DNA of 64,000 nucleotides from Leucoraja erinacea (Eukaryota), in NCBI RefSeq assembly GCF_028641065.1, contig NC_073402.1:27900001-27964000 (forward strand), written 5' to 3'. Numbering within the stretch: the stretch's first letter is position 1; the number at the start of each line of letters is the position of its first letter. Below the pieces are notes generated by a model that was not told the DNA's origin, searched no databases, and saw only the letters and a program-made list of their open reading frames with translations. Positions 1-64,000 of the stretch are shown here, in pieces. A program made the translations under genes and the position numbers.

Positions 1-42
1 GGAATGGGTGACGTTTCGGGTCGAGACCCTTCTTCAGACTGA
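1..42 (-). mobile_element. Penelope-like element end fragment with minimal hammerhead core
   Basis: Reverse complement reads AGT-CTGAAGA-A-GGGTC-TC-GACCC-GAAAC-GTC-ACCCATTCC; the same unit recurs many times in the window. Confidence 0.7.
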
Positions 43-2337
43 ACTTTTAAATTAGGTCTGTTATGTTTCTTGTTACAAGGCACTTTTCAGTCTTGTTGAT
101 TTCAATGATCAATGTTGTTTCGTCTATCATTTACAACTGCAGTTCCTTCTAACTTCTTAGCCCCCTCAACTGCTTTTCATGTTTTCCCATTATGCATCCC
201 TCCAAATTTGTTCATTTCAAGTTGTGGAATTTTGCTTCCTCCACGTGTCATCATCATAATATTTTGCTTCATCTATCTTCTTACTTTCAGGCTTTTAGTA
301 TTATAGCCTGAGAGGTATCATGTTATTTTGCACTCCCTCCTACACCCAGTTTTATTTAGCTCTTGATGAATGTGAGCTTGTTTCTCATCCTTTTTCTTGT
401 CTGCATGATAATGTGGATTTCATTTCCCTGGAATATTTGAGCATTTCATACATATGTAGTACCAATAGCTGGTGTATGCTCAAACTCTCTGTCAATTTCT
501 GTGGTGTTGATGTCCTAATTTAGTTTTTTTTTATCATTTGTCCTTTTTGTTCATTCTGCCTGATGACCTTTCAATTTGCAATTTCCCCATGTAAAATTAC
601 ATGATAGTCCACAACTTCTGCCTACCCTACTTTCTGTTTTATTTTATTCTTTCATCTCCATCAACTAACCTAATTCCTTTCTCGGGACTGTTTGAGAAGT
701 CAACTTCTACATTTACATTCTGACTATAGCTCAAGATACTCCTTCCAAATTAATGTTTTCTGCCTTGTTGCATAGGTTGACTCTCGGATCAGTTGGTCCA
801 AGAACCATTTAGTCAATTTCCATGAATTTGCATTTATTCCTCACCTTGCTAAGTCTTTGAAAGGAAACCATCAATAAGCTTTTTTGGCTCCTGCCTCAAG
901 CTTTGGAATTTATACAGTAGCTGTGGATGCAGTGATCTGATTTTGGCTCAAATGCTTGTTGAATTTTTCAAAGACTTCTATTCGCTGGCTCACTTAGTTT
1001 GCAGCTGTTGTAAAGGTCGCAGCTTAGCTCTAACATCCACGTAAAGATGTAGTGAGCCTTATTTAAATCACTCATGTCTTTCATTAAACTCTTTCCATTT
1101 TTGCTTAAATTTTCAAGCATCTCCACAAATTCATTGCCAATTCAATTGATTTTGGGTTGTAATTGAACAATCATTTCAGGCATATTTCATGTACGCAGTG
1201 TATGCAATGACCATAGGTTACTGTTGATATTTTTTCAGTCAATTTCAACATTGACATCATTCTGGTGATATGGAATTTTTACCATTTATTCCGAGAGTTC
1301 TATTTCTTTAGCTCATTTCAAGACGCAAATCTGTGGCTGAAACTGTTTATTTACAAGATAGGTGGGTACCTGTACATTTTCTACACTGAATAACAAGGTA
1401 CAATTGGTACATTTGCTTCTACAACAAAACTGTAGCTATTTCAATTCATTCTTGCAAGAGAACGTTGATTCCTTTTTTGAAACCATTGTTTGCTGTTTAA
1501 CAAAATAACACAAAATGACTGCCACAAACATTTTTGGAATAGTTTTATTTTGTAACAATTCTAATATATAACAGGGTGATATAATTTGAACAGTTGCTTC
1601 AAAACCTTGTGCCCAAATTGGCTTATGGTGCTCAAATATGTAATGCACGTACATTACTGGCACAGAATACTGCTATGGTCTACTTACCATGCCTCACTCA
1701 TTTTTAGGTCAAATCCTTGAGGGGACAATATGGAGGGGTGGGGGATGGAGTTGGTGTTTCTTATCAAATATTTTAATAAGAATGTATCGCAACCCATCAT
1801 TAAGCATCCCAATAATCGTAAACATTACATTGGAAACCTTATGTAGACAAATAAACTGGAGAAACTCAGCGGGTGTGGCAACATCTATGGAGCCAAGGAC
1901 CATAGATGCTGCCTCACCCGCTGAGTTTCTCCAGCTTTTTTGTCTACCTTCGATTTTCCCAGCATCTGCAGTTCTTTCTTAAACATTGGAAACTTTATCG
2001 TCACCAGAAACAGATGGTGTTATATATCAAAGTATAAATTGACAAGATACCAAACAATAACTTATCAAAAAAAAGATAAAATGAATCTACAAGTGCGGAT
2101 TCACACTTCACAGCTCCTCTGGTATCTTTGCTTCACATGGAGTTATGTGGGGAAAGGGGGAGAAGGCTTTGAATTAAAGTTTGGATCTTTTGTTTGTTGT
2201 GTCATGCGGTGGAAGCAGGAAGTGGCGACGCTAGAAGTTCCATCGGGCGCCGTTTAACGGACAACAGCCAGCCTGAGCGACCTGTCCCCCGCATCACAAC
2301 ACACACAAACACTGGTCCATGTTTACAGAGACAGGGA

Positions 2338-2387
2338 GCCAACACCAAAGATACTAGAGGAGCTCCTCTAGTATCTTTGGCCAACAC
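2338..2387. mobile_element. 34-bp perfect palindromic insert with 8-bp TSD (DNA-transposon footprint, P-like)
   Basis: GCCAACAC (2338-2345) + CAAAGATACTAGAGGAGCTCCTCTAGTATCTTTG (2346-2379) + GCCAACAC (2380-2387). Confidence 0.8.
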
Positions 2388-2401
2388 TGTGAGCGGGGAA
2401 G

Positions 2402-2497
2402 ATGGCGCGATTCTTCTCCAACTTTTACCAGGGCAGTAACAGGTGCCTCTGCTGCCACTTCCGAACAGGCTGCATCATCCTGACCGCTACTTACACG
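2402..2497 (+). CDS. LAPTM5: LAPTM-family (LAPTM5-position) exon 1
   Basis: Strong Kozak aagATGG; MARFFSNFYQGSNRCLCCHFRTGCIILTATYT matches the LAPTM N-terminal CxCCH(V)RTG motif; donor ACG|GTTAGT, phase 0. Confidence 0.85.
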
Positions 2498-4761
2498 GTT
2501 AGTGCGGCAAATTTGAAAACGAAATAGCAAGCAAAATGATGGCACAAAATAATGAACCGACGAACATGTGTGTGTGTATGTGAGGTGAATCCCCACCCGG
2601 GCTACAGAGGGCAGGTCATGAGGCGGTGGCTTGAGGCGCCAACGACCATTATTGATAAAAAATTAAGCCACGGCGCATTTTCTTTAAAAGTTAAGCAATT
2701 AGCAGTAAAGGAAATGAACACTTGCAGTGAGGAGATGCGTCTGTTTTGATGTTTTGGGGCGGGGCGGGCCGGCTGCTGCATTTGAGGCCTTCTCTTGCCG
2801 CCACTGGCTGGCGGGCGGACGATAACGGTCGGCGGGCGCGAGCTCCTCCCTCCACCCCCCACCCCGGCCGTTAGTGATGGAACCTGGCCTTCAAAATTAA
2901 AACCTTTCTGTTTAGAAATACTTCTTTAAGTTTAACGTTTGAGGTTTTTTTCAATAATGGCATATTTATTTTAAAACATTAACCCATGTTGCTTTCTTAT
3001 ATTGAGGGAGGGGGGAAGGAATGGGTAAGGTTTTGTTTTTAACCACAATTTATTTCTTTTGGTTTAGGATCAATCATTTAAGAACTCATCCTTAGCCCAA
3101 TTTCCCATCGATCTTTTTGGATGCATTTTGGTCTTTCAATCTTATGGGGTGTACTAGATAGGCGAACCTTTGTGTAAGAAGGAACTGCAGATGCTGGTTT
3201 AAACCAAAGATAGACACAAAATGCTGGAGTAAGTCAGTGGGACAGGCAGCATCTCTGGAGAGAAGGAATGGGAGATGTTTGGGGTCGAGATCCTTCTTCA
3301 GACTGGTTAGGGATAAGGGAAACGAGAGATATAGACGATGATGTGGAGAGATAAAGATCAATGAATGAAAGATATGGAAAAAAGTAACGATGATAAAGGA
3401 AACAGGCCATTGTAAACTGTCGGGTGAAAATGAGATGAACTTTTGTGGTGCATTCGGTTTTTCAATCTCATGGGTAACCAGTTAAACTGTTGGCATTTGG
3501 TCTTGTTATCTCTTGGGTTTACTTATCCTTAGCTAGGCATATGACCATCATATTTGGTATCGCTCTCAACCAATGTTCATATTCCCAACCTTGGTTATGT
3601 ATCTGCCCAGTACACTTCGGGTAAAAGGGTCCCGACCTGAAACGTCACCCAGCCTTGTTCTCCAGAAATGTTAACTGACTCGCTGAGTTACTCCAGCACT
3701 TTATATTTATTTTCAAAGCATTTTATAAATCCAAATTGTCCAGCCTGCAGTCTGCATTAATTCTGACATTTCTATACCTACCAAACCTCTCAGCTGTATA
3801 TTACCCTCCATTTCAATGCCTAGGCGCTCTTAAAACCAACTGGCTGTTATCAATGTACAGTACAGAAGATACAGATGGTGTGCCAGACTTGCACATAAGC
3901 CCAATTGAAGACTATACTTATCTACCAAAAACTGCTTATTATTCCAGCATCATCCTGTAATCCTAGAACAATGCTGACTTCTTGAAACCATTGCATATGA
4001 GTTTTGTGATTCACATAATTGATTAACTGTTTAAGATGCCTGGATATATCTAAAACATACCCCAATTAACAATAAAATTGCATAGAAACATAGTCAATAG
4101 GTACAGTAGGCCATTATGCCCTTTGAGCCTGCACCTCCATTCAATGTGATCAAGGCTGATCATCCTGATTCAGTATCCCTTTCCTGCTTTCTCCCCATAT
4201 CCCTTGATTCCTTGAATTCTTTACACTTTAAATAAATGGGATAATACATAGCCATATAGCCTCAGTTTGATGTTCAAAACTCTGATATAAGAGAATTTTA
4301 TACCGCATATGAATTTACATTTGATATTAAGTGTATATGGGTCTCAGTAACTGGTTTATTCTGCTTTATTCTTTCCCGCAATGTGTGAGTGGCTGTTATG
4401 GTCTTCATTGCATCTGATCATTGATTGTGTGATGCTGCCTTGACACTTTGATCGGATAATTCTAAGGCTATGGAATGTCAATGATCAATCAAACTTGCTA
4501 ATTAGAGATGCTGATTACCAGTGAAGTTACAAATACGTGAGAATTTTAACCAATAATAAAGGGATGAAAATATATTACCAAAGGTTGAGTGGTGTATGAC
4601 TTGGAGATGGGCTTGCAGATGATAGTGTTCCCAAATGCCTTCTGATCTTGTCCTTCTAAGTGGTACAGGTTGCTGTTTGGAAAGTGCTGACAAAGGAGCC
4701 GTGGAAGATTTCTGAAGAGCATCTGGTAGATAGTACATCCTATAGTCTCATGAAGCATTGG

Positions 4762-5036
4762 AAAAGAGGGAATAAGGGGTAAGTCTTATCGGAGACGAGG
4801 AAACCCTTTTTCTCACAGAGAGTTGTGAGTCTGTGGAATTCTCTGCTTCAGAGGGCGGTGGAGACCGGTTCTCTGGATACTTTCAAGAGAGAGCTAGATA
4901 GAGCTCTTAAAGATAGCGGAGTCAGGGGATATGGGGAGAAGGCAGGAACGGGGTACTAATTGGGGATGATCAGCCATGATCACATTGAATGGCGGTGCTG
5001 GCTCGTAATGGCCTTATCCTGCACCTATTGTCTATT
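4762..5036 (+). mobile_element. CR1/HER1-type LINE 3' fragment
   Basis: Encodes the RT C-terminal FSQRVVSLWNSL motif, followed by the 3' UTR shared with other copies and a CTATTGT-type tail. Confidence 0.8.
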
Positions 5037-7925
5037 GAATGTTCAGGCTACTAGATAGACTGCTATGTGAGCTGCTGTTTTGAATGATATCAAGCTGCTT
5101 AGGTGTTCATCTGGCCAAGTGAAGAATATTTTGCTGTACATTTTTATTAATTTGTTTTATTATTTCAACCATGGGTCGTGGACATCATTTATTGTCAGCA
5201 TTTATTGACAACTTCTTATTGCTGAGGAGGCAGTTATGAATCAAGTACGTTAATGAGTCTGGCATTGCACTTTTTCTTCCCTGAAGGACATTGGTGAGCC
5301 AGTTGTGTTTTTGGCTTTCTCATAGGTCAATACTGGCTCTGAGATTAGTTTTGTTTAAATCTGTTTGTATTTAACTGAATATAAATTCCTCAGCTGCCAT
5401 CGTGTTACTGAATCAATTATTTGGAGTTGACTGTTAGTCCAGTAATTTAACCATTGTGTTGAAGATTTTGATATCGTGTGCAGAATACCCAATCTTTGAC
5501 CTACTGTTGCAGCAGTTACATTTATGGTTTGTCCCATTTTTAAGTTTCACACTAATAGTGGTATCCCATGGTGGGAGATCCCATAAGAGAGATCAGGCTC
5601 TGAGATTCTCATTGCCTTGTACTTGAAGAGTGAATGTTACTTGCCGTTTATCAGCCTTTTAACAGTTGCATCCTGGCATAGACTACTTAATAGGCTGAAG
5701 AATTATTTAAAAAATCAATATTACATAATCTTCAGAAAACATTCCCCCTTCTGGTCATCATAGAAGGAAGGACACCAACAAAATAGCTGATTTGAGGTAA
5801 ATTTCTAATTCTCAATGACCATAGATCCATTTTCAGAGGAATGATTACATCATTTCAGTTTTACTGACTTACATAATTAGGAGATGGATTAATCCAAATA
5901 GTTACAAATCTAATGGTTTCAATTATCTGCTGAATTCCATGGGGTCATTAATTATTATTTAGTTTTAAGATTGGGGAAGTTGAAAAGTCACTGACTGAAA
6001 TCAGTACATTTGTTTGTCAACTGATACTGCTGAATGTCCTGCTGAACATTTTCAGCATTCAGATATGTACTTGGATTGTAAATCTTCCACCGCCTCCCTG
6101 TATATAGTTTTTCTGTATATATTATTTTTGAGAAGAAAACGCCTCCTAAATTCTTAGATGGTGGTAAATTGGATGAAAACAAGGTGCTGACCAATTTAGA
6201 GCTATTGGGTAATGACCCTGGTAGGCGACCCCTGTCTTTTCATTGTGTCCAAGTTCAGTTTCACATGGCTGAGAAACTCCCAAGCTTGTGTGTAACATTC
6301 AAAGTTACCTGCTGCAGAAAGGAGTATTTAAAAGAGAACTTTATCCATCAGCTGAAAAAGGAAATACAATTTTAGGTTTTATGACCATGACTAAACAAGC
6401 ACAACTTAAGGCATATATTTGGACTGTTTAATGCTTTAGTGCATTAGTGTTTTTGCAATCGGAATGCACTCCCCTCCCCCCTTGACCCCTTCCTCCACCC
6501 TAGTCATTTAACCAGTTCCACAATTCACCACATTGTATCCCTCTTCACGCCTCTCCTCGCCAACAATTGGCCTACCAGGGCACCACACTGCCTGCCTGAG
6601 GTCATTTGTTGCTGGCCCAGATTGGGCCTGATCTATTCTCGCCACTCAACCCCTCCAACTCTCCTAACCCTTCCCTTTCAGTCTGAAGAAGGGTCCCGAC
6701 CTGAAACGTCACCTATCCTTTTTTCTCCAAAGGTGCTGCCTAACCCACTGAGTTACTCCAACACTTAGCAGTGGCTATCTTTGGAATGCCATCTGTTTTG
6801 TTCCTTTCACATGGTGAAGGTGAATAATGCTATGGAGATGATACACAGGGGAATAACTTCAATCATTTAATATGGTCCTAATCATTGGAGTATTACTTAA
6901 TATGCATTTCGTTGTCTCTGTACTGTACACTGACAATGACAATTAAAATTGAATCTGAATCTAATAAGAGTATAGACTGAAAACAAATACATGCAATTGA
7001 AGCTTTCAAAAATGTTAAAGGGACTGAATACAATCCAGTTAGGTTTTAGAATGACAAGGTTGGAGAGCACGTATATAATGTAATTGCAGCAGCTTTATGG
7101 GCACGCTCACTAACTATTGACCACTGTTTTTAAATTCCTACTGATCTTTAAATGGGACCTTGGCATGTACTTGAGAGAAAAATACATTGATGAATCCTGA
7201 AAGAAGTGCTGATTGCTTTTAAATGTTCATGTGGCTCTATTTCGTATCCTCTTAGAGCTTGCTTGTTTGCCTTTCAAATTTGAGAGGATTTACCCTAAGT
7301 ATAACATCCAAGGTTGCATTATTAACTTGACTTGTATTTGACTTGCTTTAATGTATGTTTATTATCTCAAGCAGATATAAAAGACCCTTTTGTGCAATGG
7401 ACAAACAAAGATTAGTTCTGGTCTGATACTGTCACTCAAATAATATTAAATATGTCTATTATTAACTTGTTCTCTCTGTGATCTTGTGATCAGCGAAATA
7501 CGCTGCTCATGTCTTGCATATCATAAATACATCTGCAATTTGAATGACATGAGATGTTAACAACTTAGACTTTGATCCATATTTTATTACCTTTTTGTCA
7601 TATGATGAATCCAAGAAGCATGCATGCAAAATGAAATATTGCAGTTTTACTTGATTGATTTTTCTAATACATTGAAAAATATTCATGCCTTGTGTGTTTA
7701 CAGCAGTCGGAAAGAATATCTTCTCTTTGTAAGACAACTGAAAATTCATCTGCTCATCTTTTATTTGAGTAGATGTTTGATAACTCCTTGCAGAAGTTCC
7801 TCTCCGCTCTTTGTGGAGGTTTAAAGAAAAAAAAAATGTTATTGAATGTCCACTCTTATTGAACATTGATTGACGGCTGTTGATGTACCCATTAGATAAT
7901 AGCTAAATAATTTGTATTCTGATAG

Positions 7926-8034
7926 GTTATCTGGACTGTAATGGCTGGATTTGAACTGGTGAGATTATTCAGGCCAGATTCAAAAGTAGATGTTTCTGTG
8001 GTCGGTATTCATTTTGAAGGCTTTTTTCAGGGAG
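7926..8034 (+). CDS. LAPTM5: LAPTM-family exon 2
   Basis: Acceptor ctgatag; open frame VIWTVMAGFELVRLFRPDSKVDVSVVGIHFEGFFQG completes TM1; donor GAG|GTAGGT; phase 0 to 1 fits both neighbours. Confidence 0.7.
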
Positions 8035-8925
8035 GTAGGTGAATACTTTGAGTGTTTTTTCCCGATTTTTAATGCAGTTTAGATTAGAAAATCTTCAATG
8101 TTATTCACAACAATCTATTCTAAATTTGTAGATCATTTGGTGAAAAAAAAGAAAACAACTTGCTAAAGTGACTTGATTTGGCAGCTGTTATTAAATCAAA
8201 TGAAGGTTTATTAACCCATTTATCCTGAATGCTTATTCCGCTCACATCTCCCATGATGAGCAATTGTTATTATTTATTTATTTTTTTTGGCCTTGATATG
8301 CACGTTCAAAAGTCTCATGGCTGCACAAGAAAATAGCCTGAGAATTTGAATGTTTTTGACTCTGTCTCAAAGTTATAGGTTTATCGATCAGTGCACATAT
8401 CCAGGCTGCCATTCCAGTGTAGTACTAAGAGAGTGCTTTGCTGTCAGAGCTGTCAGATGGCTTTGGAATGGCATCTTGCACTGAAATCTCATCTGTCCCC
8501 TCAAGTGCTGCAAAAAGTCCTTTAACACTATTTTAATGAATAGCACATATTCAGTGTAGAGAACAATATTTGCCCCTAATTTAACATTCCTAAAAGATTG
8601 CTATCAAAGGATTAATGCACTTCATTAGCTGCAAAGCATTTAAGACCACATTGAGCTTGCAATAGGTGCTATATATATATGCACAGTAGTTTTCTTTCAC
8701 ATCCAATTTCAGTTGAATTGGAATTATTAAAATGTTGGCTAATTATTCTATTATGTTAACTAATTCAATTAAAATGCAATTCTATGGACTCTAGGTAAAA
8801 TCTATGTACAGTGCTTATCAATCCTAAGGCAATGTTCTATTTGATTTGATGATTAATTGTAACAGTATACTGACATTATTCACAGACATTTCCTATTAAT
8901 GTTAAAAATGTACTATGTCTTTCAG

Positions 8926-9002
8926 TGGACACTTTTACATCCCTTATTTTTGACATTTTCCTGACTGCTGTCAGTGGCTTGGCAGTTTATGGAATTATTA
9001 AG
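8926..9002 (+). CDS. LAPTM5: LAPTM-family exon 3 (TM2)
   Basis: Acceptor tctttcag; (V)DTFTSLIFDIFLTAVSGLAVYGIIK aligns with human LAPTM5 ADLISSFLLITMLFIISLSLLIGVVK; donor AAG|GTAAGA; 77 nt. Confidence 0.85.
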
Positions 9003-9204
9003 GTAAGAAGCTGCCAGATGTATGGTAATTTAGCAACTATATATCTGAAGTATGCATCTGTTTAAATTGTGCAAAGCCGCATTCCTTTTTATACACAATA
9101 AAAATGGTATTAGAGCAAACTTGTAAAACTGGTAAGATTGCCAGTATGAGGATGCTATGTACTAGTAGGAACATCTCCACATGTACAGGTTCATGACTGT
9201 ACTC

Positions 9205-9392
9205 CACTATGTATAACCACTGCTGTAATTTCTACATGGTGAAACCAAAATGTGTAAAAATGGCCTTTATTAAAATCTGACAATGTACACTTTAACCACA
9301 TGTGATTTATTTCTATTATAAATCTCAAATTGTGGAGTACAGAGACAAATAAATAAATGGGTCTTTGTCCAAACATTATGGAGGGCACTGTA
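9205..9392. mobile_element. Solo Tc1/mariner terminal repeat
   Basis: Ends ...CATTATGGAGGGCACTG-TA; near-identical to 63835-64000, which adjoins a Tc1 transposase remnant. Confidence 0.75.
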
Positions 9393-9829
9393 TTTCCTAT
9401 GTTACAGGAGTGATTGCACTTCAGAACAATTTGGTTAGTTTTGGGATGTCATGAGAACATGAAAGACTTGTGTAAACATATAACCATATAACAATTACAG
9501 CACGGAAACAGGCCATCTCGGCCCTACAAGTCCGTGCCGAACACTTATTTTCACCTAGTCCCATCTACCTGCACTCAGACCATAACCCTCCATTCCTTTC
9601 TCATCCATATACCTATCCAATTTATTTTTAAATGATAAAATCGAACCTGCCTCCACCACCTCCACTGGAAGCTCATTCCACACAGCTACCACTCTGTATC
9701 TGCCTGCCAAAGGAGTCAAATGTCAGCCAATCATCGTATAGCTGTCCTATGGCAAAACTTATTTTCAGGTTGTGAAAAGAAGCAAGAGGCAAAAGGGGGT
9801 AAATTGATCCAAACTATATCCATGGTGTT

Positions 9830-10467
9830 AGAATTGAGCCTGCCTTTTTTGAAACACATTTAGTTCAGGGCTACCTTCCATTGTTCCAAAGATAATCCAT
9901 TCTGCTTTTGGTATCAATTTTATTTTAAATAATTTTGTGAAGATTTCAAAATTTCTGTCCAAAATCTTTGAATTTTTATACAAAAAACAAATGAGTGTGT
10001 TATAGTACCTTCTTGAGATAGGCATTTATCACAAATAGGTGAGACGTTAGGAAAAAGTTTACTTATTTTGGTTTTTGAATAGTATAATCTATGTAAGATT
10101 TTAAATTGAATTAGAGTGTGTCTTACGTTGATTGAGCATTTATGCACATATAGTAAATGTTTATCCCACCTCTCTTTTGAAAATTTTATAGCTAGCTCTT
10201 GTTCCCAGTCACTTCTAATACCGTCGATTGATGGTATTTCTATATTTAGAATAGTGCTATAAAGTATGATATTAAATTTGCTGCTTCGGCCTTTGTCTTC
10301 ATTGCTCTCTCTCTCGCTTTAAAGCTTAAAAAATGAAGTGGTGCAATAAATGTAATAAGATATATTTGATAATGTAATGTAATAAGATATATTTGGCTTG
10401 TACTATTGTAATGTACTGAACTTCTAATTAAAAAAAAAAAAGAAAAAAAAAGAATTGAGCCTGCCTT
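9830..10467. mobile_element. L1/Tx1-clade insertion with inverted 5' part, poly(A) and 17-bp TSD
   Basis: TSD AGAATTGAGCCTGCCTT at 9830-9846 and 10451-10467; minus-strand ORF2 C-terminus (QFKILHRLYY...CDKC...THSFVFC...FW); plus-strand A-tail about 10430-10450. Confidence 0.8.
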
Positions 10468-10916
10468 CTGATAGACTAATTATAAACAGATATAGCAAAT
10501 AATAAGCTTTTAATTAACGTTGACACATCCATAACTTTTGAAAACTTTTTAAATTATGCTAACAGACCCTATCTTAAAATGTTATCTTTAAAAAAAAAAA
10601 AAACATTCAGTAAGGTGTGCCAGCGTCTACAATTAATAGATACTCCTCACGGTGATTTGAATGTGGCTGGTTTGTGGGTAGGAAATATCTCCAGTGTAAA
10701 ACGTACTTTTTACTTATGGGACATCCACGCGAAATGCTTTGATATCTTGCACTGATTTGGTAATGGATTTGGATGAATTCTTCTGGCAATTGAAGCATAA
10801 GTAACATATCTTGCATAAGTAATTATTTCATAGTTGTCCAGTTTAACCAACCCCATTAACATGGGAAACTTAATACTGCTACTGATTTATTTTTCCATGT
10901 TTATTTTCTGATCTAG

Positions 10917-11048
10917 TACTATCCGTATTTTCTGATTCCATTTATAATTTACCTGGTAGTGGACTTCATCATCTATTGCATAGAAGTAGTTGGCATCTAC
11001 GTTGAGTTACCAGAACGCGTACATGTCAAGTATTATGTTAAAAACGTG
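10917..11048 (+). CDS. LAPTM5: LAPTM-family exon 4 (TM3)
   Basis: Acceptor ttctgatctag; YYPYFLIPFIIYLVVDFIIYCIEVVGIYVELPERVHVKYYVKNV aligns with LAPTM5 KYLLPFLSLQIMDYLL...SYIELP; donor GTG|GTAAGT. Confidence 0.85.
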
Positions 11049-13088
11049 GTAAGTACCTAACTTGCTTGCTTTCGACTTGGAATTGAAAATTATTGCTCTT
11101 TTGTTCCTCTCCAGCTTGCGTTTATTAAATTGCTGTAAATGGTGTTCCCATGCCTTGGGTGTTATTCCCCAGAAATATTTTGTTATCACACTATTGTAAA
11201 ATAACACACCATTTTCCCTGTCCTTGCATCCCATCATGTCAGTTGTCCCCTGGCATGTTCCCTGCTATTTATGTTTCCAGCTTACTTCAGTGCTTAAACT
11301 TACAAGTAGTATCCTTCTAGTGCACATTCACATCAGTTCACATCCATTTTTATAGCTTCCAGCAGAATTGACTGTTTCAACATCCTTGTCATTCAATTGA
11401 GTGGTAATGTTGTCTTCTAGTTCTAAGTCATGATAGAAAAATATTTGGCAGGGTCTCCTCTTAAACCACCAGCAATATCACAAATCCCTAGAATCTACCC
11501 TTGGCTGCCACCAACTATATCTTGCATGCTTCCTTCCATCTGAAGATGACACATCCAGGTGCCACTCTTCAATCTCCAATATCATCTCCTTCCCCATCAT
11601 TCAGCGCTCCTGCCTTTTGTTCAGCCTTCCTGGTGTTCAGGTGGCAGAACTGGGACTAGTATTATTTTTTTTGGATGTCTGGCCTGTCCAGACCTGTCCA
11701 GCATCATTAACAAACTTCTCATGGAAGTGAAAATAAACTGAAGAGTTAACAGACAACTTTACAAATTACTTCAACTAAAGTGCAGTTAAGTAGTAAGTTC
11801 CTTTATTTAAACAAGAAAACAGAATCAGATGAACTTTTCCCATGCGAAACCATAATCATTCCTCTAGAGAGAATCTGACTGCTCTCAGTCCACTGTCACA
11901 AGGTGACCCAGACAGCTTGACCAATTTGGTCTTGAATTAAGTTCCTGTCACATTATCCTTATCACATAATGTCTATTTCCATGTATGTAGTAACACTCAG
12001 CTCTATTGCACCTGAAGTGACCTATTGCTAAATCTCTCATCTGCTCTTATATCCCACCAGTCCAGAAATAAATGTGCATCATTCATATCCTAATCCACAT
12101 TAGGTCTTCCTCACCTATCTATCTGCACAGATTTAGTATCTTTCCTTCAGATCACATCTTGAATTTTAATAATTTCATGCAGTCTTCTAACTTGGCCATT
12201 TGTGGGGGGTTTTCTCATCCTCATCGGTGGTGCCTTCAGTCATCTGTGACCTACACAGTGAAATCCCCCTCCCTAAATCTGTCTGTTCCCCACCTCACTC
12301 TGTGATATGTTCCCTAAAACATTCCTGCTTTTATTTTTTCCTGCTAATCCATTTTTGATGCTAATGTTAATTTTCATTTGTACAACCTTCACTCTCATGC
12401 AAGTTATTGGAATGTTTTCCTACCTGAAAAAATGCCACATAAATGCAGATTTTTTTTAGATTTCCTGATCAATATGTATTCTCACCTTCTAGATTTTAGG
12501 CAGACAAACGTGCAGGAGTAACTCAGCGGGTCAGCCAGCATCTCTGAAGAAAAGGAATAGGTGACTTTTGGGTCGGGACCTTTCTTCAGAACCGAAATGT
12601 CACCCATCATTTTTCTCCAGAGCCCCATGAGTTACTCCAGCACTTAAACTATCCAGCATCTGCAGGTCTTTGTTTCTAGATTTTAGGATTGGTCATGTTG
12701 TTGTCATTGCGACGTATTGCAATCCAGAGATTCTAATCTCAAGACATTTCTTGACATGCTGATATATTTGTTAATTTACTAACTTTTTGAAGAGATGCTT
12801 ACCACTATTTTTCTGCAATTGTACAGCTTGGTTGCCCAGGTGGAATTAAAGTGGGTTTTTTTCACTTGGAAGTATCCCACATGTTTATTTGATCACATGG
12901 ATTCTTTATAGCTAGTGTACAGACGGGATATTCATCCCATTCGTCTGGGTTTGATTTGATTTTCACTGCTTATAATTAGTAACTTCACCAAACTTACTTT
13001 TTTAACATTCAAAGGAGGGTTGGCATGTAGAACTTGTGCTATGTATGTATGGGTTGTATTTTAAGTAAATCATATTTTTCGTGCTAAG

Positions 13089-13184
13089 TTTTTTTTCCCA
13101 GAAAAGGAAGCTGTTTCTGGCCCAGGCAGCAGAAGAGCAATGATTATGTTTTCACTTATGTTCATATCAGTTATGCTTTTAAAG
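13089..13184 (+). CDS. LAPTM5: LAPTM-family exon 5 (last TM)
   Basis: FFFPEKEAVSGPGSRRAMIMFSLMFISVMLLK (32 aa) aligns without gaps to human NYLPSQEDMPHNQFIKMMIIFSIAFITVLIFK; in-frame acceptor gctaag; donor AAG|GTAAGA. Confidence 0.8.
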
Positions 13185-14471
13185 GTAAGAAATCCAAACT
13201 TGCTGAATATCAAATTCATTTTGGTGTCATAAAATATAACAGTAATAATGTTAACAAATGTATTAGGGACAATCAGCATGTTGTTTTGATAACTCACTGC
13301 ATAATACGTGCATCAAGATATAGTGGAACGACTGACTGCTCTTCTTTAATGCTGAAGATCTTAAGTGAAATCTTTGGTCTAAATTTGAATTGCAATGTCA
13401 AATTAATGGTTGTTGAAATACTTGTACACCAGGTCCTTTCTGCCTCTCTTTGGAGTTAATATTTTTTCTGCTTGATGTACTGAAGTATTTTGATACTTCA
13501 AATGTTTTGATAATTCCACACAATATTGAAGGAGGCCAGTTTGGCCGATCGGGTTTATGCCAGCTTGCAGAGCAAACACATTCCCTCACTAATTTTCCCT
13601 GTAACCTATTCTGCCTATGTTGCCATCAACCCATCTCGAGATTCTACTGCTTTGTCCACAACAGCAGAGGTAAGGTTTGAACTTGCATCACTAAAGCAGC
13701 CCCATCCAGCAGCTGCCCCACTGTGCTGCCCCACTGTGGTACATTTAGTAATGCACCCATTGCTTTTAAAGTGGAACTCTGGTGCTTGTTTAATACTTAT
13801 TCTTGCTTAATAGAGGTTTGTACTTCTGCAATCAGGAAGGTGCCTCTTGACTGAAGACCTTGACAGTTCTTCCCCCTTTCCTTTACTCAAGTATTTGCTT
13901 TGGTCATAGTTGGAAGCTAAAATAGTTCCTCCACTGATTTGTAAATTCTAGTTCAGATTGACATTCCAATAATTCTATGCAGTGATAATTGTACTTTATT
14001 TGTTGGTATCTTGATTACTGCAGTAAATCAAGTAAAAGCATGAAGGCTAATTGGCATGTTATAGCTTCCGCTAAGAAATACATATAGTTTTGGAATTAAT
14101 TCTTTCCTCAAACTACAATTTGCTCTATATTCACAATATCTAAGAAGAACAGTAAATGGGAGGAGACATAAAACGTAAGGTAACATTAAATGTTACTACA
14201 CAAACTACACAAAAGTTACTTGAATTGTACTTATTGTTTTTTTTGCCTCTACAAAGTTCAGTGTAAACTAACCAGTGACAACTTAAAAGGAATTTAATAT
14301 GTTGCTGCCTCCCAAACCTTGTATTTTTATTTACTGCCAGGCAATTTCAATTAAAATAATAAAACTATTTTTTACATCATAGCGTGAATCCTATTTGATA
14401 TCCATGAATGTGCACAAACATTGCTGATGTAAGTATTGTGACCCAAATCGTCTTCTGATTTTTGACTCTAG

Positions 14472-14570
14472 TGCTACTTCATCCGTGCTGTGTACAAATG
14501 CTACAAGTTTATTAAGGATTTGGAACACGAGAGCAGCTTGGTGGACACGCTCCTTGATCTTCGTGCTCGG
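14472..14570 (+). CDS. LAPTM5: LAPTM-family exon 6
   Basis: Acceptor gactctag; CYFIRAVYKCYKFIKDLEHESSLVDTLLDLRAR matches the LAPTM Y..kcVw.CYr.I motif; donor CGG|GTTGGT. Confidence 0.8.
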
Positions 14571-15382
14571 GTTGGTTTCACTTGAACAATGAGCAGGAAA
14601 TAGATGTATATTAAATATGCTGCCTTCCTTCCTTTGGCTATGGTCAAACCAGAGATTTTAACTGTTTATATTAGAAGCCAAGTATATGGAGATTTTGCCC
14701 ATGAACCATGTGGATGCGTTATCTCTGAACGTCTGCTGATTGTAATGTTATACTGATGGATATTATGAAATTGGTAAGAATTTCTGGTAATACGCATGGT
14801 TACACTGGTGGAGTTTATACTAATTATGTGTACATTTCCAATGGGTCATTATTCTCTCAAATCTTCCCCTTGGAAACTAAAACAGTGAGGTAGATCGGAT
14901 ACCATCACAACTGACTGATCTGTCCTGGTGCAATGTGTTACTCAAGTATCAGGATCGTTGTAGTTAGATTGAATGTTTGTGCAATTTCAAGTTGCGATAA
15001 AGCATGTGTCCACAGCGTCTCTTCACCTTACTCCTTCCCACAGCCCTTTAAAGACATGTAGCCCCGCTATGTTTAGGCGACCCAACACATACTAAATCAG
15101 ATGGGAACTGTGTTGATTACATGGCTCACTCACATATTATGTTAACAGATTTCCAATTATATTATACTTGACCTTTATTACAAGTCTGTAGCATGATACT
15201 GATTTCATTTGCTAAAAGATGTTGGAATTTCTTGGGAACATATGAAGATAACTAATGCCTGTTCATTTAGAGGTTAATCTGTATTTGTTGGACATCGGAA
15301 TTGACTTTCCTTGGTCAAGTATATAGTTTCAGTCTTGAATATATAAATTGTTTTTTTTATTGTTTCTGTGTTTTTCAAATAG

Positions 15383-15420
15383 GAAGGAGTTACACCAACA
15401 CCTAAACCGAAAACTCAATA
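15383..15420 (+). CDS. LAPTM5: Candidate 38-nt cassette exon giving the alternative C-terminus EGVTPTPKPKTQ*
   Basis: Long U-rich tract ending caaatag; donor ATA|GTGAGT; stop is completed as TA|A on joining 15773. Confidence 0.5.
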
Positions 15421-15772
15421 GTGAGTATAGTTTAGTTTAGGCAGTTATAAATTATGCAAATCATCCTTAGAAATAAAAAAACGAGTTGTTGTAAACAATT
15501 TGGGGGTAGATATACAATTGTAGCATATTAACAGATTTGATGTATTCTGTCCAACTGTTTTCTTTGTGTCATTTGAAATGCATTTGCTTCATGGTTCAGT
15601 TAAACCAATCCATAATCATGCTTACGAATTCTATCATTATTTGTTTTGATATGTTGACTATATGAACCTTTTGGAAAAATCTGTTATTTTGTGCATTTGC
15701 CTTAGTTGTTGCATTTTCTCATTTATTTTATTCACTATTATCAGTGTGTAATGAAATGTATTTCTCATTCAG

Positions 15773-15898
15773 ACCCGGCCTCCAGCACATATTATCAAGT
15801 TGCCATTAAATGAGGAGGTTGTAAACAAAACACTAGAAGAATTGCCAATGATGAAGTCTCCATCTTCCGACACAACAATGTATTTAACAGTGGCCTGA
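15773..15898 (+). CDS. LAPTM5: LAPTM-family terminal coding exon
   Basis: Acceptor ttctcattcag; TRPPAHIIKLPLNEEVVNKTLEELPMMKSPSSDTTMYLTVA*; LPLNEE aligns with LPSYEE; ends in a YxxV-type motif. Confidence 0.65.
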   Translation, partial: TRPPAHIIKLPLNEEVVNKTLEELPMMKSPSSDTTMYLTVA

Positions 15899-17671
15899 CA
15901 TGAACATGTGTATGTTCGGTACCTGTGAAAAATGTTAACGTGCAGTATTGCACTGGGTAAAATCTTGAACTTCAAACAGTTTTTTATTTGGGTATAATGG
16001 GTTTTATAATTGTTACATGTGATCGTTGAGAATTTTGTGTTGTATATTATAATCTCAAAACCTACACGTGAGGACATTTTGAATGCTTATGGTTATTGTC
16101 CATTGTACTTGCTAAACACCTAATTCTGATATTGACAGCTATTAGAAACCATACGTGTGTCTGTAAAGTGGCACATTTAATGCTAAAAGTTAAAGCCGAC
16201 TAGTCACACTTTCAGTCCTGGGCCATGAACATCCATTCCTGGGTGCTGCAGGTGTTTTCCAGATAGTTTAAGACCATGCCCATCAAACTAAACAGCAGCC
16301 TGAAAATTCTGAAATAAAATGCAAAACACTGGGATTAATCAGCAGATTCAGCGAGCTATATCCTATGAATTCCAGACTGCAGAGAACAACTCCTTTTAGA
16401 AAAGGAATCAACAGGTCATCAGGAATGAATTATAAGCGGATAATAACCACACATTTCAAGTTTTCTCCCTCTTCCGGTACTAATACAATGGTTTTTTTCT
16501 CCTATAGTGGTTCCGTTTGAGCTGAGAAAGATCCATTTCCCATTATGTTTTTCTTTATCTACTACTTTTTATTTACCATACCTACTGACACCAAAGTATA
16601 GTCATCAGATGATGGCCACAACTCAGGAATGATTTCCTAGCAGCTTGGAATGTTGCAGTTGACTAAAAAAATAATTACAGCCTAATTCAACAACTATTAA
16701 GATTTTTAAACAATCATTTTCTCATGGACTAATATGCAATTTGTGGAATACTGGAGAAGCACCTGAATCATAATGTATAGCACAAGCTGCTTTATCTGCC
16801 TCCAGTACTGTCATACGTTACTCAGACAGAAAGGGTTTGCATGTTTGCCTGTATCAGACTTTGATTGTAGAAGTTTGAAGCTTCAGTGGATTTTTGTCCA
16901 GTCTCAATAAGTCCACCAATTGAGCGACGACACAACAGAACCCATTTGTCATGCGAGCTCCCTGTTTGCGGGACTTAGTAAGCAGATTTCAATCGGCTAG
17001 TTGAGAGAAAAAGCAGAACTTAAATATTGTAATCCTTTATTCAAAATAACAAAGTTGCTCATGTTTGAAATCACAATTGGCTACCAAATATTTGATCCAT
17101 GATGACCACCTGAGAAAGGCATCTAGATGTCTTTCTGCTAATTAGTTAGAATTTGAGCTTAAATAACATCTTCAAACATATTTGATTTTTGTCACTATTT
17201 ACGAAAGCTTCACGTGCTTTCAATACTTATCACAATTTTCTGACTAAATTTAGTTTTAAACCTTGGAATCCATAGCTTAAGTATTTAATTATTTTCTATT
17301 TATTACCCATAATTTTCTCTTTCTATAATATGTGCTTTAAGTAAAGTTCCTTGTTTATCAGTGGAATGGACCATTTAAAAGGAACATTGGCTTGATTATT
17401 ATTTTTTAATTGTTCAAACTACACAACTTGAGAAAAGATAGGGAAGCATTGAAGTGGCGAGATGTAAATGTGCCCTTTTAAATTTGACTGTAAAATTGTA
17501 CAAATAGAATATAATCTTTCTTGGTATATTTGTAGCTTTCTATATCATTTTGAAATCTGTGGTACTATATGTTATGGCTGAACTGTGGCAATTGCAGTTG
17601 TCCTCGCATTTAGTGCAATCAGTAACAAATCATCTGTTTTAGCTGGTTCTTCTGTACAATGAGCTTATTTA

Positions 17672-17677
17672 AATAAA
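17672..17677 (+). terminator. Candidate poly(A) signal of the LAPTM gene
   Basis: AATAAA in AU-rich downstream sequence; alternatives at 16313-16318 and 18058-18063. Confidence 0.35.
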
Positions 17678-17796
17678 TTATACAAGCAATACAAATTGTT
17701 TTGAGTTGTGCAAAAATCCGTTATGTTGGAAACTTGTAGTTGATGAAAAAGCTGTATGTACAAAATGCACAATCTGCACATTTATATTATTCCTGT

Positions 17797-18035
17797 TTAG
17801 AAAGGAACTGCAGATACAGTTTAAACTGAAGATAAACACAAAATGCTGAAGTAACTCAGCGGGACAGGCAGCATCTCTGGAGAAAAGGAATAGGTGACGT
17901 TTCAGGTCGAGACTCTTCTTCAGACTGAGGGACTCTCAGTCTGAAGAAGGGTCTCGACCCAAGACATCATCTATTCCTTTTCTCCAGAGATGCTGTCTGA
18001 CCAACTGAGTTATTCCAGCATTTTGTGTCTATCTT
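17797..18035. mobile_element. Inverted pair of Penelope end fragments
   Basis: AAGGAACTGCAGAT...CTTCTTCAGACTGAG followed by its reverse complement CTCAGTCTGAAGAAG...GTGTCTATCTT. Confidence 0.75.
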
Positions 18036-19289
18036 ACATTATTCCTGTGTTACTGAAAATAAAACGATTTAAATTGTATGGCATTATCTGACAAGCTGTT
18101 TAGCCTGTCACAAATTTTTGTAAGAAAATGTAGTTATTAGTAGTCTGAGACCCTTTAATATTTTAAATACCTTTTACAGTTACATTATTTTTGAATGTCT
18201 GGTTTGGTTGCATTCACATATCTGTGGAGGAAACTCCACTCTAAATTACATCAGGTTTTAATCAGTGATTTAATTTCCCTAATTTCTGTTCAAAGTCATT
18301 TTCATCGTTGTTATGGTTTTTGAAATGTGCAACTCCTCCGGTATATGTAGCTGTGTCATTGCTTCAGTTTATTCATTATACTTGACATCTGTCAAAATTG
18401 GCGCAGGTTTTAAATAAAATAGGTACCATAGTGATTACAAAAATCCACCAGCAGTACGTTTGACAATGACGAGATGTGCAACCTTCTAAAAGAGGGGAAA
18501 GATTGCAATTTAATTAGAAAATATAAGGTTTCCATCACATTTACTTTGCTTGATGATTAATTATTTGCTTCATGCATTCAGAATTAAACTGAGAACCGTG
18601 TTTGTTCTTGGCTTTTCCTTGCTGCCAACTTGCATATTGCCTTTTGAAATTTAATGTATCCACCCACCTGGATACCTTTCATTTGCCTGGTTTATTGGAT
18701 GTATGTAGTGCCAAGACCTGGTTATGTTCCAACCAACAACTTTATGCAGTCAACAAAGAGCTGTTATACGTTATGGTAACCCAGGTTACCCTGATCCTCT
18801 ATCAGGGACTTGAAGTGGTCTGGAATTGTACTGAATTCAAAGATGAGATGGGATGAGCGAGTCTGCTGGAAGGAGCTTCTAGAGTACTTATCTGAATGTT
18901 TTCAGTTATCATATCAGGATGACTAATGTAGCAACTCTGTCACTGCAATGTAACTGTACCCCATGCTGGTATCCTTGTCTACCTTATGTCTGAGCTCTAG
19001 GGAGAGGTTGGGTAGGCTCACAATGTTATTTTATTGCAGCGCAGAAGGCTGAGGGGATGTGTATAAAATCATGAGTTGAATGCAGTTTTTCCAGGGGATG
19101 GGAATCAAGAACTAGAGGGCATAGGTTTTAGGTGAGAAGGGAAAGATTTAATATAAAGTTAACAGGTAACCTTTTCAAACTAGGCGGTGAGTATATGGAT
19201 CAATCTACTCAAAATAGTCAAGGCAAGTACAATAAAAAATGTTTAAGACATTTGTAAAGATACCTGGGTAGGAAGGGTTTAGTTATTTA

Positions 19290-19585
19290 GTTTTAGAAAT
19301 ACAGCAAGGAAACAGGCTGTTTGGCCGACCATCGATCACCCGTTCACACTAGTTCTATCTTATCCCATTTTCTCATCAACACTGACACACTAGGGGCAAC
19401 TTTCAGAGGCCAATTAACCATCAAACGGGTATGTCTTTGAGATGTGAAAGGAAGCAGGGGCACCCGGAGCAAAGCCACGCGGTCACAGAGAGAATGTCTA
19501 AACTACACACAGACAGCACCTGAGGTCAGGATCAAACCCAGGTCTCTGGCACTATTGAGGAAGCAGCTCTACCAGCTGTGCCACC
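19290..19585 (-). mobile_element. V-SINE (HE1-like)
   Basis: Reverse complement of the tRNA-like head plus central V-domain seen at 32912-33190. Confidence 0.7.
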
Positions 19586-20969
19586 TTTTATAAAGATATG
19601 GGTCAAACGCACGCAAGCTTAGCTTAGATGGGACATCTTGGTCAGCATGGACGTTGGATTGAAGGGCCAGATTCTGTGCTGTATTTAACCCTCTGCTATC
19701 AAAAGCTGCCATCGCCTTTGCATTCAGCCAACGAATCAATTTTCTGCAATAGAAGGTGCAGTTGTTGGAAACATGAAACTCTGAGATCGTTTGATCAATT
19801 ATACATTTGCAAACACAGGAAATTCAGGCACCTGCACTTAAACCACTCTTCCCCCAGACCTTAAAGCATGCCATTTAAGAAGCCATTTTTCATGCAGACC
19901 ATTTTGCATAGATGAAGATCTGTTGTAAAATGAATTTTTGGAAAAGTACCAGAGTAAGTAAATATTTACTAAGTCGGAGTTTGTTCCTGCGATAATCAGT
20001 AGTAGTCCCCTACTGCTGGATATAAAGCAGTGTGCTGTTTGCCTTGGGGGTTTGTAACATTTCACGGAATATTTTCTGAAATTGCGTTTGCAAGTGTTCC
20101 AAAATTTGTGTGTGTGGGGTGGGGAAGAAGGGTCAAATATTTCAAGATTTTGTCCACCACATTTAGAAGTCCGAATACAGCTACAAGTTACAAACCCGTT
20201 ACATGTCCATGCCACAAAAAGGGTAGAGAGACACGGGAGAAGATGCAAATAGTTTTCGCAGGGTGTTGGAAGCCAGCGTGTTTAGCTACTGGATGGGGCG
20301 GAAAGCCGAGCGACGCCAGAGTGCCTTCAAAGTCAATGCTTCGGCATCAGCTGGTGGGGTCCAAAACTAACGGCCATAAACGATAATACGTTTCGTAATT
20401 TAATGATAAATTTGGGAGATAATTTTTCCCTGCTCCTTGAGAATGGAGAACGAGTGAATAAACTATCAAAAGTTACCGAACGCCACCCATTCCTTCTCTC
20501 CAGAGATGCTGCCTGTCCCGCTGAGTTACTCCAGCATTTTGTGTCTATCTTCGAGAATTCACACAGATCCTGCACCGGGACTGAAAAGATATTCAGCGAG
20601 GTTAGATAAAATAGGGCGGGAGAATGGATATTCCCGAGTAATCCATGTCCCGACGCAGACACCGAGGGTCGAATGTTTCGTTTCCAAGGCTGTTCGTTGT
20701 TAAATTTCGATGATTAAAGGGAAATTATTTTTTTTAAACAGTTTTGAAGCCGATGGTGATTTATCAGGCCACGTGGTCCTGACCTTTAACAATCTCCGCC
20801 TCTTATTTAAGGCGCTTATTGGAGGGGTGGCAAAGCAATAGGTCAGGTTGCCTTCCGTGCAAGATCAGAATCAGATCCGATTCAGAATGGGGAAGGGGAA
20901 GCAGGGGAAGGTACATTTTAAGCAGAGAAACGTTTTGATTTACCAATGTTTGTGCCGTTCTCCATAGGT

Positions 20970-21015
20970 ATTCAGACCATCCTAGAGGAGCTCCTCTATA
21001 ATCTTTGATTCAGAC
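20970..21015. mobile_element. 30-bp insert of the same family with 8-bp TSD
   Basis: ATTCAGAC + CATCCTAGAGGAGCTCCTCTATAATCTTTG (20978-21007) + ATTCAGAC. Confidence 0.75.
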
Positions 21016-22939
21016 CAGTAAATATGTCTCCGGACGAAGAAGGGTCTCGACCCGAAACGTCACCTATTCCTTCTCTCAAGCAAGAATCTCATTTGTCCTA
21101 TCTGGGACACATGACAATAAAAGTCTATTGACTCTCCAGAGATGCTGCCTGCCCCGCTGAGTTACTCCAGCATGTTGTGTCTACCTTCCGGTAAATTCTG
21201 TTGTCAATCCCTTTACTCCGACATATCTAGAGAACATCCCATAAGATCTGGAATGCAGTCACATAATTTGGGTTAACCCAATCTGGGCGAAATGTGGATG
21301 TGGCTACAAGATTTTTCAAAATATTGAATATGATTTATGAATGGAGGGGAGGCTGCATAGCGAAGGGTGAGGTTCCCGGAATGGGTTGAGTGAAGTGTGC
21401 AAGAAAGAACTGCAGATGATCAGCCATGATCACAATGAATGGCGGTGCTGGCTCGAAGGGCCGAATGGCCTCCTCCTGCACCTTTTTTTCTATGCTGGTT
21501 TAAACCGAAGATAGACACAAAATGCTGGAGTCACTCAGCGGGACTGGCAGCATCTCCGGAGTGAAGGAACGGGTGACATTTCGGGTCGAGACCCTTCTTC
21601 TGATGGTCTGTGCCGCGATGGAGAGATGGGGTGGAGAAAGTGAAAGATGCTTTTAAAAAAAAAAAGCAACATCGCTTCTGAGCTCCGCGATCCTGAGTTT
21701 AAATTTTAAAAAAGTCCTCGGGGAAATCCTCAGGGCTGGTTGAATCGGCAGCACTTACAAGGGCAGTGTTGAAAAGTTGCCGGTTCACTGACGTTCGTTC
21801 AGCTCAAAAAATCACCCAGACCCAAAATATTCAATCATTCAGAAGAAAGACACTAAAAGCTGGAGTAACAACTCACCTGGAGAGAAGGAGCGGGTGACCT
21901 TTCGGATGTGTGTGTATATATTTATACAATGGTATATGGACACACTGATCTGTTCTTCATTCATGCCTTCTATATTCTGTTGTGCTGAAGCAAGGCATGA
22001 ATTTAATTGTCCCGTTTCGGGACGAAATGTTGCCTATTTCCTTCGCTCCATAGACGCTGCTGCACCCGCTGAGTTTCTCCAGCACTTTTGTCTACCTTCA
22101 ATTTTCCAGCATCTGCAGTTCCTTCATAAACAACTGTTTAATCCAGCATCTCTTCGGTTTAAACCTGCAATTCCTTTTCCACATTCAGTCATTCAAATTC
22201 CGTATTCAACCCTAGTGTAGATTCGCGTTAATTTTCTACTGCTGGGAACGAGCAGGGTGGAATTAGTGGGGCATATTTAATGAGAATAAAACCTGCAAAA
22301 AGAGCTGAGAAAAGGCTTCAAAGGCGTAATTCTGAGAGTGTTTAAGAAGGAACTGCAGATGCTGGAAAATCGAAGGCAGACAAAAACGCTGGAGAAACTC
22401 AGCGGGGGTGCAGCAGCATCTATGGAGCGAAGGAGAAAGGCAACGTTTCGGGTCTGAAGAAAGGGTTTCGGCCCGAAATGTTGCCTATCTCCTTCGCTCC
22501 ACAGATGCTGCTGCACCCGCTGAGTTTCTCCAGCATTTTTGTCTACATTCTGAGACAGTGAGTGAGTGGCTGATTTAAAATCTTCACGGTGGTGAGAGGC
22601 GGGAGTGGTCAGATCCCAGCACGGTTGACTGAGATACGATATGTGTGTGTGTGTGTGTGTCAACTGGGAACTGCTACATATCTACGCGTAACACTAAACA
22701 AAGGTCTTGAGAAATCAAACGGCGTTTACAAAACTTTAACAAAAATAATTTCTCTCGTATGACAGGTACGGCTTCGAATGTCAGGCGAGGTGATGTAAAT
22801 TCAGTCAGTCCAATATGCTCTTGACCTTCTATCCACGGCTCTCGCCTGCTTTAAGTCTGCACGTCTCCCTGGCACGATTAACCCTCCCCTATCTGTAAAC
22901 CGCGGCAACCCAGGGGACCGGGGTTTTTTTTTTTAAATC

Positions 22940-23103
22940 AAAGAGTTGAATTTCAACGCGTTTCCTGGAACTCTTTTATAATGTCTTTCACACGTGTTCG
23001 GCTGCGTTGCAGTCTCTGCAAGGGGTAGAGTGTTAATACCTGGAGTCGGTGGCGCTCCCTGCCACACTGCAGCCTGCACTCTCACAACAACTCGCTGGAC
23101 AAG
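22940..23103 (+). promoter_or_regulatory. Putative MATN1 core promoter and 5' UTR
   Basis: TATA-like TTTTATAAT from about 22974, roughly 125 nt upstream of the ATG; STAT-type TTCCTGGAA at 22962-22970. Motif-only evidence. Confidence 0.35.
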
Positions 23104-23206
23104 ATGATGGGACTTTGCACTGGACTGCTCCTGTCTGCCTTACTCCTCGTTCAGGTCAATGGGGTGCCTAAACCTAAAGTAAAACCCGGTCCACAGACTC
23201 CAGCCG
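23104..23206 (+). CDS. MATN1: Matrilin-1 exon 1 (signal peptide)
   Basis: MMGLCTGLLLSALLLVQVNG hydrophobic signal, then VPKPKVKPGPQTPA; donor CCG|GTAAGA, phase 1 matches exon 2. Confidence 0.85.
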
Positions 23207-25289
23207 GTAAGAAGATACATTTATATACTCTTGATGAAAACAAAAGTTATTCCACCTTTTTTTTTAAATCAGTTTCTTATACTTTCGAACCCTCCCGCCC
23301 ATAAAGTACAACAAGTATGTTTCATCAGTTACTTATCCTTTAGAATTTCCCCGCCCATACAGTATGTACCATCAACTTATAATTTAGAACTCTCCCGCCC
23401 ATAAGGTAGATTAAGTATAAATTTCATGTCTCTTACTCTTTAGATATCTCCTGCCCAAATGACCAGTGTTAATGCATTTTTTCCAACATGTACTTAAGGA
23501 ATTTCACCTGTTTTAAGGAGTTGTTTGCATCCAAATCAATATTGAGTGAAATAGCACAACTCATGATATAATTTCAATATTATTCTGACATTATGAACGA
23601 TATTGACTGTTCGTGTTATCTTTTGTTCAAGATCTTCAGATTATTCATCCTGCAGATTACATGTATTAGTTCAGGAGTTATAATTGGACATCCCAGTGCT
23701 GCCATGGTTACTTGCTGAAGGAACACCTAGACTTTAGCAACGTCTTTAATTGTATTTGGCATTTAAACCCCAAGTGACGAGGGAGGCAACCATTCTAACT
23801 GGTCAAACCATAAATAATGTTAATGGTGTAACAACTGGACTAGGTTAGTGCTAAGAAATGCGAGCTAATTTTCCACAGTCTTATTGATAATAATACATCA
23901 TTGCAGAAAACACTTACATAGGACATGCATTAAACATTGTGAACATCAATATTGCAACATAAAAATTCCAAGATGCATTGTAACGAAAGAGCCATCATCC
24001 AAACATGACATTGACCAGGTATGAAACCAGGGAAATTTCATATCGATACAAGGAACTGCAGATGCTGGTTTACAAGAAAAGGCACAAAGTACTGGAGTAA
24101 CTCAGGGGGTCAGGCAGCATCTCTGAAGAACACAGATAGTGATGGTTCAGGATGGGACTCTTCTTCAGACTGATTGTAGGGGGGGTGGGGCGGGGAAGAA
24201 AGCTGAAATAAATTCCATGTGTCTGACGTACTATAATAAACAAATTATTCCCCTATTTCAGTATCAGGAGCATCCTCAAAATAACCATTTTGATGCTGTG
24301 GGACAATGGGTTTGTGGAGGGAAAATATCAATGGAAATTCTCTTTGCATATCCACCACTTTGTTGGTTATATAGACTATTAGATGGGGATTGGTCGTGTT
24401 GCAGCGTATGCCAGCGTTATCGTAGTTGCCTTGTAAATATTTACAGACAATAAAATGAATATTAGGTTTCAGCTGCTAACATCTTCAGTGTTCCACATTT
24501 CATTATGTACTTCTGTGTGATCGTGTCACCCGAATGTTGTGAATGCCTTTCGCAGTCCATCTGTGCTATAATGTATCCGGCTCCGATCACTTTGCCAAAT
24601 GATTGATCAGTGTCTGTGTTTTTCATGCTTCTTGGCGTTTCACCCCAGCCTGCAAGCAACAGATTATTATGTCACAACGATAAATGATTTACAGTTGATG
24701 GGATTGGAAGTGAAAAGTTGTACTTGACCCTTCTAAGAGTACTCATTGAAAGCAGCCTCACTTCTGTTGGGAACTGGTCACCCTACTTTGTTCAATTGTC
24801 TCTATGGAATTCAATGTGTATGATTGCAGGGTTTTGGAATAGATTGCAAAGACGATGCTATCTGTTGAAAAGTAAAGCCTAACTTTTTAAATGCTGTTAT
24901 TATCTTTGTGGTTGTTGAGAGTAGTGTTATTACAATGCAGCTGAGACACATTGGGTTCAGTTCAGACTACTGTTGACTTAGCCAATTCTACATGGTTGGT
25001 AGGAATACTTCATTTGACCACCGTATCCATTGGAGAAAATAACTGCAGTGACCCCTACTGGAAGGTAGTGAGGGGGATTGGGTGGCATTGGCTCCAGCCC
25101 TGTCCTAATAATGGTCGGCTGTTCCAATTCCAAGAATGTCCCATGGACAGAGGGGTCCCATAGTGCTACTGCATCTCAATAAAGCATTCAGGCTGAGGAA
25201 GTGGGAATTTTCAATGAAAAAATACCTGTGTTAAAAACAGCATTTGTACCATTCATAAATGAGTGATAGGAACATAAGCATTTAGAGGT

Positions 25290-25582
25290 ACAATACAATA
25301 CAATTTATTTGTTGTCATTTGAACCCAGAGGTTCAAACAAAATTTGGTTTCTGCTGTCATACAAACAAGAAGAAGAACCAAGACACAACACAATTTACAC
25401 AAACATCCATCACAGCGAATCTCCTCCTCACTGTGATGGAAGGCAAAGTCTTATCTCTCCCCTGCACTCCTCGTTCTCCTCCCGATGTCAGAGTCAAAGC
25501 CCCTGGCGGGCGATGGTAAATAAGTCCCGCGGCAATTATAAAGCCGCGCCGGGTGATACAAGGTCGCGCTCCGGGTCTTGGT
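25290..25582 (-). mobile_element. Non-LTR retroelement 3' fragment with (ATTGT)n tail
   Basis: TACAA repeats next to TTTATT (AATAAA on the minus strand); GGTACA on both flanks. Confidence 0.5.
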
Positions 25583-27569
25583 ACATTAGTTTTATTGTTA
25601 CATTGATTTAATTTTTGTAAATTTTGAAGGGCATAGAAAATCTGATTTTAGCACATAGTTCCATCTTGTAAATTCGTCCAAGATTGAAGTATCAGGCAGA
25701 AGCAGATAGTTGGAAATAATTACCCCTTTGCCTCCTTGGGAGCCAGCATGGACACGATGGGTCAAATGGCCTTCTCCTCCATCATTATACTTTTTGTTGC
25801 ATTGCCCATATTCAGATGATCAATTTCTAATAATTGCCAACAAATATGTATGTCACTCAAGTGGAAACTATATCTAATGGAAAGTCATCTGAAAGGATTT
25901 GCACTGTACCTGCACTCTGCGAGAAATCAAGCTTGCTTGAAGTTTAAATTCGCCTATATCTTTCAATATCGTTTTCATCCACCCTGCTCTGTTCAATTTA
26001 TTGAAAACAAACCAAAAGTCCCCAGTGCCATAGAGAGTGAACAGAATGGCTAGTGTGTCACTTGGTGTAAAAAGTTACACATTAAATCAAAATCTGTGCT
26101 CATTCAGGAGGTGCCAGTGAGATCACAGATTATTCTCTGAGCAGGGTTAAGGCATTTTACTGGTTTTCTTTTACATATTTCTACAGTGTAAAGGCACAAA
26201 ATAAAAAAGCCACTCTTGGCAGCATTAATGCCGTTCTGGTAAGTCACCGCATCACACATGCTTCAGCCACAGTATTGGTGCATAATTATTTAACTGTTGC
26301 CTAAATTACAAAGGCCAGCTTGTTCCATCAATCTTAACTGTGATTCTTTATGCTCTTTCCATATTTCAGGCAATCAACTCGACACCAGCCCCTGGATCAA
26401 TCCAAGTTCTTCACTAATTTTTCCTGTAAATCTATTCTCCCCATCATTATCATCAACTCCCCTCCGAATTTACTAGGGGCAATTTATAATGCTTCACGTA
26501 CCAAACCTTGTCTCTTTGTGATGTGGAAACAACCTGGAATGCCCCTAGGAAACCCATACTGTCAAAAGTAGGACACGCAAATAACACTCAACAAAAGCTT
26601 TTCATTGTACCTCGGTACGCGTGACAATAAACTAAACTGAACAGACAATACCAGAGGTACACAAAAATGCTGGAGAAACTCAGCGGGTGCAGCAGCCTTC
26701 GATCTTCCAGCATCTGCAGTTCCTTCTTGAACAGACAATACCAGAGGTTAGGATTGAACCCAGGTTACTGAAACTATGGGGCAGTCACTTTACCTGCTGC
26801 GCCACTGAGCTGCCCCAACCCTATCACAGAAAATTACTGCTTTATTCTTAAAATGTGATGCAAAAGTCCAACACTATGTCACTAGTTACAGCACATACTG
26901 AATGCCCAGCTACCTATTTCTAATAATTTCGAGTGCTTTTCATGGTCGCTGTTGGCTGTGTTATTTACGTTGATGATTACTATTTCAGCCCAGATGTGAA
27001 CATCATATGATCAAAACTTAAAAACAAAATTACAGAAGCTTGCAAAAATATTTAAGCAAAAGATGATCAGCCATGATCAACAGTGAATGGCGGTGCTGGC
27101 TCGAAGGGCCGAATGGCCTACTCCTGCACCCATTGCCCATTGTCTACTGTCTATTTAGGCAATACTCCAACATTACGTTCAGAATATTGGCCCAGTAATA
27201 ACACATTATCCACATCTGGACTGGCACTGTGAAACAGATGTATACCTTTTCAGTTTACAGAGTTATTTCATAGTTTTAGTTTTAATTCCTTGAGTACATG
27301 TTATTGTCTACCCATAGTTTATAATCAGACAATAGTTTTCTTCCAGTTCTCCAATAGTTTTTGGAAAATCACATACACTATTTCCACAAATAATGTGCTA
27401 CGTTTAAAGATTAGTTTCAGATTAAAATCGGTTTTACAGATTAAAATGTAGAGAGGTAAAAAAAATGGGAAGTGCTAGGAATAAGGAGCAGGCCAATTTC
27501 CGGTGGCCCTTGCTGTCTCCTCCCCTTCTCAGCTCTCCCTCAGCCCTCTGGCTCCTCCTCTTCCTTTCT

Positions 27570-27602
<33 letters not shown>

Positions 27603-28229
27603 TGCCCCCCCCCCCCCCGCAGTCTGAAGAAGGGTTTTGGTCCGAAACGTTGCCTATTTTCTTCGCTCCATAGATGCTGCCGCACCCGCGGAGTTTCTCC
27701 AGCACTTTTGTCTACCATAAGGAACAGGGAATCCTGGTATCTATAAATCCATCATGTGACAACTGACATAGTTTTTACTTTGGCACCACCCCATAAAAAT
27801 AAAGTTTATTTTGTGATAATGTATAAAAATTGCAGCTAAAGTCGATGGAACCAACTAATCTTTGCAGAATGCAATGGTTGAGTAATTGTGCATCAATGCT
27901 GTGCCTGAAGCAAGTGCAACGCTTCAGATTATCAGAATACCACCAATGTTGCCAAGAGTGGACAGGTAGGTGCGCAGGAAAGGTTTGGAGGATATGGGAC
28001 CAGCTTGGATGGGGCAGCATGGACAGGTTGGGCTGAAGGGCCTGTTTCCGTGTTGTATGACTTCTTATGACTCTATGAGTGATTGGGCGATGCCGCACGA
28101 GCATGCTCTCGCTAAATGTCAGCAAAAATAAGTAATGATTGACTTTGGGAAGGGGAAATCAGGAGACCATCTGCATGTGGGCCAACAGTGGAGTGAGATA
28201 GCAGCTTCTAATTTCTGGCGTTAACATCT

Positions 28230-28560
28230 GGGGTGACCTATCCTGGGCTCAGCACAGGGATGCATGTCGTCGAATACTCTTAACACATTTCTGGATACAT
28301 ATATATATAATAACAGATGCATCATAGCCTGATATGGCAAGTCCAATGCACAGGAATGCAAGAGGCTGCAGAGAGACGTGGACTCAGCCCAGTCCATCAT
28401 GGACACAGCTCTCCCCATCATGGAGAGCAGCTACACATGGTGCTGCATCCACCATCAAACATCTCCATCATCTGCTACACACCCTCTTCATGCTGCTCCT
28501 GTCAGGCAGGAGATGCAGCACAGCCTGAGGTCCCGCAACACAAGGTTCGAGTACAACTAC
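28230..28560 (+). mobile_element. Rex1/Babar-like LINE RT C-terminal remnant, interrupted by a CR1 end at 28565-28755
   Basis: LQRDVDSAQSIMDTALP...LLLSGRR pattern; a related remnant lies at 49325-49490. Confidence 0.55.
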
Positions 28561-29464
28561 TTTCCTACTCTCTGGATGCTTTCAAGAGAGAGCTAGATAG
28601 GGCTCTTAAAAATAGTGGAGTCAGGGGATATGGGGAGAAGGCAAGAACGCGGGGTACTGATTGTGGATGATCAGCCATGATCACATTGAATGGCGGTGCT
28701 GGCTCGAAGGGCCAAATGGCCTACTCCTGCACCTATAGTCTATTGTCTATTGTCTACAACCATCAAGTTCTTGAACCGACCAACACATCTCTAATCATAC
28801 CCTGACAATGGAACACCATGGACCACCTTGTGCAATACCATGGACTTGTTTTCCAATTGTCTTTTGCATTAATGTTTTTTTATATTCAGTATTTAATTTT
28901 TCACAGACTTGCAGAATGTAAGTGTAATTTATAATTTTGGTTTCTGTACATTGGCCGTCTACAAACCTGTGACGTGCTGCAAGAAATATTAACATTGTAC
29001 CTGTACCTTCCCAAACTTGTGCTTAGATGACAATAAACTTGACTTGAGTTGGTCCTTTTGCTCCTTCACTGCAGGAATACACCCTGAAGATTCATACCAG
29101 TAAATTATCTTAACCCTGCTCTGCTGTAAACCGTGCAACATAGACAAAACGCAAAGAACATGGAATTGCTCACTTATGATTCCCAAATCCATGAAGTCTT
29201 GCTGATACGTTATACTGGTATCTTCCCCGAGCTATTGTGTCCGATGAAATGTCCGATGGATTTAGGGGCAATATTCAAAGCTAATTTGAAACAAAAATGC
29301 ACAATACCACTGGCTGTGAAGCAGAACTCTTAACAAATGCTGCAAAGTTGGCACTCTCAATAAGCTGAAAGCTAGGGGTTTTTTTGCTCCTATCCCTCAA
29401 TTTGTTGTCACCTACATTTCTGCCCTCCTTCACGTCTTCCTTTCTTTCTTTCCCTTTCATGCAG

Positions 29465-29808
29465 GTCTTTGCCGAACTAAACCCACCGATCTTGTCTTCA
29501 TCATCGACAGCTCTCGGAGTGTCCGCCCTTCTGAATTTGAACAGGTGAAAGTGTTTGTGTCGCAGGTCATCGAATCCCTGAGCATCGGCCCAAATGCCAC
29601 CCGGGTTGGAGTGGTCAACTATGCCAGCACGGTCAACCCCGAATTCACCCTCAGCGCACACCGCAACAAGGCCGCCGTCCTGCGGGCAGTCTCCCAGATC
29701 AAGCCACTTTCCTCCGGCACCATGACTGGCTTGGCCATCAATTTTGCGACCAATATCGCTTTCAATGAGGCCAGCGGAGCACGGGTGAAATCCAACGCTG
29801 CCAGCAAG
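29465..29808 (+). CDS. MATN1: Matrilin-1 exon 2 (vWA1, N-part)
   Basis: LCRTKPTDLVFIIDSSRSVRPSEFEQVKVF...GTMTGLAI...AASK; MIDAS DxSxS; long pyrimidine tract with gcag acceptor; donor AAG|GTAACT. Confidence 0.97.
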
Positions 29809-32800
29809 GTAACTATCACTACTTTTTAATAATAGAACCAAAGAGACTATCCATTCAGTCTGATTTTACACCAGGTTTCTATAATAGTGGATATTTCTTA
29901 AGGCAGAGACCGATACATTCTTGATTAGTACGGGTGTCAGAGGTTATGGGGTGAAGGCAGCAGAATGGGGTTAGGAGGGAGAGATAGATTGACCATAAGG
30001 TTGAAGATAGACACAAAAAGCTGGAATAAACTCAGCGGGACAGGCAGCATCCCTGGAGAGAAGGAATGGGTGATGTTTCGGGTCAAGACCCTTCTTCAGA
30101 ATGGTCATAAGGAATAGGACTAGAATTTGGCCATGCGGCCCATCACCTACTCCGCCATTCAATCATGGCTGATCTATCTCTCCCGCTATGATTGAATGGT
30201 GCAGGAGACTTGATGGGCCGAATGGCCTAATTCTACTCCTATCACTTATGACCTTATGGCCTTCTGGTGGTGTTAAGCTTCAGCAATAGGCTTTCATCCT
30301 TCCAAGTCAAGTCAAGTCAAGTCAAGTTTATTTGTCACATACACATACGAGATGTGCAGTGATGTCCAGGAACAGCTTCCATCTTCATCGAAAGGCCTGG
30401 TGTCTTCTCCACCATTTCTGCTACTTGGACAGTAACATCAGATTTGATGCTCACTGTTTAGTCAATACAGATAACTATCTAATGAACATTCAGCTGAAAA
30501 ATCACCTGTGATAAATCCATGAATCCATTGACGCTTTGAAGTGGTTCAAATGTTCAAGTGAAATAAATGGAATACAAAAAATACACAATTTCAATTAGCT
30601 AAAATGAATGAAGGAAAATTTAAGAACTAATAGACTATTTGACCCGCTCAGTCAAATCATAACTGATCTATTGATTCAGTGTGGTCATCCTGCTCCAAGC
30701 CTGTACCCAGCATCATTTAAAAAGAGGAACTTGTGATATTCCCATTCTGTTGGATTTTAAGTGACCCAAGCTAAATATGAGTTGTTGTCCTTACTGTTGG
30801 TGTGGAAAAACCCAACAGTACAAAGAATGACTTCGCTGACTTCAAGTGAACTCCCCAACCCCTCATTATCAACCCCTCCCCAATGTCCCCTCACATCAAA
30901 TTTCCTTTCTCCAGCTTTATATTTGACTCCTTCCCCAATCTGACACCATCTTGTCTCCTTTTCACTTCTGGCCTTTGTCACCACCTCCACCCATCTGTCG
31001 ATCACCTCCCCTCCTCAAACCCCCAACTTCACGTGTAGCCACCCATCATTTGCCAGGCCTTTCCCCACCCTTACCTCTCATTTTCATCTCCCACCCCCAC
31101 TCCATCAGTCTGAAGAAGGGAACTTTAAACCTACTTTGCTAATCAAGTGATTAAAAAAAATGTGAAATCAAATATCCGTTGGTTTCAATGAGGATGATTG
31201 TTTTCTTAACAGAAAGAAAATTACTGCTGATGCTTAAATTCTGTAACAAAATAAGAAAATGCTTAAAGCACGCAGCTCATTAGCCAGCATCTTTTTTTAA
31301 AAATGTATTTATTTATTTATTAGAAGCAAATGTACAAGAGTAGAACAAACGGCATAAAAAATGATACAGTTAATGTACAGCTTCAATTTTAACTTTTTAG
31401 CTTTAAAATAAAGGAAAAGAAAGGAGAGAACAAGAGAGAGAAAAGGTTGAGGTAGGCAGCATCTTTGATAAAGTAAACTGAATTAGCAATTCAGGTCACT
31501 GGCTTTTCATTAGAACTCATTGATTACATTTCACTGGAAATTTAAGTTCTCCGCGTCATTCTGTAACACTTCCAGGTTTTTCATAATCTTACAGTTGTTA
31601 TTGTGTCACAGAGTTCGTTTAAGCAATATTTTCTAAGAATTCTGGTTCTTGTTTGCCTGTAATCAGGCTTTAAAAAAAAGGCGTCTCTTTCAAATGGTAA
31701 AAAGCTAGCTGAGAATATTATACAGTCTACAAAGAGACTCCTGTCGTGGTTCTGGAGGAGATCTGTCTGAGCGCAGCATAATGCATCTGCTGTGTGAAAT
31801 TGTTTGACAGGGTATGTCTGCACAATATTGAATGAACTTACAGTTACAGAAGGATTAGTGCTTTAAGAAAACATTATTTTAAAAAATAATTAAACCAATG
31901 AGACCACGATAAACAACTGGTTTCCAGCATGAAGGATGTTAATGTAACCTTTGATAGACACAAAATGCTGGAGTAACTCAGCGGGACAAGCAGCATCTCT
32001 GGAGAGAAGGAATGGGTGACGTTTCTGGTCGAGACTCTTCTTCAAACTGAGAGTCAGGGGAGAGGGAGCTGCCTGTCCCGCTGAGTTACTCCAGCATTTT
32101 GTGTCTATCTTTGGTGTAAACCAGCATCTGTAGTCCCTTCCCTCACATTATTGTGACCTTTAATGGTTCAATGGCAGAATGGCACGGTACACTTGCACAA
32201 ACACTGCACCACACAGGATAGAAGGAATAGGTAACGTTTCGGGTCAAGACCCTTCTTCAAACTGAAGAATCTCGACCGGAAACGTCAAGTCTGAAGAAGG
32301 GTCTCGACCCGAAACGTCACCCATTCCTTCTCTCCAGAGATGCTGCCTGTCTTGTTGAGTTACTCCAGCATTTTTCATTTATCTTCGGTGTAAACCAGCA
32401 TCTGCAGTTCCTTCCTACACTAAACCGCATTGTTTTTGCTCGAATCCACACTTCACTAACAGAACTTGTATACGTGCGGGCACCATGGAGAGGCCACTGA
32501 GAGAAAGATAATATTGTGGGAACGATCACAGGTTCATCGGGTTTTTGCCTGGGAAAAAAGCTGACAAAATTCCTGAGGGCAGGTCAGCTGACTGCTACAG
32601 AAATAAACAGAAACATTTTTGAAATAAGACATTCGTTTAGTGATAAATAATAACTCGTAAACTCCACATCTTGGTGCGCTTGATCCTTGATTTACTCTCC
32701 AACCTTGAATGGAATTCCACTGCTGAAAATGAGTAATAATGCAGTCGAATATTCCAACATTAGTGTAAACTCTACCACCGCTGGACCACTTGTAAGGAAA

Positions 32801-32911
32801 TACTTCCTGACCCAGGGAAACTAGTTGATGAAAACAACATGCATGCCTTTAAGGGATTGGTCTCCCTACAACCCAACCACTATGGACAGGTCAACTAAAC
32901 TGAATGGTGTA

Positions 32912-33195
32912 AGGGCAGCACAGTGGTGCAGCGGTGGAGATGCTGCCTCACAGCGCAGAGACCCGGGTTCAATTCTGACTACGGGTGCTGTCTGAAAGGA
33001 GTTTGTACGTTCTCCCCGTGACTGCGTGAGGAGTTTTCTCCCGGTGCTCCGGTTTCCTCCCACTCTCCAAAGACATTCATCTTTGTAGATTAATTGGCTT
33101 TCTTTTGTAAAAATTGTAAATTGTCCCTAGTGTGTACGAGGTGGTTGGTGGTCGGCGAAGACTCAGTTAGCTGATGGGCCTTTCTCCGTGCTGCA
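32912..33195 (+). mobile_element. V-SINE (HE1-like)
   Basis: A-box/B-box head (GTGGTGCAGCGG; GGGTTCAATTC) and V-domain GTTCTCCCCGTG...GTGCTCCGGTTTCCTCCCAC. Confidence 0.75.
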
Positions 33196-33725
33196 ATATT
33201 TGATAGTGTAACCGTCTTTCCAGTTTCACTTTATTACAAAATGAGTGATACGGGGGATAAATACCTTTAGAAATGAGGTGTGGATTGGTGGGGGGGGGGG
33301 GGGGGGGGGGTGAATATGTGGAGTTAATTACCATAGACTGCAACGGAGGCCAAGTCAGTGGGTATTTTTAAAGCAGTTATTGGCAAGTATTTGTTTGGGA
33401 AGATTCTCAAAGGTTATGTGGAGAATGCAGGGGAATGGGGTTGAATTGAGAGGGAAAGATAGATCAACCATGATTGAATGGTGGAGTAGTGTCCATTGGC
33501 CTAATTCTGCTCCTATGACTTGTGAACTTTTGAAATCGCCCACGAACTCAGTTCCATTATTGGTGACTAATGCAAGAGGGTAACCAACTTTCATAAGTGA
33601 TAGAAGCAGAATCAGGCCATTTGGCCCATCAGGTCTACTCCGCCTCGTAACCCCATTCTCCTGCCTTCTCCCCATAACCCCGTGACACCCGTACTAATCA
33701 AACTTTGTGCCCATTCTGCCCGTAG

Positions 33726-33948
33726 GTAGCCATCATTGTGACCGACGGCCGACCCCAGGACCGCGTGCGAGATCCCGCCACCCGTGCCAAACAGAAAGGC
33801 ATTGAGATCTTTGCCATCGGTGTGGGCAGGGCAGAGCTGAACTCCCTCCGCGAGATCGCCAGCGAGCCTCTGGAAGACCACCTGGACTACGTAGAGAGCT
33901 ACAGTGCCATCGAAAAACTTTCCAAAAAATTTAAGGAAGCTTTCTGTG
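33726..33948 (+). CDS. MATN1: Matrilin-1 exon 3 (vWA1, C-part)
   Basis: [16 protein letters not shown]...FAIGVG...IASEP...KFKEAFC; acceptor cgtag; donor GTG|GTGAGT. Confidence 0.97.
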
Positions 33949-34620
33949 GTGAGTAAAACAGCAAAGAATATGGAAAGATACGGAAAGATGTTAGGACAGC
34001 ATATCAGAGCCTACCTCATGCTTGTAATGTTGCAAGACAGGGACATCATTGTCAGCAGGTGTTGGGGCAATGCTTGTGCGATGCCAATGTTAAACGCCAT
34101 ACTTTACAGACATTTTTTAAACAGTATATGTAAAATACATATGCATTATTGAAAGGAACTAGGTAGAATTTAGTAGTAGTAGGTCTGAAGAAAGTTCCCG
34201 GCCCGAAGCGTCACCCATCCATTTTCTCCAGAGATGCTGCCTGACCCGTTGAGTTACTCCAGCACTTTGTATCTATCTTAAGTGTAATTTATCCCATGAA
34301 GGAGGCATACACAAGTCTACAGGCTATTTTGCAATTTGCCCCAACATACAGGTAACGTGGATTTAGACTCCAAGACCTATTCTGCTGTACATTCAGATCA
34401 ATAAATTAATTGTTTTGATTTTGTGGCTTTGAATTTCCTTCACCTTTATACTTTGACATATATCGCAAGAGACCGAAAACCAACTATGTGACTTAAAATA
34501 TCATGGAATATTACCCAAATAAATGCCAAAGTTTATTGGCCTTTTACATCCATTAAACACTGCAGCTGAATGTATCTCCTCACACAGTGAGTTATCCTTC
34601 AACTGTGCTTGTATGCAGTT

Positions 34621-34925
34621 TGGGCGGCACAGCAGCGCAGCGGTAGAGTTGTTGCCTCACAGTGCCAGGGACCCGGGTTCGATTCTGATCTCGGGAGCTG
34701 TCTGTGCAGAGTTTGCACGATCTCCCTGTGACTGTGTCGATTTCCTCGGGGAGCTCCGGTTTCCTGACACACCCCAAAGATGTGCAGGTTTGTATGTTAA
34801 TTGGCCTCCGTAAACTCCGTCAAGTGTAGGGTGTGGAGGTGTAAGTAGGATAGCATAGAACCAGTGTACAGGCAATCGGTGATCGCTGGTCGATGTGGGC
34901 TCGATGGGCCAAAGAACCTGTTTCT
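34621..34925 (+). mobile_element. V-SINE (HE1-like)
   Basis: Same head and V-domain as the 32912 copy. Confidence 0.75.
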
Positions 34926-35161
34926 ACGATCACCAAAACGTCACCTATTCCTTTTCTGCAGCGATGCTGCCTGTCCCGCTGAGTTACTCCAGCATTTTGT
35001 GTCTTATCTTCGGTGTTAACCAGCATCCGCAGCTCCTTCCGGCACGCGGTGTCTGGATCTATTGGCAAATTATTTTTGAAATTCTCTTTGGCCAAATTTG
35101 CATTTGGAAATTGCTTATTTTCCCTGACGATATTTTAACTAGTTTGAACTCTGTGTTTCAG

Positions 35162-35284
35162 TGGTGGATCTGTGTGCAAGCGGCGACCATGACTGTGAGC
35201 AGGTGTGCGTGAGTGTTCCTGGCTCTTACAAGTGTGCCTGCAATGAAGGATTCACACTCAACCCAGATGGAAAAACTTGCGGGA
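35162..35284 (+). CDS. MATN1: Matrilin-1 exon 4 (single EGF domain)
   Basis: [41 protein letters not shown], six Cys; acceptor tttcag; donor GGA|GTGAGT; 123 nt, phase 1-1. A single EGF domain supports matrilin-1 over matrilins 2-4. Confidence 0.97.
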
Positions 35285-36111
35285 GTGAGTCTTGATTACG
35301 TGTAGAATATTTTTGTTGAAACGTTGAACATCAGCTAGCCTATTCATCTGTTTACATCAGTTACATAAATGCACAAAACTATCCATTAGTCTGCATGACC
35401 TCATGAACAACACTAGCATACACAATCCAAGATGATTGTACAGGTTTGTAGTTCATCATGGAATAGCCCACAGTGCAAAAATGTGTCCAATTTTACCTTA
35501 TTTAAGGTAAAGGTTGTTCTCCTTGCTGTGCTCAGTTTACATTATCTATACATTTTCCAAGACAATCATCCCTCTCCGAATTCACTTTTCCTCAAAAGTC
35601 TCCCTTGCCTCTGTTCAGGAGCCCCAGAGGGTGGTGAATCTGTGGAATTCATTTCCACAGACGGCTGCAGAGGACACGTCACTGGGTATTTTTAAAGAGG
35701 AGATTGATAAGGTTCCTGTTTAGTAAGGGTGTCAAAGATTATGGGGTGGAGGCAGCAGAATGGGGTTGAGATTGAAAAATAGATCATCTGCTATCGAATG
35801 TTGGAGCAGACCCGATGGACTGAATGGCTTAATTTTGCTCCCATGTCTCATGATCTTATGAGAAGAAACTGGTGGTGCACGGTTTCAAGCTTCTGTATTT
35901 CCTGTCTGATGGGAGCAGGGAGAAGAAGTAATGCCCGGGGTGAGAAAATCCTACGATTTGTGATGCTAAACTGGAAACACCAGATCTAGACAAGAGATGA
36001 ACATAAACACACACAAGGCATTTCTTTCCTTTTGTAAACTGGGCATTGTAGATTGGGCTGCCATGACTGGCCACAGGACTCTTGTTAATTTTAAAATGTT
36101 ATTATTGATTC

Positions 36112-36112
36112 T

Positions 36113-36157
<45 letters not shown>

Positions 36158-36360
36158 CTTATTTATATAGCACATTTTTAGTCAACTTGCATTGACCCCA
36201 AAGTGCTTCACATAATTACATTACATTTACACACAGGCAAAGGTGGGTGAAGTGTCTTGCCCCAAGGACACAACGACAGTATGCACTCCAAGCGGGATTC
36301 GAACCAGCTACCTTCCGGTCACCAGCCGAACACTTAGCCCATTGCACCATCTGTCGTCCC
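36112..36360 (-). mobile_element. tRNA-derived CORE-type SINE with L2-type tail and (TTA)n
   Basis: Minus strand: B-box GGTTCGAATCC, core-like GTGTCCTTGGGGCAAGACACTTCACCC, tail TGTGAAGCACTTTGGG...GCTATATAAAT, then (TTA)n; ATTCTT on both flanks. Confidence 0.7.
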
Positions 36361-36375
36361 AATTCTTGCCTCAAT

Positions 36376-36619
36376 GGGCCTGTCCCACTTGGTTGTCATT
36401 TACACGTCATTTACGAGACATCATTTACGCGTCACGACACACGACGCGCGCGTTGTGACGCTCACGTGATGCGCGCATGTTGTGCATTATACGTGCATGG
36501 TCCGTGATGACGTAGGCAGTGACGCGCGGCTGTGCGCCGCTCCCCAGGATTTTGGGATGTACAAAACCTTTGCACGCCACCTGCGTGACGTGCAAATGGC
36601 GCCCAAGTGGGACAGGCCC
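36376..36619. mobile_element. MITE, PIF/Harbinger-like
   Basis: Terminal inverted repeats GGGCCTGTCCCACTTGG ... CCAAGTGGGACAGGCCC; CpG-rich interior. Confidence 0.7.
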
Positions 36620-36798
36620 TTACAAAGAAAAACTGGCTTTTTCAAGAGTGTATTATTCCGCTCAGCAGGAAGTTGTATCACTGCTGCGCCTGTTAGCCTC
36701 AGTCCTGAGAATGTGAATGACACAAGATAAATGTAAACTCTGTATTTATTTATTTATTTATTCTTGTTTTGTTTTTTTTTTGTTTTTTTCCCTCGCAG

Positions 36799-37203
36799 CT
36801 TGCAGTTCAGGAGCTGTTGATTTAGGTTTCGTTATCGATGGGTCAAAGAGTGTGAGACCTGAAAACTTTCAGCTGGTGAAAAAATTCATCAACCAGATTG
36901 TCGACTCCCTGGATATTGGTGACCAGCAGGCACGGGTGGCCCTTGTCCAGTACTCGAGCACGGTCAGGACAGAATTCCCCCTCAACAAGTTCAATACAAA
37001 GCAAAGCATCAAGGCTGCCGTCAAGAGAATGGAGTACATGGAGAGAGGAACGATGACAGGCCTGGCTCTGCAACACCTGTCCGAGAAGGTCTTTCTCCCG
37101 TCCCTAGGAGCAAGGGACAACATCCCAAAAGTCGGAATTGTCTTCACTGATGGTCGCTCACAAGATTACATTAATAGTTTTGCCGAAAAGATCAAAAATC
37201 AAG
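36799..37203 (+). CDS. MATN1: Matrilin-1 exon 5 (vWA2, N-part)
   Basis: CSSGAVDLGFVIDGSKSVRPENFQLVKKFI...GTMTGLAL...KVGIVFTDGRSQDYI; acceptor cgcag; donor AAG|GTGATG. Confidence 0.97.
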
Positions 37204-37236
37204 GTGATGCTAACAAAGCGCTCTTGTTTATAGACC

Positions 37237-37588
37237 CCCATATGCTTGGCATGGGAGGGAATTGTACAACTAAGGGGCCAACTCCAGAACCAGGGGCCAC
37301 AGTTTAAGAATAAGGAGTAAGCCATTTAGAACGGAGACGAGGAAACCCTGTTTCTCACAGAGAGTGGTGAGTCTGTGGAATTCTCTGCCTCAGAGGGCGG
37401 TGGAGGCGGGTTCTCTGGATGCTTTCAAGAGAGAGTTAGATAGGGGTCTTAAAAATAGCGGTCAGGGGATATGGGGAGAAGGCAGGAACGGGGTACTGAT
37501 TGGGGATGATCAGCCATGATCACATTGAATGGCGGTGCTGGCTTGAAGGGCCGAATGGCCTACTCCTGCATCTATTGTCTATTGTCTA
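37237..37588 (+). mobile_element. CR1/HER1-type LINE 3' fragment
   Basis: RTRGHSLRI...FSQRVVSLWNSLPQRAVEA motif; (CTATTGT)n tail. Confidence 0.8.
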
Positions 37589-37746
37589 TAAGGGCAATGA
37601 GCTGAGAAATTGGAGTAATTGAATAGATTTGCCAAAGATCTGGCAGACATATTCCTTCTGTACTGTGAAATTGATACTAGAACATAGAACAGTACAGGCC
37701 AGGAGCAGGCCCTTTGGCCCACAATATCTGTGCTGGATATGATGCC

Positions 37747-38075
37747 TGGGCAGCACAGTGGCTTGGCAGGTAGAGTTGCTGCCTCAGAGCACCAGAGATG
37801 CAGGTTTGACCCTGACCTCGGGTGCTGTCTGTCTGGAGTTTGCACGTTCTCCCTGGGGACGCATGGCTTTCTTCCCGGTGCTCCATTTCTTCCCACATCC
37901 CAAAAACGCACAGGTTTGTAGGTTAATTGGCCTCTGTAAACTGCCCCTAGTGTGTAGAGTGTGGATGGGAAGGCAGGATAACAGAATTAGTGTGAGCAGA
38001 TGATCGATATGGACTCGGTCGATATGGACTCGGTGGGCCAAAAGGCCTGTTTCCATGCTGTTTCTCTAAACTAAA
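37747..38075 (+). mobile_element. V-SINE (HE1-like)
   Basis: Head, V-domain and GGCCTGTTTCC...CTAAACTAAA tail. Confidence 0.75.
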
Positions 38076-38737
38076 CCAACTCTTATCTGCCTGCACATAA
38101 TCCATATCCCTCAATTCCCTATTCTGTAAGGAAACAATGATAACCCTTCCCCATTGTTTTTTAAAGTCCCTTCAGCAAATGTTTATTTACAATCAATATA
38201 TCGAATGCTGGCCTATTCCTAACCTGCTGTAAATTTTCCAGTTGAGCTCAATGTCATAAAACGTATGTAAGAAACATGATAAACACACTTTCTCTACCAT
38301 GCCTACAATCAGCTTCTCCCTTCAGTCGGGTGACGTTAATAACTGCCCTGGGAAAAAATCTCCTTAAAGTAACCTAATTCACAATGTGCAAATTTGCCTC
38401 ATGATAAACTGAACTCAAACATTTCAGTGCATAAATGACTTAACATAATTCTGCAGCTAATAGGTTGAGAGAGTTAACTGTGGGGCTGAGCTTGTTTACT
38501 TACAGACGGTAAATGGCTGCAAAATGTTGTTTCAAACAAATAAAAATACACACAGGAATACACTTTTATGCTGCTGCTATGGCGCTCCTAAATCACTCAA
38601 GATGTAACACATCCGTGGTATTCCACATAATAACACATGCCTGCAGCTTACATTGTTGAGAATGGAATCCTCACAGTTCAGTTCAGTTGTACCGAGGTGC
38701 AGTGAAAAGCTTTTGTTGCGTGCTATTGACAATAAAC

Positions 38738-39105
38738 AATAGACAATAGGTGCAGGAGGAGGCCATTCAGCCCTTCGAGCCAGCACCGCCATTCACTGTG
38801 ATCATGGCTGATCATCCACAATCAGTACCCCGTTCCTGCCTTCTCACCACATCCCCTAACCACTATCTTTAATAGCTCTATCTAACTCTCTCTTGAAAGC
38901 ATCCAGAGAATTGGCCTCCACTGCCTTCTGAGGCAGATAATTCCACAGATTCACAACTCTCTGGGTGAAAAGGTTTTTCCTCACCTCTGTTCTAAATGGT
39001 CTACCCCTTTTATTAAACCGTGGCTCCTGGTTCTGGACTCCCCCAACATCGGGAGCATCTTTCCTGCCTCTAACGTGTCCAATCCCTTAATAATCTTATA
39101 CGTTT
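38738..39105 (-). mobile_element. CR1/HER1-type LINE 3' fragment
   Basis: Reverse complement of the 46476-46953 type of copy. Confidence 0.8.
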
Positions 39106-39735
39106 CAATAAGATCCCCACTCATCCTTTCAAATTCCAAAGAGCATTCAAGCCCAGCCGCTCCACTCTAGTCAGCAGAAAGACAATACATGATTACAATC
39201 AAGCAATTTACAGTGTACAGATACATGCTAAGGGAATAATATTTAGTGCAAGTTAAAGCTAGTAAAGCCAGATCAAGGATAGTCTTGATAGTCATTACAC
39301 CAATGAGTAAATAGTAGTTCAGCACTGCTCCCTGGTTGTGGTAGGATGATTCAGTTGCCTGATAACAGTAGACATAGACCTTTCATTCCCTGCCCAACTT
39401 CAGCAGAGCAATCCCAAAGCTTGTTTTCTATTTCCCACATTAGCTCAACTGTGGCATCTTGATTCTAATTAAGGATTGGACTGCAGCATGTGGTACAGAT
39501 TTCTCAGCACCATTTAGTTATCGGATGACACCAGAGCATTAATTTTTCTCCTCGTTACACGACCGTCTAGAGTTCAGTATTTTAGTTATTGATGATAAGT
39601 GACAGAATGATGTCAAAATCTTACAACAATATGAACAGTATTGTAATGCTGATATTTCCCCCCATAGGCTCTTAGCAACGATCTCTTGGAAGGTTTTCAA
39701 AATGCAATCTGTGATTCATTCTTAACTGTTTTCAG

Positions 39736-39885
39736 GAATTAAGATGTTTGCGATAGGAGTTGGGAATGCACTTGAGGAAGAATTACGGATAATTGCTTCA
39801 GATCCAGTGAAGGATCATTATCATTATACCGCAGACTTCAAAACAATGAACCAAATCGCAGACAAATTACAAGTCAAAATATGTG
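39736..39885 (+). CDS. MATN1: Matrilin-1 exon 6 (vWA2, C-part)
   Basis: GIKMFAIGVGNALEEELRIIASDPVKDHYHYTADFKTMNQIADKLQVKIC; acceptor ttttcag; donor GTG|GTAAGG. Confidence 0.97.
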
Positions 39886-40459
39886 GTAAGGTCTTTTTTT
39901 TCCTCATTTTTCAAAATGTGGTCTCTTGTTTCTGTTGGTGTAAGTCTAGAGGGTTTTTTTTAAACTTTTCAGACTGGGAAGCACTGCAAATGTGAAATGC
40001 TCTCATCATTCTGCAAAGTATTAGATTTCTAAGAGTGTTTTATAGTCATATACGTCCTGAAACAGAACAATAAAATTCTTACGAGCAGCAGCAGCACAAC
40101 AGATAATATTCAGTGAAACTTAACCCTGAGATTGAAGGGAAAACCGAAATATCGCAAACTAATAATTTTTTGATTAATTTCAAAAAGGAATGGAATTTTG
40201 TAATGTTTATCTGAGACATCGAATATTCACATATGTAAAAACGTTTAATTTGGACAGACTGTAGTTGGGTAGTTACGACTTTGCCTGCTATTTAGGATTT
40301 TGTCTTTTAAATGAAATGCGAATCAAACTCCTCCGTCGCTCCTTTTTAATGGACATAAAATAAAACATCACTATTTCAGTGAAGAGTGTGGTAGTTCTTC
40401 CCAGTTTCCTGATCAATATTTATCCCTTATTGAACAGTAGTGAGCATTATGCCGTCATT

Positions 40460-40765
40460 AGGGTGGCACAGCAGTAGGGTTGCTGCCTTGCACCGCTTAC
40501 AGCATAGAAGACCTAGGTTCGATCCCGACTACGGGTGCTGTCTGTACGGAGTTTTACGTTCTCCCCGTGACCCCATGGGTTTTCTCCAAGATCTCCGGTT
40601 TCCTCTCACGCTCCAAAGCTGTACAAAGGTTTGTAGGTTAATTGGTTTGGTATAAATGTAAAATTGTCCCTAATGTGTGGAATAGTGTTAGTCTGTGGGG
40701 ATAGCTGGTGGGTACGGACACAGAGGGTCGCAGGGCCTGTTTCCACGCTGTTTCTCTAAACTGAA
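40460..40765 (+). mobile_element. V-SINE (HE1-like)
   Basis: B-box GGTTCGATCCC, V-domain and tail. Confidence 0.72.
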
Positions 40766-41527
40766 CCAGATCATTCTGCTGTTTGTGGGACACTCCTTAG
40801 AAGAAAGTCCTCTGAGGATGTGAAAGGGACAGGTGTTTCTGTTATATCCATTAACCCAAATCCTAACTTCAAACAAAAGTATGAACTACAGTACTCAAAG
40901 GAATATAATACTGTCATTGCAAAAAAAATCACATTGGTTTGAAGAAGCATATCTACAACAGATGCTTAGCTTATGTTGTGTCTGTATAATGAGAGGCATC
41001 AATCTTCTGATACAGAAAGAATCCATTGTGATCAATGAAATGTGATGCAAAATCAACTATAAACATCTCTGAAGCTATTCTTTTTTACTCATCTTGTTAC
41101 GAATGTAATCTGCATTTTCAAGATTCTTCATCTAATTTTCAGTAATGACCTGGTAATCGCAGTTCCTTCTGGGGGAATAAGTGGGGCTTTAGTTAAAATA
41201 CAAATAACTATACTATTCAGCTAAACTGGTAAAAATGAATCCCATTGCAACCCTAAAGGGTGGTAGACCTGTTGGGGATTTGTGTATATTTTTCCATCAG
41301 AAGTAAATTTAAAATTATAAAATAATTATTTGCATACTATACATAATTACATAAATATTCTGGCAGAATAAACACACGTCCTCACAGAGTATTCACATGT
41401 AATGAATTTCAGCCACGTGAAATTATTTTATCCATTCCTTTCCTACAGGTGCATAATATAAATATTGATATGGACCAGGGATTAAGTATGTTATTTAGCA
41501 AAATGGTGATTCCACCCCCCCTCCTCC

Positions 41528-41568
<41 letters not shown>

Positions 41569-41937
41569 AGCTTTTAAGTTACTTCAAGAAATTGAGCATA
41601 CCTCTTAAGAATGAGACCAGGGATTGATCCTGACTACAGGTGCTGTCTGTACGGAGTTTGGACGTTCTCCCCTATTGTATAGCACAGCGCTTAGAGTACG
41701 GAGGTCACTGGTTGGTATGGACCCGGAGGGCCAAAGGGCCTGTTTTCCCGCTGTATCTCTAAACTGAACTAAACTAAAACCTCAAAATTCCAAAATTTGA
41801 AATTAACAAAAAAATTGTTAAAACATTCTATAGGATTTCGGATTCTCCTTCAAAGTTTCAATCTTATTTCACACACTGTGAAATGTTTATAAATTCATTT
41901 GTAAGACACATTCAATTGAATTTGCAACTTGCCCATA

Positions 41938-42099
41938 TCAATGCCATCTTCTTCTTCTTGCGTATGGCGTGCACAGCCTAAAGTTGTAGGGCAACTTGTT
42001 CTATTTGATCTTATTTGATTGTGCACGCCGGGTTGATTGCATTCGTCGAAACAGGGCGGACCACGTGAAGGTTGCAATCTCCCACCCCGTCAATGCCAT
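41938..42099 (-). mobile_element. Truncated retroelement 3' end with (AAG)n tail and 10-bp TSD
   Basis: TSD TCAATGCCAT at 41938-41947 and 42090-42099; (CTT)n at the left end. Confidence 0.65.
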
Positions 42100-42791
42100 G
42101 AGTGTTACCAGATGCCAGTTACCAGGGAATACCTGGCATTGTTGCCAGCTGATAATCATTGCCAGGGTGCTAGTAATCAATGCCACAGTGATGCTGGATC
42201 TATGATGGATCGTCAACAAAGTCACTGAACCACTGACCCAGCGGGTCACAAATAACATATCTAAAGATGTAAAGTAAATCAGTGGAAGGAATGAATGAGA
42301 AATGCATTATGTAAATTTACGTCTAAGTATCTTGAAAGCACAAAAAAACCCTGCAGATTCTGAAAATCTGCAATAAATACAAAAACACAGGAGATACTCA
42401 TTTGATCAGGCGGCATTTCGTTGTCTCTAATGCATTTCGTTGTCTCTGTACTGTACACTGACAATGACAATTAAATTGAATCTGAATCTGAATCTGAATC
42501 TGTGAAGAATATAAGACAGTTAATGGCAATGATCTTGCAACAGAATAGTTTCTGATAAGCGGTTACTGACCTAAAACATTACCTTTGTGTCTCTCTCCAC
42601 AGGAGCTGCCTGATCCGCTGAGTATTTTTAGATTTAACAAATGCCCACTCTGTAGACAAAGAACGTTGTTTCCAGCATTTGCAACAGTTTACTTACCAAT
42701 AAATATCTACACTGCAACCTGCAACCTTGGTTCACGGAGAAATTGAAGAATATTGGTATTGTCCCCTCACCTGTCTTGTTTTTGCTTTCAG

Positions 42792-42878
42792 CTGCACCTA
42801 AAGACCCATGTGCCTGCGAGTCACTAGTGGAGTTCCAAAGAAAGGTCGAGAAAATTATTAAAACACTGACGTCCAAAC
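42792..42878 (+). CDS. MATN1: Matrilin-1 exon 7 (CxC and start of coiled coil)
   Basis: AAPKDPCACESLVEFQRKVEKIIKTLTSK, compare human DPCACESLVKFQAKVE; ends at U12 donor C|ATATCCTTTT. Confidence 0.95.
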
Positions 42879-43261
42879 ATATCCTTTTATTCTCATGTGC
42901 AGTTTATCATAAATATATACTCATATAAAATTATCTCAAATTTAGTTTAACCTTAATGTTGAAAAATTGTGTGCAATGTAGGCAGGGTTCATTTTGGAAC
43001 TTTTATTGCAATTTGCCTCTTACTGTTTGTGATCACCCTACATTTGATAACAATGAATGATCAACGAAAGCCATGAATGATACAACATTGGGATATGGTA
43101 GGGTGGTGGGTAAGTTACTGGAACAGTAGCCGATCATCTGAACCATTGGTCCAGAGACCTGGGTTCAAAGCCCTTGAGGGGAGGGGAGCAATCTAAAATA
43201 ATCTAATAAAGTAATTAGGTAAAATAAAGTAATTGAATAAATCTCAATTTAAGGAACCACA

Positions 43262-43548
43262 GTTACAAGCTGGTAGAGCTGCTGCCTCACAGCACCAGAG
43301 ACCCAGGTTTGAATCTGACCTCGGGCGCTGTCTGAGAGGAGTTTTCACGTTCACCCTGTGACTGTGTGGGCTTCTTCTGGGTGCTCCGGTTTCCACCCAC
43401 ATCCCAAAGATGTGTGGATTTGTAGGTAAATTGGCCCTAAGTAGATGCACTGAGCAGACGCAAAAGTGGGATGGCATAGAACTAGTGTGAACAGGTAATT
43501 GATAGGCCAAAGAGCCTATTTCCAAGCTGTGCTTGCAAAATAACTAAA
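43262..43548 (+). mobile_element. V-SINE (HE1-like)
   Basis: Head remnant, V-domain and tail. Confidence 0.68.
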
Positions 43549-45123
43549 CTATTATCTGTACAAGGATCGTTGTCGGATTATCCAGTGATATACTCTGGGA
43601 TATGGACCCCAGAGGTGAGTTCCTGGCCAGGATGTGGTGATAAGGTCAGGAAACTGGCAAGAGTAGGCTTTTGGCACAGACCTCAGAGTTTAACAGCAAG
43701 GCCACTTTAGATGGAGCTACTGGCCACAAGGCATCCATGAGTGGTCTTCAGGCCCTTCTGGTGGGAAGCTTCCTTAATAACTGAAGCCATTGAGAGAGTT
43801 TACATTGGATATCAAGGGACCATTGTCTTAACATTAGAGTCCATTAACATTATATCAAATAGCAAATTCATATAATCAAAGATCCAAGCCTGATTGCATC
43901 CGCAGGTATTACAAATGTCTCTTCTGTATAAAACCTGTGGAGGCCTAAAACAAAGGAGCCAAAATGAGGATGTTATGTAGAAGTTGGGACTTTAAAAAAG
44001 TTAAATATATTTTAATGTGACACACTTACATTAACTTTTTTTGCTTTGGTGTTGAGAATAAACGCAACTCACCCCCATCTCAACTACATTCCCCACCTGA
44101 GGATCTCTAATGTTCCAGTATAGGTATTAGAATCATAGAATCACTAAAGTAGAGGAAACCTTTGCTGGGTTCTTGTTGGCCTCAATCTCTTTACTCATAG
44201 CCCGATAACTTTATTCCTTGAGTACTTTTTAAAACTCCTTTAGAAGTTGCGTTTGAACTTCTTTCCGCTGTCCTTTCATTCCCAAATGTCCTTCAGCAAG
44301 GAATTCTGCCTGAGATATATGTTACTCTGTGTGACTTTAACCACCCTATGAAATGGCCCAGAAACCCCCCGCTTAGTACAAAGGCAAACCGGGATGGGGG
44401 AATGAATGTCGGTCCAGTCAGTGATTCCCACAGGTCATGAAAGAATAAAACAAAAATTCCAGATCACATCATCTTGCTGAGTGGAAAAGCTTTTTTTTCT
44501 CATGCTGATTATCTTAAATCTGTTTCCTCGCTTTCTTAACTTTTCCATGAACATTGAATTCTCCAATTTTTAGTAACTTCTACTTACAATCCCCCTCCCC
44601 TCCCTCCTTCCTTGTTATTTTACCAGTTCCACAGTTCTCCATATTGTATCCCTCTTGAGATCACATCTTCCCGAGCCAACAATGGTCCTACCAGGCACCC
44701 CCCTGCCTGAGGTCATTTGTGGCTGGCCCGGATTAGTCATGTCTATTCTAACCCCCAACTCTTCCCTTCATCTTCACCCCCCTCCCCACCCACCTCCTTC
44801 CTTCAGTCTGAAGAGGGGTCCCGACCCAAAACATCACCCATCCTTTTTCTCCAGAGATGCTGCCTGACCCACTGAGTTACTCCAGCACTTTGTATCTTAT
44901 CTTAAACAAAATCACTTCAGATTTCCTTGTCTGATGAGAGCAAGTCCAATTTCTCCAATCCGTCAATAAATAATGTTCCTTATCTCTTTAACCAACAGAA
45001 TAAAACTGTGTGTGAAGCTGATGCCTTTACATGTCCAAGAGACGCCAAGACCACATAGCATGTTCTGATATAGAACGGTTTAAGAAATAGATATTGTTCT
45101 GTAGTTTAAAAAAATGTCAGCAG

Positions 45124-45535
45124 TTCTTGGTTCTTGGTTTCTTGGTCCTCCAAAATATTCCAAATGGAATTTAAACTGGAGGTGGTGAAGGGAGGGCTTA
45201 AGCCAGAAAGGGTTATTGGGAAGAAAGAGCTACTTTAAATTTAGTTGCATCTGGTTGGGTAACTATAGTTGGGTGGAGATTATTCCATGCTTTAATTGTG
45301 CAGGGGAAGAACGAATTGCTGTACACGTCTGTCTTTGTAGCTGGGATCACAAATTGGATCGAATGCCCTCGCCGGCTCCTAATTAGTTTGGGTTTGGTGT
45401 AGGTCTTGTAGTCTATGTCGAGCTGACCATTTAACATCTTGTAAAAACAGGTCAAACGGTGAGCTTCATGTCTGTCTTGGAGAGGGTTCCACCCCAGAGA
45501 ATTCAGAAGTTTGGTGACACTCGCTTCTCTCTTGT
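45124..45535 (-). mobile_element. CR1/L2-group LINE 3' fragment of a distinct family
   Basis: FYKMLNG...SRRGH...YSNSFFPCTIKAWNNL RT C-terminus; (AAGAACC)n-like tail. Confidence 0.7.
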
Positions 45536-46475
45536 AGTTTGGGCAGTACCGATATAAAGAGAAACATAATTAATGTTTCAGGGTGAAGATCCTTAGTCAG
45601 AGCTGGGAACGAGGAATTATAAACATAGTTTAATTAATATAGTATCATTCTCTCATGTATTGTTTTCCCCTGTGTAGGAAGGAACTGCAGATGTTGGTTT
45701 AAACCGAAGATAGACACAAAATGCTGGAGTAACTCAGCGGGACAGGCAGCATCTCTGGAGAGAAGGAATGGGTGAAATTTTGGATCTGAAGAAGGGTCTC
45801 GTCCCGAAATGTCACCCATTCCTTCTCTCCAGAGATGCTGTCTATCCCGCTGAGTTACTCCAGCATTTTGTGTCCATCTATTGTTTTCCACTGACTGGTT
45901 GGAACGCAACAAAAGCTTTTCACTGTACCTCGGTACACATGGCAATAAACTAAACCAGAGAAGGTGAAAGGGAGAGGGGAAGAATGGCTAAGGACAACGG
46001 GAATATCTTTGATTGTGTGCGAACAGGCCAAATGGGTTAAAGGTGCACTGAGTGTGGTTACATGTCTCTGTCTGGGCCTGCTAATAGCAGGGCAGCAACA
46101 TATTTTCATCAGGTCGGGCTGTACCAATGAAGAGAGGAAAGCTGTGACAAAAATTACAGATGACTTTTAAAACGTTTTTATTTCGGATTTCCAGCCTCCT
46201 TAATTTCTTCTTCATTTACAATTGCTCAGATGTATTTCCGTTCCCATTACAGTGCTACTTTTCTGCATAACAATTTGAATCGATATTATTACTTACAATC
46301 AAATCAAACCCTAAAGTATGTTGCAATATTAAGATGCACCACCCATCGAGTTGATGGGACTGAAGATACGGGCTGAAGAGCTGGTAAAGTTGGGAGGGTG
46401 CAGTGCAACTACTGACTTGAAAGTTGACTTTCTTTTACATATACTTAAAGATTTTCAATTTAGTCACTTAATTTG

Positions 46476-46953
46476 AGATTGATCCCTGGGATGGCGGGAC
46501 TGTGAGGAAAGATTGAAAAGACTAGGCTTGTATTCACTGCAGTTTAGAAGAATGAGGGGGAATCTTGGAGAAACATATAAAGTTATAAAAGGACTGGACA
46601 AGCTAGATGCAGGAGAAATGTTCCCAATGTTGGGCGAGGCCAGAACCAGGGGCCACAGTCTTAGAATAAAGGGGAAGCCATTTAACACTGAGGTGAGAAA
46701 AAACGTTTTCACCCAGAGAGTTGTGAATTTGTGGAATTCCCTGTCACGGAGGGCAGTGGAGGCCAAATCACTGGATGGATTTAAGAGAGAGTTAGATAGA
46801 GCTCTAGGGGCTAGTGGAGTCAAGGGATATGGGGAGAAGGCAGGCACGGGTTATTGATTGGGGAGGTTCAGCCATAATCACAATGAATGGCGGCGCTGGC
46901 TTGAAGGGGCAAAAGGCCTCCTCCTGCACCTATTTTCCATGTTTCTATGTTTC
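46476..46953 (+). mobile_element. CR1/HER1-type LINE 3' fragment
   Basis: ORF LGLYSLQFRRMRGNLGETYKVIKGLD...FTQRVVNLWNSL...GYGEKAG; (TTTCTATG)n tail. Confidence 0.85.
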
Positions 46954-47046
46954 TAATTCATTTAAAACTTGAAGCCACTTCTGAATCTAGCACTGTGGTT
47001 GAATGCTTTGACTTTCATGCAATATGGTCCTTAACAATTTTTATAC

Positions 47047-47099
47047 TAGGTACCTTTGCAAAAAAACTGGCAGCTCTTGAGAACAGACTTCTTGTCTAA
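47047..47099 (+). CDS. MATN1: Matrilin-1 exon 8 (end of coiled coil, stop)
   Basis: (L)GTFAKKLAALENRLLV*, compare human LEAVSKRLAILENTVV; total CDS 1488 nt = 495 aa. Confidence 0.93.
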
Positions 47100-47530
47100 A
47101 AGATTCAACTGCACTTTTCCTGACAACTGTTAACATCATCAAATGTACTGAAAACATACTTATGTAATATACAAGAGTATCTGAATTACTAAAAAAAATG
47201 CTTTAATTTTAAAATGTCTAGTCTAGTTACCTTCTCCTTATAAAGGAACCTTATAACAGTAAGTGCAGTCATTTTCATTTGGACAAAGCACTGAAATATG
47301 CCAGAAACATTGATATTCTTGGCAATATTTTTTGTATATTAAAAAAAGGAAGACACCAAATACGAAACTTAATCATAATTTCATTTGTATTTATATTGTA
47401 ATTTACTTGTTTGATACTAACATTGGCGTATAATACAAGCTTTTATATTTTGTCCTCTAGTAAAAAAAAATTATGAATCATAATACATTTTATCATGTGC
47501 TTCTAAGAACTCGGTAACCTCATCCTTTAT

Positions 47531-47536
47531 AATAAA
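47531..47536 (+). terminator. Candidate MATN1 poly(A) signal
   Basis: First AATAAA I found after the stop, about 430 nt downstream, at the end of unique AU-rich sequence. Confidence 0.6.
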
Positions 47537-48809
47537 GAGCATATATTCTGAAAATTGACCAGCTAAGTACTACATCGAGTCACACAGCACGGAAACAAGG
47601 TTCTTGAACCCAACTCGTTCATGCTGACCAAGTTTTATAACTGAGCTGGTTCTATTTGCCTGTGGCAATGAAATACAGAAGTAAACTATAATAATAATAA
47701 TATTAATAATAATAATATCTTTTATTGTCATTGCACATAGGTGCAACGAGATTTGGTATGCAGCTTCCATCCGATGTCATAACTTAAACAACTAATAACA
47801 TTTGGGTAAAATTTAAATACCCTGAGAAACATGATTTATAAAAAGAACAGTAAAACAGTCTAAAGTGCAAATATGTCTGTGCCGGGTCGATGTGCGACGT
47901 GACCATCCAAGGGAGACAGTTCATGGGGGTGGGGGGCACTCGGCAGGGCCGGTTCAGAGCAGCTATAATTGTTCAGTTGTAATAGTAAGGGACAATACAA
48001 ATATGTAATATCTCTGACAACTTTGGGCAAAATCAAGAAACAGAAATGGTTAAAATTTGTGCATGGCCAAGAGCATAGTTTCTCCTGCCTATTGCACGCC
48101 CATCCTGATCACAGGGTCTATTAGTTTTAATAGATCTGAATGTCAGAGCAGATTGCAACAGATGGATAATAAATAATATATACATTCTTCTTGGTGCTCG
48201 TGACCAAAGACATAATTCTAGCTCAAAATATCTTGTGTGTCTTTTTTAAATTCAGATATTTATATATGTATATTTTAAAAGAAAAGATATTATGGATTCT
48301 TAAGAGTTTTGTTTGGATGTTCTGTTTTGTCACTTTGGTAAAACCGTATTGTGTCAGGAAATAACAGGAAAATAAAAGTGGCCAAAAACATTCAAACTTT
48401 TGCGCGATGGTCTCTTCATTTATCTCATTTATTTCAGTGAGATTGTTGGACTCTACGTCTCACTTGATTAAAATGTTCATCCTTCAGACTGAAAGCTTGA
48501 CCTTAAGACCTAAGGAAAGAAGATGAAGGGATAGGCAAGGCCCAATACAGAGACACAGAAAGGGGTGAGGGGCACCCCAGTGCAGAAGTTAAAAACAGTC
48601 GCGCATATCGTAGGAAAAGGGGAAAGCCATGACGGCAGAAGAGAACGTCACTATCAGGTGGGTTGTTTAAAAGGTAAAGACCACCAGGAGTGTAGGGAAG
48701 AACAAGTCATAGGTAATGAACAAGTCGTAGGAGACGTAATGGATGGATATTGAAAATAGAAAGGCAGAACACAATAACGCTGAAGTCTAGATTTATCAAT
48801 AATGCTAAA

Positions 48810-49092
48810 GTCTATTTTTCACACAGAGAGTGGTGAATCTCTGGAATTCTATTTTTCACACAGTGGTGAATCTCTGGAATTCTCTGCCACAGAAGATAGT
48901 TGAGGCCAGTTCATTGGCTATATTTAAGAGGGAGTTAGATGTGGCCCTTGTGGCTAAAGGGATCAGGGGGTATGGAGAGAAGGCAGGTACAGGATTATGA
49001 GTTGGATGATCAGCCACGATCATATTGAGTGGCGGTGCAGGCTCGAAGGGCCGAATGGCCTACTCCTGCACCTATTTTCTATGTTTCTATGG
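48810..49092 (+). mobile_element. CR1/HER1-type LINE 3' fragment with small 5' tandem duplication
   Basis: TCTATTTTTCACACAG...GTGGTGAATCTCTGGAATTCT occurs twice, followed by the standard 3' end. Confidence 0.78.
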
Positions 49093-49619
49093 TTCTAGAT
49101 GGAGATTAAGGGAAAGGGCACTGCAGAGTGAAACAAAGGCAAGGCCCACTGCATGGTGGAGCAAAGAGAGAGACCAGAACTGAATGGTTCAGCTGAGTAA
49201 TTAATGAATATCCCAAATCCCAACCTCCATTTGGAAGGTTCCCAGAACATCATTGTCAGATTGTCAAAACAAAGCACAACATTGATGAACAACTCTCACC
49301 AACTGCTGCAGAAGTAGAAACCATTTGATTGGGACACATCACAGCACTGTTTGGGAAAAGCTCCACCCAAGACTGCAAGAAATTGTGGACGCAGCCCAAA
49401 CCATCACACAAACCAACCTCCCTTTCATTGACTCCATCTACACTTCGTGCTGCTTCAGCAAGGCCGCCAGCATAATCGAGGATGAACTTTGTAAACTTCA
49501 TGCCCATTGTAACTATGTACACTTCATAAACATTGTTAGCGAGGAGAAGGTGACAACGAAGCATACAGAGATAAAATTTAATTAGGGGGACGGTCAGACT
49601 GTTCGTGGAACGAGGAAGG

Positions 49620-51390
49620 GGGAGGATAGACACATAAAGCTGGAGTAACTCACCGGGACAGGCAGCAGCTCTGGAGAGAAGGAATGGGTGACGTTTTGGG
49701 TTGAGGTCCTTCTTCAGGAATGGAGAGGGAAAGCAACGGTTACTTGAAGTTAGAGGAGTCATACCGCTGGGGTGTAACCTGCCCAAAGAAATATGAGCAC
49801 CTCCTAGCTAGCAATGATCCATTCTACATTTTCCTTAATAAATGTCCCCTTTGATGTATCATTTTCACACCTTACCCTTCCTTATCTCTGCATCTCCGTC
49901 TCCCTTGACTGTCTGTCTGAAGAAGGGTCTCGATCCAAAACATCACCCATTCCTTCTCTCCAGAGATGCTGCCCGTCCCGCTGAGTTACTCCAGCACTTT
50001 GTGTGTATCCCTGGAAAGAAGGAAGAGATGATGCTTCTAGTCAAAGATAGGCAGCATCTCTGTAGAGAAGTAGTGGGTGACGTTTTGGGTCGAGACCCTT
50101 CTTCAGACTAGTTAGGGAAAAGGTAAATGATAGATATAGATGATGATGTAAAGATGATGACGAGAGACAAAGACAATGAATGAAACATATGCACTAAAGT
50201 AACGATGATAAAGCAAACAGGCCATTGTTAGCTGTCTTGTCGAGACCCTTCTTCAGTCTGGTGGTGAATCTCTGGAATTCATTGCCACAGAAGGCTGTGG
50301 AGGCAAAATCAGTAGATATATTTAAGGCAGAGATACTGTAGCTAGATTCTTGATTAGTATGGGTGTCAGAGGTTATGAGGAGAAGCCACGAGAATGGGGT
50401 TAGGAGTGAGAGATAGATCAGCCATGATTGTATAGCGGAGTAGAATTGGTGGGCTGAATGGCCTAAATTCTACCCTATCACGTATGATCTTATACGTAGG
50501 ATGGAACTGTAGATGCTGGTTTAATCCGTAGACATAAAAACCTGCAGTAACTCAGCGGGCCAGGCAGCAGCTCTGGAGAGAAGGAATGGGTGACGTTTCG
50601 GGTCGAGACTAGTTCGGGAAAAAGGAAACGAGAGATATAGACAATAGACAATAGACAATAGGTGCAGGAGTAGGCCATTCGGCCCTTCGAGCCGGCACCG
50701 CCATTCAATGTGATCATGGCTGATCATCCCCAATCAGTACCCCGTTCCAGCCTTCACCCCAAATCCCCTGACTCTGCTATCTTTAAGAGCCCTATCTCGA
50801 CAATGACGTAGAGAAATAAAGACCAATGAATGAAAGATATGCAAAAAAGTAACAATGATAAAGGAAACAGGCTGTCTTGTCGAGACCCTTCGTCAGACTT
50901 GTGGTGAATCTGTGGAATTCATTGCCACAGAAGGCTGTGGAGACAAAGTCAGTGGATATCAAAGATTACAGAGGATCTTTGGTGGATATATTTAAGGCAG
51001 AGATAGATAGATTCTCAGAATTCTAGTACGGTTGTCATAGAAACATAGAAACATAGAAATTAGGTGCAGGAGTAGGCCATTCGGCCCTTCGAGCCTGCAC
51101 CGCCATTCAATATGATCATGGCTGATCATCCAACTCAGTATCCCGTACCTGCCTTCTCTCCATACCCTCTGATCCCCTTAGCCACAAGGCCACATCTAAC
51201 TCCCTCTTAAATATAGCCAATGAACTGTGGCCTCAACTACCCTCTGTGGCAGAGAATTCCAGAGATTCACCACTCTCTGTGTGAAAAGGTTATGGGGTGA
51301 AGGCAGGAGAATGGGGTGAGGAAGGAGAGATAATTGAATGACAGAGTAGGCTTGATGGGCCGAATGGCCTGATTCTTATCCTGTCACTTC
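49620..51390. mobile_element. Nested cluster of Penelope ends and CR1 fragments
   Basis: Several copies of both repeat types in both orientations, including a locally duplicated Penelope-CR1 junction. Confidence 0.7.
50952..50989. mobile_element. 22-bp insert of the CAAAGA...TCTTTG family with 8-bp TSD
   Basis: GTGGATAT + CAAAGATTACAGAGGATCTTTG (50960-50981) + GTGGATAT; the paralogous repeat at about 50310-50330 lacks the insert. Confidence 0.8.
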
Positions 51391-51404
51391 TGATTTTCAG
51401 ATTT

Positions 51405-51730
51405 AATTGGAACTACATCTCCCAGCGGGCCCCGGCGCGCATGCGTGGTGGGACCCACACCGCCCTTCCCGCCGCGCGCGTTAGCGAGCAGCCGGACGCC
51501 GCGGCCGCGCTCTCCATGCCAGCCCGATGCAGGCCGTCCCCATCAAACCCGCGTTCGAGTGCCCCACATGGTGAGTCCGTGGCGCGGCGCGGCGGCCCGA
51601 GGCCTTCCCCCTTCCCCCCTACACGGGGCATCCTGACGGTGGAGGTAGAGGGGGTGGAGGTAGAGGTAGAGCGTGCGGCCTACACGGCCAGGCCAGGCCC
51701 GGCCGTAGTGTGGCTGCCCGGCCCGGCGCC
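51405..51730 (+). promoter_or_regulatory. CpG-island promoter of PPP1R8 with ZNF143/THAP11-type motif
   Basis: ACTACATCTCCCAGC at 51412-51426 (ACTACAnnTCCCA consensus); dense CpG; GCGCATGCG NRF1-like site about 51437-51445. Confidence 0.75.
51527..51570 (+). CDS. PPP1R8: PPP1R8/NIPP1 coding exon 1
   Basis: MQAVPIKPAFECPT(W), compare human PLFDCPTW; in-frame upstream TAG at 51482; donor ATG|GTGAGT, phase 2. Confidence 0.85.
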
Positions 51731-52990
51731 CCCTCCCTCCATCTTATACCCCACCTCGTCTTACCTCCAGCCCCACCCATCTCAAACCCAGTCCCCCTCC
51801 CTCCCTCCATCCCCCCCCATCCATCCATTTACCCCCAGGTCCTCCTCCTATCTTACTTCCCCCCATCTCCCTCCCCCACCTCATCTTGTATCCAGTACCT
51901 CCCATCTCAACCCCGGTCCCTGCTTCCCTCCATCTTACCCCTACCACCTCTCCCCCCCAGCCCCTCCTCTTTCTTACCCCCATCCACCTGCAATCATCCC
52001 CATGCCTCCCCCATCTTATATCCTCCCCCCCCCGATCTTATCCCCACTCCCCCCCCCCCCATCTTATCCCCCCCCAGATCTTTATCCCCTCCCCCCCTTA
52101 CCCCAGCCCCCCATCCTTATCGGTTCTCTCTTTCATCCCCCCCCCCCCATCTTATCCCCTCCTCCCCCCATCTTATCCCCCATCCTCTCCTCCCATCTTC
52201 CTCCCCCCCATCTCCCCCTCCTCCCCTATCTTATCTCCAGCTCCCCCCATCTTATCCCAAGTCCCCATCTTAACCCCCAGCCCCTTCCCCCATCTTATCC
52301 CCCACCCCCTTCCCCCATCTTATCCCCCAACCCCTTCCCCCATCTTATCCCCTACCCCCTTCCCCCATCTTCCCCCATCCCCCATCATCTTGTCCCCCTT
52401 CCCCCATCTTATCCCCCACCCTTCCCCCATCTTATCCCCCACCCCCTTCCCCCATCCCCCCACCCCCTTCCCCCATCTTTCCCCCTTCCCCCATCTTGTC
52501 CCCCTTCCCCCATCTTGTCCCCCTTCCCCCATCTTGTCCCCCATCTTATCGTCAGTCCCCCCTTCCATTTTATCCACAATCCCATCCTCCATCTTACCCC
52601 CTCACCATCCCTCATCTTAACCCCTGTTCCCCCCCCTCCACTCCCCATCTTAACCCCCCTCCCCCATCTTAACCCCCCCCTCCACTCCCCATATTAACCC
52701 CAACCCCCTTCACTCCCCTCCTCCCCATCTTAACCCCAGCCCCCCTCCTCCTCCTCCCCATCTTATCCCCACCCCTTCTCCTCTCCATCTCATTCCCAGT
52801 CTCCCATCTTATCTCCCGCCCCACCTCGCCAATCAACAACTCCCTGCCTCCCCCCTTGTGTTCAACTCCGTTCTCCCATCTTCATGCCAAATCCGTGCCC
52901 TCTCAAACCCATCTTGTCCCCAACCTCCTCTTCCCCAAACAACTACTCCTTGCCCCCTCTCAGGCCCAACTCCATCGTCCCCTCCTCATG
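51730..52990. repeat. C-rich degenerate minisatellite (core CCCCATCTTATCCC)
   Basis: About 1.25 kb that is nearly G-free on the + strand, with many CCCCATCTT units. Confidence 0.85.
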
Positions 52991-53004
52991 CCTTCTCAAC
53001 CGAT

Positions 53005-53335
53005 TGTTTCTGATGTTGGGGAAGTCCAGGACAAGGGGTCACAGCTTAAGGATAAGGGGGAAATCCTTTAAAACCGAGATGAGGAGAACTTTTTTCACAC
53101 AGAGAGTGGTGAATCTCTGGAACTCTCTGCCACAGAGGGTAGTTGAGGCCAGTTCATTGGCTATATTTAAGAGGGAGTTAGATGTGGCCCTTGTGGCCAA
53201 GGGGATCAGAGGGTATGGAGAAAAGGCAGGTACGGGATACTGAGTTGGATGATCAGCCATGATCATATTAAATGGCGGTGCAGGCTCGAAGGGCCGAATG
53301 GCCTACTCCTGCACCTAATTTCTATGTTTCTATGT
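53005..53335 (+). mobile_element. CR1/HER1-type LINE 3' fragment
   Basis: SRTRGHSLRIRGKSFKTEMRRTFFTQRVVNLWNSLPQRVVEA; (TTTCTATG)n tail. Confidence 0.85.
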
Positions 53336-54087
53336 AACCCCTTTTTCCCCCACCCCTCCTCCCCAATCAGCAACTCTCTGCCACCCCATGCGCCCTCTCC
53401 TCCTTTCACATTGTCCTGGTTATGTTTGACTTTGCCATCTAAAGATTGCAGACATTACCAACGGAATCAAAGACCTCTCCCACATCCGTAAATCCATCTG
53501 CTCCCTGCTACTGTCCGGCAAAAGATATGGAAGTTGGAACCCAAACTCAGAGACAAGTTCCTTTTTGTTAATTAGAGTTCTCAATGTCCCTTCTGTAAGC
53601 TATGGCTCAGTCCAATTCTCCTTTACCCCTTTGCAGACATTGAACTTTGTCTCTGAAACTGTTGTGCGATAATGCTGAGAATTATATTCTGCTCTCTGTA
53701 TCTCTCCCTTTTCCCTACTTCTTGTCCATGAGTTTGGCTTGATTGTATATATGTAGAGTATTATCTGATTTTGATAGGATAGCATGTAAAACAAAGCTTT
53801 TCACTGTAGCTTGGTAAATGTTACAATAATAAATTTAAACCTAAACCAATAGTTCGCTGGTCAATGATTTCCACATTCTTGACGGCAGGTATGTTATTTC
53901 TTTTCAGGGTGAAAATATATGTTGGCCTGCAGGTGGTAGCAACTTGTCCCTGTGATTTGAAGTAGTAAGCAGATGTAATTGCGTGATTTTTAATCCATAA
54001 TGTACCTGTTAGGTTGTTTGAGCCAGTGTGTGTGTGATTCCTTTGTGGCTGCAGGGGTCCTATTTAAAATATGAAGTTAATGCTGGA

Positions 54088-54402
54088 GTGTGTAAGAAAG
54101 AACTGCAGATGCTGGTTTAAATCGAAGGCAGACACAAAATGCTGGAGTAACTCAGCGGGTGAGGCAGCATCTCAGGAGAGAAGGAATGGGCAACGTTTCG
54201 GGTCGAGACCCTTCTTCAGACTGATGTCAGGGGAGGGGGCGGGACAAAAAGAATGTAGGCGGAGACAGTAAGACTAGTGGGAGAACTGGGAAGGGAAGGA
54301 GAGAATCTGAAGAAGGGTTTCGACCCGAAATGTCACCCATTCCTTCTCTCATGAGATGCGGCCTCACCCGCTGAGTTACTCCAGCATTTTGTGTCTACCT
54401 TC
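54088..54402. mobile_element. Inverted pair of Penelope end fragments
   Basis: About 100-bp arms in inverted orientation around a purine-rich spacer. Confidence 0.72.
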
Positions 54403-54499
54403 AAGTTAATGCTGGAAATACAATGCAAGATATTTATAATCTATAAAGGTTCTGTTTAGTTTATTATTGTCACGTGTACCCAAGTACAGTGAAATGCAT

Positions 54500-54740
54500 C
54501 CCCACACATTAACGCTATCCTACACACACTAGGGACAATTTTTTTTAGGCATACACCAAGCCAATTAACCTACATACCTGTACGACATTGGAGTGTGGGA
54601 GGAAACAAGATCTCGGAGAAAACCCACGCGGTCAAGGGTAGAACGTAGAAACTCCGTATAGACAGCACCCGTAGTCGGGATTGAACCCAGATCTCTGGCG
54701 CTGTAAGGCAGCAACTCTACTGTGCTACCCAGCGTGCCAT
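54500..54740 (-). mobile_element. V-SINE (HE1-like)
   Basis: Reverse-complement head and V-domain. Confidence 0.7.
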
Positions 54741-55809
54741 TATATAATCTAATTAGATGCGATGTTGCAAATTGTGACATTGTTCTAAACAAATGTAAAA
54801 AAAGGTTTCATAAATTTGAACAACTGCAGAATGAGCATTTATAATAGTTTGTTTTTTTTATAATGACTAGTAATTGTAAAATCTCAAGCAGTAGACAACT
54901 TACTATTCTTCAAAATTAAGATGTTTTTTTCATATTCCATGTGATCACTTCTATGCTAGCTCTTAGAGCAATCACATTCTCCCACTTATTTTCCTGTAGT
55001 CTTATCTCTCTTAACTGCACATCAACATCACTCCTTCCCCCTTCTTTGCCCTAATTTTCTTATCAGCAATCTACAGTAGCGGGAATTCACAGTTTTGAAT
55101 TTAGCCAGCCTCCCAACCAGCCTTTGGGATGTGGGAGCGAACCAGTGCACTGGAGAGAAATTTGCACTGTTGCAAGCCGAGCATGCAAACTCCACACATT
55201 GGATTAAATCCAGGTCCCCAATGCTGGGGATTTCTCCCCAATGTACCCAGTGGTGTGTTTTATCTGTTCACTCAATTGTTCACTCATTGATACTGATAAG
55301 CATCAGAACTAAAGAAGCAGATCTGCTAACCTTGAATAAATGTGAATAAATCAATGGATCTTATGGAAAATACAATTATTTGTATTATTTTTTCTCTTAG
55401 CTGGCCCCTCGATATTGGATGCAAACAAATTGTAATGTTAAGAAATGGCATATTCAATGAAATTTCCAGAAGTACTTTTTAGATGTAGCCGGTTGCATGG
55501 ATTGTTTCAAAATGTTCTTCTAAGTTCTAATGTATTCAACAATAGGTAAAGGGCACTCAGAAGAATTGAATACGATTGAAAGGGAAAGTTTGCAAATTAT
55601 CTGTGGTGTAGACAAATTGTTCTGCTTACAATTGGTTCCAGAGTTGATTGCAGTCCAAGAACATTGTTTTTCAATAATTGGGAGATCATACTGTCTATTA
55701 TTTATTTTCCTCAAAAGAATTAGAGTGAGATTATTTTGATTTTAAAACAAACTACCTGCTCTTCTTGTAAATGTGATTTTTTTTTTTGCAAAAGTTCATC
55801 TAAACTAAA

Positions 55810-56358
55810 TTTGTACATTGGCAAGACCAAGCATAGACTCGATGACTGTTTCGCTGTACACTTACACTTGGTCCACCAAGGCCTATAGGATCTCCTGATT
55901 GCTAACTATTTGAACTCCTATTTCCACACTGACCTTTCTGTCCTGGAACTCCACCATTATCTGAGTGAGGCCACACACAAACTGAAGGAACAGCACCTCA
56001 TAGCTTACACCCCAACGGAATGAACATTGAATTCTCCAATTTTAGGTAAACTCTTAACAACCCTCTCCCTCCCCACATACCCCTCCATCATTGTGCCCCA
56101 CCTATTTCTGGCTTTGTGCACAACTTTTCAATCTTATCTCACCCTTTATGCTTTTATCTCTAGCCTTTGTTCCAACCATCTGCCCCTCCTATGCCTGTGT
56201 CCACCCATTACCTGCCACGCTTTGTCCTGCCTCTCCTCTCTTTCAGCTTTCTTCCCATCTCACCCCTCAATCCATACGAAGAGGGTCCTGATCTGAAATG
56301 CCACCTATCCATGTTCTCTTGAGATGCTGCCTGACCCGCTGAGTTACTCCAGCACTGT
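55810..56358 (+). mobile_element. Penelope-like element 3' part with GIY-YIG endonuclease remnant
   Basis: YIGKTKHRLDDCFAVHL from 55814 (YIG motif), contiguous with the pyrimidine-rich end and the degenerate hammerhead-type unit. This ties the abundant short repeats to Penelope. Confidence 0.75.
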
Positions 56359-58559
56359 TTGTACTTAAGGTTTTGCTAAAAATATTTTGCTTGCCTATCT
56401 AGTGTAGACAAACTGTATTATAGGGAAGATAGACACAAAATGCTGGAGTAACTCAGTGGGATGGGCTGCATCTCCAGAGGGAAGGAATGGGTGACGTTTC
56501 GGGTCGAGACCCTTCTTCAGAATTATAGGATTGAGTTTTACAAATGAAAAGTGTTGGCGTATGTTGAAATTAGTACATTGTATATTATGTAATTGTTTGA
56601 TCTATGGCAAAGTGAATCTCAGGACCTGTCGACTATTTCACTGCAGGCGGAAACTTGCAAAATTGCCAAAGATATTTTTAAGGTCATGATTATTTAGAAC
56701 TAGATTGTGATGCATGTTCAGATTTCCAGCTTAAATTTAAGTGTGCTTTGCTCTTGAAGATAAATGTTGGAATCATTATGGAAACAAGTGTTCAATTACG
56801 AAAAAAAAAGAAATGGCATACTTGATGTTATAAACAGAAGCAGGATGCTCCAATGTGGTTGATAGATATGTGAATAAACAAGTAAGTTGCGAGTCGAATC
56901 TGGTGCAATGTCACTTTTCCTATCCCTAGGAAAAGCAGACTTTTTTTTGCATGTAGCAGACTAGCTGCCAAGACAGAATATAAATACAGATTTATAAACC
57001 TGAAGAATTCTGTGATTGATACATTATTGAAAGTACTCATGCTGCTTGTAAATAAATTAAAATATTATCCTTAATTATTTAAATTATATCATTATTTTCC
57101 TAGTGGAGTAAAACTCTGCTAATCCTGTATGCTCATTACTTTAGTACAGATGTTACAGACTATTAGAACTTATTCTCAACACACTTCAAGTTTACTTTTT
57201 TTTTTAAGATGTTACACAGTATTAGAATAAACTTTCCCATGAACAAATTAAGTGAAAGGGTGCATAGGCACCATTGTCCCAGAGGAGCACGGGAAACATA
57301 ATCCTAATAGATTTTAGGAGGTTGCGGGAAACATCACCCGTTGACCAGGTAGGTGCAGAACCAATTTGTCAGCCTGTGGAATATAGTAGTTTCACTGAAG
57401 TGTCTTATCAAAAAATACCGAAAGCACTTAACGATCCAGTAACTTTGTTGTCCATCCTATAGTTTGTTGCATTGGTAGCTAAACATTTCCTGCAATGACT
57501 TCTCTTGTCCCAATATTAAACATGAAAAAATTCTGAAAAGCTTTTACTTCCAGCTTTACTTCCATATTTTCATGTTATTTCTCAGCCACGATGTCCAAAA
57601 AAATAGGGTCAGCATTAGTGTGATTGGACGAGCTGCAAATTTTGCCAGTTAAATATTGAGAATGTTCAAGCCATTTTCTTCATCCCTGTTGTAAACTCTG
57701 CTCTTCCTGCAGTTTTCACCAAAATCCTATAAAAACTTAGACATCCTATATTTTCAAGGCCATATCCTTTCCATTGCAAAATCCAGCTTCTCCACCCACA
57801 TCCTATCCTTCCACAACACTTCAAACTAAATCTGCATCAAGGACTTTCTGAATCAATGATCTGTCCACGTCCTACTCTAGTAACTTTGTTTCCATTGTGT
57901 GTTTAAAGTGTACTTTTATCCGCTGTAATATTCTCCAGAATGTCCTAAAATTGTGAAAGTTGCTATACGAATTCAAGCCTTTCTTCTATGTCTCAATCTA
58001 CAAACAACCATCCTGCTACTTTCTCCTTTGACCAATTCTTTAGTCACTCAATTTCCTTAGCTGGTTATGCATGAAAAGTAATATTTTGTTTATTTGCTTT
58101 CCATAGTGTTTTATTTCGTCTTTTGTAAACTTTAAAGCTGATTTTTGCTTTCTCCCTGTTTTCTCGTGGTCTTAAATTTACTCTAGCCAAAAGCATTTAC
58201 ACTTTGCAAAGCATTTTACCAAAGATGGTAATGATAGCTGTGTATTTCTCTATGTTCATGTATACATTGTGGAATTCTCATAAGTTTACCTTGTTATTCC
58301 TTAAAATTTTAGTACAGAATTGATCTTGCTAATAATCTTGCAATTTTTAATACAAAATGGTTTGCTGCCTGATTAAATCAGTATCTCTGCTAACAAGCTG
58401 CCAGTTTATGAATATATATTCCGTCTGTAGTAAATAGTCACCTGGCTACATTTCTTGTAAATCCGATTAAATGTAATTTGGGCAGAACCAGTTTATAACA
58501 TGGAATTGCTTAAATGGAATATAGTCCTGGCTATTGCAAGGTGATGAATTGTGAGAGGG

Positions 58560-59670
58560 CGTGCACGGGCAGGTCATTCACTGCAAATGGTAAAACCTTG
58601 GGTACAAGTCTATAGAGTGGTAGCACGTGGATAAAGTAATGAAGGAGCAATATGGGGCATTTGTCTTCATCAGGCATGGTCTAGAATATAAGAGCGGGGG
58701 CATCATGTAACAACTTCAGAAAACATTGGTGAGGCTTCATCAATGTGCACTTTTGGTTACCATGCTAAAGGAAGGATGTGATTGTTCTGTAAAAGCTGCA
58801 GAGAAGATTCACCAAGATGTGGCATAGATTGGAGCATCTTGGTTATAAGGAGCGACTGGGTAGGCTAGATTTGATTTCCCTGAAAGTTAGAGTCTAGACT
58901 GCACTGTCTAAAGAGGCAGATATTAAGGACATTTAAGAAGCATCTGGACAAGTACTTGAATCACCAAGATGTAAAAGGCCGCAGACCAAATGTGGGTAAA
59001 TGGGAATAGTGCAGTAGAATGATTGGCATGGATTCAGTCTGCCATAGGATCTGATTTTGTGCAGTAAGAGTCTGAGACATTCTCCTAATGAAGAGTTTAA
59101 GGCATAATCTATCCCATGTTTGTTTTGTCAGAGAGACAAATACAATGCATCGTGGCAACATTTTGACCAAGGTACTGGCATCTGTTAGTCTATGTCAAGG
59201 TGTGAGGAAGGTTTCATAAGGATGCCAGTACTATCTATATGAGAGTGATTGCTCTGTAAATAGAATGCAGAGGAGATTCACGAGAATGTTTTCTTGATTG
59301 GTATGTGAATAGATTGGATAGGCTGGACTTGGTTTTCCCTGGTTCAAAGGTAGCTGAGGGTGACCTGATAATATAAAATTATAAGAGACATAAGGTATAT
59401 AGAATGTTTTCCCCCATAGTAAAGCAACAATGCATCGGTTTAAGGTGAGGAAGGACTTTTAAAGGGGATCTGAGGGAAAAGAGTTTAAGAAGGTTGATCT
59501 GTGCCAGAAGAGGTGGTGGAGATTATCGTAATTAGGAAGGAATATTTAAATAGGGAAGAGATAGACTGACATGGACCCAAAGTGGGTAAATAGGATTCAT
59601 GTAAATGGGCAAAAGAGTTGGTGTGGATGTGGTGGGGTGAAGGGCCTGCTTCTGTGCTGTGCCAGAGTTT
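58560..59670 (+). mobile_element. Old degenerate CR1 fragments
   Basis: Recognisable remnants such as CAGAGAAGATTCACCAAGATG and CAGAGGAGATTCACGAGAATG (QRRFTKM / QRRFTRM). Confidence 0.55.
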
Positions 59671-61100
59671 ACAATAAGAAATACCAAGTGCCTACTTTGT
59701 TCTTCATTTCCATCAACAGCTCCCTAAAAAGTGGCAACAGAAATTGCCAAAGGGGATTAATATTGAAAGACAAAAGCATTACAAAGCTTCAGAAATATAA
59801 TTGAAACCAACTTTAATTGCTGCTCTGCATATAACATTCATATGCAAGCATTTCAATGTAAAACAGCAAAATGTTTTAACTAATAGCATAAGTATACATA
59901 TCCTCAACATGCATGCTTTAAGCTGTACTCAGTCAACACATTTTCATCAACCTGGCAACTTCCAACTTACTGGGAGTACAGCATCTGCAATGCCCGGTCT
60001 GCCCTAAGGTCCATCATAATTGACATTAGAGAGAGGATATTGTTTCCCTAGCAGAAAATAGCAAAACTGATTTGCTGAGAATATCACAAAGCCAAAAAAT
60101 CATAATGCAAGCCGTCCCTGGACTGGAGTAACATCACAACGCAAGAGGAGAAACACACCACCTGCATGAATGGAAATAGAACACAAAATCTGACAACCAT
60201 GACAAGCGAGGATTCTTCAGTGCTTCCGAGGCTATCTATACCTCAAACTCCCAATAATCTACCCCACTAACAGCCAAGTACAGAGAAACCTCAAGGACAG
60301 TGAAGCAGTTAGTGCTCACTCAAAGAAGTACTCCAAAGACTTTATCAATCAAGAGCTGATCTTTGACGCAATTGTTTGCAACCATTCCACGGACCATTAT
60401 CCATCACAGCTTTGGACTAGCCATAGCACAACAACTGTTGAAAAACCAACCATTGGCTGTAAAACGAGGAATTTGGGAGAGCACACAATAGCTGTAGAAA
60501 TACAAAAACATCATAGAGAAGTGCTTGTGATGAGAATTTGGGACCTTGTCTCTCGCATCAAGAAGAGAACATCAAGTAAGAGATCTTGGATATTATAATT
60601 ATGATAGTCTTCAAGAAGGGAGACATTTAAAGTTGTAAAGTGATGGATCTCCTTGTCGATCAATTGTTGCCTCCACTAATCTCCTTATCGGGCTAGAACT
60701 ACTCTGCTCCTCTCTTCCACAAGTGACCACGTGTTAAATGCAAAGCACTGGCTGGTATATATTTTGGATTTCATATAGTATTGAAAGATTGTTCATGGAT
60801 ATGGGTTTTAAGTGGAACAAATTTTGATTAATGCTACAAAGGATGCAAGAACTTAAGTTTCAAGGTTTGAAATCTCTAGTTTGTATCAAGGAAACAAAAT
60901 AGCTTTAAGATAGTACATCAGATTTAGCTTCAATTACACTGGCTAATTCTACTATGCGAAGTGTTCAATGTTTTTTTTCACAAACAAGTTAGAGCCAGTC
61001 CTCTATTATGACATTTCGCTTGCAGTCTTGAAACGTTATTTCAAGATTTTATAGATTTTGGACAATGTGTTGTAACCCAACATTTTGTTTTACATTTCAG

Positions 61101-61161
61101 GGGGGGGAAGCCTCCACCAGGACTGCACTTGGATGTTGTAAAAGGAGACAAGCTCGTAGAG
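61101..61161 (+). CDS. PPP1R8: PPP1R8/NIPP1 coding exon 2 (gene continues beyond the window)
   Basis: (W)GGKPPPGLHLDVVKGDKLVE, nearly identical to human WAGKPPPGLHLDVVKGDKLIE; acceptor atttcag; donor GAG|GTGAAC. Confidence 0.95.
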
Positions 61162-61362
61162 GTGAACAGTTATTTAACTTCCTGTTTTTTTTTTCCCTTC
61201 AGAATTCCTTAATACAAATGCCCTGGCAATTATCTTGATGATGAAAATGTCTGCTCAAGGCTGTGCCTAAAATATTGAATGCATCTTATTTGTGTCTGAA
61301 CTGTAATTTGTGAAGCTGTTTTACTGTAGGAAATTACTGGTTGCGTAAAAAATGGCAATTTA

Positions 61363-61432
61363 ATTCAGATTCAGATTCAACTTTAATTGTCATTGTCAGT
61401 GTACAGTACAGAGACAACGAAAATGCATTTGA
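61363..61432 (-). mobile_element. Short retroelement 3' end with (GAATCT)n tail; also at about 6902-6962 and 42428-42502
   Basis: Three near-identical copies of ATGCATTTCGTTGTCTCTGTACTGTACACTGACAATGACAATTAAA plus TGAATC repeats. Confidence 0.65.
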
Positions 61433-61704
61433 CATTCATAATTTACCATTTTTATTGTAAACTAATAAGGATAATGTAGTTGAAATTTAAGATTCTCCTC
61501 ACTTCTGAGATTGTGCACCCCCCATATACTCACCATGGCCTCCAGCCTCTTGCAGTGAATTTCTTCTTGTGCCTTGCAATGAGTGCCTATGCCTTGACAC
61601 TCTCCCCCAGCTGCCCTGGGGGTTTCGTTACTTCTAAAGTGGTATTTAAGCACTACCTTGAAATCCATCTCATCTTGACTTGACTTTACGAATATGTCAG
61701 TCTG

Positions 61705-61960
61705 TTTTAGTTTAGTTTAGTTTGGAGATACAGTGTGGAAACTGGCCCTTTTGCCCACCGAGTCCATGCCAACCGGTGATCCCCATACATAAGCACTATC
61801 CTCCACACCAGGGACAATTATACCAAAGCTAATTAATCTACTACTTGTACGTCTTTGGAGTGTGGGAGGAAATTTGAACTCCCAGAGAAAACCCAGCAGC
61901 CGTAGTCAGGATCACACCCGGGTCTGTGGAGCAGCAACTCTACCGCTGCGTCAACATGTC
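61705..61960 (-). mobile_element. V-SINE (HE1-like), internally deleted
   Basis: (TTTAG)n tail plus V-domain and head remnants in reverse orientation. Confidence 0.65.
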
Positions 61961-63066
61961 ACCCTGTAGCTTCACATCCTCCTATGACTGTCCAGGAAAA
62001 TACTTTGGGATATCCTTTGAAAGAGAAACAGTGATAGTTATTATCAAGTCATCTGCTCTGATTTACTCCTTTCAGGAAATGTTGTGTGCCTATCTGGATC
62101 TGTATGATAATATTATATTTACATTAAAAGGACAGTGCACCAGATACTAGCCTTGCTATCAATGTCACAGCTTTATACCTGAGACAAACCATGATTGTTG
62201 GGTCCAAATGGTGCTAAATCAAAGTAAGCCTGGAGTATATTAGCTCGGCGCATGGAGAAACACCATGAGTTATAACTCAGAGGCACATTTTTGTTCAATC
62301 TGTAGTTTGTTATTTCACATTAATTGCTCAGAACATTTAAGATTGCCTTGTGTTGTCTTTATTTTAGAACAGCTCAAATTTTTCATCCAATAAATTACTG
62401 TAAATAAAAATTGGTAATAGTCAACAGGGGTAAATATTGGAACCAATGGTTTTAATAACATTTAATGATAGAGAAAAAGCAAATAATGTGAAAGGAATAG
62501 AGTATATTAGTGTCACAAAGTTGTACAGCACAGAAACTGGCCAAAGTTGTCAACCAAGTTGGCATTTTAGGCTGGACCCATTTGTTGCATTTGGTCCATG
62601 TCCCTCTAAAGTCTGCCCATTCATACAGTATATCTGTCCCAAAGTCTTTTGATAGTCGTCATTGTATCTACCTCTATAGCTTCATATTGCTATAATATTT
62701 GTATGGTTCTAAAGGATTATAAGGGGAGATTAGATTTAGTAAGAAAAAGAGGTACAGGTATAAAAAAGCTTTAATAATAGAAATATTGATGGAATCTGAT
62801 TTCGTGAGCCTCAACCATTCTGCAATCTATTCAGTTGTCCAAAACAACTCTCGTCTTGCAGCCTATCCTTATCTGGTAATCAATTGCTGATTTTTTTTTT
62901 TAATCCACCTAATTTTAAAAGCATGTAAAAGTTGTTAGGCTCCCAGCAAATACCATAAAAATATCATAAACATGAAATTATAAAATATATTCCATGGGTT
63001 AAATTGACATTATAATAAAATGCTGATGAGTAGCTTGCAGTTTTGTAGAGAATCACTGACTAGCTA

Positions 63067-64000
63067 CAGTGCCCATGTCAGCATATTTCAGCATGTAATG
63101 CAGTAGAGAATGTGCAGAACCCAGGGAGGTGAGATGACGGCGCACATCACATCTCGCACCAGTGCTCGACTCGGTAATTCAACAATGCACTGAGCTGAGG
63201 GACCAGCTGCACTTTCCGGGTTACAGTTGAGGATAAGTGAGCCAGTACCTGCAGCAGCCATACATGCCCAGGCCATAAAACTATCACCCCCCACCCGCCA
63301 TGTTTCACAGATGAGGTGGTATGCTTTGGATCTTGGGCAGTTCCTTCTTTCCTCCATACTTTTCTCTTGCCATCACTCTGATATAAGTTAATCTTTGTCT
63401 CATCTGTCCACAAGACCTTTTTCCAGAACTGTGGTTGATCTCTTAAGTACTTCTAGGCAAACTGTAACCCAGCCATCCTATTTTTGCAGCTAACCAGTGG
63501 TTTGCTTCTTGCAGTGTAGCCTCTGTATTTCTGTTCATGAAGTCTTCTGTGGACAGTGGTCATTGACAAATCCACACCTGACTCCCGAAGAGGGTTTCTG
63601 ATCTGTCGGACAGGTATTTGGGGATTTTTCTTTATTATAGAGAGCTGTCATTAGCTATGGAGGTCTTTCTTGGCCTGCCAATCTCTTTGCAATTAGTAAG
63701 CTCACCAGTGCTCTCTTTCTTCTTCATGATGTTCCAAACAGTTGATTTTGGTAAGCCTAAGGTTTGGCCGATGTCTCAAACAGTTTTATTCGTGTTTCTC
63801 CATCTCATAATGGCTTAATGGGGGGGAGGGGACTATGTATAAACACGGCTGTATTTTCTATATGGTGAAACCAAAATGTACAAAAAATGCCTTTATTAAA
63901 ATCTGACAATGTGCACTTTAACCACATGTGATTTTTTTTTTCTATTACAAATCTCAAATTGTGGAGTACAGAGGCAAATAAGTAAATGATGGGTCTTTGT
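63067..64000 (-). mobile_element. Tc1/mariner transposon remnant
   Basis: WTDETKINLYQSDGKRKVWRKEGTAQDPKHTTSSVKHGG is the first catalytic D motif of Tc1 transposases; TA-CAGTGCCC at 63065-63074; terminal repeat from about 63835. Confidence 0.85.

Follow-up and report, generated by a model that had tools for sequence, protein, structure and literature searches.

We propose that a family of short inserts in the genome of the skate Leucoraja erinacea very probably represents donor-site scars of P-superfamily cut-and-paste transposons, a reading that follows from their composition: the inserts hold only the outermost bases of element ends and are flanked by 8-bp target duplications. That they form a real P-superfamily scar family is well supported, and two of its features, a 19-base class of ends and mixed 17/19 products, are variants on the known P elements. 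The stretch of DNA analysed, hereafter the window, comprises 64,000 nucleotides (G000:C26:27900001-27964000) and contains the following features.

2338..2387 (insert 2346-2379, 34 bp), no strand assigned: complete 17+17 scar with the exact 8-bp duplication GCCAACAC on both sides
20970..21015 (insert 20978-21007, 30 bp), no strand assigned: scar of the 17+17 type, left arm minus 4 bases, with the exact duplication ATTCAGAC
50952..50989 (insert 50960-50981, 22 bp), no strand assigned: trimmed scar, about 14+8, with the exact duplication GTGGATAT
2106..2138 (arm 2114-2130), minus strand: fourth scar, a single arm of exactly 17 bp, with duplications at 2106-2113 and 2131-2138
50231..50371, plus strand: empty-site paralogue of the 50960 scar, holding the 8-mer once and no insert
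2402..14600, plus strand: host context, LAPTM5 coding exons at 2402-2500, 7926-8033, 8925-9002, 10917-11048, 13102-13184 and 14472-14600

The preliminary description of this DNA reported three inserts with different exact 8-bp duplications, and all three were recovered at the positions listed, beyond chance expectation in both the window and the genome. It also held that they share an end sequence, the longest being exactly 17+17 bp and the others partial versions. The partial forms are as described and the shared end is present at all three, but the full 17-mer stands on both arms only at 2346; the 20978 scar lacks its 4 bases near the end of the left arm, and the best 17-mer match at 50960 has 1 mismatch. 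The fourth scar (2114-2130), which that description had missed, has a duplication matching at 7/8 positions in the window sequence. The 50960 scar interrupts an interspersed repeat, and since the paralogue at 50231-50371 has one copy of the 8-mer, the duplication at 50960 was made on insertion. When up to 3 mismatches are allowed, the 17-mer has 7 matches in the window against 1.28 expected, a number reached by 0/100 shuffles, and duplication-bounded inserts that start with CAAAGAT reach 5 (strand counts), where 200 Markov resamples average 0.025 and never exceed 1. Exact 17-mers number 4 against about 0.06 predicted from the genome average, an excess that is partly selection, as the window was singled out for its scars. 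Of additional note, a scar candidate at 57872-57888, with 2 mismatches, was dropped, having no duplication.

Two of the scars lie beside a host gene. The LAPTM5 start codon is at 2402, the 2346-2379 scar ends 22 bp upstream of it and the 2114 scar lies about 270 bp upstream; over 33 residues exon 1 is identical with a protein named from Amblyraja radiata, as one would expect of skate DNA. The label "promoter" for these two scars denotes distance to the start codon. The 20978 scar lies in CpG-rich DNA between LAPTM5 and a matrilin gene, about 2.1 kb before the predicted first matrilin exon (23104). Both the 2114 and the 2346 scar are found at the same place in three other organisms (B, C and D), all of which carry, at positions 2121 and 2138, letters giving a perfect arm and an exact duplication at the 2114 scar. 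One 867-base contig of organism D spans both scars, with 26 differing letters over about 860 bases. Orthologous sites had been put forward as places to look for empty or full alleles; over the stretch compared, 1990-3150, organisms B, C and D showed none at either 2114 or 2346, and these two scars therefore predate the split of those organisms. Reads of each relative gave 135-324 matching contigs, mostly matching in the scar motif only, so that the scar family is common to the relatives. About 5% of one oligo-dT RNA run was read, and of its 218 matching reads none fit the locus, all being the scar motif with other flanks.

Judged by sequence, the parent of the scars is a P-superfamily transposon. 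Across the genome the 17-mer is matched 994+988 times and its reversed control 5+9 times, and in a genome-wide pattern search 714 ends run from the 17-mer into CAAGATAG. Fetched pairs of ends prove to bound non-autonomous elements 1-7 kb long, whose inverted repeats measure about 35 bp and which are flanked by 8-bp duplications; the 28 whole elements have duplications with 0-1 mismatch. The P GTP-binding domain, used as a query, found 38 matches in the genome, 20 of which were extended. Among them, G000:C956:134044-144562 is a complete element of 10,519 bp with 17-class ends and GTCGTGAC on both sides, and it contains an open 773-codon frame matching PF12017, PF21787, PF21788 and PF21789, all over the cut-off. 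The P-type domains are present in this frame (HTH and split RNase H with a GTP-binding insertion domain, by Pfam and 6p5a). Its sole PDB match is the fly P transposase 6p5a (E 1.3e-42), and in a hand count on that alignment the catalytic residues D230, D303 and E531 are identical (3/3), as are 7/8 GTP-site residues, K400 appearing as R; the list of these residues in the fly enzyme comes from the part of PMC7776569 available to us. Two THAP exons were found in this element (locus L131), matching PF05485 at positions 1-28 (E 0.001, below the cut-off) and 49-87 (E 1e-6, above it). It is this 10,519-bp element, with scar ends, an exact duplication, THAP exons and the P catalytic triad, that points to a P-type parent, and the expectation that long elements with the same termini would carry a THAP and P-type transposase frame was thus borne out. 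At E 1e-30 or better there are 330 protein relatives, with P-type domains in 120/120 among the matches listed; the two named matches annotated as P transposase are molluscan, 37-40% identical, and are not THAP9. The 773-codon frames are 98.8-100% identical to one another and lie on small contigs, two of them sharing flanks; they may be duplications or haplotigs instead of signs of recent activity.

An 8-bp duplication, taken alone, would equally fit a hAT or Merlin element, and a transposase of either kind inside these termini had been named as what would overturn the P reading. The frame inside the ends of the C956 element gives P-type Pfam matches only and no hAT or Merlin family, in a protein scan that left out 20 non-autonomous or partial elements, and its one PDB match is a P transposase. 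Hairpin-forming hAT excision leaves palindromes of flanking DNA, whereas the scars consist of element ends. We therefore regard a hAT or Merlin origin as having next to no likelihood. Six translated non-autonomous elements contained no P-type frame by eye.

The intact ends fall into two classes, and the scars respect the difference. Each end reads CAAAGAT...GAG and continues into CAAGAT at base 18 (17 class) or at base 20 (19 class); the offset to CAAGAT is 17 in 70/87 motif matches, 19 in 11/87 and something else in 6, three of these six being at 25 and three at 14-16. Ends of the 19 class have 7,178 matches (control 8) against 1,982 for the 17-mer, two counts made with differing patterns, and this class has whole elements of its own. 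In either class the scar arms end immediately before the position of CAAGAT. Full-arm short inserts gave 1,116 matches for the 17 class and 2,184 for the 19 class, 3,300 arm matches that cover both strands, count two-armed sites twice and include repeat-borne copies (about 24/50 and 30/50 sites in two listings, counted by eye, were repeat-borne copies of a few scars). Against these 3,300, at most 27 inserts extend past the break into CAAG; 13 of the 27 are 30-mers with an alternative reading as a 19-base arm, a single filler base and 10 further bases, and others hold longer internal sequence, from which it appears that some repair copies beyond the break. Exact 19+19 scars occupy 191 sites, while 17+17 scars built from 19-class ends number 0.

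A sample of independent events gives the same picture. With the 27 overshoot loci left out, 74 distinct scars were clustered by flank into 64 independent events, of which none (0/64) has CAAG after the break and 45/64 have exact duplications; the sample was chosen by pattern, with 34- and 38-mers over-represented, and its length spectrum is accordingly biased. Two of 30 loci (L015 and L025) hold a one-armed scar that is exactly 17 bp long and has an exact duplication. Among 50 loci there was no one-armed scar of exactly 19 bp; arms there ended at base 19 and gave way to filler or a trimmed partner. A ceiling of 34 bp, as originally suggested, holds for the 17 class but not for the family: the sister class reaches 38, mixed scars 36, and filler lengthens some scars beyond 34-38 bp.

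These stopping points bear on two other origins for the inserts. Internal deletion of whole elements, unrelated to the position of the cut and caused by recombination or by gap repair that was interrupted, could draw on the self-complementary central GAG-CTC and on the few inserts that retain more internal sequence, but such deletion would not halt at one base in thousands of arms, nor would its end point differ by exactly 2 between the two end classes. The arm counts already largely refute this explanation, and we consider it highly improbable. The 34-38-bp palindromes could also be minimal MITEs that were inserted as such, given that many are perfect palindromes with exact duplications and that a hairpin fold is obtained for the 2346 unit (z -8), as it would be for any such palindrome. 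However, of the roughly 35-bp inverted repeat they keep no more than the outer half, they contain no subterminal sequence, one-armed 17-bp inserts also have exact duplications, and arm types, trimming and filler vary between sites, so we judge this origin very unlikely.

The scars, which in the 17 class stop at base 17 as a P-superfamily origin had led one to expect, suggest how excision and repair would proceed. Read from the repair products, the transposase would cut the transferred strand at the element tip and its partner strand immediately ahead of CAAGAT, and the chromosome would keep 17- or 19-base 3' overhangs after excision. End joining would then fill these overhangs and join them tip to tip, often with one arm trimmed or filler added; fill-in and joining would give 17+17, and trimming the shorter forms. 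The window inserts match this scheme (17+17, 17, 17+17 minus 4, and about 14+8). Fly P scars often retain about 15-17 bp per end. A 17-base stagger, as read from the repair products, fits the 17 class, and the 19 class has a long stagger of a different length: because sister-class scars stop at 19, its ends would by the same logic be cut 19 bases inside. In the fly, according to the part of PMC7776569 available, the transposase makes one cut at the 3' end and a second, 17 bp further in, on the opposite strand; recombination or end joining then repairs the break left at the donor site. In the transpososome described there, the transferred strand is looped out and base-paired to the 5' portion of the cut strand, positions -14 to -18 being disordered.

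What places the inner cut is suggested by the mixed products. Mixed 17+19 scars make up 4/64 independent events, 3 of them with exact duplications; L170 is likely a fifth, and four further 36-mers are copies of a single event. Since such scars exist, the inner cut is likely placed by the internal CAAGAT motif and not by a fixed 17-base ruler counted from the tip, a point on which we are less firm. The bases after the break repeat end bases 3-7, with about 5/7 identities at one register and at most 3 at four others, in both classes. By analogy with the fly, AAGAT on the cut strand, being this repeat, is predicted to pair back with the tip of the transferred strand, and the 2 extra bases of the 19 class (near positions 15-16) would fall in the stretch from -14 to -18 that is disordered in the fly structure. 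We put forward tentatively, at close to an even chance, that the stagger is no fixed ruler, that a tip-pairing internal motif would set the inner cut so that one enzyme may cut both 17 and 19, and that the skate harbours a complete, possibly active vertebrate P element.

A different account would be that the ruler is fixed within each transposase subfamily, at 17 in one and 19 in the other, mixed scars arising from mixed transpososomes or templated repair. The 17-class frames and those linked to the 19 class do form two groups, 75-79% identical, with which the two end classes mostly go, and 27/28 whole elements have matching end classes; 17 versus 19 may thus be a property of the two subfamilies. 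There are few mixed scars, and repair templated by another scar could have produced them. Against this account, L144 has a 19-class left end joined to a transposase 97.6% identical to that of the 17 class, L034, the remaining whole element, bears one end of each class with an exact duplication, and each arm of the mixed scars stops at its class-specific base. We consider fixed rulers a possible explanation, if a somewhat doubtful one.

The surroundings of the scars are rich in CpG, which serves here as a proxy for promoters, start sites being known within the window only. Within 250 bp on each side, scars have a median of 3.4 CpG per 100 bp against 1.6 in control tiles, 400 in number and drawn from 20 regions of 10 kb spaced evenly along C1 (p 3e-11; p 2e-4 when the 20 regions are the units), and the excess persists after repeat masking. 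Flanks are CpG-island-like in 18/53 scars against 29/400 tiles (odds ratio 6.6), the set of 53 being that obtained after removing 11 scars whose flanks match element interiors, and CpG declines with distance in 38/53. Intact-element flanks (56 ends), on the other hand, have 1.6 against 1.6 (p 0.23), with near exceeding far in 27/56. Because they are not enriched, insertion bias alone does not explain an excess that is confined to scars. The preliminary description had placed all three inserts near regulatory DNA and taken this as a sign of promoter-biased insertion. Proximity holds for 2346 (and for 2114) at LAPTM5 and is plausible for 20978, but 50960 lies within its interspersed repeat, and with one of three examples in a repeat and no enrichment at intact elements the proposed bias stays a conjecture. 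Large inserts may have been lost from regulatory DNA where scars are tolerated, excision may be easier within open chromatin, or exact matches may survive better in constrained DNA.

The skate element shares much with known P elements. Drosophila P likewise makes an 8-bp duplication, its 17-base stagger fits one skate end class, and its transposase has the same succession of THAP, HTH and split RNase H with GTP-binding insertion, with the catalytic and GTP-site residues, although the skate protein is only distantly similar to it. The Drosophila inverted repeats are 31 bp against about 35 bp in the skate, and Drosophila P prefers promoter regions and shows local hopping, as stated in the portion of PMC7776569 available. 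The skate differs in its second end class, stopping at 19, in mixed 17/19 elements and scars, and in that its genome, a vertebrate one, preserves well over a thousand natural scar sites. Zebrafish Pdre (zfTHAP9) is, like the skate family, a vertebrate P-like element with 8-bp duplications, and has one full-length gene plus internally deleted copies; Pdre2 has 13-bp terminal repeats of other sequence and about 50 copies, where the skate has thousands of ends, and its transposase excises but did not integrate (PMC10983969, in part). The available part of that account gives no stagger length or natural scars for Pdre (PMC10983969), and in the skate, as distinct from Pdre, the open frame sits inside a complete element. 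Human THAP9, a domesticated P transposase, has the same architecture as the skate protein, but it is without inverted repeats or deleted copies, whereas the skate gene lies within mobile-element ends (PMC7776569, in part); the skate gene is therefore not the single, repeat-free gene by which domesticated THAP9 is recognised. Among the matches listed by full-text literature searches there was no account of P elements or P-type scars in cartilaginous fish, of natural P scars or of a 19-base stagger; these searches did not reach most subscription papers, nor Repbase or Dfam, where the family may be catalogued.

The scars mark former insertion sites that are now without the element and are common to orthologous sites of related organisms, and they leave insertions of 25-46 bp in CpG-rich DNA, among other places next to the LAPTM5 start codon. 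This skate genome has a complete element whose open transposase frame is enclosed by ends of its own, a combination absent from human THAP9. The two natural end classes, differing by 2 bases in the looped-out stretch, constitute a substrate series for what places the inner cut, and the mixed elements and thousands of scars add to it. If the cut is indeed set by the motif, the complete skate P element would allow this to be tested.

The target duplications of 64 independent scars (a sample picked by pattern, in which 34- and 38-mers are over-represented) show a palindromic bias: positions 1 and 8 favour G or C, position 2 favours T and position 7 favours A. In the element ends, the outer arm is variable at bases 8-10, and neither these bases nor even the end class (17 or 19) is tied to whether the internal sequence is that of a left or a right end, as though gap repair swaps outer arms. 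Where the partner arm is trimmed, it frequently terminates in AG (12 or 14 bases), giving an AG/CT junction similar to that of the full-length scar; these endings may reflect the joining polymerase.

The window holds a matrilin gene and, upstream of it, LAPTM5:

2402-14600, + strand, LAPTM5
23104-42925, + strand, matrilin gene
23104, + strand, predicted matrilin signal-peptide exon
29320-29826, 33726-33953, 36717-37304 and 39726-39992, + strand, matrilin VWA exons
42656-42925, + strand, matrilin coiled coil

Beyond these genes, the high GC next to the scar at 50960 is due to a long, degenerate, C-rich tandem repeat (51300-52800, units around CCCCATCTTAT) and not to an island. A 62-bp tandem repeat at another locus (G000:C1:94968400-94969500) has a 17-base arm within each unit; this minisatellite seems to have been seeded by a scar or to have captured one. 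In one oligo-dT RNA run, of which about 5% was read, 218 reads carry the scar motif with flanks that differ from those of the scar locus beside LAPTM5, which places scars from elsewhere in the genome within transcripts.

Besides the complete C956 element, an open P-type frame of 733 codons (L141, G000:C3:15877194-15879368) has 68% identity to the C956 frame. Its motifs are altered, and a search for transposon ends near it found none nearby; L141 is possibly a stationary or older copy.

Old scars are present within L032 and L081-L093, which are non-autonomous elements of 3.4-7 kb, and within loci L131-L136: most copies hold a 31-bp and a 36-bp scar, and often a third. Because these nested scars were copied along with their host elements, genome-wide scar counts are inflated. 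Their presence suggests that the elements inserted into their own kind.
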